Source: Armatimonadota bacterium (GTDB lineage Bacteria > Armatimonadota > Fimbriimonadia > Fimbriimonadales > GBS-DC). From it: a stretch of DNA of 64,000 nucleotides. The stretch covers positions 4,225 to 68,224 of the forward strand of contig JBBIML010000008.1 of NCBI GenBank assembly GCA_037444405.1, read 5' to 3'. Position 1 is the first letter of the stretch. The number at the start of each line of letters is the position of its first letter. The notes beneath the pieces are model-generated. The model was not told where the DNA came from, did no database searches, and worked only from the letters and a program-made list of their open reading frames with translations. Positions 1 through 64,000 of the stretch are shown here, piece by piece. Made by a program: the position numbers and the translations under genes.

Positions 1-1
1 G

Positions 2-274
2 CTTATGAAACGCTTTCGAAAGCAACCTGAGCAAATATATGTTGAACTGGCTCGCCATCGCATTAGACTTCAACAATATGGCATACAAGCCAAAGATTTC
101 TATCCCTCCGAGGTCATGATCAGCACACGCATATTGGCGCATTATAAAGTTATCATCAACTATCCAGAGAGATGGATTGCTCTGGAACCAATATCGCAGC
201 CAAACGAATCATTAGAAGTTCCAATTAAGCCAAACTCTAATGATGATGGTTGCGGAGCATGCTGCAAGAATTAA
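2..274 (+). CDS. 3' part of a gene entering from outside the window; possibly a retropepsin-like aspartyl protease domain or the partner gene of an upstream Rhs tip
   Basis: Frame is open from the window edge to TAA 272-274. STRILAHYKVIINYPERWIALE resembles the end of retropepsin-like domains. AT-rich. Confidence 0.35.
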   Translation, partial: LMKRFRKQPEQIYVELARHRIRLQQYGIQAKDFYPSEVMISTRILAHYKVIINYPERWIALEPISQPNESLEVPIKPNSNDDGCGACCKN

Positions 275-1741
275 CGGGATGGCTTTGGGCGATTGTGGCG
301 GGTGCGGTATGGCAATGGCACGGTGGTGGAGTATGGGTATGATGGGGCGGATCGGGTGCGGAGCGAGACCTACCAGGTGGGCAGCACGCCCTATCGGGCA
401 GTGGCGTATGAGCGGGATGGGTTAGGGCGGCTCTGGCGCAAGCACGAATATGTGTGGCAGGGGAGCCGTCGGCAGTGGCAGGCGACGGTGGAGTATACTT
501 ACGACCATCAGGGTCAGCTGGTTGGGGAGGCGCGGACGGGTCAGAACGCTTATACGATAGCGTATGGGTATGACAAGGTGGGCAACCGATTGGCGCGCAC
601 GCGCACAGTGAACGGGCAGAGTTTCACGGATGCGCTGGTGTATAACGAGGCGAACCAGTTGGTGTCGTGGAATGGTCAGAGTTGGGAGTATGATTTGGAT
701 GGGAATGTGGTGGTTCGTCGGGTGTTGCGGGCGGATAATCAGGTGGAGGAGTGGCAGTTGGGTTATGATGCGGAGGGGAACCTGGTGAGTTTACAGAAGC
801 AGGGTGATGTGGGTTGGGTGTATGAGTATGATGGTTTGGGTCGTCGGGTGCGTTCGGTGCGTGGCACGCTGGAGGTGGCGTATCTCTATTCAGGAGATGC
901 GCTTGTTGCCGAGCGAGTGAATGGGGAGTGGGTATATTATGGGTACGGTGGTGCGATGTACGCCCAATCGTCTGGCACAGGGATAGAGTATAAACACTGG
1001 TCTTGGCGTGGGGACCTGATGGCGAAGTCGGGCGCCAGTGGAGGGTACTTGCCTGCGCCTCTTACCGATGCGTTTGGCGACACGGTAAGCGGCGTGCGGG
1101 AGGCTTACGACTGGAACGGGGCGTGGGGTTATCGGAACGAGGCGTTCACAGGCGGGTTGCAGAAGGTGGGCGTGCGCTGGTATGACCCTGCGGTAGGGCG
1201 GTTTTTGCAGCTGGATCCGTGGTTGGGGTCTATCTATGCGCCGAGAACGCTGAACGGGTATGGGTATTGCGTGAATGACCCTGTGCAGTGTGTGGATCCG
1301 AGTGGAAAACAGCCGGGCGTCAGGTATAAATCGGCAGATCAAGCCGCTAAGGAAGCCATAAGGAACTCCGCTGGATATTCAAACGCTGCAGGACGTGAAG
1401 TTGGAGGGTGGATATATCGAAACCCTGACGGTACATATTCGTATGATATGACATATGGAACAGTGAACGAGGTAGATCTTGGCACTCCAGAGCCACCTAA
1501 GGGTGGTAATCTAGCCGGTAGCTGGCATGTACATCCATATGACCCGCGATATGAGGGTGAAATCTTTTCCCCTGCTGATAAAGCAAGCGACAATCAGTGG
1601 TTTACGGCATGTATTTTGGCAGGTATTTTGTTCGGTAATGTTTACCTTTACGAAGGAGGATATTTGGGTACTCCTTCAGGGGTAATAAAGAAGTACGATC
1701 CTTCAACTGGCAAGGAGACAAATATAGGGCGATGGAGATGA
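275..1741 (+). pseudogene. Orphan Rhs module 1: YD repeats, Rhs-associated core and a C-terminal JAB/DUF4329-like toxin domain (1307-1741)
   Basis: Many YD/YDxxGR repeats, then the core [15 protein letters not shown]...[10 protein letters not shown]. The tip has REVGGWIY...WHVHP...FSPAD. Rhs-like codons (RDGFGRLW) begin at 275, right after the upstream stop, with no ATG or clear RBS. Confidence 0.88.
1091..1236 (+). repeat. 146-bp perfect direct repeat in the Rhs core (second copy 2797-2942)
   Basis: Base-by-base comparison from ggcgtgcgggagg to ggggtctatcta. A more diverged third copy lies near 4530-4650. Confidence 0.9.
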
Positions 1742-2652
1742 AGAACATGAAAAGGCAGCTACCTAAAGTTGCAGTAAGAACAATATGGCGGAGCGAGATA
1801 GGTGAGAAGCCTTTTCAGTTCTCTCCTAATTTTTGGAGCATGAAAGATGGTCCGGGAAACTGCTTTATTGGCTGCCCACCCCATCTGCTTTTCTTTGCGA
1901 ATAATTCCCAGCCAAACCAAGCATATTTGATAAAAGTAAATCTTCGTAATCAAAAGCCATCGGTGATATATCAGACAGAAGGGTATATCGAAGGTGTTAC
2001 CTTTAATTTGAAAGCACAAAAGCTTCTGCTCATTACATCGAATAGGTTGACCGACGAAGGAAATCTCATCATCCTTACCCCAGAGGGTCGTCTTTTGTAT
2101 TGGGTAGCTATCGGTGAACGAATCGAAGGGCGCACAATACTTAGGGTGCCTGCTGCACCACCGCTTTGGGTACGGCTGTTGGATAACCTAACCCTGTTGG
2201 TTTACTCCTATGGCGGGAGGGATAGCTTATTTGCCTTCTCGTTGCAGGGACATCTCAAGCGAGAGTGGCAGGGAGTAACGGGGGTCGCCTTTGACCAAGA
2301 GAAAAAACGGCTCTATGTGAGTGGTCAGGTGAGCGGAACAGGGATCCATCTGGTAAGGCTGCCAAAAGATATGAAAAGTTCTACTTGGCGTTTGGTAGGT
2401 GCGGATCAGCACACACACTTTTACTGGTATCGGGGAACAGATAGCCATACGTGGTTGGCGTGTACGGATAGTCACCAGGCACGCTGGATTATTCCTTTTA
2501 GCGGTGCAGGTGGGGTTTTGGAGAAGTCGGGGCTTTCGCTAAGTTTTGGCTTGGGATGGGGAGGTGATCTGCTAGAAGTGTTTCCCGACGGGCGGATATG
2601 GTTTTCTAGTGCTTTGCTAGGCGTTTACGAGCTTAGGGTGCTGGATAGATAG
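1738..2652 (+). CDS. Putative immunity/partner protein 1 (~300 aa, beta-propeller-like, no signal peptide)
   Basis: ATGA overlap with the toxin stop at 1738-1741. Paralog of 3446-4366. Rich in short beta-strand motifs (GVAFD, RLYVSG). Confidence 0.65.
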
Positions 2653-2661
2653 GGTGCGGCG

Positions 2662-3438
2662 ATGTATCAGCAGGTAGCAGATAGTCAGGTGGAGTATAGG
2701 CACTGGAGCTGGCGGGGGGACTTAGCTGCGAAGTCCACTACCAGCGGCGCGTATCAGCCTGCGCCCGTCACGGATGCGTTTGGCGACACGGTCAGTGGCG
2801 TGCGGGAGGCTTACGACTGGAACGGGGCGTGGGGTTATCGGAACGAGGCGTTCACAGGCGGGTTGCAGAAGGTGGGCGTGCGCTGGTATGACCCTGCGGT
2901 AGGGCGGTTTTTGCAGCTGGATCCGTGGTTGGGGTCTATCTACCAGCCGCTGACGCTGAATGGGTATGGGTACTGTGTGAATGATCCTGTTCAGCTGGTG
3001 GATCCGAGTGGATATATCCCTGGAGTCAAATATAGATCAGCCGACGAAGCCGCCGCAAAAGCAATTCGTGATGCGGGAGGCTTCTCTGATGCCGCAAAAC
3101 GAGAGGTGGGAGGATGGATCTATCGAAATCCAGATGGTACATACTCGCATGATATCATCATGGGTGAGAAGACAAGTATACCGAGAGAAAGGATTCCGAA
3201 TCCGCCACCGGGAGCTGTCGGTTTTTGGCACACGCATCCTTATGTGCCGGGATATGACGGAGAGAATTTTTCGAATGTGGGGGGCGATAAAGACTTCGCC
3301 CGAGAGTGCCGTAGCAGGCTTTCGTCCTTTGGTGGGATCTATGTAGGCACTCCTTCGGGAATCATAAAGAAGTTCGACCCCTCTTCTGGAAATGAAACAG
3401 TTATTGGGCGCTGGAGATATGACGGTCCTTGGTTGTGA
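2662..3438 (+). CDS. Orphan Rhs module 2: core plus a second JAB/DUF4329-like toxin tip (3013-3438)
   Basis: Core almost identical to module 1, DPSG motif present, tip has REVGGWIY...WHTHP...FS. Confidence 0.85.
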
Positions 3439-3445
3439 GGGAATC

Positions 3446-4366
3446 ATGTCAGAGAAGCAGCCGAAAACGGTTATACGAACCGTTTGGCAAGGAGAAGCGG
3501 GGAGGATGTCTCACCGTGTTTATATAGAGATCGACGGTGTGGGTACCTGCTTCACAGCGATTCGGAACACTCTTTACTTCGCCACCCGTTCCCTGCGCCC
3601 TGAACAGGCATACCTACTAAAAATTGACTTGTCGACTCAAAAAACATCGGTTATCTACCAGACAAACGGCTCCATTAGAGGTGTCACTCATGGAAGTGCG
3701 TCGAAACTTCTGCTGATAGTTTCCCATGAGTCAGGCGACAGGCTTGTGATACTTTCTCCAGAGGGGCGTCGTTTGCAAGAGACGGCTATTGGGGAGCGAA
3801 GAGAAGGGAGCAAAGCCCTGTGGGTTCCCGCCGCGCCACCGCTCTGGATGCGATGGCTGGATGAACAGACCTTGCTGGTTTATTCCTATGGTGGTCGGGG
3901 TGACCTGCTTGCTTTTTCGCTGCAGGGGCAGCTCAAGCGGAAATGGCAGGGGGTAACAGGGGTTGCTTTTGATTCTGAAAAAAGGCGGCTCTATGTGAGT
4001 GGGGAAGTGAGCGGCTCAAGCTTTCAGAAAGTGAAACCGCCGAAAGATATGAAAAGCCCTGCATGGCGTTTGGTAGGTGTGGACAGTCAAACACACTTTT
4101 ACTGGTATCGGCAATCAGAAAGTCTCCGCTCGTGGTTGGCGTGTGCAGATAGTCATCAGACCCGATGGATAATTCCCCTTAGTGGGTCGGGTGGGGTGCT
4201 GGAGCGGTTTGATTCGTCGCTAAGTTTCGGTTTGGGGTGGGGAGGAGATACGCTGGAAGTGTTTCCAGACGGGCGAATATGGTTGTCTGCCGCTCGCAGC
4301 TTGGATACTGAAGAGATGTTTGTGCGGCAGCCCGGGGTGTATGAGCTGAGAATATTGGACAAGTAG
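3446..4366 (+). CDS. Putative immunity/partner protein 2
   Basis: ATG 7 nt after the toxin stop with GAGGGA upstream. Shares blocks with partner 1 ([41 protein letters not shown]). Confidence 0.65.
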   Translation: MSEKQPKTVIRTVWQGEAGRMSHRVYIEIDGVGTCFTAIRNTLYFATRSLRPEQAYLLKIDLSTQKTSVIYQTNGSIRGVTHGSASKLLLIVSHESGDRLVILSPEGRRLQETAIGERREGSKALWVPAAPPLWMRWLDEQTLLVYSYGGRGDLLAFSLQGQLKRKWQGVTGVAFDSEKRRLYVSGEVSGSSFQKVKPPKDMKSPAWRLVGVDSQTHFYWYRQSESLRSWLACADSHQTRWIIPLSGSGGVLERFDSSLSFGLGWGGDTLEVFPDGRIWLSAARSLDTEEMFVRQPGVYELRILDK

Positions 4367-4375
4367 AATGCAGCG

Positions 4376-4897
4376 ATGTACCAGCAGGTCAGCAGCACAG
4401 GAACCGAGTATCAGCACTGGAGCTGGCGGGGGTATCTGATGGCGAAGCCCACTGCCAGTGGCGCGTACCTGCCTGCGCCTCTCACGGACGCCTTTGGCGA
4501 TACCGCGAACGGCGCACGGGAGACTAATGACCGGAATGGCGCGTGGGGTTATCGGAACGAGGCGCTCACGGGCGGTTTGCAGAAGGTAGGCGTGCGCTGG
4601 TACGACCCTGCGGTAGGGCGGTTTTTGCAGGTAGATCCGTGGCTGGGGTCGCTTTATGCGCCCCTGACGCTGAATGGGTATGGGTATTGTGTGAATGACC
4701 CCATTCAGATGGTTGATGCAACAGGCGGGATCCCACTAATTGTCGCAATAGGGATTGGCATCATAGCAGGATTGGTTATAGACGAAATCTTAGAGCGAGT
4801 AGGAGGAAACGTGCTGCCCGAGGGTAAGCCAGGAGCTCCTCACGGGATAGGTGGAGCAGCAGCTGTCTTGCGCAAAATCCAGACGATGGGATTTTGA
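4376..4897 (+). pseudogene. Orphan Rhs module 3, degenerate: core plus a short hydrophobic tip, no partner gene
   Basis: Core carries substitutions (TNDRNG for AYDWNG; DATG for DPSG). Stops 56 codons after the core. Confidence 0.7.
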
Positions 4898-4976
4898 TTG
4901 TAGAGGATCCATATTCATCACCTTCGGATCTCTGGCTTCAGCGTTATTATCCTCCAGCAGGTATGATTATACTGCG

Positions 4977-6641
4977 ATGAGAAGGGGACTGGTCGGATGT
5001 GGGATTGCCCTGGGCGTGCTGTTGATCGCCGGGGGTCTTTTTTGGGCGCTGCGTGGCGCAGGCGCCCGCACCAGCAACCCTGGCGAGCGCATCTACACCG
5101 TTCGGCGCGGCACCATCACCGTCGATGTTACCGAGTCGGGCGCGATAGAGCCAGTGCGCACGGTGGAGATTAAATCGCGCGTGTCGGGTCGGCTGGCGGC
5201 GCTGCTGGTAGACGAGGGCGCGCGCGTGCGGGCGGGGCAACTGCTGGCGCGAATCGACCCGCGTGAGGTGCAACAGCAGGTGGAGCAGGGCAGTGCGCAG
5301 GTCGAATCGGCGCGACTCAGCACCGCGCAGGCACAACTCGCGCTCCAGATGCAGGCGAAAGAGGCTCGCCTCGCCGTGCGTCAGGCGCAGCTGCGCGTGG
5401 AGCAGATGGAGCGCGAGCTGAAAGCGCAGCCCGCGCTCACGCAGGCAGCCCTCCGTGCCGCCGAAGCCGCCTATCAGAGCGCACAGGAGAACCTTCGCAT
5501 GCTGGAGCAGGTGAAGCACCCACAGGAGCGCATCGAGGTGGCGAACGCCGTGCGCGACGCCGAAGCCCGCCTGCAGGAAGCCCAGCGCAACTATGAGCGT
5601 GTCCAATCCCTGCACGAGAAGGGCTATGTGTCGCGTCAACAGTTCGATGCGGCACAAACCGCGCTCACGCTCGCCCAGAGCCAGCTCCAGTCGGCGCGCC
5701 AGCGCCAGCAGCAGTTAGCCGAGCAGCAGCGCATCGAACTCGAAACGGCGCGGGCGAGCCTGAAGTCGGCGCAGGCGGAGCTGGAACGCGCCCACGCCAG
5801 CGCTGTTCAGGACGAGATCAAGCGCAAAGCCTATGAAGCCGCGCTCGCTGAACTCGAATCGGCACGCAATCGCCTGCAGGAGATCGAAATGCGCCAGCTG
5901 GAACTCAAGCGGGCGCAGGCTGCCGAGAAGCAGGCGAGCAGCCAGCTGCGCAACTGGCTCATCCAGCTTGCCGAGACCGATGTGCGCAGCCCCATCGATG
6001 GCATTGTTACGCGCCGCTATCGCGAGGTGGGCGAGCTGGTGATGTCGGGCACAACGGGCTTCGGCGAGGGCACGCCCATCCTGCAAATCGCCGACCTGTC
6101 GCAGATGCGCGTGCGACTGAACCTGAACGAGCTGGATGTGGCGAAAGTGCGCGTCGGCATGCGGGCGGAGGTGCGAGTGGACGCATTGCCGGAGCGCGTT
6201 TTTCGGGGACTGGTGAAGCGCATCGCGCCTGCCGCCCAGCAACTGGCGAACAGCAGCCCGCTCGGCTCCACGCTGGGCGTGGTCAAGTTCGCCGTGGAGG
6301 TCTACCTTCAGCAGAGCGACCCGTCGCTGCGACCGGGCATGACCGCCCGCTGTCGGATTATCACCGCCTCGCGCGAGAACGCGCTCATACTGCCCCTCGA
6401 AGCGCTGGGCAGGGAGGGCGACCGCTACTATGTGCTGAAGCTCAACCCTGCCGTGCGCGACGCGCAGGGCAAGCCGAAGCGCGAGAAGGTGTTCGTGCAG
6501 GTCGGACTGCGCGACACCCGCCACGCCGAGATTCTCAGCGGGCTGAACGAGGGCGATCAGGTGGTCAAGCCGCCCTTCGCGGGTCCTGCCCGACGCCAGT
6601 TTGAACTGGAAGAGAGGCGACGGGAGGAGCGAGACCGATGA
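4977..6641 (+). CDS. Periplasmic adaptor / membrane fusion protein (HlyD/MacA-like) with a long coiled coil
   Basis: N-terminal TM, VEIKSRVSGRL...V.EG..V..GQLLA, VRSPIDGIV, LRPGMTA. Start moved to ATG 4977. Confidence 0.9.
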   Translation: MRRGLVGCGIALGVLLIAGGLFWALRGAGARTSNPGERIYTVRRGTITVDVTESGAIEPVRTVEIKSRVSGRLAALLVDEGARVRAGQLLARIDPREVQQQVEQGSAQVESARLSTAQAQLALQMQAKEARLAVRQAQLRVEQMERELKAQPALTQAALRAAEAAYQSAQENLRMLEQVKHPQERIEVANAVRDAEARLQEAQRNYERVQSLHEKGYVSRQQFDAAQTALTLAQSQLQSARQRQQQLAEQQRIELETARASLKSAQAELERAHASAVQDEIKRKAYEAALAELESARNRLQEIEMRQLELKRAQAAEKQASSQLRNWLIQLAETDVRSPIDGIVTRRYREVGELVMSGTTGFGEGTPILQIADLSQMRVRLNLNELDVAKVRVGMRAEVRVDALPERVFRGLVKRIAPAAQQLANSSPLGSTLGVVKFAVEVYLQQSDPSLRPGMTARCRIITASRENALILPLEALGREGDRYYVLKLNPAVRDAQGKPKREKVFVQVGLRDTRHAEILSGLNEGDQVVKPPFAGPARRQFELEERRREERDR

Positions 6642-7870
6642 CAGGGCTGCTCGAAGCCGTTCGGGTCGCGCTGGACACCCTGCGCGCCCATAAACTGCGC
6701 TCGTTCCTGACGATGCTGGGCGTGATTATCGGCGTGATGGCGGTCGTGGTGATGGTCGCGCTGATTGAGGGCGCCCGCGCCAGCGTCGTCGAGGAGTTCG
6801 AAAAGCTCGGCTCCGATGTGATTATCGTGGCGTATGACCCCAGCGAGCGGTTGCGCCGCGAGGAGCGCGGCGGCACGGTCGAAGGGCTGAGCCTGGAGGA
6901 CTTCGAAGCCATTCGCGCCCTGCCCGAGCTGCGAATCGTCGCCGCCGAGCGCAGTATGGGCGAGAAGGAGATCCTCTATCAGGGTCAGCGCGTGCGCGCC
7001 TCCGTGTTGGGCATCAGCGACGGCTATCTGACCGTGCGCGCCCTCACCATCGAGCGGGGACGCTTCTTCGAACCGCGCGAGCTCGAATCGGGCGAAAAAG
7101 TGGCATTGCTGGGCTACGAAACCGCCCAGAATCTCTTCGGCAAGAGCGACCCCATCGGGCAGGATGTTCTGCTGGACGGCACGCAGGTGCGCGTGATTGG
7201 CGTGCTGGCGAAGCGCGGCAGCACCTTCGGCGAGAATCAGGACACGCGCGTCTATCTGCCGCTCTATGCCGCCCTGCGCCGCTGGACCGGCGATGAGACC
7301 CTCTCCGTGATTCTCGCGATGCCGCACTCGCGCGAGCAGACCCCGACGGCGATGGACGCCATCTGGGAGACGCTCATGCGCCTGCACAACAACCAGCCTG
7401 ACTTCCGCGTGGACACGCTGGAGACCATCGTGCAGGCGATTTCGCGCGTGCTTTCGCTGTTCGGTGTGCTGCTGGGCGGTATTGCGGGGCTGGCGCTGCT
7501 GGTGGGCGGCATCGGCATCATGAACATCATGCTGGTGTCAGTGACGGAGCGCACGCGCGAAATTGGCTTGCGCAAGGCGGTCGGCGCGCGCAAGGGGCAG
7601 ATTCTGCTCCAGTTTCTGATTGAATCGGCGACGCTGGCGACGATTGGCGGGCTGATTGGCATGGCGCTGGGCTGGGGCCTCGGCGAGAGCATCGAGTGGC
7701 TCACGAAGCGGTCGGAGGCTTTTGGCGATAACGGGCTGCGTTTCTACTTCCCGCTGTGGGCCGCTGTAGGCGCGTCGCTGTTCTCGGCAGCCGTCGGCGT
7801 GCTGTTCGGCATCTATCCCGCCTGGCGCGCCGCCAATATGGACCCCATCGTCGCCCTGCGCTACGAATAA
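6638..7870 (+). CDS. ABC transporter permease (MacB/FtsX family), no NBD
   Basis: RSFLTMLGVIIGV, LLVGGIGIMNIMLVSVTERTREIGLRKAVGA, GIYPAWRAANMDPIVALRYE. Confidence 0.93.
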   Translation: MTGLLEAVRVALDTLRAHKLRSFLTMLGVIIGVMAVVVMVALIEGARASVVEEFEKLGSDVIIVAYDPSERLRREERGGTVEGLSLEDFEAIRALPELRIVAAERSMGEKEILYQGQRVRASVLGISDGYLTVRALTIERGRFFEPRELESGEKVALLGYETAQNLFGKSDPIGQDVLLDGTQVRVIGVLAKRGSTFGENQDTRVYLPLYAALRRWTGDETLSVILAMPHSREQTPTAMDAIWETLMRLHNNQPDFRVDTLETIVQAISRVLSLFGVLLGGIAGLALLVGGIGIMNIMLVSVTERTREIGLRKAVGARKGQILLQFLIESATLATIGGLIGMALGWGLGESIEWLTKRSEAFGDNGLRFYFPLWAAVGASLFSAAVGVLFGIYPAWRAANMDPIVALRYE

Positions 7871-7873
7871 GGG

Positions 7874-8749
7874 CTACCAGCGTACCTGCAGCCGATTGCG
7901 CAGGTAGATAGCCAGCGCGTTCATCGTCAGCAGCAGCGTTAGCAGCACGATAATGCCCGCCGCAGCGTTCTGATGGAAGCCGACCTGCGGACGCGAAATC
8001 CAGTCGTAAATCTGCACGGGCAGGGTGGTGAAGGGCGAGAAGAGGCTATCGGGCAGTCGGGGCAGGAACACGAACGCGCCCAGCACCAGCAGCGGCGCGG
8101 TCTCACCCACCACACGCGAGAGCGAGAGGACAACCCCCGTCAGGATGGTGGGCATCGCGACGGGCAGCACGGCATGCCGCACGGTCTGCCACTGCGTGGC
8201 GCCGAGCGCGAGCGAGCCTTCGCGCAGACTGCGCGGCACCGCGCGCAAGCCCTCCCGCGCCGCCGTGATAATCACGGGCAACGCCAGCAGCGCCATCGTG
8301 CATGCGCCCGCCAGCAAACTGTTTCCCATCATCAGCGTCCGCACAAACACCTGCAAGCCCAGCATCCCGTAGATAATCGATGGCACGCCCGCCAGATTGG
8401 TGATGTTGATATCGATCAGGCGGATGAACCAGTTGCGCTGCGCGAACTCCTCCAGATAGATGGCGGCGCCCACGCCCACCGGCACCGCAATCGCCGCGGT
8501 CAGTAGCATAAGATAGAAGCTGCCCACCAGCGCCACCTTGACGCCCGCGTTTTCGGGGATGCGCGAGGAAAAGGAGGTGAGGAAGCCGATGTTCAGGCGG
8601 GCATAGCCGTCCAGCAGAATCTTGAGGATCAGCACGGTGAGCGCGGTTAATGCGAACAGCACCATCGTGGAGGCAATCAGCAGAAAGAGCATCTCACGCC
8701 TCCGCTCGCGCGCCCGCCAGTGCGCCGGCGAGGAAATCACCAGGCTCAT
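7874..8749 (-). CDS. pstA: Phosphate ABC transporter permease PstA
   Basis: [37 protein letters not shown]. Confidence 0.93.
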
Positions 8750-9708
8750 AGTTGCGCCTCCTTATAACGCGCCCGAAACGCCTCGCTCACCAGGTTCAGA
8801 GCGAGCGTGATGAGAAAGAGCAGCAGCCCCACCGCGAAGATGGTGCGATACTCCAGCGTGCCGTGCGGGACATCGCCCATCGCAATCTGCACGATGTAGG
8901 CGGTCATCGTCTGCACCGCCTGCAGAGGGTTGAAGGTGAAGTTCGGCTGTTGCCCTGCGGCGATGACGACGATCATCGTTTCGCCCACCGCGCGGGAGAG
9001 ACCCAGCAGGAACGAGGCAGAGATTCCCGACATCGCGGCGGGCACCACCACGCCCCAGGTGGTCTGCAGGTGCGTCGCGCCCAGCGCCAGCGAGGCGTAC
9101 CGCAGGCTGTTCGGCACCGCATAGAGGGCGTCCTCACTCAGCGAGGCGACCGTCGGTAAAATCATGAGTCCCATCACCAGCCCCGCCGAGAGCACATTGA
9201 AGCCCTCCAGCCCGGGAATGAACCGTTGCAGGAATGGCGTGACGAAGGTGAGCGCGAAGTAGCCGTACACGACCGTCGGAATGCCCGCCAGCACCTCCAG
9301 CATGGGTTTGACCACTCTGCGCACGCGCGGCGAGGCATATTCGCTCAGATAGACCGCCACAATCAGCCCCATTGGCGCCGCCACGCCCAGCGCAATCGCG
9401 GTGGTGAGCAGTGTGCCCATCACCAGCGGCAGCACCCCGAAAGCAGGCGGTTCGAACAGCGGCGCCCAGCGTGTGCCCGTCAGAAACTCCCGCAGCGAGA
9501 CCCCCCTGAAAAAGCCCAGACTCTCCGTCAGCAGGATCAGCACGATGGCGGCAGTGGTCAGAATGCCCACTATCGCGCACAGGAACAGGAAGACGCGCAC
9601 GAAGAACTCCCGAACGCGCACTCGCCAGCGCAGGCGGCGAGCGGACGGGAAGGCGACCACCGCCCTTTGACCGGTATCCGTTTCAGGGAGCGAAGCCTTA
9701 CTGCCCAC
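8746..9708 (-). CDS. pstC: Phosphate ABC transporter permease PstC
   Basis: [29 protein letters not shown]. Confidence 0.93.
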
Positions 9709-10759
9709 CCTTTTCCGTCGCCTCCTCGATTCGGTAGAGGTCTTCCAGCTTCACGCCCACCTGCGAGCCTCTGGCGCCGAACGCCGAGCCGGTGACGCGC
9801 CGCTCCAGTCGCTGTTTCGCCAGCTCGTACACCTTCGGCGGCAGGGGCACATAGCCCACCTCTTTCGCCAGCCTGCCCGCGTTCTCAATATAGAACTCCA
9901 CGAAGGCGCGCACCTGCGGCTTCTCCAGCGATTTCACATTCACATAGATGAAGATGGGGCGTGAGAGTGGCTGATAGGTGCCATCCAGAACCGTCTGCTC
10001 GCTGGGCAGGATGGGTCCGTCGCCGTTCGCCGGGTTCTCGTCGTCAATCGCGACCACTTTGAGTCGCTCCCTGTTCTGCAGGTAATATGCCAGCCCGAAG
10101 TAGCCCAGTGCGTTCTCGTTGGTGGCGATGCCCTGCACCAGCGTGTTGTCGTCCTCGCTGGAGTTGTAGTCGCTGCGGCTGCTGTGTTCCTTGCCCACAA
10201 TCGCAGCGGTGAAGTAGTCGAAGGTGCCCGAATCGACACCCGCCCCGTACAGCACGAGCGGGCGGTCCGGGAAGCCAGGGCGAACCTGCAACCAGCGTTG
10301 GATTTTGCCCGTCGCTTCGGGCGACCAGATCTTGCGCAGCTCGCTCACCGTGAGGTAGTCGCACCAGGTGTTTTTCGGGTTCACCACCACCGCCAGCGCG
10401 TCATAGGCGACGGGGATTTCGATATACTCGATGCCGTTCTTTCGGCAGGCTTCGTCTTCAACGGGGCGAATGGGGCGCGAGGCGCCTGTGATGTCGATCT
10501 CGCCGTTGGCGAACTTTTTGAAGCCGCCGCCCGTGCCCGACTTGCGGACAGCAGGCGTCGTGCTGGGGTGCAGCTTCTGGAACTCTTCGGCAACGGCTTC
10601 CGAGAGTGGCAGCACGGTGCTGGAGCCGTCAACGATAATCGTGCCGCTGAGACCGTCCGCGCCGCCTGATACTGCCGAGCCGTTCGTCGCCTGGCGCTGG
10701 CAACCTGCCATCAGCCCCGCCAGCGCAATCACCACGCCCAGAATCGTCCAGCGCTTCAT
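9698..10759 (-). CDS. pstS: Phosphate-binding lipoprotein PstS
   Basis: Lipobox [42 protein letters not shown]. Confidence 0.93.
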
Positions 10760-10785
10760 AGCACTTTGAGCCTACCCCTTGCCCT

Positions 10786-10802
10786 GTTAAGGAATGGTTA
10801 AG
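10786..10802 (-). promoter_or_regulatory. Putative Pho box upstream of pstS
   Basis: Minus strand CTTAACcattcCTTAAC: two CTTAAC units with an 11-nt period, 27-43 nt upstream of the pstS start. Confidence 0.7.
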
Positions 10803-10834
10803 CGCGGAGCGGATATAATCGAACAGGTGAGAGC

Positions 10835-12229
10835 ATGCGCGAGAATGAAGACCCGCTTTATGATGTGGTTGTCTTGGGTGCTGGTCTGGCAGGTTCGGTT
10901 GCAGCGTATCTTCTTCAGCGGTCGGGTTGCCGTGTGGTGCTGGTGGAGGCGCGTTCGCGGGTGGGTGGGCGCATCGCCACGCTTTACGACTGGGATGAGC
11001 GCCAGTATGCCGAGCTGGGACCGGAGTTCATCGATTCGAATCATTGGCGCGTGTTAGGCTATGCGCAGCAGTTCGGCATTCCCGTGCGGCGGCGCACGCG
11101 CTTCTGGGGGCTTAGCCCGCTGCCGCGTGGTGGTCGCATGGCATCGAGCGCGTGGAACCGTTTCTGGGAGGCGGTGGGGCGTGAGGCGAAGCGGCTCTCC
11201 AGCAAGCCGCGCCCGCTGACCCTCCTGCTACGCCGCCTCAAAGCCTTCGCGCTGATGGATCAGCTCAGCATGCGCGACTTCGCCGAGCAGCTGGGTGTGT
11301 GGGAGAGCGCGGCGCCCCAGCTCGTTCGCTACTGTCGCAATCTGGAGGCTGCCGAGCCGCACGAGGTCTCCATACTGAGCGTGATCGCGCAGGAGGCGTT
11401 TTATGGCGATGGCGTGGAGCAGGGCGCCTATCGGCTGGAGGGCGGCACGCAGCGGCTGGTGGAATCGCTGGTGAGCGCGTTTGAACAGACAGGCGGCATG
11501 CTGATGCTGAATACGGTTGCCGAAGCCGTTCAGCGGGGGCGTCGCGGCGTGCGCCTGTATGCTCATACCGACGGGCGTGCGATGTGCCTCGACGCCCGCT
11601 ATGCCGTTATCGCGCTGCCGTTCCCAATGGTGCCCCAGCTGGAGTTCCGCCCCTCCCTTCGACCCGAACGCCTCGACGCGCTCGCCCGGATCGGCAGAGG
11701 GCATGTGGTCAAGAACCTGCTGCAGTTCCGCACGCGATTCTGGCTTCACCAGCAGCCCCAGCGCGATCGGGCTGCCCGGCTGCCCATCACGCCCGACATC
11801 TCCGCCATCTGGGATGAGACCGATATTCTGCCGGGCGAAGCGGGCATCCTGTCGCTGTGGGTTGGGGGTGAGCCAGCCAGCCGATGGGCACGCTTCAGCG
11901 AAGCGGAGCGCCTCGAGCTGTGTCTGCAGGTGCTGGACGCGCTCTACCCGAACTGTCGCGCTCAGTTCATTCGCGGCGTCAGCATGCACTGGTCGCAGGA
12001 GCCGTTCAGTCAGGTCGGTTATCCGTTCCAGCCGCCGGGCTTGCTCACGGGCGGATTCCGCGAGCTGCTCAAGCCCGAGGGGCGGCTCTTTTTTGCGGGC
12101 GACTATCTGAGCCTGTTTGTGGGCTATATGGAGGGCGCATTAGAAAGCGGTGAGCGCGCTGCCTGTGCGATTCTCAAGCGGTTGGGAAGGTATAATCAGG
12201 AGCGTCGGGGCGTAGCGCAGCATGGTTAG
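10835..12229 (+). CDS. Flavin monoamine oxidase family FAD-dependent oxidoreductase
   Basis: VVVLGAGLAG, EARSRVGGRI, AELGPEFI, LFFAGDY...GYMEGALESG. Confidence 0.88.
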   Translation: MRENEDPLYDVVVLGAGLAGSVAAYLLQRSGCRVVLVEARSRVGGRIATLYDWDERQYAELGPEFIDSNHWRVLGYAQQFGIPVRRRTRFWGLSPLPRGGRMASSAWNRFWEAVGREAKRLSSKPRPLTLLLRRLKAFALMDQLSMRDFAEQLGVWESAAPQLVRYCRNLEAAEPHEVSILSVIAQEAFYGDGVEQGAYRLEGGTQRLVESLVSAFEQTGGMLMLNTVAEAVQRGRRGVRLYAHTDGRAMCLDARYAVIALPFPMVPQLEFRPSLRPERLDALARIGRGHVVKNLLQFRTRFWLHQQPQRDRAARLPITPDISAIWDETDILPGEAGILSLWVGGEPASRWARFSEAERLELCLQVLDALYPNCRAQFIRGVSMHWSQEPFSQVGYPFQPPGLLTGGFRELLKPEGRLFFAGDYLSLFVGYMEGALESGERAACAILKRLGRYNQERRGVAQHG

Positions 12230-12283
12230 CGCGCCTGCTTTGGGTGCAGGAGGTCCCCGGTTCGAATCCGGGCGCCCCGACCA
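12206..12283 (+). tRNA. tRNA-Pro(UGG)
   Basis: CGGGGCG acceptor stem, anticodon arm CCTGC-TT-TGG-GT-GCAGG, GTTCGAATC, CCA end. GGTATAAT at 12189-12196. Confidence 0.97.
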
Positions 12284-12287
12284 TTTT

Positions 12288-12857
12288 TTATCGGGTCAGC
12301 AGGCTTAAAAAGTAGCGGTGAACGCGCTCGTCATCGGTCAGCTCCGGGTGGAACGCCGTCGCCAGCAGCTTGCCCTGCTGAACCGCCACGATTTTGCCGT
12401 CAAACTCGCTCAGCACCTCCACATCGGCGCCCGCGCGGCTCACGATGGGCGCACGGATGAAAACCGCTCGCACAGGACGGTCGCCCAGCGGTTTGAAGGG
12501 CAGGTCGGCTTCGAAGCTTTCAATCTGACTGCCGAAGGCGTTGCGGATAACCTCAATATCCATCAGTCCCAGCCGTTCCTGCTGGCTGCCAGCAATCTCT
12601 TTTGCCAGCAGGATCATTCCAGCACAGGTGCCGTAGATGGGCATGCCCTGTTGTGCCCGCTCGCGGATGGCAATATCGAGTCCATAGCGTGCCATCAGCC
12701 GCCCGATGGTGGTGCTTTCGCCGCCAGGGATAATCAGCGCGTCGACGGGGTGGAGATCGGCGACCTTGCGCACCTCGCGCCAGTCGACGCCGATGCGCTC
12801 CAGCATCGCCGCGTGTTTCTCGAAATCGCCCTGCAACGCCAGTACACCGATGGTCAT
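12288..12857 (-). CDS. pdxT: PLP synthase glutaminase subunit
   Basis: GVLALQGDF, PGGEST, GTCAG, VFIRAP, TAFHPELT. Confidence 0.96.
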   Translation of the reverse strand: MTIGVLALQGDFEKHAAMLERIGVDWREVRKVADLHPVDALIIPGGESTTIGRLMARYGLDIAIRERAQQGMPIYGTCAGMILLAKEIAGSQQERLGLMDIEVIRNAFGSQIESFEADLPFKPLGDRPVRAVFIRAPIVSRAGADVEVLSEFDGKIVAVQQGKLLATAFHPELTDDERVHRYFLSLLTR

Positions 12858-12859
12858 TT

Positions 12860-13441
12860 TTATAGCCCCAGCCGTCGGACAGGACGAAATATTTCGCCCA
12901 CTGGCAGTTCGAAGCCGGGCAGCACCTGCTCGCCGGAGAGCGTGTCGCCCGGTCGTAGTACCTGTGTGGAGCCGTCAGCGCGATGCACCGTTACGGTTTG
13001 CGTGGCGGCGTCTATGTTCCAGACCAGTCGCACACCCGCCTGCAGCCACAGAGCGGTTTTTTGCTGGACGCGGTGTCGGCTCTCGCTGGGCGAGAGAACC
13101 TCCACCACCAGGTCGGGCGCGATGCTCCAGAACTCGTGGGGCAGTTCGGCAGGCAGGCGTTCGGCAGCAATAAAGGCGAGATCGGGCGCCAGCACCGATT
13201 CGGTGCCGTCAGGATGGCGCAGGGTGAAGCCGGTTTCCGCGCCGAACACCTCGCCCAGCGCGTGTTCCTCCACGAAGCGAGCGACGGGCAGAGTGATGCG
13301 GATCACCTGCATGCCGTGCAGGGGCGTCGCTGGCGACATCTCTTCAACCTCACCGTGAATCAGCTCGGCGCGGCGTTCGCCGTCGGCGTATTGGCGGGCG
13401 AACTCCGCCGCGCTCATCTTCTTCGCTCGGATAGCAGGCAT
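12860..13441 (-). CDS. Uma2 (DUF820) family endonuclease-like protein
   Basis: ELIHGEVEEMSP, APDLAF, PDLVVEVLSPS, LQAGVRLVWNID, LPGFELPV. Start moved to ATG 13441 (GGAG RBS). Confidence 0.9.
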   Translation of the reverse strand: MPAIRAKKMSAAEFARQYADGERRAELIHGEVEEMSPATPLHGMQVIRITLPVARFVEEHALGEVFGAETGFTLRHPDGTESVLAPDLAFIAAERLPAELPHEFWSIAPDLVVEVLSPSESRHRVQQKTALWLQAGVRLVWNIDAATQTVTVHRADGSTQVLRPGDTLSGEQVLPGFELPVGEIFRPVRRLGL

Positions 13442-13460
13442 AGTCTTCACGCTCCTGTAG

Positions 13461-14393
13461 CTACCAGCCGCGCACGGCAAGCAGCTCTTCTTCAGCCAGG
13501 CGGCGCACATCGATGCCGGGCATCGCCTCGCCCAGCCCTTTGGAGACCTCCGCGAGGATTTCTGGCTCGCGATAGTAGGTCACGGCGTCCACGATGGCGC
13601 GGGCGCGAGCGCGCGGGTTGGACGATTTGAAGATGCCCGACCCGACGAACACCGCCTCCGCACCGAGCCACATCATCAGCGCGGCGTCGGCAGGCGTCGC
13701 GATACCGCCCGCCGAGAAGTTCGGCACGGGCAGGCGACCCGTCTGGTGAATCTCCACCACGAGGTCGTAAGGCGCCTGCAGCTGTTTGGCGATGCTCATC
13801 AGCTCGTCTTCGGGCGCGCTTTTGATGCGGCGGATGTCGCGCATAATCGCGCGCATGTGGCGCACGGCTTCCACGATATTGCCTGTGCCCGCCTCGCCTT
13901 TGGTGCGGATCATGGCGGCACCTTCCCCGATTCGGCGCAGCGCCTCGCCCAGCTCCCGCGCTCCGCACACAAACGGCACGCGAAAGGCGTGCTTGTTGAT
14001 GTGGTGCTCCTCATCGGCGGGGGTCAGCACCTCGCTCTCGTCAATGAAGTCGACGCCGAGCGCTTCCAGAATCATCGCCTCGGCGAAGTGCCCGATTCGA
14101 CACTTCGCCATCACGGGGATGGTAACAGCCTGCTTGATTTCCAGAATCTTGAGCGGGTCTGCCATGCGGGCGACTCCGCCCTCGCGTCGGATGTCGGCGG
14201 GCACGCGCTCCAGCGCCATCACGGCGACGGCGCCCGCCTCCTCGGCAATCTGCGCCTGCTCGGCGTCGGTGACATCCATAATCACGCCACCGCGCAACAT
14301 CTCCGCCAGACCGACCTTCACGCGCCAGGTGGCTTTCTGCACCTCATAGCGGCTGACAGCTTCGCTTTGCAGGCTTCTGTCCAGCGTCTCCAT
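13461..14393 (-). CDS. pdxS: PLP synthase lyase subunit
   Basis: [47 protein letters not shown]. Confidence 0.97.
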
Positions 14394-14473
14394 AGCAACG
14401 AGATTATACCTGAAGGGCAGGGGATTGCTCCATTCGGGATGTCGAATGTGCCATAATATATAGCGAGGCGACT

Positions 14474-16111
14474 ATGGCACTGGGAACGGCGCGGGAGCGG
14501 CTTGCGGGGTTGCGCGATGTGCTAACACGGCCGCTGGAGTGGGCGTCTGCGTTAACTGCGCGCATCAGCAGCTGGATGACGCAGGAGCGCTGGACGAACT
14601 TGCTCACCATCACGGCGGTGGTGCTGGCGAATCTGGTGATCCTGGGCTTTTTGCTGCAGGGTCAGGACAACCGCGCGATCCTGTTCACGATTCTGATGCT
14701 GCTGGCACCGCTGGCGTTTTTCGTCCCCGAATTGAGCGTAGTGATTTTTATCACAGCGGGTTCTGGGTTATTAGTCAACGCGCCATATTTTGTCGTTGGA
14801 CCTGGCATCGGCACGGGAAAACACACACTTATTCTGCTCTTTTTTGGGATTGTTTCTGCGCGTGCGATTTACGAATATATCCGCATTCCGCGTGGGGAGC
14901 GTCCCCGTATTTTTTCATGGTTCACTGTTCTATTATCGCTTTTTTGGGCTTACTACATATTTCATGTGGGCTATATTTACATTTTCATGCCAGAAAGGAC
15001 TGCGTATGACACTGTGGAGATCGTGCTGGGATATGCACGCCAAGGGATTGTTCGCTACTTTGATGCGCACATGCTCTGGATAGGTATTCTCCCTCTAATG
15101 ATTCTGCTACGGGATGTGCAGCGTGTGAAGCGTGTCGCGGTGGCACTTGGAATCGTGCTGACACTGGCGCTTCTCTCGATTCTCTGGGAGTATTTTGCGC
15201 CACTGCCATACTTCTGGAAGGTTCTGTTTCAGTTGAAAGCCGCTGGGGAGACCGAAGAGGGTTATCGTATCCGCGAACCTGCTGGGCTTTATATTGTTGT
15301 GATGGGTTTCTTTTTTGCGCTTTATTCATTGGGCTACTACCGTGGCTGGAAAGCGGCTGTTGCAGTCGTCTACCTCGCGTTAGCGTCATATGCAGTTCTG
15401 GCAACCAAAAATCGGGCGTTATGGGGGGGGATGATGGCTGTGATACCGCTGGTGCTGCTCTGGAAGCCGCCGCAGGCGCTGTTGCGTCAACTACAGATCG
15501 GTTTAATAGCGATTCTATTTGGGCTGGCGCTGATGTTGCATCCTGTAGTGAAGGGGGTGGTGAATCAAATCATTTCTGAGGCGGCTCAGCGATGGGAGCG
15601 CAACTACGCGTTTGGTGGTGACCCACGCAACGACCCATCCTATCAGACGCGGGTGCAGGAGCGTGAAGCGTGGGAGATACGCATGGAGCGATTAACGGGC
15701 TGGCAGCGCCTTTTCGGAGCCGGGCTTGAAGCCGATTATGGACGGTATGTTTCGCTCACTCAAGCGGGAATTCAGAACCCTCGCTTTAGAAATGTGTATA
15801 TTTTGAAAACTGAAATGCACTTTTCCTGGCTGATGCGTCAGCTCCATATCGGTTTGATCGGCGCTGGCTTGCTGGCACTGCTCCTGATAGGTTTCTTCAT
15901 CCGTGCAGTGCAGGCATTCTTTGGCTGTCATACTCCATGGGTGCGTTCACTGGTGATTGCAGTGGCAGCAGCGATGATTTCGGTGCTTGCTTTCGACATG
16001 ATACATTCCGATATACTGGATGACACGGCATCCCTGCCCGTGGTGCTGTCATGGTCGATGGTGGAGCTGGTATTTCACTGGAAGCGCACCTGCCAGATTG
16101 ATGCCGCCTGA
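14474..16111 (+). CDS. Multi-TM polysaccharide polymerase / O-antigen ligase-like membrane protein
   Basis: About 12 hydrophobic segments, a large late loop ending EMHFSWL...GLIG, next to glycosyltransferases. Confidence 0.6.
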   Translation: MALGTARERLAGLRDVLTRPLEWASALTARISSWMTQERWTNLLTITAVVLANLVILGFLLQGQDNRAILFTILMLLAPLAFFVPELSVVIFITAGSGLLVNAPYFVVGPGIGTGKHTLILLFFGIVSARAIYEYIRIPRGERPRIFSWFTVLLSLFWAYYIFHVGYIYIFMPERTAYDTVEIVLGYARQGIVRYFDAHMLWIGILPLMILLRDVQRVKRVAVALGIVLTLALLSILWEYFAPLPYFWKVLFQLKAAGETEEGYRIREPAGLYIVVMGFFFALYSLGYYRGWKAAVAVVYLALASYAVLATKNRALWGGMMAVIPLVLLWKPPQALLRQLQIGLIAILFGLALMLHPVVKGVVNQIISEAAQRWERNYAFGGDPRNDPSYQTRVQEREAWEIRMERLTGWQRLFGAGLEADYGRYVSLTQAGIQNPRFRNVYILKTEMHFSWLMRQLHIGLIGAGLLALLLIGFFIRAVQAFFGCHTPWVRSLVIAVAAAMISVLAFDMIHSDILDDTASLPVVLSWSMVELVFHWKRTCQIDAA

Positions 16112-16122
16112 TATCACCATCA

Positions 16123-17265
16123 ATGAGCCAGATTGAGAGGCACACGCTTTTCCAGGTTGTCGGTAGCCTTGCTGTAGCAGGGGCGGAGCGACTGGTTCTG
16201 AATCTGCTCCTGCACCATGACCGCAGCCGATATCATCCCATTTGTGTCTGTCTGCAAGACCCGAAGGGTTCTTACTATGAAGAAAGGCTCAGAGCGGCAG
16301 GAATAGAGGTTCATTTTTTGGGTAAAGGGTCAAAGGCAAGCTGGAGTGCTTTCAGGAAGCTGGACGCGCTTTTTAGGCAATATCGTCCTGCGATTGTACA
16401 CACGCACCTGATAGCACTCAGCTACGCCTATTTTCCCATGATGCGATATCGCACTCCGGTGCGCGTTCACACAGTGCATAACTTGGCTCACAAGGAGATT
16501 GGTGTGCGCGTTGCGCGGTTCGTACGGCTGCTGGCTTTTCGGTATCGGATTGGCGGCGTGGTGCCTGTTGCAATTGCGGAGGAGGTGCGTAAAACGATTC
16601 AACAAGTTTACGGCTACCCCGATCCACCGCTCATTCCCAACGGGATTTCCACTGATGAGTATGCACCCGACCCTGTAGGCCGTGCTTGCTGGCGTGCGGA
16701 AAATGTTATCGAACCCGACGCGATAGTCATCACTGTTGTAGGGCGCCTCACGGAACAAAAAAACCATGCGCTTCTATTGAGGGCTTTTGCTCGCTTGCAT
16801 TCTATCCAACCATTGCGCCTACTGGTTGTTGGCGATGGTGAATTGAGACAGCAGCTGGAGCAGCAAGCAGCAGAATCAGGAATTTCGGCAAAAGTACGCT
16901 TTCTGGGCCTGCGCGCGGATGTGCCCGCCATCTTGAATGCATCGGACATTTTTGTGCTTCCATCACGCTGGGAGGGCAATCCGCTATCTGTGCAGGAGGC
17001 GATGGCGAGTGGGCTGCCTGTGGTCGCCACAACCGTGGGAGGTGTGCCCGAACTGGTCGAGAATGGCGTCAGTGGACTGCTGGTGCCCAGCGAGGATGAA
17101 GCGGCTCTTGCAAACGCCCTGCAAACCCTGATCGACCACCCCCATCTACGCCAGCAGATGGGCGAGGCGGCACTGATACGCGCCCGCCAGCGCTTCGATA
17201 TCCGCATCACGGTTCAGCAATATGAACAGCTCTACGAGACCCTGCTGACCAGAAGCCGCTCATGA
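16123..17265 (+). CDS. Glycosyltransferase family 4
   Basis: GGAE-like N-terminus, SRWEGNPLSVQEAMASGLPVV, GGVPELV. Confidence 0.92.
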   Translation: MSQIERHTLFQVVGSLAVAGAERLVLNLLLHHDRSRYHPICVCLQDPKGSYYEERLRAAGIEVHFLGKGSKASWSAFRKLDALFRQYRPAIVHTHLIALSYAYFPMMRYRTPVRVHTVHNLAHKEIGVRVARFVRLLAFRYRIGGVVPVAIAEEVRKTIQQVYGYPDPPLIPNGISTDEYAPDPVGRACWRAENVIEPDAIVITVVGRLTEQKNHALLLRAFARLHSIQPLRLLVVGDGELRQQLEQQAAESGISAKVRFLGLRADVPAILNASDIFVLPSRWEGNPLSVQEAMASGLPVVATTVGGVPELVENGVSGLLVPSEDEAALANALQTLIDHPHLRQQMGEAALIRARQRFDIRITVQQYEQLYETLLTRSRS

Positions 17266-18486
17266 GTTCGCAAGGTGCGCAGTATCTCCAGAGGGCATGT
17301 CTCTATCGCTTTGCTCGATAGTCTTTGGTGGATGCTTCCAGCAGAGGCGCCTGTTGTGCAAAATGCTTTGATACAGAGCTTCATAGGCGCGTACTGTGTG
17401 GCGCATGTCGAAGCGTTCCACCGCGCGCTGGCGTGCTGATGCGCTCATTCGGTGACGCTGCCTCTCATCGCGAATCAGGAGCCGCATGGCAGCGGTTAGC
17501 TCCTGCAGGTTTTCACTGGGGATTAATATCCCTGAGACGCCATCTTCCACCAGTTCTGGAATCCCTCCAACTCTGCTGGCAATCACAGGCAACCCCGCTG
17601 CCATTGCCTCCATAACAGATAAGGGATTCCCTTCCCAAAGAGACGGAAACACAAAAACATCCGCGGCACAAAGTAGGTGGGGGATATCATGGCGTACGCC
17701 CAGAAACTGAACGCGATGCCCGATGCCCAATTGCTGCACCTTTTCCTGGATTGCTCCCCGTAGCTCGCCTTCGCCCACAAGCCACAGGGAAATAGGAACC
17801 TGCTCCTGCATACAAAGAGTGGCAAACGCCCCGACGAGCAGTTCATGGTTTTTGACAGGCGCAAATCGCCCCACATGAATAAAAACGATGGTGCGATCGC
17901 CCGCTCCAAGCATGCGACGAATCTCTATGCGTTGCTTTAAATCGCAGCTGAAATCTTCTGTGGGGATGCCATTCGGAATAATTACAGGAGACGGGCGCCC
18001 ATAAATCGTCTGAAAGGTTCGCGCAACCTCTTCGGAGATGGCTACAGGTACAAAGGAGCCAACTCGATACTTGAAAGCAAGGATCCGCACCCAGCGATTG
18101 GAACCCGATCCGATTTCTTCGTGAGAAACACTATGTATGGTGTGAACTCGCACAGGAGTTCGATGTTTGATACTTAAAAAATAGGCATATCGAATACCGC
18201 TCAGATGTGTGTGTACAATCGATGGATTGTATTTATTAAACAAATAATTAAGGTTTTTGTTGTGAATCCATCGAAGGGGTTTATTGCTAACTTCCAGAAA
18301 ATAGAGAGGCACACCCATTTGCTTCACAGCGGTTTCCAGATGTGTCCCGAGCGGAGATCGCAGGCAGATGCAGACAGGGAAGTAGCGCGATCGATCATGA
18401 TAGCGCAACATGTTCACTACGAACTGTTCCGCCCCGCCTACCGTGAGAGAATTGACTATATGGAACACGACCAGCTGCTGACCCAC
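17260..18486 (-). CDS. Glycosyltransferase family 4
   Basis: VGGAEQF, SLWEGNPLSVMEAMAAGLPVI. Start reassigned to GTG 18486, 6 nt after TGTGGTATAAT. Confidence 0.9.
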   Translation of the reverse strand: MGQQLVVFHIVNSLTVGGAEQFVVNMLRYHDRSRYFPVCICLRSPLGTHLETAVKQMGVPLYFLEVSNKPLRWIHNKNLNYLFNKYNPSIVHTHLSGIRYAYFLSIKHRTPVRVHTIHSVSHEEIGSGSNRWVRILAFKYRVGSFVPVAISEEVARTFQTIYGRPSPVIIPNGIPTEDFSCDLKQRIEIRRMLGAGDRTIVFIHVGRFAPVKNHELLVGAFATLCMQEQVPISLWLVGEGELRGAIQEKVQQLGIGHRVQFLGVRHDIPHLLCAADVFVFPSLWEGNPLSVMEAMAAGLPVIASRVGGIPELVEDGVSGILIPSENLQELTAAMRLLIRDERQRHRMSASARQRAVERFDMRHTVRAYEALYQSILHNRRLCWKHPPKTIEQSDRDMPSGDTAHLANS

Positions 18487-18573
18487 AAAGGGATTATACC
18501 ACAGTGAGGAAGGCATCCTGCCAGAAACGATCGCGATAAAAACCCCCTTTGTGCCATAATAGATATCCAGAAC

Positions 18574-20046
18574 ATGGAGCAAATAAGGTCTGAAGAGCCA
18601 CTTCGCAAGCGTGTTATCGCAGGGGGAGCCTATTTAATGTTACGGCGCGGTGTTTCTGCAGCGCTGAGCCTGGTAGGCGCTATCTTCTTAACACGGCTTG
18701 TTGGTCCAGAAAACTACGGGCTTTTTACTGCAGCACTTGGTATCTATACATATGTGCAATCGCTGGGCATTATGGGGGTTAATGTCTATCTCGTTCGCGA
18801 CCAGCGGGGCAAGGATTTGGATATTTTTCATCTGGCGTTCTGGTGGTTTTTGATCTATGGTGTTTTTCTTACATTAATTTGCTGTGCTATAGTTGTACTC
18901 GCTGGGCATGTTTGGGTGCGTACAGAAGGATTTATAGCTGTTTCGATGCTTATGCTGGCAAGTGTTCCGTTTATCTTGATCGCTTGTGTGCCCCAATCAA
19001 TAGCAGAGAAAAACTTAGATTATCGTAAAGTAGCATTTGTTGAGATCTTTTCGCAACTTCTGTACTACGCTGTGGCTATTCCCCTGGCCTGGTTGGGGAA
19101 TGGTGTATGGGCGCTTGTTGCCGGTTTCTGGCTCAGCCAACTGGCACTCGCTTTGGGATACTTTGCTTCTGTACGATATGTTCCGCGCTGGTATTTTAGC
19201 ACGGGTGATCTCAAGCACATGCTAAGTTATGGCTTCTCTCAGGCGCTTTCAGTGTGGGTATATCATTTACGCAGTTTGACCCCGGCATTCCTGCTGCTGC
19301 CAATAGCGGGCAAAGAAGCCGCTGGCTACTTTGCTCTGGCAAATCGGTTGCTCACAATCCTCAGTTTTGCTTACGAAACGGTAAACCGCCTCGCTGTACC
19401 TACCTTTTCTCGCGTTCAAGACAGTACACAGCGGCTGCTGAGAGCCATTACCGAAGCCATTCAGATGCAGGTGCTGATTGTCGGAGTAACGTTTATCGGC
19501 TTTGGCACAATCGCCCCTTTGTTAATGCCCATTGTATTAGGAGATAAGTGGAATACAGGATATTTGTTATTTGTATATTCCATTTTAGGAATCAGGGTAA
19601 TATTTGCGTCGATCTTTTCCATTCAGGGTTGGGCGCTGGTGGTCAAGAAGCGCAACTGGCTGGTCTTCGGTGCGAACGCTTCTGGAGCAGTGGCGCTGAT
19701 TGCTTTAGGATACATAGCCTCTTATTTCTTTAATCAAAAAAACTACCTGATTGCATTCTGCATCTCAGATATTCTCTCGTACATACCCGTTTTTGTGATC
19801 CAGCATTATGGGGTTCGTAAGCATCTTGGAAAGGTGGACTACCGTATTGCCTTTTTGTGGACAATGGCAGTAATCAGCGGTATGCTGGCGCTGTTTACAG
19901 CATGGTGGCTTTTTCTGGTTGCCATAGCCTTGCTGATGCATCCCGCCAGCTTGAAGCAGATAGGCGAATTATATCAGGCAATTAAGGCTTCCTTCTCCAA
20001 GAGAGATGCCCCGAGCGGATTGTCAGGCAGTCCCAAGCAAGAGTGA
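18574..20046 (+). CDS. Oligosaccharide flippase (Wzx-like)
   Basis: LTRLVGPENYG, KNLDYRKVAFVEI, GYFALANRL, many TM segments. Confidence 0.85.
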   Translation: MEQIRSEEPLRKRVIAGGAYLMLRRGVSAALSLVGAIFLTRLVGPENYGLFTAALGIYTYVQSLGIMGVNVYLVRDQRGKDLDIFHLAFWWFLIYGVFLTLICCAIVVLAGHVWVRTEGFIAVSMLMLASVPFILIACVPQSIAEKNLDYRKVAFVEIFSQLLYYAVAIPLAWLGNGVWALVAGFWLSQLALALGYFASVRYVPRWYFSTGDLKHMLSYGFSQALSVWVYHLRSLTPAFLLLPIAGKEAAGYFALANRLLTILSFAYETVNRLAVPTFSRVQDSTQRLLRAITEAIQMQVLIVGVTFIGFGTIAPLLMPIVLGDKWNTGYLLFVYSILGIRVIFASIFSIQGWALVVKKRNWLVFGANASGAVALIALGYIASYFFNQKNYLIAFCISDILSYIPVFVIQHYGVRKHLGKVDYRIAFLWTMAVISGMLALFTAWWLFLVAIALLMHPASLKQIGELYQAIKASFSKRDAPSGLSGSPKQE

Positions 20047-20116
20047 TGGCGGATCCGCTCTAAGGTAGACTTTCAAAATGCTCGATTATACACCACTTCA
20101 GGTACACTTGGGGGTA

Positions 20117-21283
20117 ATGCACGGCGAGGCTCAGCCCCTTTTTCAGATCGTGCCCAGTCTGGTGGTCGGCGGTGCGGAGCGGCTGGTGGTGAACCTGTTG
20201 CTGCACCTGAACCGTCAGCGCTATGCGCCAGTGGCGATTTGCCTGGAAAAGCCGCTGGGCACGCATTATGAGACGGCGCTGCAGCAGGCGGGCATTCCGC
20301 TCTATTTTCTGGGCAAGGGCAGTGGGGCTAACGCGCGCGTTTATCGTCAGCTGCAGGCGCTGTTTCGCCAGTATCGCCCCACCGTCGTGCACACGCACAT
20401 TATCGGGCTGAACTATGCCTATCCCCTGATGCTGCTTTATCGCACGCCCGCGTGTGTGCATACGATTCACAGCCTGGCGCCAAAAGAGATGGGGGTTCGG
20501 GTGGGCAAGTGGGTGCGGTTGCTGGCGTTCCGCTATCGCATCGGGCGCGTCGTGCCGGTTGCTGTGGCAGCGGGGGTTCAGCGAACCATAGAACAGCTTT
20601 ACGGCTATCGGGATGCGCCCCTGATACCCAACGGCATCCCCACCGATGAGTACGCGCCCGATATGGAACGGCGTCTGCGCTGGCGAGCCGAGCAGGGGTT
20701 GGAACCGCACGCGATGGTCATCACCACAGTGGGGCGGCTGGTGGCGCTCAAGAACCATGCGCTGCTAATGCGCGCTTTTGCCCAGCTGCGGGCACCCGTG
20801 CCTCTCTATCTGCTGATTGTGGGCACGGGCGAACAGGAGGTTGCCATCCGCCAGCAGGTCGAGGCGTTGCGGCTCTCGGAGCGGGTTCGCCTGCTGGGAC
20901 AGCGTTCCGATGTGCCCGATATTCTGAACGCTTCGGACATCTTTGTGCTTTCCTCGCGGGTGGAGGGCAACCCGCTGTCGGTGCAGGAGGCGATGGCGAG
21001 CGGGCTGCCTGTGGTCGCGACGGCGGTAGGGGGTGTGCCCGAACTGGTTGAGGATGGCATCAGTGGACTACTGGTGCCCTCCGAGGATGAATCGGCACTG
21101 ACCCATGCGCTGCAGACGCTCATCGATCAGCCTGAGCGACGGCAACAGATGGGCATCGCGGCGCGCCAGCGTGCAGTTGCCCACTTCGACATCCGCCACA
21201 CAGTGCGCCGCTACGAAGCCCTGTATGAAGCCCTGCTTCAGGGCGGTCGCCTCACATCACCAGCAGGTGCCTCCCAGCACTGA
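20117..21283 (+). CDS. Glycosyltransferase family 4
   Basis: VVGGAERL, SSRVEGNPLSVQEAMASGLPVV. Start moved to ATG 20117. Confidence 0.92.
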   Translation: MHGEAQPLFQIVPSLVVGGAERLVVNLLLHLNRQRYAPVAICLEKPLGTHYETALQQAGIPLYFLGKGSGANARVYRQLQALFRQYRPTVVHTHIIGLNYAYPLMLLYRTPACVHTIHSLAPKEMGVRVGKWVRLLAFRYRIGRVVPVAVAAGVQRTIEQLYGYRDAPLIPNGIPTDEYAPDMERRLRWRAEQGLEPHAMVITTVGRLVALKNHALLMRAFAQLRAPVPLYLLIVGTGEQEVAIRQQVEALRLSERVRLLGQRSDVPDILNASDIFVLSSRVEGNPLSVQEAMASGLPVVATAVGGVPELVEDGISGLLVPSEDESALTHALQTLIDQPERRQQMGIAARQRAVAHFDIRHTVRRYEALYEALLQGGRLTSPAGASQH

Positions 21284-21313
21284 GCACCCCACGCGAGTGA
21301 GCAGCCTTATCTG

Positions 21314-22285
21314 TCATGGCAGTTGAATCTCCCTTGCCCAGCCGCGATTCTGGAGGTACCATTCGACGCAGCGGCGCAGTCCCTCTTCGAGGGGCACCTG
21401 CGGTTCCCAGCCGAGCAGGGTGCGCGCGCGGGTGATGTCCGCCCAGGTGGCTTTCACATCGGCGGGGTGCATCGGTGCCTGAACCCAGCGGGCGGGCTTG
21501 CCCAGCAGGCGCTCCAGCGTTTCAATCACCCAGCGCAGCGACACGGGACGGTCGCCCCCCAGATTGATGATGGCGTAGCCGAGCGGTTTGAGCGCGGCAA
21601 TCGTGCCCCGCGCGATGTCGTCCACATAGGTGAAGTCGCGCTCCTGCAAGCCGTCCCCAAGCAGTTGAATCGGCTCGCCCTCCGCAATCCAGCGTACGAA
21701 TCGGAAGATGCTCATATCGGGTCGCCCCGCGGGACCGTACACGGTGAAGTAGCGCAGCACCGTGATGTCCAGTCCATAGAGGTGGTGGTAGGTGTGGCAG
21801 AGAGCTTCCGCGCCCTTTTTGGAGGCGGCGTAAGGGGAGAGCGGCTGGTCGGTCGGCTGATCCTCGCGGAAGGGGCGTTCGTTATTGCCGTACAGGCTGG
21901 AGGTGGATGCCAGAATATATTTGGGCACATCGTGGAGCCGGCACAGTTCCAGCAGGTTCAGTGCGCCCGTGATGTTGGTGGCGACATAGACCCATGGGTT
22001 CTCTACGCTCTGGCGCACGCCTGCGCGCGCCGCCAGATTGATCACCGCGTCGTAGGGGCGATAGGCTTCGAACAGCGCCCGCGTCGCCTCCCAGTCGCTG
22101 ATGTCCAGCTGGTGAAACTGGAAGTTCGGGAAGCGTTCCAGCCGGGTCAGTCGCCACTGTTTGAGGCGGGGGTCATAGGCGTCGTTGAGGTTGTCCACAC
22201 CGATGACCTGCGCCTCCTGTTCCAGCAACAGTTCCGCCGTTTTTGCGCCGATAAAGCCCGCGCACCCTGTGAGAAAGATTCGCAT
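21314..22285 (-). CDS. NAD-dependent epimerase (UDP-glucuronate 4-epimerase-like)
   Basis: TGCAGFIG, NLAARAGVR, YAASK, RYFTVYGPAGRPDM. Confidence 0.9.
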   Translation of the reverse strand: MRIFLTGCAGFIGAKTAELLLEQEAQVIGVDNLNDAYDPRLKQWRLTRLERFPNFQFHQLDISDWEATRALFEAYRPYDAVINLAARAGVRQSVENPWVYVATNITGALNLLELCRLHDVPKYILASTSSLYGNNERPFREDQPTDQPLSPYAASKKGAEALCHTYHHLYGLDITVLRYFTVYGPAGRPDMSIFRFVRWIAEGEPIQLLGDGLQERDFTYVDDIARGTIAALKPLGYAIINLGGDRPVSLRWVIETLERLLGKPARWVQAPMHPADVKATWADITRARTLLGWEPQVPLEEGLRRCVEWYLQNRGWAREIQLP

Positions 22286-22404
22286 CGCTGGTTCCCTCAG
22301 GCAGATTATTCCACATCGTGCCTGGAACGGCTATGGAATTATAGCACACAGGTGTTGTGCGGGTGGGGTGCGACGACAGCCGTCGTCGCACCCACAGCAA
22401 CGGG

Positions 22405-23592
22405 TTATTGCATATTGTGTCGGCGGAGGAAGGTGGGGATGTCGTACTCGTCGGGGTCCAGCTTGCGGTCGCGGCTGGTGGTGCCAGGCGGGTTGATGGT
22501 GGAGGGCTGAGGTGGACGCGGCGTCGATGGGCGTGTATTGGGCGGCAGCAGCACGGTAGACAGCAGCTCCTCCTTCGGCTCGAGCTGAACGACTGCCTGA
22601 CCGCGCGGCGTGGTTGGGAAGCCCGCTACCAGCAGAGTCACATAGACCACATCCTCGATATTGGGGTCCTTGACCCAGCCCACGATGATGTTGGCTTCGT
22701 CGGGGTCCACCCGCTGGTAGAGGTGGTTCAGTGCCTCTTCGAACTCGTGGAGACCCATATCCTGCGGGGTGGTGACATTGACCAGCACGCGCGTGGCGCC
22801 GTCGATGGAGGTTTCCAGCAGTTTGCTGGTCATGGCGCTCTGAATGGCTTGCAATCCGCGTTGTTCGCCTGTGCCTTTGCCCAGTCCCATCATTGCGGTG
22901 CCGGCGTCGCGGAGGACGGTCTGCACATCGGCGAAGTCGACATTAATCTCACCGGGTTTCTGAATGATGTCGGAGATGCCCTGCACACCATAGCGCAGCA
23001 CATCGTCAGCGAGTCGGAAGGCTTCGGTCATGGTGGTGGTTCGGTCGGCGATATCGACGAGGCGGCTGTTGTGGATGACGATCATGGCGTCGACGAACTC
23101 CTGGAGTTGCTGGGCGCCGGTGTCGGCGACTCTGGCGCGGCGCGGTCCTTCGAATCGGAAGGGTTTGGTAACGACGGCGATGGTGAGGGCGCCCATGTCG
23201 CGGGCGATTTCGGCGACGATGGGGGCGGCGCCGGTGCCCGTGCCGCCGCCCAGCCCGGCGGTGACGAACACCAGGTCAGCCCCTTCGAGGATGTGGGCGA
23301 TTTCGTTGCGGCTCTCTTCGGCGGCTTTGCGTCCCACATCGGGGTTGCCTCCTGCGCCCAGCCCGCGCGTCACACTGGGACCCAGCTGCAGTTTCTGGGG
23401 CGCCCTGGAGAGGTTGAGGACCTGCGCGTCGGTGTTCATCGCGATAAACTCCACGCCCTGAATGCCGACTTCAATCATACGGTTGACGGCGTTGCTGCCG
23501 CCGCCTCCGACGCCCACAACCTTGATACGCGCCTCACGGATCTCGGTCGGCTCCGTATTCGGTCTGCTCGTTTGGGTGCTATCCTTTGCCAT
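22405..23592 (-). CDS. ftsZ: Cell division protein FtsZ
   Basis: [28 protein letters not shown]-terminal DIPTFLRR. Confidence 0.98.
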
Positions 23593-23642
23593 GGCTTTGC
23601 TCCTTGTTCCTGACTTTGTTGGGTGGGCTGATAGTGCCCGCT

Positions 23643-24878
23643 TTAGCGTTTGAACAGGCGTTTGAACAACTGGATAAACCGTTGCCAGAGGTGAAGCGTC
23701 CAGCCTTCGTCGGGATGGTGTTGCAGTTCGTGCAGAGCATAGAGCAGCAGTCCGATGGCGGTGGCAAACGGTGGCTGCTGCAGGCTCTGGTTCAGGCTGG
23801 CATGCGCGTCGCCTTTGAGCGTTGGTGTGCCGATGCGCACGGGCAGTGCGCCGAAAATCTGCCGCCCCAGTTCGGCAGTGCAGGGCAGGCAGGCGCCGCC
23901 GCCGGTCAACACCACGCCTGCCATCAGTCGGTCGGCAAGCCCGGACTGCTGGATTTCCTGGTATGCCAGCTCCAGAATCTCGCGCATGCGCTCCTCAATC
24001 ACTTCGGTCAGGATTCGGCGGGGCACGCGCCGCTGCTGCATCGTGCCCATCTCCCGATAGGTCACCAGCTCATCGGCGGGCACGCGCTCCGCCAGCGCGC
24101 ACCCGTACTCCCGTTTGACCCGTTCCGCTTCCTCGGGGGAGGCGATGCGGAACATTAAGTATACATCACGCGACACATGGTTGCCGCCCAATGGCACCAC
24201 GCCGGTGTAGGCGAGGCAGCCCTCGATAAAGATGGCGACATCGGTGGTGCCGCCGCCGATATCGAGCAGGGCGACGCCCACCTCGCGCTCTTCGGGACTC
24301 AGCACCGCCAGCCCCGAAGCGTAGGGTTCCACCACCAGCGCAAGCGGTTGAAGCCCCGCCCGCTCCACACACTTGCGCAGATTCTGCAAGAAGGTCACTC
24401 CTCCTGTCACCAGTAGCGCTTCCGCTTCCACATGCGTTGCGCTCATGCCGATGGGGTTCACAATCCCGCGCTGACCATTCACGCTGTAGTGGCGGATCAG
24501 GGTGTGCAGCAGCTCGCGGTCGGGCGGCAGCGCCACCTGTTGCACCTGAAAGCGGAGGCGTTCGATATCCTCTTCGGTGATTTCGCGGTCGGGTCGGGCA
24601 ATCACGATCTCGGAACGGCGCTGGATGGTCTCGATGTGCGCCCCTGTAACGCCGACATAGGCAGCGGTGACGGGCGTATCCGCCATCGACTGGGCGTCCT
24701 GCACGGCGTGTTCGATGGCAGCAACGGTCTGGTCAAGGTCAACGATCATGCCCTGACGCAGCCCGCGCGAGGGACAGACGCCATAGCCGATAATCTGCAG
24801 CGATCGCTCCGGTGTCGGCTGAGCGATCAGGCAGCAGACCTTCGTCGTGCCCACATCAAGCGCCACCATCGGGTTCAT
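23643..24878 (-). CDS. ftsA: Cell division protein FtsA
   Basis: [27 protein letters not shown]. Confidence 0.97.
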
Positions 24879-25234
24879 CCGCGCGATTTCCTCAACGATA
24901 ACTGGTTCAGGTAGTAGCGTCGGATAATCGACAGGTTCAGGAACATCCGTCCGCCGAGCGTGACAACCGCGGCGAGGAAGAGGTCAACGCCCATGCGGTC
25001 GCCAAGATAAGCCAGGAGCGAGGCGAGCAAGGCGTTCACGATGAAGCCCGACACGAACACATCGGGGTGGAACCGCCCCTCCAGCGCCGCGCGCCAGCCG
25101 CCAAAAATGGTATCCAGCCCCGCCAGCGCCGCCAGCGACAGGTACGACGCCCACTCCGCCGGAATCGGGATGTCCAGCAGCAGGTACGCCACCAGCAGTC
25201 CGAGCAACAGTCCGAGCATGCCAATCGCAATCAC
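24875..25234 (-). CDS. Small basic protein family (DUF1290)
   Basis: YLSLAALAGLDTIFGG, FIVNALLA, GDRMGVDLFLAAVV; usual position after DUF881 in dcw clusters. Confidence 0.85.
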   Translation of the reverse strand: MIAIGMLGLLLGLLVAYLLLDIPIPAEWASYLSLAALAGLDTIFGGWRAALEGRFHPDVFVSGFIVNALLASLLAYLGDRMGVDLFLAAVVTLGGRMFLNLSIIRRYYLNQLSLRKSRG

Positions 25235-25989
25235 GGTGCAACCTCCTCTGAAGGCACGGGTCGTGCGAAGCGGAAGCGCGTGGAGCCAGTGTAGGCGGGG
25301 ATGCGCACCCGCTCCAGCGCGCGCATCTCCACCATTTTGGGGTCCGCCTCTATAATATCGCTCAGCACGCCGCCGGGCGTCTTGAGCGCGCCCAAAAGCG
25401 TGTTCGGGTCGCCGATCGCATGGATCACAAACGGCGACGCCATCTTGATGTCGTTCACATAGATCACGGGCCCGACGCAGCGGATGGCGCTGTTGGCGAC
25501 CAGTCGTTGCCCGTTGATGGCAACCGCTTCTGCGCCCGCCTGGCGCAGCTCGTTCACCACACGCAACAGGTCATAATCGTGAATGATGTAGAGGTCGATC
25601 AGTAGCGATTCGGTGGAGCCGGGCGCGGGGCGGCGCGTGCTATCGCGCAGCACCAGCTCGATGCCCGGACCTTCCACCTCCACCAGCCCTGCCAGCAGCT
25701 TGGCGGTCTGCAGGCTATCGTTCAGCACCTGAGCCTGTCTGGTGCCGGTGGCGAGCGCGTTTTCGAGTTCGGTGGTTTTCTGACGCAGCTGGCGGATTTC
25801 GGTCTCCATCGCCTGGACGGCGCGCTTCTCCTGCACATAGGCGCGTGCCAGTTCGGGCAGGCGGGTGCTGGGCAGTTCCGCCGTGTGCAGACGGAACTGG
25901 GCTTTGAGCGCGACACCCAGCAGCGCACCCACCACAATCCAGATGATGAAGATAATCAGCATCTGCAGTCGCTTATTGTCGCCTGTCAT
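25231..25989 (-). CDS. DUF881 family protein
   Basis: AGLVEVEGPGI, IHDYDLLRVVNELRQAGAEAVAINGQRL, PFVIHAIGDP. Confidence 0.92.
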   Translation of the reverse strand: MTGDNKRLQMLIIFIIWIVVGALLGVALKAQFRLHTAELPSTRLPELARAYVQEKRAVQAMETEIRQLRQKTTELENALATGTRQAQVLNDSLQTAKLLAGLVEVEGPGIELVLRDSTRRPAPGSTESLLIDLYIIHDYDLLRVVNELRQAGAEAVAINGQRLVANSAIRCVGPVIYVNDIKMASPFVIHAIGDPNTLLGALKTPGGVLSDIIEADPKMVEMRALERVRIPAYTGSTRFRFARPVPSEEVAP

Positions 25990-26908
25990 GCGTTCTCACT
26001 CCCTGTTGAACCCCCTGCGATTGCTCTGCAGAAGTGTACCCCCTGTCGGGACGGCCCGCCCGCGGTTTGACCGCCGGGTGGTGCGGGCTTTTGAGATCGA
26101 CATACTCCCATTGAGCCGCCTGCAGCGGTGCGCTTTGCAACAGCATCTGCACGATCGGGAGCTGTTGCCGCCAGAGCGCCGCATCGCCCAGCTGGAACCG
26201 TATCGCCACGCCGCCCTCCATCTGACAGCTCAGGTACAGCTCGCCGTCAGGCGCAATCTGAATCTGGTGTCGCGCCTGCGTTGTTCGAGCCAGCTCTTTC
26301 AATAGCGCAAAGGCACGCCAGAGCGGGGTCGCAGGTCTCAGGTCGCCCCCGGCAGGCAGGGGCATACTGGCAGGTAGGGAGATGATTCCGCCCGCTGCCC
26401 GCTCTGGCGGATTCGGCGCACGAAAGGCGATTCCTGCCGAATCGACGAAAATCCGATCGCCACTGACCGCGCGAATCTCGATAAGCGGCACGCGCGGGCG
26501 CACCTGAATCTGCAGCTGTGAGGGGATCGTGGGGCGAACCTGCACGGCTTCGACCCAGCCGTGTTGCAGAAGCGCGGTCTCGACGGGGCGCACACCGAGC
26601 CGAACGCCGAACGGTTCCTGCCAGAGCTGGCGCAACTGCTGTTCGATTTCGATCTGCGCAGCAGGCGGCACGCCCTGAATCACAATCTGGCGCGGCTGCA
26701 TACGGGGCGACGCCCACAAACTCGCTATCAGGGCGAACCCGACCGTCAGCCAGAGCAGATATTCCAGGTGACGGGCGGCGATGAGCTGGCGACGACGGCG
26801 GGGCAGGGCAGAGGCGCGCGACGCCAGCCGCCGACGCCGCATCTGAACAGCCGCCTGTGCGGACGGCGCCCGAATCGCCCGTCGAACCCCACGCGCCGCA
26901 CGCCTCAT
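25973..26908 (-). CDS. ftsQ: FtsQ/DivIB-like cell division protein
   Basis: Basic N-terminus, one TM, POTRA-like region, YVDLK at the end, position after ddl; start uncertain. Confidence 0.7.
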   Translation of the reverse strand: MRRAARGVRRAIRAPSAQAAVQMRRRRLASRASALPRRRRQLIAARHLEYLLWLTVGFALIASLWASPRMQPRQIVIQGVPPAAQIEIEQQLRQLWQEPFGVRLGVRPVETALLQHGWVEAVQVRPTIPSQLQIQVRPRVPLIEIRAVSGDRIFVDSAGIAFRAPNPPERAAGGIISLPASMPLPAGGDLRPATPLWRAFALLKELARTTQARHQIQIAPDGELYLSCQMEGGVAIRFQLGDAALWRQQLPIVQMLLQSAPLQAAQWEYVDLKSPHHPAVKPRAGRPDRGYTSAEQSQGVQQGVRTHDRRQ

Positions 26909-29352
26909 GAGGAACCCTCCAGCGCGTCCTCTATCAGAAAAGTGATCAGTTGCTGGAAGGGGATGCCTGCCGCCTCCGCACTGCGCGGCAAGAGCGAGGT
27001 GGGGGTTAAGCCCGGAACGGTGTTCACCTCCAGCACGAAGGGCACGCGCTCGCGCAGGATCATATCCACACGGCTCATGCTGCGGCAGCCGAGCGCGCAG
27101 TGCGCCTGCAGGGCGGTCGCCATCAGCACATCCAGCAGTTCATCGGGCAGGCGAGCGGGCACGATCTCCTCTGTCCAGCCGGGGGTGTATTTCGCCTGAA
27201 AGCCGTAGAAGCCGCCGCGGGGCACAATCTCCACAGGGGGCAGCGCGCGCGGATGGCGCGTGCCAATCACGGGCACGGAGACCTCCACACCCTCAATCAG
27301 CTCCTCGATCAGGGCGCGCTCGTCGTAGGCGAATGCCTTCCGCAGGGCACGGGGCAACTGCTCCCACTCCCACACGCGCGTCGTGCCCAGCGTGGAGCCG
27401 CCCTCGTTGGGCTTCACAATCAGCGGCGGCTTCAGCCCGGCAAGCTTCGGGCTGGCGGCAGGCGTTAGCAGTTCATTCAGCTCCGCACGCGATACCAGCA
27501 CGCCGCGTGGCGTGGTGATGCCCGCCGACTGCAATACGATTTTGGCGGCGTATTTGTTCATGGCGAGCGCGCTGGGCAGGATGCCCGAACCTGTGTAGGG
27601 GATGCCAAGCATCTCCAGCAGACCCTGAATCGCGCCGTCCTCACCGTGCCGACCGTGCAGGGCGATGAAAGCGAGATCGGGACGCTCGCTCTGCAATAAA
27701 TCGAGCAGTCCCCAGACGCCCTCCCTGCCGCGCATCAGGGCGGGGTCCACAGGGATGCCGATGTAGCGGTCGGGGTCGAGCGCCTGTAGCACGCGCGAGC
27801 CAGAGAGCAGCGACACATCGCGTTCGGGCGAGTCGCCGCCCATCAGCACGGCGATGCGCAGTCGCCGCACCTGACCCCGCGCCTCCAGCATGCGCAGCAG
27901 GGCGGGCGCCACCTTATCGATATCGCCTGCGCCCATCGTGACCACTACATCGCCCGGCGTCAGATGGGGCAGGAGGCGAGCGGGGATCTGCTCCTTGATG
28001 GGCACATAGAGCGTGGGTGGCTGATCGCCCTCCAGCAAGCCGTCGGCAATCAGCGACGCGCTCACACCCGGGATGGGCTTCTCGCGAGCGGGATAGATAT
28101 CGGTGATGACCACCATGTCGGCGCCGCGCAGGCTCTGGATCAGCCCTTCCAGCAGGTCGCGCGTGCGACTGTACAGATGCGGCTGGAAAAGCACAATCAG
28201 GCGGCGGTTGGGGAACCGCTGGCGCAACGCGGCGAGCGTGGCGTCGATCTCCGTCGGGTGGTGCGCGTAGTCGTCCACGAGCGCGATGCCCATCGCCTCG
28301 CCAATCAGCTCCTGCCGCCGCCGAACGCCCTGAAACCCTGTTAGTGCACGCTGTGCCACCGCCATCGGGATGTTCAGCAGCTGGGCGACGCCGATCGCGC
28401 CCAGCGCGTTCAGCACATTGTGGTCGCCCACAAGCGGCAGGGAGAAGTCCCCATCGGCTGTGGATGGCACCCCCTCACCCGTACCCTCGCTTCTGCTGGA
28501 GGAGAGGGGTTGATTCTTCACGCGGAAGCGGGTGATGGAGGGTGTTCGCTCGATGATTGCGGCGTGCAGATCGTTGTGAGGCGCGAAGCCGTACAGCAGG
28601 CGTGGGCGCGGCACATCGCCACGCTCACAGAGCCGCTGTACCCCCGGATGATCCCCGCAACCAATCCAGCACCCTTCGGGTTTCAGCTGCTGCAGGAAGC
28701 GGGCGAAACTCGTTAGCAGATTCTCGAAAGTGCCGTGATAATCGAGGTGGTCGGGTTCGATGCTGGTGATGAGCGCGATTTCGGGCTGGAAGTCCAGAAA
28801 CGACTCATAGGCTTCGCAGGCTTCGACGACCGCCCATTCGCCGCTGCCCAGCCGGATATTGCCTGCCCATGGGGGCATGGTGAGCGGCGTGTCGGCGCCC
28901 AGCAGCACGAGCGGGTCGTAGCCGCCCGCTTCCAGAATGGCGGCAACGAGCGCGGTGGTGGTGCTTTTGCCGTGTGTGCCGCTGATGGCAATCACGCGAT
29001 AGGGCTTCAGCAACCAGCCCATCAGTTGCGAGCGTCGCCAGATGGGCAGGTGGCGACGCTGTGCCTCTATCACTTCGGGGTTATCGGGATGGATGGCGTC
29101 GGACACAATCAGCCAGTCGGGTTCGCCCATTCGGGCGGGGTCGTGAGGCGCGTAGGCACGGATACCACGCGTGCGCAGCGACTCCAGCGCGGGCGAGTCG
29201 GCAAGGTCGGAGCCGCTGACCGTCGCGCCCTTTTCGGCGAGCCAGCGTGCCAGCGCGGACATGCTCGCGCCCCCGATGCCCACAAAATGGAATCGCATCT
29301 GGAGGCTGGGTTCGCGGTCGGTCGTCAGCGGGATGCCTGTCGGGGACTGCAT
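26905..29352 (-). CDS. murC-ddl: Fused UDP-MurNAc-L-Ala ligase and D-Ala-D-Ala ligase
   Basis: MurC: HFVGIGGASMS, SGTHGKSTTT, DDYAHHPTE, FQPHLYSRT. Ddl: VLMGGDSPERDVSL, HGRHGEDG, AKY, LEVNTVPGLT. One unbroken frame. Confidence 0.95.
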   Translation of the reverse strand: MQSPTGIPLTTDREPSLQMRFHFVGIGGASMSALARWLAEKGATVSGSDLADSPALESLRTRGIRAYAPHDPARMGEPDWLIVSDAIHPDNPEVIEAQRRHLPIWRRSQLMGWLLKPYRVIAISGTHGKSTTTALVAAILEAGGYDPLVLLGADTPLTMPPWAGNIRLGSGEWAVVEACEAYESFLDFQPEIALITSIEPDHLDYHGTFENLLTSFARFLQQLKPEGCWIGCGDHPGVQRLCERGDVPRPRLLYGFAPHNDLHAAIIERTPSITRFRVKNQPLSSSRSEGTGEGVPSTADGDFSLPLVGDHNVLNALGAIGVAQLLNIPMAVAQRALTGFQGVRRRQELIGEAMGIALVDDYAHHPTEIDATLAALRQRFPNRRLIVLFQPHLYSRTRDLLEGLIQSLRGADMVVITDIYPAREKPIPGVSASLIADGLLEGDQPPTLYVPIKEQIPARLLPHLTPGDVVVTMGAGDIDKVAPALLRMLEARGQVRRLRIAVLMGGDSPERDVSLLSGSRVLQALDPDRYIGIPVDPALMRGREGVWGLLDLLQSERPDLAFIALHGRHGEDGAIQGLLEMLGIPYTGSGILPSALAMNKYAAKIVLQSAGITTPRGVLVSRAELNELLTPAASPKLAGLKPPLIVKPNEGGSTLGTTRVWEWEQLPRALRKAFAYDERALIEELIEGVEVSVPVIGTRHPRALPPVEIVPRGGFYGFQAKYTPGWTEEIVPARLPDELLDVLMATALQAHCALGCRSMSRVDMILRERVPFVLEVNTVPGLTPTSLLPRSAEAAGIPFQQLITFLIEDALEGSS
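28470..28509 (+). repeat. Hairpin repeat copy, in-frame inside murC
   Basis: ccccctcacccgtaccctcgcttctgctggaggagagggg. Confidence 0.8.
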
Positions 29353-29364
29353 GGTGGCTCCTCC

Positions 29365-30483
29365 TTATCGGGGTCTTTCTGGGCGCGACGCCCAGTCTAC
29401 GAGCGTGTCGCGAATGACCTGCAGCACGCGCTGGGTGGCGTCGGGGATTGCCCACTGGCGGGCACGCTGGCGCATCTCCTCCCGTCGTTGCGGGCATTCG
29501 TGGAGAGTGGTCAGCATCTGTGCCAGCGCGCTCGGTGAGAGGGCGGACTGTTCGATCATCAGCGCGGCTCCCCGTTGCACCATCGCCTCACAATTATACC
29601 GCTGGTGCGCGCTGGCGGCGAAGGGATAGGGGATCAGCACGGCGGGCAAACCGTTCAGCGCGAGTTCGGTGATGGTGCCCGCGCCGCCGCGCGCGACAGC
29701 CACATCCGCCGCGCGATACGCCAGCCCCATCTGCTCCGCATTCAAAAAGGGCAGGGGATGATAGTTGCCGTTGAGCGCGAGGCGGTCCGCCGTTGCGCGA
29801 ACCATCTCGTAGTGCGCCTCGCCTGTGATGTGCAGCCACTGGATGGGCGTGGCGGGCATATATTGCACGGTGTTCAGCACCGCCTCGTTCAGCGACTGCG
29901 CACCCTGACTGCCGCCAATCACCAGCACGGTGAAACGCTCCGGCGCCAGCCCGAACGATTCGCGAGCGGTTGCCACGGGCACATCGGGGCGACATACATC
30001 CGGGCGCACGGGCAAGCCTGTGCGAACGGTTTTGCCGCGCGGGAAATGGGCGGCAGCTTCCTCGAAGTTGATGCAGATACACGCTGCGAACCGTGCCAGA
30101 TGGCGGTTGGCGCGCCCAGGGTAGGCATCGGGTTCCAGCAGCACCATCGGCTTGCGGCGGCTGCGCTGGGCGAATGCAATCGGCAGCGCGGAGTAGCCCC
30201 CCGTGCAGAGCAGCAGCTCGGCGTCGAACTGGTCGAGAGCGCGTCGGGCTTCGGCACGCAGGCGTAGCAATGTGAACGGCAATCGCCACGGGACCCGCGC
30301 AGCGGGTCGCAGGTGGCTCATATCGAGCAGCAGGGCAGGGAAGGGCAGGGCGAGACGCGCCTCCAGCCCGTGCCGGGCGCCCAGATACAGCACGCTGGCG
30401 CCCTCCCGCTGGAGCGCTTCGCCCACACACAGCGCGGGGAACAGATGCCCGCCCGTGATACCGCCCGCTATCGCCACCCTCAT
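29365..30483 (-). CDS. murG: MurG GlcNAc transferase
   Basis: TGGHLFP, GGYS, GGSQGA, ARGGAGT, HQRYN. Start at ATG 30483 (ATGA overlap with ftsW). Confidence 0.95.
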   Translation of the reverse strand: MRVAIAGGITGGHLFPALCVGEALQREGASVLYLGARHGLEARLALPFPALLLDMSHLRPAARVPWRLPFTLLRLRAEARRALDQFDAELLLCTGGYSALPIAFAQRSRRKPMVLLEPDAYPGRANRHLARFAACICINFEEAAAHFPRGKTVRTGLPVRPDVCRPDVPVATARESFGLAPERFTVLVIGGSQGAQSLNEAVLNTVQYMPATPIQWLHITGEAHYEMVRATADRLALNGNYHPLPFLNAEQMGLAYRAADVAVARGGAGTITELALNGLPAVLIPYPFAASAHQRYNCEAMVQRGAALMIEQSALSPSALAQMLTTLHECPQRREEMRQRARQWAIPDATQRVLQVIRDTLVDWASRPERPR

Positions 30484-31757
30484 CGCGTCTCCCTCGCAAT
30501 CGCCTGCGCGATTCCCAGCGCCGCCATCAGACTCAGCAGGGCGGAGCCGCCTGCGCTGACGAACGGCAACGGCAACCCCACTGTCGGCAGCAGCCCTATC
30601 GCCATGCCGATATTGATCAGCGCCTGCAGTCCGATCCAGAGCGCCAGCCCACCCGCGAACAGCCGTCCAAACCGTGTGGGCGCCCGCGCCGCCAGCTTCA
30701 GGCACGCGCCCACCAGCCACACAAACAGCCCGATGCACAGCATACTGCCCGCGAAGCCCGTCTCCTCAGCGATTGTGGCGAAGATGTAGTCGTTCTCGGC
30801 AGCGGGCAGGTAGCGTTTCTCGCATCCCTCGCCAATCGCAAGTCGTCCGATGCCGCCGCTGCCCACCGCGATCTGCGCTCGCACCATCTGGTAGCCGATG
30901 TCATGCTCATACTCCCACGGGTCCAGCATCACCAGAATGCGCTTCAGCCGATAGCCCGTCTCATCGATGGCGTGTGGCTTATCGATGAACGCCGCTTTGA
31001 TGGCGGGCAGGCAGATGAGCAGTGTGAACGCCATCAGGCTCGCCAGCCCCAGCAGGGCGATTCGGGTCAGGCTCGCCCCACCCAGAAACGCCACACCCAC
31101 ACCCAGCGCGAAGATGAGCACCATTGTGCCGAAGTCGGGCTGACGCTCAATCGCGATCAGCGCAATCAGCCAGAGCGCGATCAGCCCGTAAGCGGCTTTG
31201 CTCCATGCCCGGCGCTGGCTATAAAGCGCGGCAAAATAGAGCAGGGTTGCCAGCTTAAACATCTCGGAGGGCTGGACGCTGATGCGTCCCAGCGCGGGCA
31301 GCGTGAACTCGAACCAGCGTACTGCGCCGTTGCGCTCCACACCCAGCCCCGGTATTCGCCAGAGCGCGATCAGCACCAGGGCGCTCAGCACCAGCCAGAA
31401 CCACGCGCTCGCCTGGTAGAAACGCGACGGAATATGAGCCAGTATCAGCATCATGCCCGCGCTTAGCAGCACCCAGCACGCCTGCAATATCACGGGGCGA
31501 AACGGCTCCATCGGCGAGGCGGCGCTGGTCTTCAGAAGGTCACCAATCTGTACACTGGTCTGAAACACCAGCCCGATCAGGCAGAGTGTGAGGGGCAGCC
31601 AGAACAGTGCGTGCCGTACACCCTGCAGTGCTGCTCGCTCGCGCTCACCTCGCTGCAAGGGCGTGGTCGCCGCACCTCTCCTCGCCAGCCGCCTGTGCCG
31701 AAATGTCAGCGGCTGGATGATCGCTCCCATACGCCGGCGCGATATAGCCTTTATCAT
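30480..31757 (-). CDS. ftsW: SEDS protein FtsW
   Basis: NGAVRWF, VQPSEMFK, QPDFGT, GYQMVRAQIA, LPAAENDYIFA, GLPLPFVSAGGS. Start at ATG 31757 (ATGA overlap). Confidence 0.93.
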   Translation of the reverse strand: MIKAISRRRMGAIIQPLTFRHRRLARRGAATTPLQRGERERAALQGVRHALFWLPLTLCLIGLVFQTSVQIGDLLKTSAASPMEPFRPVILQACWVLLSAGMMLILAHIPSRFYQASAWFWLVLSALVLIALWRIPGLGVERNGAVRWFEFTLPALGRISVQPSEMFKLATLLYFAALYSQRRAWSKAAYGLIALWLIALIAIERQPDFGTMVLIFALGVGVAFLGGASLTRIALLGLASLMAFTLLICLPAIKAAFIDKPHAIDETGYRLKRILVMLDPWEYEHDIGYQMVRAQIAVGSGGIGRLAIGEGCEKRYLPAAENDYIFATIAEETGFAGSMLCIGLFVWLVGACLKLAARAPTRFGRLFAGGLALWIGLQALINIGMAIGLLPTVGLPLPFVSAGGSALLSLMAALGIAQAIARETR

Positions 31758-33154
31758 CCCTGACCTCGCTCGCTCAGTGTTCGCACGCATGCGCGGAACC
31801 GCTCGCCGCGCTCGATAAAGTTGCGGAACTGATCGAAGCTGGCACAGCCTGGCGCCAGAATCACCGTTTCGCCCGATTGCGCCAGCGCGAACGCCTGCTC
31901 GACGGCGCGTTCCAGCGTGCCTGCGTAGCGCCAGTTCGTGTAGCCTGCCGCGCTCAGGCACGCGCCGATGCGTTCGCCATCCCGACCGATCAGCATCGCC
32001 GCGCGGCAATATCGGCGGATTGCATCGGCGAGCTGCTCCGCTGAATCGTTCTTGTCGACGCCGCCCGCAATCACGATGCAGGGCTTGGGCGCAAGGCGCA
32101 GAGAGTAATCGAGCGCGGCGGCGTTTGTACACATCGAATTGTTGATGAACCGCACGCCCTTGATTTCGGCGACGAACTCCATGCGGTGAGGCACGCCGCG
32201 AAAGCTTGCCAGCGCTGTTTGAATCTGCGCCTCGCTACAGCCCACTATCCGCGCGACAGTTGCTGCTAAAAGTGCCCCCTCACCCATACCCATACCCTCT
32301 CCCCCGCAGGCGGGAGAGAGGGCTTTGAGGTCTTCATCTCCCCACAGGGAAGCGGGATTCAGGATCAGATGTCCCGCGCGTTCCACATTCAGCAGTCCGG
32401 GGCAGTTCTCGGCACGCAGCCATTTTAGAAGCTGCTGGATGCCTGCGTCGTTGCCGTTCAGCACTGCCCAGTCGTCGGGCGTCAGGTTCTCCAGCAATCG
32501 CCCCTTCGCCCGCGCGTACGCCTCAAAACTGCCGTGATAGTCCAGATGGTCGGGCGTGATGGTGGTGATGACCGCGATGCGCGGGCGAAATTGATGGATG
32601 TTTTGCAGCTGAAACGAGCTAACCTCCGCCACAAGCCACTCGTCGGGCTGCGCCTTGAGCGCGGCGGTGGTGAGCGTCTGGTCGCTTTCGGTGCCCGCGA
32701 TATTGCCGCACAGGTGCGCCCGGATGCCTGCATGGGTCAGCAGGTGGTGGATGAGCGCGGCGGTCGTCGTTTTGGCGTTCGTGCCCGTGATGGCAATAAT
32801 GGGCGCCTTTGCGAGGCGGTAGCCCAGCTCGATCTCGCTCCAGATGGGGACACCGTGCGCGCGGGCGCCCTCAAACAGCGGGTGCGACGGGGGCAGGGCA
32901 GGGCTGACGATAATCAGATCGGGCGGCGATTCCCAGTCAGGCACATCCTGTTGCGGGAACTCTGCAATGGTGATTTCCATATCAGGATCGGCTGGTGCGT
33001 CTTCCAGATGCGCTATCAACTGTTCCAGTGCATCCAGCTGCATGTCGCGGTCATACAGTTCGAGGGTGGCGCCGCGCTGGAGCAGGGCAGCCGCAGCGGC
33101 TATCCCACTGCGCCCCGTGCCAACGATTGCCACCCGCATCTCGCTCCAGTTCAT
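31754..33154 (-). CDS. murD: MurD ligase with divergent motifs
   Basis: VSPALP, AEVSSFQL, ITPDHLDYH, FRGVPHRMEF, LAPGCASFDQF; position between mraY and ftsW. Confidence 0.9.
   Translation of the reverse strand: MNWSEMRVAIVGTGRSGIAAAAALLQRGATLELYDRDMQLDALEQLIAHLEDAPADPDMEITIAEFPQQDVPDWESPPDLIIVSPALPPSHPLFEGARAHGVPIWSEIELGYRLAKAPIIAITGTNAKTTTAALIHHLLTHAGIRAHLCGNIAGTESDQTLTTAALKAQPDEWLVAEVSSFQLQNIHQFRPRIAVITTITPDHLDYHGSFEAYARAKGRLLENLTPDDWAVLNGNDAGIQQLLKWLRAENCPGLLNVERAGHLILNPASLWGDEDLKALSPACGGEGMGMGEGALLAATVARIVGCSEAQIQTALASFRGVPHRMEFVAEIKGVRFINNSMCTNAAALDYSLRLAPKPCIVIAGGVDKNDSAEQLADAIRRYCRAAMLIGRDGERIGACLSAAGYTNWRYAGTLERAVEQAFALAQSGETVILAPGCASFDQFRNFIERGERFRACVRTLSERGQG
32275..32322 (+). repeat. 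Hairpin repeat copy, in-frame inside murD
   Basis: ccccctcacccatacccataccctctcccccgcaggcgggagagaggg. Confidence 0.88.
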
Positions 33155-34209
33155 CGCAGCCCTCCCGAAAGCGCGTACGCCACCAGTCCCGTCAGCGCGC
33201 CCGCAATCCAGAACCGACCCACAATCAAGCTCTCCTGCCAGCCCAGCAGCTCAAAATGGTGGTGGATGGGCGTCGCGCGGAAGATGCGCCGTTTGAGCAA
33301 CTTCACCGCGCTCAGCTGAATAATCACAGTGATGATCTCGATCGCGAACACCAGCCCGATCAGCACGAACAGCGCGGCGTGCGGGAGCCACTCACCCGAC
33401 AGGCTTCCAGCGAGCATCAGTTCGCGCCAGGTGATTAACGCGAAGATCGCGCCGAGCGCCATCGAGCCGGTGTCGCCCATGAACACATGTGCGGGATGAA
33501 GGTTCCACCACAGGTAGCCGAGCGCGGCACCACACCAGAGCATCGCGGTGATGACGCTCAGTGTGTCGCGACAGAGCGCGGCGAGGGCGCCGAACGCAAT
33601 CACGCTCAGCCCCGCTGCCAGCCCGTCCAGCCCATCCGTCAGGTTGAAAGCGTTCACCCAGCCGACCACCCACACCAGCCCCAGCAGCCAGAAGGCGAGG
33701 GGCAGGGCAGGGGAGGGAAGAGCAGGCGCGTTCGCTCCATCGGCAAGAGGGGCGTTCAGCAACTGCGCCGGGATGCTCGCTGTTGCATAGAGCGCGATTG
33801 CCGCCATCAGCGCCTGCAGCAGCAGTTTCATTTTCCACTCCAGCCCACGCCGCCCCAGCCAGCGACGCGCCAGATAGTCGTCGACGAATCCCAGCAGGGC
33901 AAACAGCCCCGCCGCGGCGAAGAAGATGAGCAACGGCACAAGGTACAGGCTACCCCGCGGAACAGACTGGAGCAGGGATGTCCCAGCCGCTGTTTGCACA
34001 GGATGGGGCAGGAATGCGAACGCGAGCAGCCCGACCGCCACGCCGAGCAGAATGATGAACCCGCCCATCGTGGGCGTGCCCTCCTTCGCCCGATGGCTTT
34101 CAGGCGCGTAGGAATAGATGCTCTGGCGGATGTTCAGTCGCGCCAGCACACCGATTATCGGCTTGCCCATCACCAGCGCTGTTAGTGCCGCGATCACCAT
34201 CTCCATCAT
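33151..34209 (-). CDS. mraY: Phospho-MurNAc-pentapeptide transferase
   Basis: KEGTPTMGG, GFVDDY, NAFNLTDGLDGL, VFMGDTGS, ATPIHHHFE. Start moved to ATG 34209. Confidence 0.95.
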   Translation of the reverse strand: MMEMVIAALTALVMGKPIIGVLARLNIRQSIYSYAPESHRAKEGTPTMGGFIILLGVAVGLLAFAFLPHPVQTAAGTSLLQSVPRGSLYLVPLLIFFAAAGLFALLGFVDDYLARRWLGRRGLEWKMKLLLQALMAAIALYATASIPAQLLNAPLADGANAPALPSPALPLAFWLLGLVWVVGWVNAFNLTDGLDGLAAGLSVIAFGALAALCRDTLSVITAMLWCGAALGYLWWNLHPAHVFMGDTGSMALGAIFALITWRELMLAGSLSGEWLPHAALFVLIGLVFAIEIITVIIQLSAVKLLKRRIFRATPIHHHFELLGWQESLIVGRFWIAGALTGLVAYALSGGLR

Positions 34210-34223
34210 CTTGCTCAATGTTG

Positions 34224-34264
34224 CCCCCTCACTCGTACCCTCTCCCCATAAACGGGGGAGAGGG
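34224..34264 (+). repeat. Hairpin repeat copy between murF and mraY
   Basis: ccccctcactcgtaccctctccccataaacgggggagaggg. Confidence 0.88.
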
Positions 34265-34271
34265 AGGTTGA

Positions 34272-35672
34272 TTACGCCTTCACGCCCATGATGCGTTCCA
34301 GCCCGATGGCGCGGGAGCCTTTGAGCAGCACCCAGTCGCCTCTTTGCACATTGCGCCAGAGCCACTCCCCTGCGCTCAGCGGGTTCTCGAAGTGCAGCAC
34401 GCGCTGAGGGGGGAACCCGCCCTCCCTGGCGGCAGCCGCCGTCCATAGCACATCGTAGCCGACCAGAATCAGGTAATCAAGCGGCTGAGTGGCAAGCCAG
34501 CGCCCCAGTTGCCAGTGCAGGCGCATGCTATAGGCGCCCAGCTCCTTCATATCGCCCAGAATGGCGATTCGGCGTTTCGCCGGCGCCTGATAGAGCAGCA
34601 CCTGCAGCGCCGCGCGCATCGAATCGGGGTTCGCGTTGTAGGCGTCGTTAATGAGCGTCCAACCGCCGGGCTGGGGCTGAATGTTCATGCGCATCTCGGG
34701 CAGTTGCACCTGCTCCAGCGCGCGTGCCGCCCACTCCAGATCGACGCCCAACACGGCAGCGACCAGCAGGGCGACCGTCGCATTCATCAGCAGATGCTCG
34801 CCCAGATAGGGCAGGGTGAGTTCAACAATTGCTCGCTCGCCTGTGGCGGGTGTCCGAATCTGGATGACGCCTGTGGTGCTGTCAGGCGCAAGGCGCGTTT
34901 CGAGCAGGCAGGCGTCTGATTCGGGATGGCGTCCGAAAGTCAGCACAGGGCAGGGCGCCAGCGAGCGCAGGAACTCATAGAACTTATCGTCACGGGGCAG
35001 GATCGCCCACCCGTCAGGCGGCAACGCCAGCAGCAGCTCGCCCTTCGCCTCTGCAATCGCCTGACGGCTGCCCAGCAGCTCGATGTGTGACCAGCCGATT
35101 TGAGTGATGACGCCGATTTGAGGGCGGGCGATCTCGGCAAGGTAGGCGATTTGCCCGCGCCCGCGCATCGCCATCTCCTGCACCAGCACCCGGTGGTGCG
35201 CCTCCAGCCCGAAGATAGTGAGCGGCACGCCAATCTCGGTGTTGAAGTTGCCCGGGCTGCTCTGAATGGCGCCGGGGTAGCCCGCTTCAAGCGCGGCGGC
35301 GGTCATCGCGCGTGTGGTGGTCTTGCCCGTGCTGCCCGTGATGCCGATAACCACCAGATCGGGCACCTGCATGCGGTAGTGGTGCGCCAGCGTGCCCAGC
35401 GCCTGCAGGGTGGAGGGCACGCGCAGCAGGGGCAGCCCTTCCGCGCCAATCGGGATATACTCCACCACCGCGGCGACCGCGCCCTTCGCGAACACCTCTT
35501 GCAGGTACATGTGTCCATCGGTGCGCTCGCCCCGCAGCGCGAAGAACAGGTCGCCCACCTGCACATTGCGGCTGTCGGTCGTGACGCCCTGCACGCGCTC
35601 CTCGCCCGTCAGCAGCACGGGCAGGCTCACGTGCAACGCCTGCGCAACCTCGCGTGTGGTCATCGCTCTCAT
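34272..35672 (-). CDS. murF: MurF ligase
   Basis: TDSR, ITGSTGKTTT, NFNTEIGVP, INDAYNANPDSM, LGDMKELG, LKGSR. Confidence 0.95.
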   Translation of the reverse strand: MRAMTTREVAQALHVSLPVLLTGEERVQGVTTDSRNVQVGDLFFALRGERTDGHMYLQEVFAKGAVAAVVEYIPIGAEGLPLLRVPSTLQALGTLAHHYRMQVPDLVVIGITGSTGKTTTRAMTAAALEAGYPGAIQSSPGNFNTEIGVPLTIFGLEAHHRVLVQEMAMRGRGQIAYLAEIARPQIGVITQIGWSHIELLGSRQAIAEAKGELLLALPPDGWAILPRDDKFYEFLRSLAPCPVLTFGRHPESDACLLETRLAPDSTTGVIQIRTPATGERAIVELTLPYLGEHLLMNATVALLVAAVLGVDLEWAARALEQVQLPEMRMNIQPQPGGWTLINDAYNANPDSMRAALQVLLYQAPAKRRIAILGDMKELGAYSMRLHWQLGRWLATQPLDYLILVGYDVLWTAAAAREGGFPPQRVLHFENPLSAGEWLWRNVQRGDWVLLKGSRAIGLERIMGVKA

Positions 35673-37255
35673 GCTCGCTTCGCTCCCATCAACTCCAGCA
35701 CGGTCTCACGGTCGCTGAATGGAAACTTTGTCGTGCCGATAATCTGATAGTTCTCGTGTCCTTTGCCTGTTAGCAGGATCAGCTCGCCCGCGATTGCCTG
35801 CGCCAGAGCAATCGCGATTGCGGCGCGCCGATCGGGTTCAATCGCCACCACTTTCTCGCGTCGTTCGGGCGGGATGCCTGCCACTATTTGCTCAAGGATG
35901 CGTTCGAGCGGTTCGGTGCGCGGATTATCGGCGGTCAGGATCACGCGGTCGGCGAGTTCGGTGGCGATGGCGCCCATCACGGGGCGTTTGGTCGGGTCGC
36001 GGTCGCCCCCGCAGCCGAACAGGATGGTGAGGCGTGTGGGTTCCAGCGCCCGTGCCGCCTCCAGCAGGCGTCGGAGGGCGTCGGGCGTGTGCGCGTAGTC
36101 CACAATCACGGTGAAGGGAGCATCGATGGGCACACGCTCGAAGCGCCCGGGCACACGCTCCACGCGTTGCAGACCCTCCTGAATGGCTTCAATCGGCAGT
36201 TCGAGGCTGAGCGCGGCGGCAATCGCGCCCAGCGCGTTCTGCAGGTTGTACGGGGCACTGAGCCGAATGCGGGCGGGGAAGCGCAACGGCTTGCCTGCAT
36301 CCGCCTGCACGATGAACTGGATGCCATCGGTGTGAATCTGCACATCGGTGGCTCGCACGCGCGCGTTCGGCTGCGTGCCGTAAGTCCACAGATCGCCTTC
36401 GGCACGCTCGGCGAACCACGCGCCCCATTCCGCATCGAGATTGATGACGGCGCGGAACGGTTTGCCCGACTGGCGTGCCAGCTCGGTGAACAGGCGCAGT
36501 TTGGCGGCGGCGTAAGCCTCCATCGTGGGGTGATAGTCCAGATGTTCAGGCGTGAGGTTGGTGAAGATGCCTGCGTCGAAGCGGATGCCGTCGGCGCGGC
36601 GCTGGTCGAGCGCGTGCGAGGAGACCTCCATCGCGACGGCGCGGGCGCCCCGCTCCAGCGCACGGCACAACAGCGCCTGCAGCACAAACGGCTCTGGCGT
36701 GGTCAGGACAGGTCCCTCACCCCCTGCCCCCTCTCCCACGCTGTGGGAGAGGGGATTTTCCATACCCCTCTCCCCCGCAAGCAGGGGAGAGGGTACGGGT
36801 AAGGGGGTATTTTCCAGTGGCTGGGGTAGCACGACGCCCAGCGTGCCAATCAGCGCACAGGGCAGACCTGCCGCCTCGAAAATCGCGCGCATCAGGTGCG
36901 TGGTGGTGGTCTTGCCGTTGGTGCCCGTGACGCCCACCACCGTTAGCTGGCGACTCGCGTCCCCGTAAAATCGTTGAGCGATTCGCCACAGTGCATCGCG
37001 CGTGTCGTCCACCTGTGCCCATGCGGGGGCGTCGGGCGGGATGGCGCGTGCATCGCTCACCAGCAGCGCGGCGGCGCCCCGCTTAATCGCCTCTTGCAAG
37101 AACTGATGCCCGTCGTGGCGCGTGCCTTTGAGCGCAACGAACAGATCGCCCGCCTGCACCTGACGCGAATCGACCTGAATGGCGCGGATCCAGCTGTCGC
37201 CATACAGCCGATGCGCCACGCCAGCCTCCTGCAACAGTTCGCTCAAGCGTTTCAT
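35669..37255 (-). CDS. murE: MurE ligase (meso-DAP type, DNPR motif)
   Basis: VTGTNGKTTT, MEVSSH, FTNLTPEHLDYH, VDYAHTPD, DNPR, GKGHE. Confidence 0.96.
   Translation of the reverse strand: MKRLSELLQEAGVAHRLYGDSWIRAIQVDSRQVQAGDLFVALKGTRHDGHQFLQEAIKRGAAALLVSDARAIPPDAPAWAQVDDTRDALWRIAQRFYGDASRQLTVVGVTGTNGKTTTTHLMRAIFEAAGLPCALIGTLGVVLPQPLENTPLPVPSPLLAGERGMENPLSHSVGEGAGGEGPVLTTPEPFVLQALLCRALERGARAVAMEVSSHALDQRRADGIRFDAGIFTNLTPEHLDYHPTMEAYAAAKLRLFTELARQSGKPFRAVINLDAEWGAWFAERAEGDLWTYGTQPNARVRATDVQIHTDGIQFIVQADAGKPLRFPARIRLSAPYNLQNALGAIAAALSLELPIEAIQEGLQRVERVPGRFERVPIDAPFTVIVDYAHTPDALRRLLEAARALEPTRLTILFGCGGDRDPTKRPVMGAIATELADRVILTADNPRTEPLERILEQIVAGIPPERREKVVAIEPDRRAAIAIALAQAIAGELILLTGKGHENYQIIGTTKFPFSDRETVLELMGAKRA
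36714..36807. repeat. Two inverted hairpin repeat copies, in-frame inside murE (36714-36754 and 36765-36807)
   Basis: ccctcaccccctgccccctctcccacgctgtgggagagggg followed by ccctctcccccgcaagcaggggagagggtacgggtaaggggg. Confidence 0.9.
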
Positions 37256-39060
37256 GCTCGGTTAGACCTCGCTCTGCTTTTAAGTTCTCTGCTGGGCTGG
37301 ATTTTCCAGTACCAGAGCAGGAACTGGGCGATTCGGCGGAAGGTGGGCGCTGCGACCTCGCCGCCGTAGTAGCCGTTGCGCGGTTCGTCTGCAAGCACCA
37401 TGACGACGGCGCGCGGTTCATCGGCGGGCACGATGCCGATGAAAGAGGCGATATATTTGCCGCGCACATAGCCGCGTTCGGGGATGGCTTTCTGTGCCGT
37501 GCCCGTTTTGCCCGCGATCCAGTAGCCGGGTATCTGCGCCTGCCTACCCGTGCCTTCCTCAACTGCCTGCACCAACGCATGCAGGATGAGCCGCGCGATT
37601 GCGGGCTGAACCACCTGTGTGGTTTTCAGATCGGTGCGTCCGTAGAGCAAGTGGGGCTGGATCCAGCGTCCATCGTTGGCGAGCGCGGCGTAGGCGGCGG
37701 CAAGCGCGAGGGGCGTCACGAACACGCCTTGCCCGAAGGCGAGGTTCGCCTCGCGCAGGGTACGCCCATATCGCACGCGCTGAGGCGGCTCCGTCCAGCC
37801 TGTCCATTCGGAAGGCAGCTCGATGCCCGTCGGCTCCAGCAGGTGGAACCGCTGTAGCCCCCTGTACAACCGCTCCAGCCCCATTCGCAAGCCAATCTGT
37901 GCGCAAGCGATGTTGCAGGAGTTTTTCAGCACCTGCTCGGGCGTCTGCCAGCCGTGAACACGCCCATGAACCACGCAGTGGATCTGTTTCCTGCTGACCA
38001 CAAAGCGGTTGTTGCAGAAGAATCGGTCGGTTGGGCGCACGATGCCCGCGTCGAGCGCGGCAGCCAGCACGACTGGCTTAAGCGTGGAGCCCGGTTCGTA
38101 CAGGAAGGTGATGGCGCGGTTGCGCAGCGGTTCGGCGCTGCGTTCCAGCCCTTTGCGCGTGATGGGGTCGAAGGTGGGGCGGTTGGCGAGCGCGAGGAGT
38201 TCGCCTGTGCGTACATTCAGCACCATCGCCAGCGCGCCTGCAGGCTGATGTCGGCGCACCAGCTCGTCCAGCGCGTCCTCCACAGCCTGTTGAATTTCGA
38301 CATCGAGCGTGAGTCGCACGGGTTCGCCATCGACAGGCGGCACCCGCCGGCGCAGGGTTTCGGGGATAATGGCGCCGTTCGGCGCGACCTCGCCCTCTTC
38401 CTGACCATTTTTGCCGTTCAGGCGCGCGTCCATCGAAAGCTCCAGCCCGCAAAGGGGCTTGAGCGTGTTGCCCTGTTCGCGGTTCTCTTCGAGGGTGGTC
38501 AGCCCCACGACCTGGGCAGCAAGCCGTCCTTCGGGCAGATCGCGCGAGGGCACGACCTCTCTCATGAGGATGGCGAGCCGTTCACGGGTAGGTGTGCGCC
38601 GATAGGCTTGCAGGAGCGGTTCGGCGCGCGCCTGCGGCACGAAGGTGGCGATTCGCAGGTAGCGGGACCCGATCGCCTGCGCCCCTTCGATGGCAGCCTG
38701 CAGACGGTTCGCGTCGAGTTTCAGCCCCTGTGCGAGCCAGCGAGCGGTCGCAGCGGGATCGCGCACGCTCCGCGGGTCAATCGCCAGGTGGTAATGGAAG
38801 GTGGTGCGGGCGAGGGGTCGTCCATAGCGGTCAAGGATGGCGCCGCGTCGGGCGAGCAGTGGGCGCGTGCGCTCACGACGAATGCGGGCAGCCTCACGCA
38901 TCTCCTCCGCCTGAAGTACCTGCAGGGTGAAGAGCCGCCCGACAATCAGCATGCCGCCCAGCGCCATCAGCCCACTCGCGACCGCCAGGCGCTGCGACTC
39001 CTGCTGGCGCTGGCGTGCCTCGCCCGCTGTATACACGACCGCTGTGCCCCGCTGTTTCAC
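37252..39060 (-). CDS. ftsI: Class B penicillin-binding protein (FtsI-like)
   Basis: ARRGAILDR, EPGSTLK (SxxK), SCN (SxN), KTGTAQK. Confidence 0.9.
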   Translation of the reverse strand: MKQRGTAVVYTAGEARQRQQESQRLAVASGLMALGGMLIVGRLFTLQVLQAEEMREAARIRRERTRPLLARRGAILDRYGRPLARTTFHYHLAIDPRSVRDPAATARWLAQGLKLDANRLQAAIEGAQAIGSRYLRIATFVPQARAEPLLQAYRRTPTRERLAILMREVVPSRDLPEGRLAAQVVGLTTLEENREQGNTLKPLCGLELSMDARLNGKNGQEEGEVAPNGAIIPETLRRRVPPVDGEPVRLTLDVEIQQAVEDALDELVRRHQPAGALAMVLNVRTGELLALANRPTFDPITRKGLERSAEPLRNRAITFLYEPGSTLKPVVLAAALDAGIVRPTDRFFCNNRFVVSRKQIHCVVHGRVHGWQTPEQVLKNSCNIACAQIGLRMGLERLYRGLQRFHLLEPTGIELPSEWTGWTEPPQRVRYGRTLREANLAFGQGVFVTPLALAAAYAALANDGRWIQPHLLYGRTDLKTTQVVQPAIARLILHALVQAVEEGTGRQAQIPGYWIAGKTGTAQKAIPERGYVRGKYIASFIGIVPADEPRAVVMVLADEPRNGYYGGEVAAPTFRRIAQFLLWYWKIQPSRELKSRARSNRA

Positions 39061-39509
39061 ATCTCTCCCTCCTGTGAAGGTCGTGTCGCTGTCGCGACCA
39101 TTGCCAGTGGACGGTCAACGGCAGCAACGGTGGTAACAGAGACAACCGCTGCGCTCTGGGTCTCGGCGCGCACCATGCCCTGCGCCTGCGCCCAGTGCTG
39201 AACGACTGGCTCCGCCGTGAGCGCGTTCAGGTGCATCCGCAACGCCTCATTCTGCTGCTGAAGCTGCTGAATCTCTTTTTCGAGGGTGGTGCGTCGCGCG
39301 CTCTCGTAGTTGAGCAGGGCAATCCCCGTCAGATGCGCCGCGATGAACAGCAGGCAGAACGCGACGGGCAGTATGAATACGAGCCGATTGCTCCTGCGGC
39401 GAGTGTGTGGGTGTCGGGCAGGGCGAGCGTGAGCAGGCGTCCATGCGCCCGGTGGCGGGGCAGGATGCATCCTGCGCTGTACCGTTCCTGGTTTCGTTAA
39501 GGTCTTCAT
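39057..39509 (-). CDS. ftsL: FtsL-like protein
   Basis: TM plus coiled coil plus AQAQGMV, between rsmH and ftsI. GGAGG 8 nt before ATG 39509. Confidence 0.7.
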   Translation of the reverse strand: MKTLTKPGTVQRRMHPAPPPGAWTPAHARPARHPHTRRRSNRLVFILPVAFCLLFIAAHLTGIALLNYESARRTTLEKEIQQLQQQNEALRMHLNALTAEPVVQHWAQAQGMVRAETQSAAVVSVTTVAAVDRPLAMVATATRPSQEGEM

Positions 39510-39533
39510 TGGTTGCACCTCCGTGTCCTCTCG

Positions 39534-40469
39534 CTATGCCACGCGCTGTGCTGCACGCAGTTTCGCGCTGCGGGCGCGCGGATTCTGACAAATCTCCTCA
39601 TCCTCTGGCTCTAACGGCTTGGGTGTCAGCACCTGCAGTTGCGGGCGTGGGGATGACGGCGTGCGCGTGCCGCCCACCAGCGCATGTTCAGGCTGACGCA
39701 CGCTCAGATTGCGGAAAGCGTGCTTGACCGCGCGGTCCTCCAGCGAGTGGTACGCCAGCGTCACGATGCGCCCGCCCACGCGCAGGCAACCGCAGATGGC
39801 TTCCAGCGATTCTTGAAGCCGATCCAGCTCGCGATTGACCGCGATGCGAATCGCCTGAAAGGTGCGCGTGGCAGGGTGGATGCGTTTATCCTGATATTTG
39901 CGCGGGATGGCTTCCAGCACGGCGGCAACGAGGTCGCCCGTGGTGTTCATGCGTCCCGCCTCGCGTCGGCGGATAATCGCTTTCGCGATGGCGTTCGCCC
40001 AGCGTTCGCCCCCGTATTCGCGCAGGATTCGCGCCAGCTCGCCCACCGAGACTCGCTGCAACAGTGTGGCTGCCGTCTCTGTCTGCGAGCGGTCGAGACG
40101 CATATCGAGCGGGGCGTCGTAGCGGAACGCCAGCCCGCGCTGCGGGTCATCCAGCTGCGCCGAGCAGACGCCCATATCGATTAAAATCGCGTCCACCTCT
40201 GTTATGCCCAGCTCGCGCAAGATGTCGGGCAGGTGGCGGTAGTCCCCGTGGATCAGGTGGAGTGTGACAGGCAGGTCGCGCAGGTGCTGGTAGGCGAGTT
40301 CAAGCATGCTTTCGTCACGGTCGATGGCGATCAGGGTTCCGCTCCGTCCGATTCGTTCGGCGAGGGCGCGCGCGTGTCCGCCCGTCCCCACCGTGCCATC
40401 GACCACCACGCCTTTGGGCGGTGGCTCCAGCAATCTCAGCACCTGTTCCAGCATTACGGGCTTGTGCAT
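39534..40469 (-). CDS. rsmH: 16S rRNA m4C1402 methyltransferase
   Basis: HKPVML, DGTVGTGGH, PLDMRLD, HPATRTFQAIRIAVNREL, YHSLEDR, NPRARSAKLR. Confidence 0.97.
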   Translation of the reverse strand: MHKPVMLEQVLRLLEPPPKGVVVDGTVGTGGHARALAERIGRSGTLIAIDRDESMLELAYQHLRDLPVTLHLIHGDYRHLPDILRELGITEVDAILIDMGVCSAQLDDPQRGLAFRYDAPLDMRLDRSQTETAATLLQRVSVGELARILREYGGERWANAIAKAIIRRREAGRMNTTGDLVAAVLEAIPRKYQDKRIHPATRTFQAIRIAVNRELDRLQESLEAICGCLRVGGRIVTLAYHSLEDRAVKHAFRNLSVRQPEHALVGGTRTPSSPRPQLQVLTPKPLEPEDEEICQNPRARSAKLRAAQRVA

Positions 40470-40476
40470 ATCGACC

Positions 40477-40920
40477 TCAGATGTTCATCTGCACGGCTAA
40501 CTCCATCAGTTCGTCGCCCTGCTCCAGCTCGGTGCGCATGAGCGCCTCGTAGCGCGGGCGGCTCCAGATTTCGACCCAGTTCGCACAGCCTGCGATCAGC
40601 ACTTCCGAGTTCGGCTCGATCTGCGCCCATTCGCGCAGCTCCTGCGGGATGGCGACGCGACCCTGGCTATCAGGCATCACTTCGGTCGCGTTGGTGTACA
40701 GGAAGCGTTGCAGGCGGATTTTGCGGGGGTCAAACAGTGCGCCGTCATCAAACTTACTGCCCAGCCGCTGCCACTGGTCAGTGGTGAAAACAAACAGGCA
40801 GCCGCCGAAGCCGCGCGTGATGATGAACCGCTCGCCCAGCATCGAGCGGAAGCGCATCGGGATCACGATGCGCCCCTTGTCATCCACCGCATAGTAGCTT
40901 CCGCCCTGAAACTTCGCCAT
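40477..40920 (-). CDS. mraZ: dcw transcriptional repressor MraZ
   Basis: VDDKGRIVIP, DSQGRVAIP, VEIWS. Confidence 0.96.
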   Translation of the reverse strand: MAKFQGGSYYAVDDKGRIVIPMRFRSMLGERFIITRGFGGCLFVFTTDQWQRLGSKFDDGALFDPRKIRLQRFLYTNATEVMPDSQGRVAIPQELREWAQIEPNSEVLIAGCANWVEIWSRPRYEALMRTELEQGDELMELAVQMNI

Positions 40921-40949
40921 GTCGCGTCACCGCCGCTTGCGTCTGTTTA

Positions 40950-40986
40950 CCACTGAGCTACCACTGAGTCTCCACCAATCCTCCAC
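40950..40986 (-). promoter_or_regulatory. Four GTGG boxes (putative MraZ operator)
   Basis: CCAC on the + strand at 40950, 40961, 40972 and 40983, exact 11-nt period. Confidence 0.75.
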
Positions 40987-40994
40987 TGGGATAT

Positions 40995-41023
40995 ATTATA
41001 GCACACGAATGCGCGTTTGTCAA
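40995..41023 (-). promoter_or_regulatory. Consensus sigma70-type promoter of the dcw operon
   Basis: TTGACA (41023-41018), 17 nt, TATAAT (41000-40995). Confidence 0.9.
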
Positions 41024-41127
41024 GGGGTTAAGCCCCACAAACCCCCAGATTTGGGCGAAATTCCCCCCAATTTCCGATATGTTGGGGTTGACAGAGAGGG
41101 TTTGTGGTGTCCGCAAGAGGTTTTAAG

Positions 41128-41169
41128 CCCCCTCACCCGTACCCTCTCCCCCGCAAGCGGGGGAGAGGG
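41128..41169 (+). repeat. Hairpin repeat, most perfect copy (intergenic)
   Basis: ccccctcacccgta + CCCTCTCCCCCGC-aa-GCGGGGGAGAGGG, a 13-bp perfect inverted repeat. Confidence 0.92.
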
Positions 41170-41192
41170 AGTTCAGAAACTGCGGGTGGGAG

Positions 41193-41723
41193 CTACACCT
41201 TCCACTTAATCGTGCAGCCAATTGGTGGGGTTTGGGAGTAGTGGGGCACTTCGTTATTCAGCAGGGCGATAATCGCGTTGCGCACGAACTCCTGCCGTAC
41301 CTGGTCAGGGTTCTCCCAGTTGTCGTCGAAGCGTCCGTGATATTTCAGCTCGCGCTCCTCGTCAAACACGAAGAACTCGGGCGTGCGCGTTGCCTGATAA
41401 GCGCGAGCCACGCTCTGGGTCTCGTCGAACAGATAGGGGAAGGGGTAGCCCTTCTCCTCAGCGCGTTTTTTCATCTCCTCGAAGCTGTCTTCGGGGTATT
41501 GCGTCGGGTCGTTCGAATTAATCGCGACGAAAGCCACGCGGTCGCCGAACTCCTTCGCCAGTGCGATCACGCGATCTTCGTAGGCTTTCACATAAGGGCA
41601 GTGATTGCACCAGAAGAACAGCACCAGCACTGGCTTATCGGCAAAGTCTTTCAGCGAATAGGTCTTGCCATCCACACCAGGCAGTGAAAAGTCGTAAGCC
41701 GAATGACCGATTTCAAGTGCCAT
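41193..41723 (-). CDS. Thioredoxin-like redoxin (AhpC/TSA family)
   Basis: FSLPGVDGK, FWCNHCPY, AINSND, FPYLFDETQ, ATRTPEFF, IGCTIKW. Confidence 0.9.
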   Translation of the reverse strand: MALEIGHSAYDFSLPGVDGKTYSLKDFADKPVLVLFFWCNHCPYVKAYEDRVIALAKEFGDRVAFVAINSNDPTQYPEDSFEEMKKRAEEKGYPFPYLFDETQSVARAYQATRTPEFFVFDEERELKYHGRFDDNWENPDQVRQEFVRNAIIALLNNEVPHYSQTPPIGCTIKWKV

Positions 41724-42042
41724 CGTTGCTCACCTCCTTCGCTTGACGGATTGCCTGTCGGAGCATGGTCAGCGAGGGCAGGGGCGACAGGCGTCCATCT
41801 TCGTGGACGAAGGTGCGACAGGTCAGGCGGTAGGGCAGTTCGGGGTGAGGGTCCACCTCGATGCCGTCGATGCGGATGGTGGGCGAGCCGATGAAGCGGT
41901 GTTGCTCCGCCTGCGCCTGCGTGTCGATGCGGATAATCTCTATCGGCGCATCGACGCCCTCGGCTCGCAGTGCCTCCCTCAACAGCTCCAGCGCCCGCTC
42001 GTGCGAGGGGCATTCAGGGTAGTACAGCAGTTCGATTCGCAC
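41713..42042 (-). CDS. Small thioredoxin-fold protein (DUF2703-like)
   Basis: IELLYYPECPSH, FIGSPTIRIDG, LTCR. Confidence 0.7.
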   Translation of the reverse strand: MRIELLYYPECPSHERALELLREALRAEGVDAPIEIIRIDTQAQAEQHRFIGSPTIRIDGIEVDPHPELPYRLTCRTFVHEDGRLSPLPSLTMLRQAIRQAKEVSNDGT

Positions 42043-42063
42043 CTGCGCACCTCCAGTTCTATT

Positions 42064-42438
42064 TTACCCGCGAATCCAGCCGTTGCGTTTGAGCCAGTGC
42101 AGGGCGGCAGCGGCATAGCGTCGCGAGCTTCGCGTCAGGTCGCGCACCTTCGCGACGGTGAGAGGCTCTGGCAGCGTGCGCAGCTGCTCCGCAAGTTGCT
42201 GGAGCGTGTCGATGGGGAAGTAGATGCCTTCGCCCGCATCGACAAACTCGCCCCGTTCGATGCCAATCTGAATCATCGCGCGGATGGCGTCGGGCGGCGC
42301 GCCGATCAGCCGCGAGGCGCGATGTATCGACGGCACCGCGATGCCTGCCTCCCGATAGAGCGCCTGCACCCGCTGATAAAGTGCCTCTTGCCGCCGTGTG
42401 CGTTTGCCATGCTCAACCCTGACCTGTTTGCTTTGCAT
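42064..42438 (-). CDS. Stand-alone SelB C-terminal-like winged-helix protein
   Basis: GEFVDAGEGIYF...LTVAKVRDLTRSSRRYA resembles the last SelB winged-helix domains; no GTPase domain. Confidence 0.65.
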   Translation of the reverse strand: MQSKQVRVEHGKRTRRQEALYQRVQALYREAGIAVPSIHRASRLIGAPPDAIRAMIQIGIERGEFVDAGEGIYFPIDTLQQLAEQLRTLPEPLTVAKVRDLTRSSRRYAAAALHWLKRNGWIRG

Positions 42439-42444
42439 AGTTTG

Positions 42445-42470
42445 ATAGTACCCGGACAGCGAGGTACAAT
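42445..42470. promoter_or_regulatory. Back-to-back -10 elements for two leaderless divergent genes
   Basis: Minus GG-TACTAT, 6 nt, ATG(42438); plus GG-TACAAT, 7 nt, GTG(42478). Confidence 0.65.
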
Positions 42471-42477
42471 AGCGGTT

Positions 42478-43617
42478 GTGGGCGAGCCGAAGCGGATTGT
42501 GGTGCTGACAAGGGCGGGATTAGGCGACGCCGTCTATGTGATCCCGGCGTTGCGGGCGCTGCGGCGCCGCTATCCGCAGGCACACATCACGGTCATCACG
42601 GGCAATCGCGGCTACCCGCTGCTCCAGCGATGTCCTTATCTGGACACACTCCAGTTGCGGCATCTGGGCAACGGGTTGATGGGCAAGCTGCGCGAGATTA
42701 TACGCCTGCGCAGGGGACACTATGACCTCGCTGTGATCCTGGACAACAGCGACGAGAAGACCCTGCACGCTTTTCTGGCGGGCATCCCGCGTCGGGTGGG
42801 CGGCGCCAAGCGCTACTTCAGCCGCCTGCTGACCGATGCCGTGCCTGTTGACCCTGATGCGCACCAGATCAACGATCTCAATCGGGCGATTGTGGCGCGG
42901 CTGGGCTGCGACGTGTCGGACTGGCGGCTGGAGCTGTTCCCCAATCCCAAAGCGGAGGCGACGGCACGGGGCAAGCTGGAGCAGACTGGCTGGCGCGGGG
43001 AGCGACCGCTGGTGGGCATCAATCCAGGCGCCAGCGCGCCCAACAAGCGATGGTTTCCCGAACGGTTCGCTCAGGTCGCCGACGCCCTACTCGAAGCGGG
43101 GGTGCATGTGGTGCTGTTCGGTGCGAGGTCGGACCTGCCGCAGGTTCAGGCGGTTCTGCAGGCGATGCGCCAGACGCCGATTAATCTCGCCGCGCAGTTG
43201 AGCCTGGATGAGTTGATCGTGTGTCTGGGTCTGCTCGATGCGCTTGTCAGTGGCGACACGGGACCAGCGCATCTGGCGGCGGCGATGGGCACGCGCGTGG
43301 TGGGGCTTTTTGGACCTAGCTCCGCCCGCCACTTCGCCCCGATTGGTGAGGGGCATGTGTTTATTGATCGCTCCTCGCTCTGCGCGCCGACATGCAGCTT
43401 CTGGACATGTCGGGGCGATAATCGGGCATGCATGCGCTCGATCACGGCGCACGAGGTATTACAGCGGGTGAGTGAACTGTTGAGCGCTTCGCCAGTTGCT
43501 TCTCAATGTGTTGAATCGCGAACTCCGCCCGCCTTTCCCACGAATGAGGAGCCACTGCCTCCAGCCTCTGCCGCTGTAGAACGGGATCATGAGCGGTCTG
43601 CAATGCCTCCTCAATAA
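42478..43617 (+). CDS. Glycosyltransferase family 9 (heptosyltransferase-like)
   Basis: GLGDAVYVIPALRAL, INPGAS, KRWFPERF, VSGDTGPAHLAAA. Start reassigned to GTG 42478. Confidence 0.9.
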   Translation: MGEPKRIVVLTRAGLGDAVYVIPALRALRRRYPQAHITVITGNRGYPLLQRCPYLDTLQLRHLGNGLMGKLREIIRLRRGHYDLAVILDNSDEKTLHAFLAGIPRRVGGAKRYFSRLLTDAVPVDPDAHQINDLNRAIVARLGCDVSDWRLELFPNPKAEATARGKLEQTGWRGERPLVGINPGASAPNKRWFPERFAQVADALLEAGVHVVLFGARSDLPQVQAVLQAMRQTPINLAAQLSLDELIVCLGLLDALVSGDTGPAHLAAAMGTRVVGLFGPSSARHFAPIGEGHVFIDRSSLCAPTCSFWTCRGDNRACMRSITAHEVLQRVSELLSASPVASQCVESRTPPAFPTNEEPLPPASAAVERDHERSAMPPQ

Positions 43618-44599
43618 GGTCGAGAAACCCCTCTTTGTTCTGGGCGCACCATACCACATCGGCAAAGGTGGACAAGTCGGGCACTGGTGTGCTGACCACG
43701 GCACGACCCGCTGCCAGATACTCGTAGAGTTTGAGCGGGCTGGCGCCCAGCGTAATCGCGTTGTCCTTGAAGGGCACAAGACACACATCCAGCCCCTTGA
43801 GATAGGCGGGTATCTGGTGATAAGGGCGTTGACCGATTAGATAGAGGTTGGACGGCAAATTGGTTGGATGCCAGTCAACCTTCGGACCTATTACCGCGAA
43901 GCTCCAATCAGGACGGCATCGTGCCAGGCTCAGCAAGAGATCGATGTCAATCCATTTGGGGTGGAGCCATCCTACAAAGCCGATTCGTGGTGAGGGCAGC
44001 GCCCTGAGATCAGCGGGAATCGGAGTTGAATCATGGAGCGCTTGAGCAAAAAAGGTAGTGTCCACAGCGTTTGGCAGCAGAACCGCCTCACGCCCGTTTC
44101 GCCGATGTTGCTCCTGCAGATAAGGCGAAACAACAAAAATCAGATCGGCTATCTGCTCCAGCGACCGTTCCAGCCTGGCAAGAGTAGCGTCCATCGCGCC
44201 GAAATCGTCCAGGCGGTGATAGCAGGTCAGCACAGGGCGAAGCATCCGATGGAGCCAGAGAGCCAGCTCGCTGTTAGAGACCCACAGCACCAGCGGCTCG
44301 GAGGTAAACGGGCGCAGTTGCCGCAAGCTGCGCCATCCTTCCAAAGCTATTTTTAGTGAGGAACGCCACCGACGCGGCACAAATCGCAACGCGCCGGGAG
44401 CAACCACCGAAAGCACCCGTATGTTGGCTTCAGAAAGACGCCAGCGAGCCGATTCACGACGCCACAGCAACCACTGCGTGCCCGACATCAATGGATTAAG
44501 GTAGATTACAGGCACATGACGCGCCAGCGCCATAGAAAGGTGGTAGGGCGTGCCCCTATCCGGGCGAAACACCACATGTCCCACATGCACGATTACCAT
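43442..44599 (-). CDS. Glycosyltransferase (GT-B, TuaH-like)
   Basis: LPNAVD, RIGFVG, YLKGLDVCLVPF, SPLKLYEYLAAGRAVVST. Confidence 0.88.
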   Translation of the reverse strand: MVIVHVGHVVFRPDRGTPYHLSMALARHVPVIYLNPLMSGTQWLLWRRESARWRLSEANIRVLSVVAPGALRFVPRRWRSSLKIALEGWRSLRQLRPFTSEPLVLWVSNSELALWLHRMLRPVLTCYHRLDDFGAMDATLARLERSLEQIADLIFVVSPYLQEQHRRNGREAVLLPNAVDTTFFAQALHDSTPIPADLRALPSPRIGFVGWLHPKWIDIDLLLSLARCRPDWSFAVIGPKVDWHPTNLPSNLYLIGQRPYHQIPAYLKGLDVCLVPFKDNAITLGASPLKLYEYLAAGRAVVSTPVPDLSTFADVVWCAQNKEGFLDLIEEALQTAHDPVLQRQRLEAVAPHSWERRAEFAIQHIEKQLAKRSTVHSPAVIPRAP

Positions 44600-44629
44600 T
44601 GCCCTACAGCCGATCTCCGCTTTTGTGAT

Positions 44630-45265
44630 TCAGACCCGATAAGCTAGCAGCACGCCGTCGCGAACAGGCACAAGGCTGGTGATAAAGTCAGGGTCGGCGA
44701 GCAGCATGCGAGTGAGCGTGCGCACGCCTTCGGTGGCAGGCGAGCGGTTCTCCAGGTCAAAAATCTCCCCATGCCGCAGCGCGTTATCCACCAGCAGCAA
44801 ACCGCCTGAGCGCAACTTCGGCTTGATGGCAGGTAGAGAGTCGGGATACATCTGCTTGTCGATATCGTTGAAGATGATATCGAACGGTCCTTCGGTGCGT
44901 TGCAGGCAAGCGATGGCTTCGCTCACCTCGAAGCGCACGAGATCCGCCAGCCCCAGCTGTCCCAGATATTCGCGGGCATCGCGCGAGAGCGACTCGTCCC
45001 ACACCACATGATAGACCTCGCCACCGCCGTTCTCGCGCACGCCCATCGCGAACCAGGCGGTGGAATAGCCGTAGCCTGAACCCAGTTCGAACACGCGCCG
45101 CGCCCCTGTCAGGCGGGTCAGCAGATAGAACAGATGCCCCACCACGGGACCCACTATCGGGAAGCGCGTTTCGGCTGCCCGGCGCTCCATCTCCTGCAGA
45201 ACGGGATGGCGTACCGGCACCAGCGACTCCAAATACGGCATCAGCTGCGGATGATAGAGTTCCAT
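44630..45265 (-). CDS. SAM-dependent O-methyltransferase
   Basis: FELGSGYGYS, FDIIFNDIDK, GGLLLVDN, VRDGV. Confidence 0.88.
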   Translation of the reverse strand: MELYHPQLMPYLESLVPVRHPVLQEMERRAAETRFPIVGPVVGHLFYLLTRLTGARRVFELGSGYGYSTAWFAMGVRENGGGEVYHVVWDESLSRDAREYLGQLGLADLVRFEVSEAIACLQRTEGPFDIIFNDIDKQMYPDSLPAIKPKLRSGGLLLVDNALRHGEIFDLENRSPATEGVRTLTRMLLADPDFITSLVPVRDGVLLAYRV

Positions 45266-45267
45266 GG

Positions 45268-46113
45268 CTAAAACCCGAACAGTGTTTCGACGGCGCCCGA
45301 CGGGCGAATGTCAAAATATTTACGCACCCCGTACGATTCGCACACCTTCATCAGCTCCACATCGGCATTAATGAGCTTCTGATCCACATCGGATTGAGCC
45401 GTGCCGCGCATATTCATCAGGCGGTTGAGGTCCTGCTTCTGCATGGCGTCTTCGATCTGGAGCATGAAGGTAACATAGCTGCTGAGCGCAGCGTCGTAGG
45501 TGTCGGCTAACACGCGGCACTCAGCGGGCGGCGGCACAGAGCGATATTCGCGCAGCAGCCCTGCCCAATCCTGCTGATAACGCTGATAGCCCTGCTGCAG
45601 GTTTTGCATTTTTTCCTGTTGCTTCTCCTCGTCCAGTTCCAGTTTGAGCGCTAAGGCGTCTTTAAGCATTTCCAGCGCGGGATTGAAGTTGCGCTCCATC
45701 GTGCGGCGTTTCATCTCGATGCGGCGCAGGTGTTCGAGCCAGTTGATAACATGCTGGGGCGCCTGTTTGGGCTGGGGCGTCTCGGTTTGCAGCACGCTGG
45801 GACCCGACGGCTTTGGCGCTTCGGCTTGCAGCACGCTGGGCGCTGGGGGCTTGGGCGCCTCCGCCTCCAGCACGCTGGGACCCGCAGGCTTTTTCACCTG
45901 CGCCCGGGTGAGCAGTCCGCTGCGGATGCCGATGAAGGCGACAGCCCCCAGCAGCACCAGCACTCCCAACGCGAGCGCGAGCCACCGGAGTGCGCGACTA
46001 CTGCTGGAGCTAACGGGCGGGCTGCTCATCAGCGTGGCTGTGAGCGGGCGACCGCAGCGCAGACAGAACTGCGCGTTCTCTGGCAACGGCTGCCGACAGT
46101 TCGGACATTGCAC
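45268..46113 (-). CDS. Zinc-ribbon membrane protein with a Pro-rich repeat linker
   Basis: CPNC...CLRC, one TM, three 13-aa repeats, helical C-terminus. Confidence 0.7.
   Translation of the reverse strand: MQCPNCRQPLPENAQFCLRCGRPLTATLMSSPPVSSSSSRALRWLALALGVLVLLGAVAFIGIRSGLLTRAQVKKPAGPSVLEAEAPKPPAPSVLQAEAPKPSGPSVLQTETPQPKQAPQHVINWLEHLRRIEMKRRTMERNFNPALEMLKDALALKLELDEEKQQEKMQNLQQGYQRYQQDWAGLLREYRSVPPPAECRVLADTYDAALSSYVTFMLQIEDAMQKQDLNRLMNMRGTAQSDVDQKLINADVELMKVCESYGVRKYFDIRPSGAVETLFGF
45770..45890 (-). repeat. Three 39-bp coding tandem repeats
   Basis: cagcacgctggg recurs at 45790, 45829 and 45868. Confidence 0.8.
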
Positions 46114-46186
46114 TTTGCATGCACCTCCACTGGTTGGACTGCCCCATTATACCCGCTGTTCCGCTTCTTGAGGAGCGGAAAAGTTT

Positions 46187-46489
46187 TCAGAACTTCCATT
46201 GGCATAGCGGCATGCAGACACGTCCCCGCTCGTCAAAGGGCACGCCTTCCGCCTGCAGATGGGCGCGCTGGAGATTCGCCAGCATCGGGTCGCGGCGGGC
46301 GATGCGCAAAGTGCCGTCCGCGCCCACCACGCGCCACCAGGGCACATCGTCGGGCGCCAGCGCCATCCATCGCCCGACCTGACGCGCACTCAAGGCAGGG
46401 AACTGCTCTGCAATCTGCCCATAGCTGACCACGCGCCCTGCTGGCACCTTCCGCACCAGCGCATATACCTGCTCCGCCAGGCTTTGCAC
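46187..46489 (-). CDS. Alkyltransferase-like protein (ATL, YbaZ/MGMT family)
   Basis: VPAGRVVSYGQIA, ARQVG, PWWRVV (Trp where active MGMT has Cys). Confidence 0.88.
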   Translation of the reverse strand: MQSLAEQVYALVRKVPAGRVVSYGQIAEQFPALSARQVGRWMALAPDDVPWWRVVGADGTLRIARRDPMLANLQRAHLQAEGVPFDERGRVCMPLCQWKF

Positions 46490-46520
46490 CGTTCGGCTCG
46501 AAGGGGTATCATACCCGCTG

Positions 46521-47543
46521 ATGGCACGCTATCGGCTGGTGGAGCTGGCAGAACATGTGCGCGGCGTGGTGCGGGGCGATCCCGACCTGATGATTACGGG
46601 CATCAGCGGGCTGTCCGATGTGGCAGAAGGCGGCTTGACCTTCGCGGAAGATGAGCGCAACCTGCGCCTCGCGCTCCAGTCGCCCGCCGCCGCGATTATA
46701 ACCCGCCCGAACCTGGTGGAGAACCTGCGCTGTGAGAAGAGCCTGCTGCTCCATCCCCTGCCGCGACTGGCATTTGCCCACCTGCTGACACTCTTCAACC
46801 CTTTTGAGACCCCTGCGCCTGGCATTCACCCGACGGTCGTGATGGGCGACGATTGCGAGCTGGGCGACGAGGTGGCGCTGATGCCCTATGTGGTGCTGGG
46901 CAATCGCGTGCGACTCGGTTCGCGCGTGCGGGTCTATCCCTTCTGTTATATCGGCGACGATGTGCAGATTGGCGACGACACAGTGTTGTACCCGCATGTG
47001 GTGGTCATGCCACGCGTGCAGATTGGTCAGCGCGTGATTGTCCACCCGGGCGCCGTCATTGGCGGCGACGGCTTCGGCTATGTGCAACACGAGGGCGTCC
47101 ACCACAAAATCCCGCAGATTGGCACAGTGATTATCGAGGACGATGTGGAAATCGGTTGCAACACCTGCATCGATCGGGCAACGACAGGGGCAACCCATGT
47201 CGGGCGCGGCACCAAAATCGATAATCTGGTGCAGATTGCGCACAATGTGGAGATTGGCGAGCATTGCCTGCTGGTGTCGCAGGTGGGGATTGCGGGCAGC
47301 ACGGTGCTGGAAGACCATGTGGTGCTGGCGGGGCAGGTGGGTGTGAAGGACCATGTGCGCATCGGGCGCGGCGCGGTGGTGGGCGCACAGGGCGGTGTGT
47401 CCAAAAACCTGCCCCCGAACGGCGTCTACTGGGGCACGCCCGCGATTGCCCACCGCGAATGGCTACAGATTCTGGCGCATCTTTATAAACTGCCCGAACT
47501 GGTCAAGCGCGTGGACGAGCTGGAGAAAAAGGTCGGGCGATAA
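46521..47543 (+). CDS. lpxD: UDP-3-O-acylglucosamine N-acyltransferase
   Basis: Hexapeptide repeats, GGDGFG, KIPQIG, IDRAT, KIDNLVQIAHNV. Confidence 0.95.
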   Translation: MARYRLVELAEHVRGVVRGDPDLMITGISGLSDVAEGGLTFAEDERNLRLALQSPAAAIITRPNLVENLRCEKSLLLHPLPRLAFAHLLTLFNPFETPAPGIHPTVVMGDDCELGDEVALMPYVVLGNRVRLGSRVRVYPFCYIGDDVQIGDDTVLYPHVVVMPRVQIGQRVIVHPGAVIGGDGFGYVQHEGVHHKIPQIGTVIIEDDVEIGCNTCIDRATTGATHVGRGTKIDNLVQIAHNVEIGEHCLLVSQVGIAGSTVLEDHVVLAGQVGVKDHVRIGRGAVVGAQGGVSKNLPPNGVYWGTPAIAHREWLQILAHLYKLPELVKRVDELEKKVGR

Positions 47544-47632
47544 CCCCAAAACCCGTATTTTGACCGAAAAGAGTTGCCCATCGGCACGGCAGAATCCTCC
47601 ATAGCATATCACTTTCAGGGGAGGCTGTGACG

Positions 47633-47839
47633 ATGAGCTTCAAGGAAGCCCAGCAGTATGTTGGCACCACCTGCGAGGTGGCATGGCGCAACCGCCACGG
47701 GGAGATTCAGACGAAGCAGGTATTCGTGACCGATGTGACCTTCGTGCCGCTCTACGGGCTGTGCCTCATCACCGATTACGGCGAGATACGGCTCGACCGC
47801 ATCGTGAATGTGAATGTGCTGGAACGCAAGGCGGCATGA
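47633..47839 (+). CDS. Small hypothetical beta-rich protein (68 aa)
   Basis: GGGGAGG 8 nt before the ATG; protein-like composition ending EIRLDRIV. Confidence 0.6.
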   Translation: MSFKEAQQYVGTTCEVAWRNRHGEIQTKQVFVTDVTFVPLYGLCLITDYGEIRLDRIVNVNVLERKAA

Positions 47840-47902
47840 TTTTTGTGGGGCTGGAGTGTCCTGTTCAAGAAGCCTTTGGGATGAGATGCTCCAGCCGCAC
47901 CA

Positions 47903-48949
47903 CTAACTCTCTTCACTTAGCAGCTGGATAAAGAGCGTTTCGGTGAGCAGCTGGGGGTTCGCGTTGCGCAGGATGGCGCGGCGCGCCTCCACGATGGCGG
48001 TCAGATCGCGCAGGCGGCGGTCGGGCGTGAAGCGGCGAGCCAGCTGCATCAGCGATTCGCGCGTCCCCTGCTGCAGCGCCCCCACCAGGCTGTCGCGATA
48101 CCAGCGCAGCAAGTAGTCCAGCCCGAGCGCCAGTGCGCTGCGTGCGGAGCGGTCGGGCGTGCTGGCTTCTAACTGCCTGCACGCCTCCCGAAACCGCTCG
48201 GCAAGGTGGAGCGCGTCGGGCAAAGATGCCTGCGCAAGGTGGGCAAACAGCGCGTGCAGGGTCTGCACGGCGTGCCATTCCGAGTCGCGCTGGCGTGCGG
48301 ACGGCTCGCCGAGCGATTCTGCCCAGCGGACAGCTCGCCCCGGCGCGCCCTCCGCCAGCATCGCCAGCTGCCGTGCCAACTCTGGCTCCAGCCCGAACCG
48401 CGCCTGCAACCGCGCTGCCAGTTCATCAACAGGCAGGGTCGCCAGCCGAAGAATGCGGCAGCGGGAGCGGATCGTCGTTAGCAGCAGGTCGCTGGCGGTG
48501 GTAGTCAACATGAAGGCGTAGCGTTCGGGCGGCTCCTCCAGCGTTTTGAGCAGGGCGTTCGCGGCTGCAGGGTTCAGACGGTGCGCCTCCTCCACAATCA
48601 CGATTCGGAACGGTGCGAGCGCGGGCGCAAAGCCCATCCACTGCCGAACCTCGCGCACAGCGTCGATTTTAATTTGGTCCGGATCGGGGCGCAACACGCG
48701 CACATCGGGATGCTGCCCTTCCTCGGACCAGCGCAGACACACGGCGCAGGCGGCGCAGTGCCCCTCGGGTGTGCGATTCGGGCAGAGCCACGCGGCGGCG
48801 AGGGCGTATGCCAGCGTGCGCTTGCCGACACCTTCCGCTCCCACCAGCAGCAACGCATGGGGCGGCTGCGGTCGACTCAGCAGCCGCTGGATGACCACCA
48901 CCGTCGCCTCTGGCGCCAGCCATAACTCACCGAACCGTTGTGGGCACAT
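47903..48949 (-). CDS. holB: DNA polymerase III delta-prime subunit
   Basis: HALLLVGAEGVGK, Zn motif C..C..C, HPDV, AANALLKTLEEPP, TIRSRC. Confidence 0.93.
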   Translation of the reverse strand: MCPQRFGELWLAPEATVVVIQRLLSRPQPPHALLLVGAEGVGKRTLAYALAAAWLCPNRTPEGHCAACAVCLRWSEEGQHPDVRVLRPDPDQIKIDAVREVRQWMGFAPALAPFRIVIVEEAHRLNPAAANALLKTLEEPPERYAFMLTTTASDLLLTTIRSRCRILRLATLPVDELAARLQARFGLEPELARQLAMLAEGAPGRAVRWAESLGEPSARQRDSEWHAVQTLHALFAHLAQASLPDALHLAERFREACRQLEASTPDRSARSALALGLDYLLRWYRDSLVGALQQGTRESLMQLARRFTPDRRLRDLTAIVEARRAILRNANPQLLTETLFIQLLSEES

Positions 48950-48961
48950 AAAGGATAACTT

Positions 48962-49927
48962 TCAACGGGAACCCTGTACCACCACATCGGCGAGCGGGCG
49001 ACCCTCGATGAAGCGCAACACATTCTGGATCACGCCCTGTGCGATGCGCCCCTGCGCCTCCTGCGTGACGCCCGCGCCGTGCGGGGTCAGAATCACATTT
49101 GGCAACTTCAGCAGGGGATGGTCGGGAGGCGGCGGCTCCGTCGAGAAGACATCGATCGCGGCGCCGCCAAGATGGGTCTGCAGCGCTTCCACGAGAGCCT
49201 GCTCGTCCACCAGCTCCGCCCGCGCCGTGTTGATGAGAAACGCGCCCCGCTTCATTCGGAAGAGCCGCTCGCGATGGAGTATCCCGCGCGTCTCCGGCGT
49301 CAACGGCAAATGCAGGCTCACAATATCGCTTTCGGCGAGCAGGCTGTCCAAATCGAGCAGGGTTGCGCCCAGCGCGTCTTCCTGATCGGGGGTCAGGGGC
49401 TGCGCGTCGTAGTAGAAGAGCGTGACGCCGAAGGGCAAGAGTCGTGCGGCGACCGCGCGCCCGATGCGTCCCATGCCGACGATGCCCACCGTTTTGCCCT
49501 GCAGGTCGCGTGCGTGCGCCATCCAGTAGGGCAGCGCCCACTCGCCCCGCGCCATCTGGTTATGCGCGGGGATCAGCCCTCTCATTAATGCGAGCGCGAC
49601 CATCACCACATGCTCGGCGACGCAGACCGTGTTCGCGCCCGTGACGGCAGCGACCGTGATGCCCAGCTCGCGCGCCGCCTCGATATCCACATGGTCTGTG
49701 CCGACGCCCGCCACCTGAATAAAACGCAAACGGCTTGCCCGCTGAAGCATCGCGCGCGTGAGGGGCGTGAATGCGGTCGAAATCAGCACCTCCGCATCGG
49801 GCAGGTGCGGCTCCAGCTCGTCGGCGTTCGTTGCCAGCTCCACCGTATGACCCTGAAACAGCGCACGCACCATGCCAATCTGCGCCTGCACCTGCTCCGA
49901 CGCAGGCAGAATCGCCACCACTTTCAT
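48962..49927 (-). CDS. D-isomer-specific 2-hydroxyacid dehydrogenase
   Basis: GVGTDHVD, VGIVGMGRIG, LINTARA, DVFSTEP, LTPHGAG. Confidence 0.9.
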   Translation of the reverse strand: MKVVAILPASEQVQAQIGMVRALFQGHTVELATNADELEPHLPDAEVLISTAFTPLTRAMLQRASRLRFIQVAGVGTDHVDIEAARELGITVAAVTGANTVCVAEHVVMVALALMRGLIPAHNQMARGEWALPYWMAHARDLQGKTVGIVGMGRIGRAVAARLLPFGVTLFYYDAQPLTPDQEDALGATLLDLDSLLAESDIVSLHLPLTPETRGILHRERLFRMKRGAFLINTARAELVDEQALVEALQTHLGGAAIDVFSTEPPPPDHPLLKLPNVILTPHGAGVTQEAQGRIAQGVIQNVLRFIEGRPLADVVVQGSR

Positions 49928-49967
49928 CGTTCACCTCCAGCGTTGAGTTCGCGCCTTCCGAAGTTCG

Positions 49968-50789
49968 TCAGCGGGTATTCTCTTCCTGCAGATTCTCAAA
50001 CCACTCGCGCAGGGGCGCAATCAGCGCGTGTGCGGTGAAGTCAAGATGGATGGGCGTGATGGAGATGTAGCCTCGCGCGACGGCGTACACATCGGTGCCC
50101 GGCTGGTCGCGCTCCTCGATCAGGCTGCCGCTGAGCCAGTAGTAGGGTCGCCCCGCAGGGTCGATGCGCTCCTCGATGCGGTCGGCATACTGGCGCTTGC
50201 CCAGCGCGGTGACCTGAAAGCCTTTGATCTCGCTGAGCGGTCGGTTCGGCACATTCACATTCAGGAAGGTGTGTTCAGGCAGGTGATGCTGGCTCAACGC
50301 CCGCGCGATGCGATAGGCGGCTTCGGCAGCGGTTTCATAGTGCAAGGTGAGCGGAGTGGCTGACTCGTTGTTCGCGCGGGCAACTGGCAGTGCTTCTTCG
50401 GCTGCCAGCGAGATGGCGAAGGCGTTAATGCCATGCACAGCGCCCTCAATCGCCGCGGCGACCGTGCCCGAATAGGTCAGATCCCAGCCCAGATTGGGAC
50501 CCGCATTGATGCCCGACACCACCAGGTCGACCTGATGGTTCATCACGGCGTGCGCGCCCAGCGTCACGCAGTCGGTCGGCGTGCCGTTGGTGGCGTAGGC
50601 AAGGGTTCCGTCGGACAGATGCACGCGATGCAGGCGCAGGGGCTTGTGCAGCGTGATGGCGTGCCCCATCGCACTGCGGGGGCGATCGGGCGCGACGATA
50701 AACACCTCGCCCAGCGCACGCAACCGCGCCGCCAGCACACGAATGCCCTCCGCATAAACCCCATCATCGTTCGTGATAAGAATACGCAT
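49968..50789 (-). CDS. surE: 5'/3'-nucleotidase SurE
   Basis: ILITNDDG, GTPTDC, VSGINAGPNLG, YSGTVAAA, SITPI. Confidence 0.96.
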   Translation of the reverse strand: MRILITNDDGVYAEGIRVLAARLRALGEVFIVAPDRPRSAMGHAITLHKPLRLHRVHLSDGTLAYATNGTPTDCVTLGAHAVMNHQVDLVVSGINAGPNLGWDLTYSGTVAAAIEGAVHGINAFAISLAAEEALPVARANNESATPLTLHYETAAEAAYRIARALSQHHLPEHTFLNVNVPNRPLSEIKGFQVTALGKRQYADRIEERIDPAGRPYYWLSGSLIEERDQPGTDVYAVARGYISITPIHLDFTAHALIAPLREWFENLQEENTR

Positions 50790-51599
50790 TTATTCTGCGA
50801 CTTCTGCAATCACGCGGTCGGGGATCAGCCCCAGCCACTTCTTCAGGCGATAGATGGTCGTGTCGCGATTAAGTTCGGCAATTGCGCGAGTGATCGGGAT
50901 GCCTTTCGGGCAGACCTTCACGCAGTTCTGCGCGTTGCCGCAGCCCGTGATGCCCTCCGGACCCGAGATTGCCTCCAGCCGCTCATGCTCCAGCGTCGCG
51001 CCCACGGGGTGCAGGTTGAACAGTTTCACCTGCGTCAGCGGTGCTGGACCGATAAACGCTGACCGCTCGTTATATTGCGGGCATGCCTCCATACAGCAGC
51101 CGCAGGTCATACAGCGGGCGAAGGCGTAGCGCAGCTCCCGAATCCGATCGTCGATGCGCGGACCCGGACCCAGATCGTGCGTGCCATCGATGGGAATCCA
51201 TGCCTGAATCTTCTTCAGCGCTTCGAACATTCGGCTGCGATCCACAATCAGGTCGCGCACGATGGGGAACTTGCTCATCGGCTCCAGCGTGATTTCGATG
51301 GTGTCGCCACTGCGAACGCCAACATGGTCAATCAGGGCGGAGCATGCCTGCCGCACTTTGCCGTTGATGACCATCGTGCAGGTGCCACACACCTCTTCGA
51401 GGCAAGCCGCTTCCCATGCGGGGGGTGAGGTCGGTTTGCCGCTGGCATCGACAGGCTTGCGCTGAATCTCCATCAGGCAGGAGATGACATTCAGGTTAGG
51501 GCGGTAGGGCAGTTCGAACTCCTGCCAGTAGGGCTTGCTGTCGGGCGAGTCCTGCCGACGCACCTTCAGACGAACCGTTCGAATTGACAGGTCCTGCAT
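50790..51599 (-). CDS. sdhB: Succinate dehydrogenase iron-sulfur subunit
   Basis: CLEEVCGTC, RQAC, CMTCGCCMEAC, CGNAQNCVKVCP. Confidence 0.93.
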   Translation of the reverse strand: MQDLSIRTVRLKVRRQDSPDSKPYWQEFELPYRPNLNVISCLMEIQRKPVDASGKPTSPPAWEAACLEEVCGTCTMVINGKVRQACSALIDHVGVRSGDTIEITLEPMSKFPIVRDLIVDRSRMFEALKKIQAWIPIDGTHDLGPGPRIDDRIRELRYAFARCMTCGCCMEACPQYNERSAFIGPAPLTQVKLFNLHPVGATLEHERLEAISGPEGITGCGNAQNCVKVCPKGIPITRAIAELNRDTTIYRLKKWLGLIPDRVIAEVAE

Positions 51600-51721
51600 A
51601 GCGTCACCTCTGAGGCAATTATACCTGTTGCGGGCGGGTCAGGTGGCAGACCATTCGGGCATTCTGCTCACGCTCCCAGCTCTGCTAACGCTGGCTGCTC
51701 TCTGGATGATCCTGCCGGGAA

Positions 51722-51767
51722 GCCGATAATCGGGTATAGATGGCGGACGAGGAGCGTACGGAGCAGG
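51722..51767 (+). repeat. 46-bp direct repeat, left copy (duplicate of the flhB 5' end; right copy 52481-52526)
   Basis: gccgataatcgggtatagatggcggacgaggagcg(t/c)acggagcagg, one mismatch. Confidence 0.93.
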
Positions 51768-51782
51768 ATTGTGTTCTAACTA

Positions 51783-52130
51783 TCAGCGCTCTATCTCATT
51801 CAATAAGGTGCGTATCACAGACAACAGGTGTGGCAGGTGTTCATGAATTGCCTGCCACACAATTTCGTCATCCACAATATCGTAGCCATGAGCCAACACA
51901 TTACGAAAGTCGATAACACGGCGTGCATCAGGAATTTGGTCGAAGAGGTTGGGTTCGTGACGCGCTAATCGTGCCAGCGCCTCACCGATGATTTCGAATT
52001 GCCGCTCTACCGCCGAGCGTAGCAGTGCGCTGGCAACATACTCGTCAAAAGAGACTCCAGCCACAAACTGCTGGATGCGCTCGCCTGCTGACAGGATGTC
52101 ACTCAGCAGTCCCGCGGTTCGGTTGTTCAT
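51783..52130 (-). CDS. HEPN-domain (DUF86) toxin
   Basis: AVERQFEIIGEA, RNVLAHGY (RX4HXY). Confidence 0.92.
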   Translation of the reverse strand: MNNRTAGLLSDILSAGERIQQFVAGVSFDEYVASALLRSAVERQFEIIGEALARLARHEPNLFDQIPDARRVIDFRNVLAHGYDIVDDEIVWQAIHEHLPHLLSVIRTLLNEIER

Positions 52131-52428
52131 AAAGCACCACTCGCCGACGCTCTACCTCGCGCCGAAAGTAGGGGTTGCGGATAGCCCGCTCCATCAGGAG
52201 ATCCACAGGGCGCTGGAATAACTGCTCCAGGGCCTGCTTCAGATCAAAGTAGCGGTCAAAAAGTTGCTCGCGCCCTACGAACTCCACCAGCAGGTCGATG
52301 TCGCTCCGCTCGGGATCGAACTCGGCTTCGGAGGTTGCCGACCCGATTAGCTCCAGTCGCGCGACGCGATATTGCTGACATAGTTTTTCAATCTGTTCCC
52401 GATGCTGCTGAACAAGGCTGACAGGCAT
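52099..52428 (-). CDS. Minimal nucleotidyltransferase (MNT) antitoxin
   Basis: IGSA...SDIDLLVEF, VDLL, NPYF. Own -10 GG-TATATT 7 nt before the ATG. Confidence 0.92.
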   Translation of the reverse strand: MPVSLVQQHREQIEKLCQQYRVARLELIGSATSEAEFDPERSDIDLLVEFVGREQLFDRYFDLKQALEQLFQRPVDLLMERAIRNPYFRREVERRRVVLYEQPNRGTAE

Positions 52429-52498
52429 CGCTCTAAATATACCCGCTTGCTAACGGTGTGGTGAGAAGTGCCTTCCCTGTGCCGATAATCGGGTATAG

Positions 52499-53542
52499 AT
52501 GGCGGACGAGGAGCGCACGGAGCAGGCGACGCCGCGCCGGCGGCAGGAGGCGCGGCGCAAAGGGCAGGTAGCACGCTCGGCGGAGGTGAACGCCGCCTGC
52601 GTGTTTCTGGCGTTCGTGCTGATGCTGCCGCTCGTGCTGCGCTGGGGCGGCGAGCGACTGCTGCTGACCGTTCAGCACGGCATTCTCGCGGCAGGCTCGA
52701 TGCGCCCGTCGGAGGCGGTGCTGTGGAGCGCGCTCGCCATGCTGACGCCCATCATGGGGCTGGCGCTGCTCGTCGCGCTGGTCGCCAACCTGATTCAGGT
52801 CGGCTTCACCCTTTCTGCCCATCCTCTTCAGCCCGATTTGAACCGCATCGATCCCATCAAGGGCTTCCAGCGGCTCTTCTCGGCGCGGGCGATGGTGGAG
52901 CTGCTCAAGGCGTTGCTCAAGTTCGGGCTGATTGCGTGGGTGGCGTGGCGCACCCTTCAGGGCGAGCTGGACGCGCTGATGGCGACCGCCCGGATGCCCC
53001 TGCCCGACGCGCTCGCGCCAATCGGGAATGCGCTCTATCAGGTCGGGCTGCGTGTGGGCGTCCTGTGGCTGATTCTGGCACTGCTGGACTATCTCTATCA
53101 GCGGTGGGAGTTCGAACGGAGCATTCGCATGTCGCGCTATGAGCTGCTGGAGGAGTTCCGCCAGACGGAGGGCGACCCCCATGTGCGCATGCGTCAGCGC
53201 CAGCGAATGCAACAGATTGCGCGTGCGCGGCAGATTATGGAGGTGCGCCGTGCCGATGTGGTGGTCACGAACCCGGTGACTTATGCGGTGGCGTTGCGTT
53301 ATGATCGGGCGAGCATGCGGGCGCCGCGTGTGGTTGCCAAAGGGCGGGGCTGGCTCGCGCGGCGTATTCGGGAGGAAGCGCTGCGTTGGCATGTGCCCAT
53401 CGTGCCGAACCCGCCGCTGGCGCGCAGCCTCTACGCGCAGGTGGAGGTCGGGCAGGAGATCCCGGCGGCGCTCTATCAGGCGGTGGCGGAGGTGCTGGCG
53501 TATGTGTACCGCCTGCGCCGCGCCCATAGACCAACCCCTTGA
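52499..53542 (+). CDS. flhB: Flagellar/T3SS export switch protein FlhB
   Basis: ERTEQATPRRRQEARRKGQV, RIDPIKG, EEFRQTEGDP, TNPVTYAVALRY, VVAKG, LYQAVAEVL. Confidence 0.9.
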   Translation: MADEERTEQATPRRRQEARRKGQVARSAEVNAACVFLAFVLMLPLVLRWGGERLLLTVQHGILAAGSMRPSEAVLWSALAMLTPIMGLALLVALVANLIQVGFTLSAHPLQPDLNRIDPIKGFQRLFSARAMVELLKALLKFGLIAWVAWRTLQGELDALMATARMPLPDALAPIGNALYQVGLRVGVLWLILALLDYLYQRWEFERSIRMSRYELLEEFRQTEGDPHVRMRQRQRMQQIARARQIMEVRRADVVVTNPVTYAVALRYDRASMRAPRVVAKGRGWLARRIREEALRWHVPIVPNPPLARSLYAQVEVGQEIPAALYQAVAEVLAYVYRLRRAHRPTP

Positions 53543-53569
53543 CAACGCGGGAAGACGATGTGGTATAAT
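53539..53569 (+). promoter_or_regulatory. Promoter of the tRNA cluster
   Basis: TTGACA 53539-53544, extended TGG-TATAAT 53561-53569 (19-nt spacer). Confidence 0.7.
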
Positions 53570-53587
53570 AGACCTGCTCGGCGTGCC

Positions 53588-53663
53588 GGGCGAATAGCTC
53601 AGGTGGGAGAGCGCTTCCCTTACAAGGAAGAGGTCGCAGGTTCGAGTCCTGCTTCGCCCACCA
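53588..53663 (+). tRNA. tRNA-Val(UAC)
   Basis: Anticodon arm CTTCC-CT-TAC-AA-GGAAG, CCA end. Confidence 0.97.
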
Positions 53664-53680
53664 TCGCCGCGTGTGGGGCA

Positions 53681-53758
53681 GGGGCTGTAGCTCAGCCAGG
53701 TCAGAGCGCCAGCCTGTCACGCTGGAGGTCGCGGGTTCAAGTCCCGTCAGCCCCGCCA
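53681..53758 (+). tRNA. tRNA-Asp(GUC)
   Basis: CCAGC-CT-GTC-AC-GCTGG, CCA end. Confidence 0.97.
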
Positions 53759-53771
53759 GCCGGGTAGATTT

Positions 53772-53846
53772 GCCGGGGTAGCTCAGTGGTAGAGCACGGG
53801 ACTGAAAATCCCGGTGTCGTCGGTTCGACTCCGACCCCCGGCACCA
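53772..53846 (+). tRNA. tRNA-Phe(GAA)
   Basis: CGGGA-CT-GAA-AA-TCCCG, CCA end. Confidence 0.97.
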
Positions 53847-53848
53847 AC

Positions 53849-53934
53849 GGGCGAGTGGTGGAACTGGTAGACACGCCAGACTTAGGATCTGGTGGGCACT
53901 GCCCGTGGGAGTTCGAGTCTCCCCTCGCCCACCA
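53849..53934 (+). tRNA. tRNA-Leu(UAG)
   Basis: CCAGA-CT-TAG-GA-TCTGG, long variable arm, CCA end. Confidence 0.97.
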
Positions 53935-53958
53935 AAATCGGGTATAATACATACATGA

Positions 53959-54033
<75 letters not shown>

Positions 54034-54052
54034 GCTTTTGTGAGGCAGAGCG

Positions 54053-55339
54053 ATGGAAATCACTGTCCAGCAACTTGACCCCGTGAATGTTCAACTGCAT
54101 ATCGAGGTGGAGCCTGAAGCTGTTAATCGCGCGTTTGAACGCGCCATTCGCACGCTGGGCAGGGCAATCCAGGTGCCAGGCTTCCGCCCCGGTCAGGCGC
54201 CCATCAGTGTGCTGCGTCAGCGCCTCTCCGATGAACTGGTGCGTCGCGCCGCCCGCGACCTGCTCATCGAGGAATCGCTCGCTGCCGCGCTGGAACAGCA
54301 GGCGCTCGTGCCTTACACCACCCCGCAGATCGAAATCGAGCAGCTGCAGGAGGGGGAGCCGTTCCGGTATAAGGCGCTGGTGTCGCTTGCGCCACAGGTG
54401 GAACTGGGCGACTATCGCGATATCCGCCTGGAGAGCGCGCCCCAGCAAGCCACCGACGAAGAAATCCAGCAGTCGCTCGAATCGCTTCAGGAGCAGCTGA
54501 TGGAGCTGAAACGCGCCAGCGACCGCCCCGCGCAACCTCAGGATCGGCTCGTCATCCGCCTGCGCTCGCTGGAAGACGAGGATGCCCCGCCCAGCCGCTA
54601 TATGGTCATTCTGGGCGAATCGTTCGGCGAGCTGGATAACGCGCTTGCCGGCATGCGCGAGGGCGAAACCCGAACCGTCACGCTCACCTTCCCCGAAGAT
54701 TTCAGCGACGAACGGCTGGCGGGCAAGATGAAGCAGGTCGAAATCACCCTGGAGCAGATCCATGCACCGCAGCTGCCCCCGCTCGATGACCTGTTCGCTC
54801 AGCGGCTGGGGCTAAGCACGCTCGACGAACTGCGTGAAACCATCCGCCAGAGCATCGTCGCTGACAAGGAGCAACGCGAAACCGAACGGCTCGAAGGCGA
54901 ACTGCTGAGTATCCTGCGCCAGCGCAGCACCGTCCACCTGCCACAGACGCTCATCCAGCAGCAGGTTCGACAGGAGCTGGAGGAGCTGGTGGAGCGCCTG
55001 CAGGCGAACAATCTCACCCTGCAGGACTTCCTGCAACATTCGGGCATGAGCCAGGAGCAGCTGACCGAACGGCTGCTCCAGCGTGCCGTCGTGAAACTGC
55101 AGAACACCTTCATCCTGCTCGAAATCGCCCGGCGCGAGGGCGTCGAGGTCAACCCCGACGAGGTGCAGGCAGTGATCCAGACAGCCGCGCAACAGATTGC
55201 CACCTCACCTGAAGAGCGCGCCCGCATGCTCAACGACGCCGAACTCGCGCGACGCATTCGCAACGAGATGGTGCTGGAAAAAACGGTACAGAAACTGCTC
55301 ACAATCGTCCAAAATAGGGAGGAAGGAGCAACGCCATGA
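54053..55339 (+). CDS. tig: Trigger factor
   Basis: [10 protein letters not shown] ribosome-binding motif, FKBP-like TLTFPEDF, position before clpP. Confidence 0.92.
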
Positions 55340-55941
55340 GCCGGATCATCCGAAGTCAGCTGATACCGATGGTGGTGGAGCAGACGGCGCGAGGCGAACG
55401 CGCTTACGACATCTATTCGCGCCTGCTCAAGGACCGAATCATCTTTCTCGGTGAACCCATCGATGACCAGGTCGCCAACCTCGTGATCGCGGAGCTGCTC
55501 TTTCTGGAGAAGGAGGACCCCGACAGGGACATCGATATGTACATCAACACGCCGGGGGGCATCGTGAGCGCAGGGCTGGCTATCTACGACACGATGCAAG
55601 CCATCAAGCCCGATGTGGCGACCATCTGTGTTGGGCAGGCTGCCAGCATGGGCGCCGTGCTGCTGGCAGGCGGCGCGCCCGGCAAACGCTACGCCCTGCC
55701 ACACGCCCGAATTATGATCCATCAGGTTCATGCAGGCTTCCAGGGCACTGCCATCGATATCGAAATTCAAGCCCGCGAAGTGCTGCGCTACAAAGACATC
55801 CTCAACAACATCCTGCACAAACACACAGGTCAGCCGCTGGAACGCATCGAACAGGACACCGCGCGCGACTACTTTATGTCTGCGAAAGAAGCGCAGGAGT
55901 ATGGAATAATCGACCATATCCTGGACCGTAGCGGTCGATAA
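55336..55941 (+). CDS. clpP: Clp protease proteolytic subunit
   Basis: [33 protein letters not shown]. Confidence 0.97.
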
Positions 55942-55956
55942 CAGGGAGGTTCATGC

Positions 55957-57207
<1,251 letters not shown>

Positions 57208-57260
57208 ACAAGGCAGGAATCGGGCGCTGGCGCGTCTAATCGAGCAGGTGGGATGAAACG

Positions 57261-58523
57261 ATGATGTACGGTGGAATGCGTGGTTCCGGCAGAATGTTTC
57301 GGTTGCTGATCCGCCATGCAGGCGTCACGCGCGAGATGGGCGGCGAGGAGCTCTCGCTCGCTGTGCAGCGCGTCGACCGCATGTTTATCGAGGCGCTCGA
57401 AGCGGGCGCGTCCGATATTCACATGCACCCCGAACGCAACATGCTGCGCATCCGGTTCCGCATCGACGGCGTGCTGCACGAGCATGAGACCATCACGGAG
57501 CCTGATCTGTGGCAGGCGATGATTGCACGGGTCAAGCTCGCCGCCAATATGCATTTAGACGAGAAGCGCGACACGCAGGACGGGCGCATCGATATGGAGT
57601 ATATGGACCGGCGGCTCAGCGCGCGCGTCTCCTGTATCCCGTCGCTGAACGGCGAGCGCATCGTGATGCGCATTCTGGATCCAGCCAAGATGATGGTCAA
57701 ACTCGACACACTGGGCATGCCGCAGGATGTGCTGGCGAACTGGCGCCGCGCCCTGCAGGTCGCCTACGGCATGCTGGTCGTCACCGGTCCCACAGGCTCC
57801 GGCAAAACCTCCACGCTCTACGCCTCGCTCCACACGCTCGATCGCGTTCACCGCAACATCGTCACGGTGGAAGACCCGGTGGAGTACGAGTTCCCCGATA
57901 ATGTGATGCAGGTGCAGGTGAGCGATAAGATTACTTTCCCGCGTGCGTTGCGGGCGATGCTGCGACACGACCCCGATGTGATTATGATTGGCGAGATTCG
58001 CGACCGCGAATCGCTACAGATAGGCATTCAGGCGGCGCTCACGGGGCATCTGGTGCTGTCCACGCTGCACACCAATAACGCCATCGAGACCATCAGCCGC
58101 ATGATCGATATGGGCGCGGAGGATTATCTGATTGCGGCGACTCTGCAGTGCGCGATGGCGCAGCGACTGGTGCGTCTCATCTGTCCCGATTGCCGCACGC
58201 CCTATCAGCCGACGGCGGACGAACTGACGGCGTTGCGCATCCCGAAAGAGACCGCCTCGCAGTTCCAGTTCTTCATCGGCAAGGGCTGTACGCAGTGTCG
58301 GGGCACAGGCTTTCGCGGGCGCACGGGGATTTTTGAGCTGCTGCGTATCAGTCCTGCTATCCGCGAGGCGATTGTGAATCGCGTGCCGGGCGACCAGATT
58401 CTGCAGATTGCCCAGAAAGAGGGCTTCCGCACGATGCTGGACGATGGGCGCGATAAGGTGCTGCGCGGCTTGACCACCCCCCACGAGGTGATTCAGGCGG
58501 TGTATGCCGGGGTCTATGAGTAG
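57261..58523 (+). CDS. GspE/PilB-family secretion ATPase, short N-terminus
   Basis: [55 protein letters not shown]...CTQC. Confidence 0.93.
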   Translation: MMYGGMRGSGRMFRLLIRHAGVTREMGGEELSLAVQRVDRMFIEALEAGASDIHMHPERNMLRIRFRIDGVLHEHETITEPDLWQAMIARVKLAANMHLDEKRDTQDGRIDMEYMDRRLSARVSCIPSLNGERIVMRILDPAKMMVKLDTLGMPQDVLANWRRALQVAYGMLVVTGPTGSGKTSTLYASLHTLDRVHRNIVTVEDPVEYEFPDNVMQVQVSDKITFPRALRAMLRHDPDVIMIGEIRDRESLQIGIQAALTGHLVLSTLHTNNAIETISRMIDMGAEDYLIAATLQCAMAQRLVRLICPDCRTPYQPTADELTALRIPKETASQFQFFIGKGCTQCRGTGFRGRTGIFELLRISPAIREAIVNRVPGDQILQIAQKEGFRTMLDDGRDKVLRGLTTPHEVIQAVYAGVYE

Positions 58524-59652
58524 CGTTGACGCCGCGCCCAAAGGGTTCGCCTTTGAGGTTCTTGCCCGCTCAACCCGCAGCCATGCGCGGCTGGGACGAC
58601 TGTATACGCCACACGGGATTGTCGACACGCCCGCCTTCATGCCCATCGGCACGCAGGCGACGGTCAAAACGCTCAGCCAGGAGGAGCTGGAAACACTCGG
58701 CTACGCGCTTATCCTGGCGAACACCTATCACCTCTATCTGCGTCCGGGCGCGGAGCGCATCGCGCGGCTGGGCGGGCTGCACGCCTTCATGAGCTGGCGC
58801 GGCGCGATTCTGACCGACAGCGGCGGCTATCAGGTGTTCAGCCTGACGCCCCTGCGCGAAATCGACGAGGACGGGGTGACCTTCCGCTCGCATATCGACG
58901 GCTCGCTCCATCGGCTCACGCCCGAACGCGCAGTGGAAGTGCAGCGACTGCTCGGCAGCGATATCGCGATGGCGCTCGATGAGTGCCCGCCCTATCCCGC
59001 CGATTACGACCAGGTGGCGCAGGCGACCGAGCGCACCTACCGCTGGGCGATTCGCTGTAAACAGGCGTGGCTCCAGAGCTTTGAACCACTCGCCCCGACT
59101 GGTGAGGAAGAGGGAGCGGGTGAGGGAGTTCTCTTCGGTATCGTGCAGGGCGGTGTGTATGAGAACCTGCGCCAGATGAGCATCGAGCAGATAACCAGCC
59201 TCAATCTGCCCGGCTATGCGATTGGCGGTGTGTCGGTGGGCGAGCCTGCGGAGCTGATGTGGGCGGTGGTGGAGTTCACCGCGCCGCGTCTGCCCATCGA
59301 CCGCCCCCGCTATCTGATGGGCGTTGGCACGCCCGACGACATTCGGCACGCCGTCGCCTGCGGTGTGGACCTGTTCGACTGCGTGCTGCCCACACGCCTG
59401 GGGCGACATGGCGCGGTGTTCACTTCGCGCGGGCGGCTCAACCTGCGCAACGCGCGATTCGCCGAGTGCAAAGAGCCGATTGACCCCGAGTGCGACTGTG
59501 CCGTCTGCCAGCGATACAGCCTCGCCTACATTCATCACCTGTTTCGTGCGGGCGAGATGCTGGGCTATCGGCTGGCGTCCTATCACAATCTGGCATATTA
59601 CGCCCGCTGGATGCGCCGTTTGCGCGAGGCGATTGCGGCGGGCACGCTCTAA
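58516..59652 (+). CDS. tgt: tRNA-guanine transglycosylase
   Basis: TPAFMPIGT, NTYHL, LTDSGGYQ, FGIVQGG, RYLMGVG, DLFDCVLPTR, CDCAVC. Confidence 0.96.
   Translation: MSSVDAAPKGFAFEVLARSTRSHARLGRLYTPHGIVDTPAFMPIGTQATVKTLSQEELETLGYALILANTYHLYLRPGAERIARLGGLHAFMSWRGAILTDSGGYQVFSLTPLREIDEDGVTFRSHIDGSLHRLTPERAVEVQRLLGSDIAMALDECPPYPADYDQVAQATERTYRWAIRCKQAWLQSFEPLAPTGEEEGAGEGVLFGIVQGGVYENLRQMSIEQITSLNLPGYAIGGVSVGEPAELMWAVVEFTAPRLPIDRPRYLMGVGTPDDIRHAVACGVDLFDCVLPTRLGRHGAVFTSRGRLNLRNARFAECKEPIDPECDCAVCQRYSLAYIHHLFRAGEMLGYRLASYHNLAYYARWMRRLREAIAAGTL
59086..59126 (-). repeat. Degenerate hairpin repeat copy, in-frame inside tgt
   Basis: Reverse complement ccctcacccgctccctcttcctcaccagtcggggcgagtgg. Confidence 0.7.
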
Positions 59653-60323
59653 AAAAGGCTCAGCTGCTCTTCATCTGGCGGTACAATGGGCTGCTGCTCC
59701 TGCTGGCGCTTTCTGAGTTCGATCACTTTGGCGCGGGCAGCTCTCAAATCCTCCACCAGCGAGGCATAGGCTTGATCGAAGGCGGGACCCGCCTGACGCA
59801 GGATGTAGGCAGGATGCAGCGCCGCAATCGCGGCAGGCGCCCAGCGCGAGGTGAACCACTGCCCGCGCTCCTGCATAATCCGAAAGTTTTTATGGATAAT
59901 CACCGACGCGGCGGGACCGCCCAGACACACAATCACCAGCGGGCGAATGAGCGTCAGCTGGGCATCGAGCCACGGCAGGCAGGCTTGAATCTCATCGGCA
60001 GCGGGCGGACGGTTGCGGGCGCGACCGTTTTCCACTATGAAGGCGCGGCACTTAATAATGTTGCAGATGTAGACATGCTGGCGTCCCATACCCGCCTCGC
60101 GCAGGGCGCGGTCTAACAGGGCGCCTGCGCGCCCCACAAAGGGTCGCCCCGTCAGATCCTCCTGTTCGCCCGGTCCTTCGCCCACTAACACCAGCGGCGA
60201 GCGCGGATTGCCCTCACCGAACACCACATTGGTGCGCGTCTGCGCCAGGTGGCAGGCGGTGCAGACCTTCGCCTTCTGCTCCACCTCCTGCAACAGCTCT
60301 TCAACGGGGCGCTCCGGTTGCAT
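59649..60323 (-). CDS. Uracil-DNA glycosylase family 4
   Basis: CTACHL, VFGEG, GEGPG..EDLTGRPFVG, NIIKCR, HPAYILR. Start moved to ATG 60323. Confidence 0.92.
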   Translation of the reverse strand: MQPERPVEELLQEVEQKAKVCTACHLAQTRTNVVFGEGNPRSPLVLVGEGPGEQEDLTGRPFVGRAGALLDRALREAGMGRQHVYICNIIKCRAFIVENGRARNRPPAADEIQACLPWLDAQLTLIRPLVIVCLGGPAASVIIHKNFRIMQERGQWFTSRWAPAAIAALHPAYILRQAGPAFDQAYASLVEDLRAARAKVIELRKRQQEQQPIVPPDEEQLSLF

Positions 60324-60816
60324 CCTCTCCCTCCTGCAGAGCGGCTTTAAGACGCTGATAGGTCTCTTCGAGGCTTTCGGGCAACACACGCACCTCGCCG
60401 ATGGTGGTCATGAAGTTCGTGTCGCCGTGCCAGCGGGGCACGATGTGTAGGTGCAGGTGCCCCTCGATGCCTGCGCCTGCCGCACGCCCGATGTTGAAGC
60501 CGATATTGAAGCCGTCAGGCTGATAGACCTGCTCCAGCGCCCGCACGCATCGCCGTGTCAGTCGCCACAGGTCCAGGCTCTCCTCATCGCTTAGCCCGCT
60601 GATGTCGGGCAGATGGCGGTACGGCGCGACCATCAGATGCCCGCTGGTGTAGGGGAAGAGATTGAGCATCGCGAAGGCATGCGTGCCGCGCAGCACGATA
60701 AGGTTGGCGTCATCCTGCTGCTCGGCGGGTTTGGCACAGAAGATACAGCCCGTGTCGCCCTTGCCAGCCGTGCGCACATATGGCATCCGCCACGGCGCCC
60801 ACAACCGCTCACTCAT
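60301..60816 (-). CDS. HIT family hydrolase
   Basis: LWAPWR, CIFC, NLFPYTSGHLMV, HLHLHIVPRW. Start ATG 60816, 7 nt after GG-TATACT. Confidence 0.93.
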   Translation of the reverse strand: MSERLWAPWRMPYVRTAGKGDTGCIFCAKPAEQQDDANLIVLRGTHAFAMLNLFPYTSGHLMVAPYRHLPDISGLSDEESLDLWRLTRRCVRALEQVYQPDGFNIGFNIGRAAGAGIEGHLHLHIVPRWHGDTNFMTTIGEVRVLPESLEETYQRLKAALQEGEDATGAPR

Positions 60817-60861
60817 GGAAACAAGTATACCTGCCCCCACACCGAGCGTTCAGGCGAGCGG

Positions 60862-62091
60862 CTAAAAGGCGAGCCGAATCGATTCGCTCCAGATGAGGCG
60901 GCGCAGGGCTTCGCGCACCTGCGTGGCGACCTCCTCTTTACTGCGTCCTGCTAACTGCGCGTCCGATTCGGTGATGCGCACCAGCTCCGTCCCGCGCGCC
61001 AGCACCGCCTGTCGATCAGGCGCGAGCTGAATCTCGTACAGCTCGATGCCGTCGTCCAGCAGCCGGTTCAATTTCTGTGCCAGCTGGGTCGCCCGCTCGC
61101 GCGAGCTGCCCAGTTGCGCGTCGTCGGCTGGCTCGAAGATGTCGATTTTTTCGTAGCGCACGCGATAGAGTCCGTTCGGCTGGTCGGGCTGAATGGGCAC
61201 AGCCAGCACGCGCAGGGCGGGGCTGACCTCGCGGCGGCGGATGGGGATGCCATACGCCTGCAACGCCTGGCGCAGTCGCTCCACACGCTCGCGCGACACC
61301 GGGTGCGTGCGGAAGATGCCCCAGTCGATTTGCGGGCGACGCCGTTCCTCCGATGCCAGCCGCTCCATGAACACCAGCAGCCCCACCGGGTTATAGGGCG
61401 AACGGCGCAGGTACTCTAACGCGGTCAGGTCGGCGTCGGTCTCCGCCTCCTGGCTGAACGCGCTCACCTTCGCGATCCGGTACAGCTGCGCGCCCAGCGC
61501 CACATTCATAAAATCGTCGGATGGCAGCCGTCCCAGAAGCCCCACCAGAATCGCGGGCAGCAGCACGCGCTGCTGAACCCTGTTGTCAGCGCGAATGAGC
61601 GCCATCACATGGCGATGGTCAGCGTGCGCAATCTCGTGCGCCATCACGCCCGCCAGCTCATCGTCGCTGGAGACCACCTCCAGCAGACCCCTGTTGATGA
61701 AGATGAACCCGCTCGGCACCGAGAAAGCGTTCACATCCTTCTCGTCGATGATACGGAAGGTGTACTCGAAGGGCGCCGGTCCTGGCTCGCCCCAGTGGGC
61801 TTCGGTGTGCGTCTGGCGGGCAATCGCTGCCAGCGTCTGCCCGATGCGGTTCACCCGCTCCACCAGCTCGGGATCCGTGACGAACCTGTATTGTTTTTCG
61901 ATTTCGGCGACAATCTTCTTGCCCAGTTCGATCTCCTCTCGGTCGCGCGTGGTCAGCTCTGGCTGGGCAGGCTCCGCATGCGTCTGCTGGCAGAACCCTC
62001 CCACCACCATGAGCAGCAGCGCGAAAAGGAGCAGGGGCGCGCTCAGCGCGCCCTTAGTTGCATGTGTCCATCGATTGGTTGTTCCCCGCAT
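60862..62091 (-). CDS. M48 family metallopeptidase, exported
   Basis: Signal-like N-terminus, VNAFSVPSG, ELAGVMAHEIAH, ETDAD, THP. Confidence 0.88.
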   Translation of the reverse strand: MRGTTNRWTHATKGALSAPLLLFALLLMVVGGFCQQTHAEPAQPELTTRDREEIELGKKIVAEIEKQYRFVTDPELVERVNRIGQTLAAIARQTHTEAHWGEPGPAPFEYTFRIIDEKDVNAFSVPSGFIFINRGLLEVVSSDDELAGVMAHEIAHADHRHVMALIRADNRVQQRVLLPAILVGLLGRLPSDDFMNVALGAQLYRIAKVSAFSQEAETDADLTALEYLRRSPYNPVGLLVFMERLASEERRRPQIDWGIFRTHPVSRERVERLRQALQAYGIPIRRREVSPALRVLAVPIQPDQPNGLYRVRYEKIDIFEPADDAQLGSSRERATQLAQKLNRLLDDGIELYEIQLAPDRQAVLARGTELVRITESDAQLAGRSKEEVATQVREALRRLIWSESIRLAF

Positions 62092-62191
62092 CGATATCTC
62101 CCACCTTTATTATACTCCATTCGGGGGCTGAACGGCTCGCCGAATCGCCTGATTTGCCCGCCTCGATGAAGGAATCGGCGCGAAGATGGGG

Positions 62192-62218
62192 TATAATAGA
62201 GGTGTTGAAACGCTTCAA
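62192..62218 (+). promoter_or_regulatory. -10 box plus a palindromic LacI-type operator candidate
   Basis: TATAAT 62192-62197; TTGAAACGCTTCAA 62205-62218. Confidence 0.55.
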
Positions 62219-62262
62219 AGACGGGGCGATTCAACATATCTCTGAAACGGAGGTGTTATGCG

Positions 62263-63438
62263 ATGAGGCTGAATCGATGGCTTCTGGGTTTGATACTGGG
62301 CGCGCTCTGGGTTAGCCCCGCGCCCGCGCAGGTCGTGTTCTCATTCGAGACCCCCGATCTGCATGGCTACGCCGACGACGCCGATCCGTCCGACTACTGC
62401 GATGCCGTCGGCTGGGAGAACTGCTGGCAAATCTTTCAGGCGACGCAGGGCGTCACCCACGGCAACTACTCGATGGGCGTGAAGTGGCCGGGTGGTTTCC
62501 GCTGGCTGATCAGCGGCAGCGTGCCCGATATGCTCGCGGCTCTTCGCACTGAACAGCGCCTGCTGGTGGACATCACTGTGCCCGCGGGTGTGTCTGTGCC
62601 GTGGGCAAACTTCATCGTGGCGTTCAACGATGGTGAGCTAGGCTGGCGCCAGACAAACTGCAATCAGGCGACGATCCCACGCAACCCCGGCAGCTACACC
62701 GTGATGATCGACACGCGCTCGCTGGCGCTGCCCTCTGGTGAATACAACGACTGGTTCCAGTTCAATTTGGGGCTGAACGCGGGTGGACACCATGAGATTT
62801 ATGTGGACAGCGTGCGCCTGTTTGACGATTCGCGCACGCAGGTGGCGTTCAGCTTCGACAGCGACACGCAGGGCTTCAGCTCCAGCGGTGCAAGCGTGAG
62901 CTGGGACAACGGCGCGATGCGGGTCGAATGGGGCGGCGGCTTCAACTGGATTACAGGCGGCTCCACCCCTGGTCTTGCGTCGCTGATCCGGCGCGGGCAC
63001 ATCCTGGTGATGGACATCACCGTGCCATCAGGCACTTCGGTGCCCTGGGCGAGCATGATTATCGCCTTTAATGACCCTGCAGGCTGGCGGCAGACCACCA
63101 ACCCGATCGAGCTGCCCGTGTGCGCAGGCAGTTTCAGCCTTGCAGTGGACTATCGGGAGCTGGCGCTACCCGACGCTGGCGTGGAGTGGTTCACTCTGAA
63201 CCTCGGCGTTAATGCTGGCGGGGCGCACACCATCCTCATCGATAATATCCGCGTGCTGGTGGAGCCGGTGCCTGGCGATGTGGACGGCAACGGCTGCGTG
63301 GATGACGCCGACCTGCTGGCGGTGCTGTTCGCGTTTGGCTGCAGCAGCGAGTGCGGCGCTGAGGATGTGAACGGCGACGGCGTGGTGGATGATGCCGATC
63401 TGCTGACTGTGCTGTTCAACTTCGGACGGGGTTGTTAA
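62263..63438 (+). CDS. Secreted protein: two tandem CBM-like beta-sandwich repeats plus a dockerin/EF-hand-like C-terminal domain
   Basis: Signal peptide ending APA-Q; repeat DITVP.G.SVPWA..I.AFND..GWRQT...NLG.NAGG.H.I.(V/I)D; twin motif GDVDGNGCVDDADLL / EDVNGDGVVDDADLL. Confidence 0.8.
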   Translation: MRLNRWLLGLILGALWVSPAPAQVVFSFETPDLHGYADDADPSDYCDAVGWENCWQIFQATQGVTHGNYSMGVKWPGGFRWLISGSVPDMLAALRTEQRLLVDITVPAGVSVPWANFIVAFNDGELGWRQTNCNQATIPRNPGSYTVMIDTRSLALPSGEYNDWFQFNLGLNAGGHHEIYVDSVRLFDDSRTQVAFSFDSDTQGFSSSGASVSWDNGAMRVEWGGGFNWITGGSTPGLASLIRRGHILVMDITVPSGTSVPWASMIIAFNDPAGWRQTTNPIELPVCAGSFSLAVDYRELALPDAGVEWFTLNLGVNAGGAHTILIDNIRVLVEPVPGDVDGNGCVDDADLLAVLFAFGCSSECGAEDVNGDGVVDDADLLTVLFNFGRGC

Positions 63439-63439
63439 G

Positions 63440-63479
63440 CCCCCCTCACCCCTACCCTCTCCCCCGCTGGGGGAGAGGG
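63440..63479 (+). repeat. Hairpin repeat copy directly after a stop codon
   Basis: cccccctcacccctaccctctcccccgctgggggagaggg. Confidence 0.9.
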
Positions 63480-63491
63480 TTTTGCTTTTTT
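63455..63491 (+). terminator. Possible intrinsic terminator formed by the repeat hairpin plus a T-tract
   Basis: CCCTCTCCCCC-gct-GGGGGAGAGGG followed by ttttgctttttt. Confidence 0.55.
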
Positions 63492-63522
63492 CGGGGTATC
63501 CTTTAACCGGAGGTGGTGTAGC

Positions 63523-64000
63523 GTGCAGGATACGGCGGTGCTGATTGTGGATGTGCAGAACGATTTTTGTCCGGGCGGTGCGCTGGCGGTGCCAGAGGGT
63601 GATCAGGTTGTGCCTGTGCTGAATCGGGTAGCGGCGCAGGTGGCGCAGTGGGGCGGCACGGTGGTCGCCTCGCGCGACTGGCATCCGCCTACCACGCGCC
63701 ATTTCGCCGCTTACGGCGGCAAGTGGCCCGTCCACTGCGTGCAGAACACGCCCGGCGCCCAGTTCCACCCCGACCTGAAACTACCGCAGGGCGCCGTTAT
63801 CATCAGCAAGGGCACCAGCGAGAACGACGACGGCTACTCCGCCTTCGAAGGGCGCGCCGAAGATGGGCGTAGCCTGCTGGAGATCCTGCGCGAGCGCGGC
63901 ATCAAACGCCTGATTGTGGGCGGGCTGGCAACCGATTACTGCGTGCGGGCGTCGGTGCTGGACGCGCTCAAAAACGGCTTCGAAGTGCTGGTGCTGACCG
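63523..64000 (+). CDS. pncA: Nicotinamidase/pyrazinamidase, runs off the window end (not in the supplied ORF track)
   Basis: GGAGG then GTG; LIVDVQNDFCPGGALAV, SRDWHP, WPVHCVQ, GYSAF, GLATDYCV. Confidence 0.93.
   Translation, partial: MQDTAVLIVDVQNDFCPGGALAVPEGDQVVPVLNRVAAQVAQWGGTVVASRDWHPPTTRHFAAYGGKWPVHCVQNTPGAQFHPDLKLPQGAVIISKGTSENDDGYSAFEGRAEDGRSLLEILRERGIKRLIVGGLATDYCVRASVLDALKNGFEVLVLT

Follow-up and report, generated by a model that had tools for sequence, protein, structure and literature searches.

How did one and the same short G+C-rich palindrome come to lie, in frame, inside several essential genes of a single bacterium? The 64-kb stretch of Armatimonadota DNA analysed here (the window) was originally predicted to hold eight copies of such a repeat, three of them intergenic and five in-frame within coding sequence. 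All eight were confirmed at those coordinates, and the peptides quoted for the copies in murC-ddl, murD, murE (two) and tgt are correct; the two murE "copies", which had been counted as separate insertions, are really one inverted pair, 36714-36808 (Table 1).

When up to 2 mismatches are allowed, the half-motif TACCCTCTCCCCC has 11 matches in the window against 1.03 expected, a number reached by 0/100 shuffles. A scan of the window with a profile made from the copies in a related genome gave six significant copies. The copy at 36714 scores from its hairpin alone because of an indel in its tail, and the tgt copy falls below significance. Both are backed by an ungapped 38-mer comparison against the copy at 41130, in which only the eight listed sites of the 64-kb window score ≥26/38; the tgt copy reaches 29/38, a value attained by 0/200 Markov shuffles of the window. 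The regular expression describing the TMECO motif is matched exactly by 41130-41169 and 63443-63479, with 0 matches expected by chance. The strict form of this pattern, with a first gap of 3-8 nt, recovers one copy; since the stems here are 11 nt long the gap was widened, which gave two, while the remainder, departing from the pattern through mismatches or indels, needed the profile. On folding, the intergenic copies form strong hairpins (z -2.6 to -4.4). Among the coding copies the hairpin is kept by the murE pair (z -4.6; composite z -4.62) and partly by murD (z -2.6), and is lost in murC (z 0; -0.01) and tgt (z -1.4). At gathering thresholds, Rfam models hit only tRNAs in the window.

Table 1. 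Repeat units of the window and the genes that carry them
Feature	Coordinates	Strand	Profile hit	Remarks
murC-ddl fusion (UDP-MurNAc-L-Ala ligase + D-Ala-D-Ala ligase)	26905..29352	-
Unit in murC-ddl	28470..28511	+	28471, E 8.7e-6	Encodes QPLSSSRSEGTGEGV; degenerate, tail intact, hairpin lost
Host gene murD	31754..33154	-
Unit in murD	32275..32322	+	32277, E 1.7e-6	Encodes ALSPACGGEGMGMGEGA; 6-nt internal duplication
Intergenic unit, murF-mraY spacer	34224..34266	+	34225, E 2.2e-7
Host gene murE	35669..37255	-
Inverted unit pair in murE	36714..36808			MurE residues about 150-181, TPLPVPSPLLAGERGMENPLSHSVGEGAGGEG
First member of murE pair	36714..36756	+	E 0.1	Tail-first
Second member of murE pair	36765..36808	-	36806 (minus strand), E 1.8e-7
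Intergenic unit between AhpC/TSA-family gene and mraZ promoter (upstream of the latter)	41128..41169	+	41129, E 1.5e-10	Near-perfect
Host gene tgt	58504..59652	+
Decayed unit in tgt	59086..59127	-	E 9.8	Encodes PLAPTGEEEGAGEG; variable loop between KQAW and LFGI
Intergenic unit directly 3' of ORF 62263-63438	63440..63481	+	63442, E 7e-11	Near-perfect; T-run next (terminator-like context)

The unit is a G+C-rich hairpin composed of CCCTCTCCCCC, a loop of 3-6 nt and GGGGGAGAGGG, followed after 3 nt by a third arm, GGGTGAGGGGG, which is the mirror image of the hairpin's purine arm. This arrangement permits an intrastrand purine-motif triplex: as read from the sequence, GGGTGAGGGGG laid antiparallel to GGGGGAGAGGG gives 11 permitted triplets out of 11 (G.G-C, A.A-T and T.A-T), and the window units are thus predicted to be able to adopt such a structure. 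Among 94 hairpin readings from this lineage, 33 have a third arm that is 9/9 triplet-compatible at the 3-nt spacing on one side, and a gap separates this group from scores of 6 or less. The comparison of mirror with direct repeats (only 24 informative cases, split 15 to 3) is a weak test because the 9-nt core arm is mirror-symmetric in itself; the 11-nt arms make the clearer case. Units measure 36-42 bp and composites about 90-105 bp. Two subtypes, A and B, are joined in alternating orientation by short linkers; six composites of a sister genome consist of a B unit, a linker of 9-11 nt and an inverted A unit, and the ends of the composites are inverted relative to each other. Subtype A carries the tetranucleotide GTAC just before its stem, a position at which the copies differ (GTAC, ATAC, CTAC or CCAA).

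By their sequence, the eight sites are copies of the BoxC/PIT/TMECO-type intrastrand-triplex repeat. The motif was defined by Holder et al. 2015 (NAR 43:10126, PMC4666352), who credit earlier work on BoxC (1990s) and on PIT (Maher and colleagues, 2000). Shared with it are the arrangement in three arms and a closely similar sequence (CCCTCNCCC, N3-6, GGGNGAGGG, N3, GGGNGAGGG, one mismatch allowed), the presence of two subtypes, often as inverted pairs, the lack of a known transposase, and local indel instability between close strains. The murE pair has the arrangement seen in paired units of E. coli and Mesorhizobium. The Armatimonadota units differ in their stems (11 nt versus 9 in E. coli), in their longer mosaics, and in their host, the TMECO census of the same paper having covered 262 proteobacterial genomes. 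They differ also in position: the copies of E. coli MG1655 are described as "always located intergenically", whereas 5/8 of the window copies are in-frame inside conserved genes; the intergenic location describes the E. coli copies and is not part of the family definition. As an isolated strand, E. coli oligonucleotides form a stable triplex in vitro (CD, NMR), and the triplex was not detected in vivo in E. coli (PMC4666352).

Other small repeats share parts of this description. The RPEs of Rickettsia, to which the repeat had been compared, are about 150 bp long, fall into ten families and occur only in Rickettsia and its relatives (MITE review 2024, PMC10969869). Like the window units they are palindromic repeats found in-frame in unrelated housekeeping genes, with about half of the copies coding and fold-compatible peptides. 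The comparison is a fair functional analogy, a likeness of behaviour rather than evidence of membership; in size and host RPEs differ from the units here, which measure 36-42 bp, have a triplex-type third arm, occur across phyla and lie in an Armatimonadota host. REP/BIME elements (reviewed by Di Nocera et al. 2013, PMC3733652) are also short G+C-rich palindromes in alternating mosaics with short linkers and a copy number that varies between strains, but the window units have a third (mirror) arm, do not carry the conserved GTAG or CGTC tag of the REP superfamilies, and are not limited to extragenic DNA. ERIC elements, the Coxiella QMITE1 (PMC5896051) and Anabaena MITEs (all in PMC10969869) are likewise small non-autonomous repeats read through within host ORFs; they are, however, larger, with terminal inverted repeats, and have neither a triplex motif nor such cross-phylum conservation. 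Our search for literature on in-frame repeats of Armatimonadota and on later BoxC/PIT work turned up no source other than Holder et al. 2015. Both the element family and the in-frame phenomenon are known individually; together they seem not to have been described in the literature searched.

The coding copies are, as had been proposed, in-frame additions: in alignments, orthologues of MurE, MurD, MurC and Tgt are without the inserted segments. The Gly/Glu/Pro-rich loops that were expected are Gly/Glu/Pro/Ser-rich. In MurE the loop at the insert is about 14 residues long in orthologues, and alignments of the protein to NCBIfam and PDB entries are broken there. The AlphaFold model of MurE has a mean pLDDT of 89.4, with values <50 at residues 151-180 only; the insert is thus predicted to be disordered, a loop on a fold that is modelled with confidence elsewhere. 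The Tgt loop has 20 aa here versus 7-8 aa in most orthologues. Conservation of the reading frame suggests that the inserts are translated. The argument that survival is limited to stop-free frames carries little weight, as 5/6 frames of the unit consensus are open; yet 19/20 coding units are confined to just two frames. With the G-rich strand as sense, 13/13 units use one frame, and with the C-rich strand 6/7 do so; these counts take in orthologous and clustered copies and so do not represent independent events.

Units are also found in murE, murD, murC and murF of other Fimbriimonadales, partly at different sites, and HR15 has none. Relatives carry further units in an M16 peptidase (three clusters) and a sensor protein, and the tgt gene of one holds a decayed unit in the same loop in the opposite orientation. 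The MurE insert is present in some relatives of 70% identity and missing from others, a distribution compatible with either repeated gain or repeated loss. In the sister genome about half of the surveyed copies are in-frame in conserved genes.

The dynamics of the clusters were examined by aligning about 20 kb of the window with a close relative, L001 (92% identity overall, 93-97% in colinear blocks); every genome compared is a metagenome assembly. Five indels of ≥30 bp fall in the conserved dcw part of this alignment, and each consists of element DNA. Three of them are coding, with lengths of 36, 105 and 147 bp, each divisible by three, which would happen by chance in about 1/27 of cases. At the murC-ddl site L001 has 147 bp of extra repeat DNA, and at the murD site 36 + 105 bp, HR15 MurD having none. 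The murF-mraY spacer of L001 contains a tandem second copy (+37 bp), and its 41128 site shows 105 bp of extra adjoining repeat DNA together with an inverted hairpin loop; in all, two hairpin loops of the window have an exactly inverted counterpart in L001. The murE insert is 85% identical to its counterpart versus 94-97% for the flanks. From this comparison the murC copy is probably a chimeric deletion remnant of a four-unit cluster which L001 still possesses. The original prediction had read the degeneracy of the murC and tgt copies as a sign of older insertions; that holds for the tgt copy, which is old and decayed, and not in so simple a form for murC. The L001 alignment offered no clean pair of filled and empty sites to mark the ends of the element or a target-site duplication, and at 6-8% divergence no de novo insertion was seen in the roughly 20 kb compared. 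As the coding indels preserve the reading frame, RNA-level excision of the inserts and translational bypass were set aside.

The best explanation of the whole, to which we give a probability of about 0.75, is that BoxC/PIT/TMECO-type units settled in loops of essential genes and that the clusters so founded then expanded, contracted and decayed. Units would have entered permissive surface loops of MurC-Ddl, MurD, MurE and Tgt in this Fimbriimonadales lineage and, in relatives, of MurF, the M16 peptidase and the sensor protein. Once translated they would form disordered Gly/Glu/Pro/Ser-rich loops, presumably neutral, with selection retaining in-frame, stop-free copies only and favouring frames that avoid Arg-rich peptides. 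After entry, slippage or recombination among units, together with template switching at hairpins, may make the clusters grow, shrink and decay, and single degenerate copies such as those of murC and tgt would be the outcome.

Three other explanations were weighed against this one. The units could be REP elements that a RAYT (HUH Y1) transposase, encoded at another place in the genome, moves in trans, with the coding copies as by-products. Their size and palindromic form are indeed REP-like, their mosaics BIME-like, and GTAC precedes the stem in subtype A; yet that tag is not constant, and Holder et al. (PMC4666352) found no link between the motif and mobile elements in E. coli. The original prediction had proposed looking for a linked HUH/RAYT-type enzyme. 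No such gene or other transposase was found among the ORFs scanned in the 64-kb window, and no transposase family is enriched near 119 motif-bearing loci; when the ORFs of these loci were clustered, the recurrent neighbours were ABC transporter ATPases and further common paralogues alone. For this lineage the search covered the 64 kb and scattered loci. We regard transposition of this kind as unlikely.

Slightly less probable still is that the inserts are selected functional modules, for example acidic flexible linkers which tune the enzymes or DNA/RNA structures which regulate the dcw operon. The narrow choice of reading frame across phyla, the reuse of particular loops of MurE, MurC and Tgt, and the location of 6/8 window copies in the dcw cluster would suit such a role. 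Against it, the murE insert diverges faster than its flanks, copy number is unequal between close relatives, HR15 and many orthologues do without the inserts, the MurE segment is predicted to be disordered and the murC and tgt copies have no hairpins. That the coding copies might be ordinary low-complexity variable loops, alike through G+C-rich codon usage or through an assembly artefact, finds some encouragement in the tgt copy, with its non-significant profile E of 9.8 and a loop whose length varies in all TGTs. This idea is largely refuted and very improbable: coding copies fit the profile at E 1e-5 to 1e-7 with hairpins kept, no further site in 64 kb reaches 26/38, the segments are absent from orthologues, and the same sites are filled in the independent assembly L001, with units also in assemblies L123 and L124.

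Settlement of BoxC/PIT/TMECO-type units in protein loops would join two fields. One concerns triplex motifs described as intergenic, for which neither function nor means of spread has been clear since the 1990s; the other concerns RPE-type in-frame palindrome insertion, which has been seen as peculiar to Rickettsia. Should the pattern extend to the whole genome, these motifs would repeatedly have lengthened loops and linkers of essential enzymes across phyla, the polymorphic coding clusters and inverted hairpin loops would constitute natural evidence for structures in vivo, and segments of this kind should be anticipated in the annotation and structure prediction of proteins derived from metagenomes.

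A broader proposal, which we advance only tentatively and consider doubtful, is that BoxC/TM-type repeats are pan-bacterial, self-propagating DNA needing no dedicated transposase, which routinely colonises genes in one frame (LSPxxGGEGxGEG). The units would copy themselves through structure-driven template switching or repair and, if this is true, conserved proteins such as the Mur ligases, Tgt, CobN, DnaX and PriA would have gained disordered loops and linkers from a general source that has so far been overlooked. In a protein database search for host proteins with a 54-aa composite repeat peptide nothing scored, probably owing to low complexity.

CobN, DnaX and PriA of other phyla use the same peptide frame as the coding units of the window, and the 22-mer formed by the tail and one arm is present in many phyla. 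The repeat had been described as a non-autonomous mobile element adding loops to proteins; the addition of loops stands, but the repeat is not private to this lineage. Of 5426 E. coli genomes, 5003 contain the unit, with about 82% identity across 92-96% of the query; one example lies in the tauD-hemB spacer, with no gene annotated beneath it.

MurE homologues place the window in the Armatimonadota, order Fimbriimonadales. Its MurE is 73% identical to that of bacterium HR15, the closest match with a name, and 94% identical to a protein of MAG GCA_037445735.1 (the sister MAG), whose locus L001 is colinear with the window at 92% identity overall and 93-97% in the colinear blocks. By NCBIfam, the minus strand carries a dcw cluster. 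Its murC and ddl form a single 815-aa ORF, a fusion also present in HR15 and the other relatives examined. The sequences at the eight sites predicted to carry a ~42-bp palindromic repeat match that description, and translation bore out both the five in-frame coding copies and the peptides quoted for them. The two copies claimed in murE are both present but together form one inverted pair.

With at most 2 mismatches, the window contains the half-motif TACCCTCTCCCCC 11 times, against 1.03 expected from shuffling. A profile derived from a related genome's copies detected six window copies with significance (E 7e-11 to 8.7e-6), matched the hairpin part alone at 36714 (E 0.1) and was not significant for the tgt copy (E 9.8). 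An ungapped 38-mer comparison supports these last two: across the 64 kb only the eight sites reached 26/38 or more, and the tgt copy scored 29/38, a value attained in none of 200 Markov shuffles. The promoter in front of mraZ is a perfect one of sigma-70 type (TTGACA, 17-nt spacing, TATAAT, TG upstream), and the 41128 unit lies ~105 nt upstream of it.

Repeat copies, host genes, differences from the sister MAG and other features of the window
Feature	Position	Strand	Remark
murC-ddl fusion	26905-29352	-	NCBIfam
murG	dcw cluster	-	NCBIfam
ftsW	dcw cluster	-	NCBIfam
murD	31754-33154	-	NCBIfam
mraY	dcw cluster	-	NCBIfam
murF	dcw cluster	-	NCBIfam
murE	35669-37255	-	NCBIfam
penicillin-binding protein gene	dcw cluster	-	NCBIfam
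tgt	58504-59652	+	
Coding copies	28470 (murC-ddl), 32275 (murD), 36714 and 36765 (murE), 59086 (tgt)		
Intergenic copy	34224		spacer from murF stop to likely mraY start
Intergenic copy	41128		upstream of mraZ promoter
Intergenic copy	63440		3' of ORF; T-run next
mraZ promoter	40995-41023	-	sigma-70-type
Indel, window vs L001	beside 41128 copy		105 bp
Indel, window vs L001	at 34224 copy		37 bp
Indels, window vs L001	in murD		36 bp and 105 bp
Indel, window vs L001	in murC		147 bp
tRNA genes	53588-54030		cluster of five
tRNA gene	12206-12280		isolated
Zinc-ribbon protein gene	45268-46113	-	
Tandem repeats	45769-45892		three of 39 bp, 74-83% identical, in zinc-ribbon protein gene
Direct repeat	51722-51767 / 52481-52526		46 nt, 98% identical, copies 759 bp apart

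On sequence grounds the element belongs to the intrastrand-triplex motif known as BoxC, PIT element or TMECO, whose pattern is CCCTCNCCC, N3-6, GGGNGAGGG, N3, GGGNGAGGG (Holder et al. 2015, PMC4666352). The G-rich strand of the window unit reads CCCTCTCCCCC, loop, GGGGGAGAGGG, TAC, GGGTGAGGGGG; two window copies match the pattern exactly. In 5003 of 5426 genomes the unit also matches E. coli chromosomes at ~82% identity, as in the tauD-hemB spacer, gene-free by annotation, with CCCTCGCCCCC TT GGGGAGAGGG TTA GGGTGAGGGGG. Since the unit fits the TMECO pattern, the "tail" of the original prediction, which is indeed present, is read here as a putative triplex third strand; aligned antiparallel to the purine arm, it gives 11 allowed triplets out of 11. 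Hairpins of the lineage have either a 9/9 compatible arm at 3-nt spacing, on one side, or no such arm. TMECO has been recorded in 3610 copies in 262 proteobacterial genomes, with two subtypes in inverted pairs, raised indel variability between strains at its sites and no link to mobile elements; in vitro it folds into a stable class II purine triplex, which went undetected in vivo (PMC4666352). A scan with CCCTCACCCNTACCCTCTCCCC, one genome per species, returned at least 119 loci, and those listed fall in the Alpha-, Beta-, Gamma- and Deltaproteobacteria, Verrucomicrobiota, Omnitrophota, Nitrospirae, Nitrospinota, Planctomycetes, Chloroflexi, Rokubacteria and Armatimonadota.

Subtype A has a GTA linker and 11-nt stems, and subtype B has CCAA in the linker region, 10-nt stems and an AGN loop. 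In the sister MAG, six composites consist of a B unit, a linker of 9-11 nt and an inverted A unit, resembling the inverted A+B pairs of E. coli and, in their alternation, BIME mosaics; the sequences of inter-unit linkers recur. The inverted pair in the window's murE is one such arrangement, and Mesorhizobium has it too. A Verrucomicrobiota MAG (L014, 1340-2700) carries six motif copies with a period of ~257 bp, each period comprising a tail-first unit, variable sequence (~110 nt), an inverted unit and then a ~60-nt spacer that is conserved, in a cassette-like arrangement, and an Omnitrophota MAG (L017, 6880-7300) packs more than 10 units into ~400 bp. Sister-MAG contigs start or end within units (L081, position 1; L084, 3776-3861); short-read assemblies of such genomes are probably broken up at the repeat.

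That the coding copies are insertions is supported by MurE, MurD, MurC-Ddl and Tgt orthologues that lack them or have shorter loops. In a 32-sequence alignment, MurE residues ~150-181 occupy the loop from IGTLG to LTTPE, which has ~14 residues in most orthologues, and the insert falls at a break in both the NCBIfam and PDB alignments. An AlphaFold2 model computed from this alignment has a confident fold (mean pLDDT 89.4, pTM 0.88); pLDDT drops below 50 solely at residues 151-180, which are predicted to be disordered and have no secondary structure. Several MurE orthologues have other low-complexity inserts directly before the PYNLxNALAA helix, e.g. VPPASRGEPPPRSPCVQGEPQGGGS (L125 murE, protein P0043; alignment A1, columns 500-600); the motif pattern has no match in them, so they may derive from another repeat family. 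The MurD and MurC-Ddl segments are wholly absent from the HR15 proteins. The murD unit (32270-32330, residues ~278-300) occupies the position of the GxHNxxNAL segment of other MurD proteins, and HMMER aligned the insert against this motif in 3lk7. The motif is likewise not recognisable in HR15 MurD, and MurD of the window's clade may be divergent at this site. The window's Tgt loop between KQAW and LFGI is 20 residues long, compared with 15-17 in relatives at 85% identity and 7-8 in most orthologues; in Zymomonas TGT the loop is short. In the Tgt of one relative (L127) the same loop contains a decayed unit in the opposite orientation, a sign that units entered this permissive site independently.

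Coding units recur in two further Fimbriimonadales loci, one with three in murE, two in murD and two in murC-ddl (L123), the other with four in murE and three in murF (L124); none was found in the HR15 locus. Roughly half of the units surveyed in the sister MAG are coding, among them three clusters in an M16 peptidase and four units in a dCache/HAMP sensor. Outside the Armatimonadota, in-frame units occur in CobN of Aminobacter and Mesorhizobium composti (PLSPSLRGEGKGEG), DnaX of Rhizomicrobium (SLSPTGGEGKGEG), PriA of a Nitrospinota MAG (PPSPLWGEGKGEG), a UvrA-like protein of Ottowia and a TonB-receptor-like protein. Frame use was compared over 20 full-length units that lie in verified genes of the window and sister MAG and are not independent events. 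Where the sense strand is the G-rich one, all 13 units follow the LSPxxGGEGTGEG frame; where it is the C-rich one, six of the seven follow PSPxPSPxxGE. Frame use of the former type recurs in other phyla. It had been proposed that only stop-free frames survive. The frames used are open, but this filter is weak: five of the six consensus frames are already open, so stop avoidance explains little. The unused open frames would give Arg-rich peptides (e.g. ...GERVRVRG, ...PRKRGRG).

The most informative result comes from a global alignment of the window with L001. Every indel of at least 30 bp in the conserved dcw part consists of element DNA, and the lengths of all three coding ones are divisible by three. 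Where the window has single units, MurD (513 aa) and MurC-Ddl (870 aa) of L001 have four-unit clusters. The loop of the window murD unit is that of the first full (tailed) unit in L001 and its 3' end that of the last, and the murC unit is a similar chimera. Its degeneracy had been attributed to an older insertion; given these chimeras, single degenerate copies are best explained by deletions within larger clusters. Between the window and L001, no element site is filled on one side and empty on the other; change over this timescale takes the form of local expansion and contraction rather than new insertion. The murE insert has also diverged faster (85% identity; flanks 94-97%). Two hairpin loops are exact inversions between window and L001, GCTTGC versus GCAAGC at 41150 and CACAGCGTG versus its reverse complement CACGCTGTG in murE (36735), which we read as a likely footprint of template switching across the palindrome.

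We suggest that the inserts are translated, that the proteins tolerate them as surface loops, that clusters would change by inter-unit slippage or recombination and, at the hairpins, also by template switching, and that selection may filter units for frame and peptide chemistry. It is possible, though unlikely, that units reach new sites through a RAYT encoded elsewhere in the genome. The linked transposase that the original prediction had looked to was absent from the window ORFs scanned, and none was enriched near the 119 motif loci listed, in agreement with Holder et al. (PMC4666352). The comparison with Rickettsia palindromic elements (RPEs) was apt, in that these are closest in behaviour through in-frame insertion, though the element is not of that family; a 2024 review of MITEs treats RPEs as an exceptional case (PMC10969869). 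BoxC/PIT/TMECO shares the sequence, whereas its copies in E. coli MG1655 are "always" intergenic (PMC4666352), a habit from which the in-frame units depart. Our limited coverage of the literature yielded no paper describing in-frame BoxC/TM units.

Window positions 1-5000 are low in G+C (52% against ~64%). An RHS-repeat protein whose tip is DUF4329 ends there, followed by three direct repeats of ~1.7 kb, 71-87% identical; the stretch resembles an Rhs toxin locus that carries orphan toxin or immunity cassettes.

Follow-up and report, generated by a model that had tools for sequence, protein, structure and literature searches.

Can a MurD ligase dispense with the asparagine that contacts the adenine of ATP, and was a short hairpin repeat responsible for removing it? 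The murD gene described here, from a 64,000-nucleotide stretch of Armatimonadota DNA (hereafter "the window"), raises both questions. A first-pass annotation of this DNA had proposed that a repeat-encoded peptide takes the place of the conserved GxHNxxN motif in MurD, that other catalytic motifs are altered, and that the enzyme consequently either binds nucleotide differently or is impaired and backed up elsewhere.

The murD gene and its adenine-motif site

The gene is positioned between mraY and ftsW, inside a dcw operon. Its same-strand neighbours are murF (34272-35672), mraY (33151-about 34209, with the start taken from the orthologue in genome L003, described below, and therefore inferred), ftsW and murG, and its start and stop codons overlap those of its operon neighbours (ORF list). 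The features of the gene and its product that matter for the argument are as follows:

31754-33154, minus strand: murD coding sequence, 466 amino acids (ORF list; Pfam; PDB sequence and fold matches; synteny with L001 and L003)
32762-32785, minus strand: P-loop GTNAKTTT, residues 124-131, in which A127 corresponds to E. coli G114 (alignment)
32243-32281, minus strand: last helix of the central domain, residues 292-304, EGALLAATVARIV, in which the N271 position (the canonical N-cap) is G293 (AlphaFold2 [AF2] model and E. coli alignment)
32123-32143, minus strand: NNSMCTN, residues 338-344, in which N339, M341 and T343 correspond to D317, K319 and T321 (E. coli alignment)

The product has the three-domain architecture of a Mur ligase (Pfam domains MurD-like_N, Mur_ligase_M and Mur_ligase_C). 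Its closest solved structures by sequence are all MurD enzymes (S. agalactiae 3lk7, E = 6e-61), as are the top 33 Foldseek matches to its model, with TM-scores of up to 0.77-0.81 to E. coli MurD. Its named homologues come from Fimbriimonadales / Armatimonadota MAGs, and a murD gene was found in the dcw cluster at each locus examined (L001, L002 and L003). Translation of the open reading frame on the minus strand, which contains ALSPACGGEGMGMGEGALLAATVARIVG, bears out the first-pass reading of the protein, including GTNAKTTT, NNSMCTN and the PGCASFDQF segment (residues 435-443).

We mapped residues by phmmer alignment to the MurD structures of S. agalactiae, A. baumannii, P. aeruginosa and E. 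coli. Residues 273-305 of the window MurD are DEDLKALSPACGGEGMGMGEGALLAATVARIVG (codon table); within them, G289, M290 and G293 align with E. coli H267, N268 and N271, and A294-L295 with A272-L273, such that a glycine stands where the adenine-contacting asparagine is expected. The repeat-encoded peptide thus occupies the GxHNxxN position, as the first-pass annotation had it, and the alignments to solved MurDs revealed no displaced GxHNxxN near the site. Since length at the site is nearly conserved, the resident segment has been lost, not displaced, which upholds the view that it was replaced and not added to.

The rest of the active site is largely of the canonical type. K128, E177, H203 and K217, which align with E. 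coli K115, E157, H183 and K198, are invariant in 84 aligned sequences, and D202 and R324 (E. coli D182 and R302) are also conserved. So are the D-Glu-binding residues T343, K368, S439 and F446, equivalent to T321, K348, S415 and F422 (PMC9780078), in agreement with the first-pass description of an intact D-Glu-binding tail. Hence, the window MurD resembles the enzymes of E. coli, S. agalactiae and P. aeruginosa in its three-domain fold, its mraY-ftsW position in the dcw cluster, and its P-loop Lys and the other catalytic and substrate-binding residues just listed, but differs from them in lacking N271 (and H267/N268) and in having Asn in place of D317, the ribose-contacting Asp of NDSKATN, and Met in place of K319. 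The ADP contacts of E. coli MurD are G114, K115, S116, T117, N271, R302 and D317 (PMC9780078); three of the seven positions (G114, N271 and D317) are changed here, and that ATP is used normally is therefore assumed.

An in-frame hairpin repeat with variable copy number

The segment at the adenine-motif position belongs to a dispersed family of short hairpin repeats. On the murD coding strand, the repeat reads CCCTCTCCCCC, a 3- or 6-nt loop and GGGGGAGAGGG, followed by TACGGGTGAGGGGG. Five further matches to the hairpin pattern lie in the window, versus zero expected from 100 shuffles. Units are 39 or 42 nt long, with 48 nt also seen, all multiples of three, and five of the six reading frames of the unit are free of stop codons. 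MAFFT alignment of the copies placed their length variation at the 5' end rather than in the loop; simple scoring was used instead. The copies and their parts are:

32277-32323, minus strand: murD copy, in frame, approximately residues 278-293 (ALSPACGGEGMGMGEG; pattern and repeat searches, codon map, alignment with other copies)
32295-32323, minus strand: hairpin part of the murD unit, with a 13-bp stem and the mRNA-strand loop GCCTGC (RNA fold, inverted-repeat list)
32282-32297, minus strand: 6-nt tandem duplication in the G-rich tail, coding-strand ATGGGT (TRF)
28470-28511, minus strand: murC-ddl copy, in frame (SSSRSEGTGEG), 12 amino acids upstream of an intact GDHNVLNAL (repeat searches)
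36715-36807, minus strand: two inverted units in murE, in frame, residues about 150-182 (repeat searches)
34224-34265, minus strand: intergenic copy in the murF-mraY spacer (repeat searches)
41128-41170, minus strand: intergenic copy between mraZ and a peroxiredoxin-like gene (repeat searches)
63441-63482, minus strand: intergenic copy immediately past the stop codon of the ORF at 62263-63438 (repeat searches)

Four of the seven clear copies in the window are therefore in coding sequence, in three Mur ligase genes, with the rest at three intergenic sites. MurF, MurC and MurE all retain NxxN. The duplication in the murD copy (ACCCAT, period 6, 2.7 copies, 100% match by TRF) has no counterpart in the other copies, and converts G-T/M-G-E-G to G-M-G-M-G-E-G in the protein. 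The murD hairpin has a predicted folding energy of -34 kcal/mol over 71 nt (z = -2.5), and the mRNA strand of the repeat has at least four G-tracts. We found no terminator-like T-run at the murD hairpin and no match to an Rfam family in the window, and so rejected a terminator or a known RNA. No transposase, RAYT or other, was identified among the few repeat-flanked ORFs scanned, which encode a peroxiredoxin, MraZ, TGT and two proteins without a Pfam hit.

A scan of genome collections identified a sister genome (GTDB genome Armatimonadota bin PFS170222_bin_173; L003) whose MurD is 96% identical to the window MurD outside the repeat site. The L003 MurD has 513 amino acids and four repeat units, one of them inverted, versus one unit in the window; the site is longer by 47 residues (141 nt), in frame, and its flanks (…WGDEEPK and ALLAAAVARIVGC…) are identical in the two genomes. 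Both genomes retain the unit that adjoins the helix (…GGEGMGEG|ALLAA). In the window murD unit, the loop (GCCTGC) is that of L003 unit 2 and the tail (TATGGG) and flank are those of unit 4, so that the unit looks like a recombinant left by deletion between direct units. The murC-ddl gene likewise has a single unit in the window but four in L003 (+55 amino acids, in frame), and the L003 murC and murD clusters have a common four-unit architecture that includes an inverted pair; murE differs by a single amino acid (-1 in L003, in frame). Thus, all the length differences in murC-ddl, murD and murE are multiples of three. Inverted pairs of units separated by a spacer are found at 36715-36807 in the window, and at 10868-10972 and 14841-14942 in L003.

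The closest precedent that we can draw by analogy is the Rickettsia palindromic elements (RPEs). RPEs are described as surface features of their host proteins, remote from catalytic sites; the murD copy, by contrast, stands where an ATP-binding motif would be. The two kinds of element are alike in being short, palindromic, selfish repeats that appear between genes and in frame within unrelated or essential genes, whose protein products remain under selection, and in our case three Mur ligase genes of the 64-kb window contain at least four in-CDS units between them. RPEs, according to the work of Ogata et al. (2000) as relayed by PMC10969869, are palindromic repeats inserted in frame in many unrelated genes and translated within the product. 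The repeat described here is shorter than an RPE (39-42 nt versus about 100-150 bp), is GC-rich with a G-tract tail, forms clusters in which unit number varies between close genomes, and has a free-living, subsurface host in the Armatimonadota. A second comparison is with REP/REPIN sequences, short palindromes mobilised by RAYT transposases and extragenic by definition (PMC3337134, PMC3116915). The likeness is in the short unit (an imperfect palindrome of 20-40 nt next to a conserved flank), in the inverted pairs with a spacer that some copies form, in the presence of singlets and clusters, and in the many copies per genome. However, about half of the clear copies here are within genes rather than extragenic, and a G-rich tail of 14 nt, rather than a GTAG-type tetranucleotide, forms the conserved flank.

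Lineage distribution, selection and predicted fold

We compared the motifs across alignments of 29 and 84 Armatimonadota MurDs. NNSMCTN is present in 83 of the 84, including that of Chthonomonas calidirosea, whereas NDSKATN is the form in MurDs of other phyla; D317N and K319M are therefore a phylum-wide trait of Armatimonadota. GTNAK is common to the window MurD and the ten database proteins nearest to it (P0002-P0011, at 64-70% identity), with Gly at the Ala position in all 73 outgroup sequences, and G127A is the only strictly clade-diagnostic substitution in the 84-sequence alignment. The altered motifs are thus traits of the phylum and of the clade, rather than signs of decay. An alanine is also found at the same P-loop position in the solved MurDs of P. 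aeruginosa and A. baumannii (GSNAK, GSNAKST).

The first-pass annotation had named two kinds of counter-evidence to its own proposal, namely relatives that lack GxHNxxN without having the repeat, and a motif displaced nearby. The second was not found. The first was: P0002-P0011 have no repeat at the murD site, yet all ten lack GxHxxxN, from which it follows that absence of the motif is a lineage trait. Asn is missing from the N271 position in all 11 clade proteins and in L003. In the outgroup, Asn was located at that position by pattern search in 56 of 73 sequences and, on reading, in 16 sequences out of the 17 that the search had missed (those read being all but P0111). The Pfam Mur_ligase_M match ends at approximately position 141 of 200 in the window MurD (P0001) and in P0003 and P0005, and is full-length in P0018, P0086 and P0101. 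The repeat-free relative P0003 has a confidently predicted fold at the site (AF2), and a metagenome scan for intermediate relatives added just one further member of the clade, the P0011-type L083.

Other Fimbriimonadales MurDs have different repeat-like inserts in the 50 residues before the last central-domain helix, and some have a Vsr/DUF559 endonuclease insert of roughly 270 amino acids before that helix. The stretch of the central domain ahead of the last helix is thus a general hot spot for insertions.

Changes near the ADP and Glu sites are also a feature of MurD2, the L-Glu ligase of the MurD2/MurL pathway, whose specificity is set by Glu at the D182 position and Arg at K348 (PMC8788868). 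The corresponding residues of the window MurD are Asp202 and Lys368, the canonical type. There is no murL-like gene beside murD among the window ORFs, the neighbours being mraY and ftsW with no gene of unknown identity next to murD, and non-Armatimonadota relatives have NDSKATN; on these grounds we rejected a MurD2 assignment. K319T in E. coli MurD relaxes D-/L-Glu stereospecificity (PMC8788868), and by analogy the phylum-wide K319M remains a lead on Glu stereospecificity.

Sequence divergence between the window and L003 shows that murD is under strong purifying selection. Its dN/dS is 0.103 (dS 0.18; NG86, Nei-Gojobori), within an operon-neighbour range of 0.06-0.26, close to murF (0.09) and ftsA (0.10), and below mraY, ftsW, murG and murE, making it among the operon's lowest. 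MurD identity to L001, the locus of P0003, is 66%, inside the operon range of 61-83%. An AF2 model built from the 84-sequence alignment (pLDDT 93, pTM 0.92) predicts a normal MurD fold with one floppy loop: the sole segment with pLDDT below 50 is residues 281-289 (PACGGEGMG), which is followed by the helix at 292-304. The sheet region preceding that helix is remodelled in the model, with helices at 252-278. The repeat site therefore combines a low-confidence loop with variable copy number, which indicates a permissive site, and yet it is at the position of the ATP-adenine motif.

Order of events and competing explanations

Taking together the anatomy of the site, its lineage distribution, purifying selection, the predicted fold and copy-number variation, we favour as the probable explanation a functional MurD with a lineage-derived, non-canonical adenine pocket that carries an RPE-like, in-frame passenger repeat, in a member of the Fimbriimonadales (Armatimonadota). 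D317N and K319M occur phylum-wide, and G114A and the lack of the adenine-contacting N271 are common to the 12-member clade. A small, non-autonomous, mobile hairpin repeat would then have come to lie in the loop and helix N-cap that once bore GxHxxxN, entering in frame (units being multiples of three, with five of six frames open) and being translated as a Gly-rich, floppy loop. Units would be gained and lost at the murD site through recombination between copies, leaving one here and four in L003, with selection retaining only the in-frame outcomes at this site. We infer that, even with N271 missing, the enzyme still ligates D-Glu with ATP, that the peptide encoded by the repeat serves no function itself, and that the repeat has a transposition mechanism. 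That MurD binds nucleotide differently, one of the two outcomes originally proposed, is a reasonable supposition, but one that would apply to the whole clade and not to the repeat. The murD repeat is, most likely, a tolerated passenger in an already unusual enzyme, and not the mark of a broken gene.

In the window lineage, the repeat may have deleted the motif or may have arrived in a loop from which the motif was already missing; the two orders are close to evenly balanced. In a neighbour-joining tree from computed distances with 200 bootstraps, the 12-member clade is monophyletic in 200/200, and the window MurD is sister to, not nested in, all repeat-free clade members in 188/200. Given this sister position, parsimony does not favour one stem loss over two separate losses. 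An earlier loss is favoured by the tolerance of the whole clade for the missing Asn, and by the P0003 site having no trace of the repeat. Indeed, the P0003 murD site scores 11/43 against the repeat consensus, which is background (90th percentile 10, 99th percentile 12), and no copy of the family was found anywhere in the 13 kb of the P0003 locus; a decayed ancestral copy in repeat-free relatives, as expected from one ancestral overwrite, is hence unsupported.

The converse order is the core of the first-pass proposal that the repeat itself destroyed a still-canonical motif in the window lineage, which we regard as possible, though less probable than the favoured explanation. A repeat cluster would have inserted just upstream of GxHxLEN, where one still lies in murC, after which recombination or slippage between units would have deleted approximately 17 codons, including the N271 codon; the sister sub-clades would have lost the motif independently, through point changes and a one-codon deletion, with an earlier change, perhaps G114A in the P-loop, allowing the clade to tolerate both losses. 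Consistent with this, the approximately 17 resident codons are entirely missing from the window site, and the 3' end of the repeat abuts exactly the N271-equivalent codon (codon map). Moreover, the helix past the junction, ALLAATVA, is nearer to the canonical ALAAAxVA than are LQIAVLVA and AQIAVQVA, the equivalents in the repeat-free A and B sub-clades, which are one residue shorter. The sister position of the window MurD fits as well, the recombinant appearance of its unit suggests that inter-unit deletion occurs at this locus, and the murC repeat lies just 12 amino acids upstream of an intact motif. On the other hand, this order requires two independent losses of a residue that the remaining 73 Armatimonadota MurDs retain, no known relative has an empty, motif-bearing site, and the junction evidence is circumstantial.

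A stronger form of the overwriting proposal, in which a REPIN-like repeat overwrote the adenine motif of an essential Mur ligase and the enzyme came through because the Gly-rich loop encoded by the repeat at the helix N-terminus now aids or relaxes nucleotide binding, is improbable. If true, it would mean that an active site had recruited selfish DNA, perhaps with a change in NTP specificity.

We consider it very unlikely that this MurD is impaired, or a pseudo-enzyme, with another ligase elsewhere in the genome adding D-Glu. Three ADP-contact positions are indeed unlike those of E. coli, and the last third of the central domain falls outside the Pfam model match. Nonetheless, dN/dS is as low as for murF and ftsA, the indels between the window and L003 are all in frame, the catalytic Lys, Glu, His, carbamyl-Lys and Arg and the D-Glu-binding residues are invariant, and the gene has stayed in place in the operon, its start and stop codons overlapping. 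Furthermore, the altered traits are clade-wide, with L001, L002 and L003 each having such a murD in the dcw cluster, and only one locus was recovered from the L003 genome in the genome-collection scan, although this last point carries little weight.

Similarly little credence attaches to co-option of the repeat, whether as a Gly-rich peptide (GGEGMGMGEG) in the nucleotide pocket, or as an mRNA hairpin or set of G-tracts that tunes translation or stability. The coincidence of a Gly-rich loop at a helix N-terminus with the adenine site, the stability of the 13-bp stem, the G-tracts on the mRNA strand, and the retention of the helix-proximal unit in both genomes could all be read in its favour. 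However, the peptide is the plain product of the consensus repeat in that frame, copy number differs four-fold between genomes whose MurDs are 96% identical, relatives without the repeat manage, AF2 confidence is below 50 for the segment, and identical units occur in intergenic DNA and in other genes.

Lastly, an assembly or binning artefact, in the form of a repeat-induced chimeric join, can for practical purposes be dismissed: in runs of low coverage, de Bruijn contigs are indeed interrupted at the repeat (Logan X3, records 16 and 17), but the murD region was recovered gap-free in Logan contigs of four subsurface-metagenome runs (an 11-kb X1 contig and contigs from X2 and X4 cross the site with zero gaps), the same structure is present in a variant strain about 1% divergent, and the independently assembled L003 MAG has the same flanks with more units, such that agreement between independent assemblies argues against misassembly.

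Returning to the favoured explanation of a functional enzyme with a passenger repeat, impairment with back-up elsewhere is disfavoured, and Asn271, which has been treated as invariant in MurD, can be missing from a gene plainly under purifying selection. The existence of a Fimbriimonadales clade without Asn271 bears on how far conservation rules, and ATP-site inhibitor designs, can be generalised for Mur ligases. The findings also extend the Rickettsia case of selfish DNA within genes to a free-living, little-studied phylum and to a shorter, GC-rich element, one that has entered three paralogous essential ligases and whose unit number shifts between near-identical genomes. For annotation, GEG-rich repeat peptides in the housekeeping genes of these MAGs should be taken as real, rather than as signs of misassembly or pseudogenes.

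Hairpin-repeat copies in murC-ddl and murE

The dispersed hairpin repeat present in murD also occurs in frame in two further Mur ligase genes of the window, one of which is a single open reading frame in which murC and ddl are fused.

26905-29352, minus strand: murC-ddl fusion ORF (815 aa; Pfam Mur ligase and D-Ala-D-Ala ligase domains)
28470-28511: hairpin-repeat copy in murC-ddl, in frame
35669-37255, minus strand: murE
36715-36807: two inverted hairpin-repeat units in murE, in frame

In murC-ddl, an intact GDHNVLNAL lies 12 residues downstream of the repeat copy. The orthologue in the sister genome (locus L003) encodes 870 aa and carries four units at the corresponding site (L003 14790-14995), with an architecture identical to that of the L003 murD cluster. 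The inverted pair in murE, which is REPIN-like, falls within the loop that follows the P-loop helix and reads …PLPVPSPLLAGERGMENPLSHSVGEGAGGEG…; the window and L003 murE genes differ by one codon.

The G-rich strand of the repeat unit, GGGGGAGAGGGTACGGGTGAGGGGG, has at least four G-tracts with 3-nt spacers, a G-quadruplex-type motif, both at window 32277-32310 and in all other copies. For the copies in murD, murC and murE the G-rich strand is the mRNA strand, on which such a motif would compete with the repeat hairpin.

Inserts and predicted fold of the MurD central domain

Several Fimbriimonadales MurDs of 700-742 aa (P0026, P0034, P0035, P0041, P0049 and P0057) carry an insert of ~270 aa with Pfam matches to Vsr / DUF559 endonucleases, positioned after the equivalent of residue 243, and retain GTHGLENAL. 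An entire endonuclease domain is nested within an essential ligase. In the window MurD, AlphaFold2 predicts short helices at 252-259, 267-270 and 273-278 (residues 252-278, about 32321-32400) in place of the small antiparallel sheet of canonical MurD. The conserved segment WLRAExCPGLxNVERAGHL of the window MurD is shared with homologues P0012-P0016 and P0086.

Separately, the MurD of L005, on a contig labelled Rugosimonospora sp. and binned as an actinomycete, is nearly identical to that of L004, an Acidobacteriota MAG, which suggests that the L005 contig is mis-binned in the public record.

Other features of the window

Three tandem units of ~1.7 kb each, probably tandem paralogous genes, occupy 986-4705, with 71-87% identity in the reported segments (repeat families D1, D2, D4 and D14).

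12206-12280: lone tRNA gene
45776-45892: tandem repeat, 39-nt period (3 copies, 75% matches, TRF score 136)
53588-54030: tRNA cluster, five genes inside 450 nt

Phylum-wide changes at the NDSKATN motif

In E. coli numbering, the substitutions D317N, K319M and A320C occur phylum-wide, with NNSMCTN (window 32123-32143) found in 83 of 84 Armatimonadota MurDs. Since K319T reportedly makes L-Glu acceptable to E. coli MurD (PMC8788868), the Glu stereospecificity of Armatimonadota MurD, with its phylum-wide K319M, may merit scrutiny.
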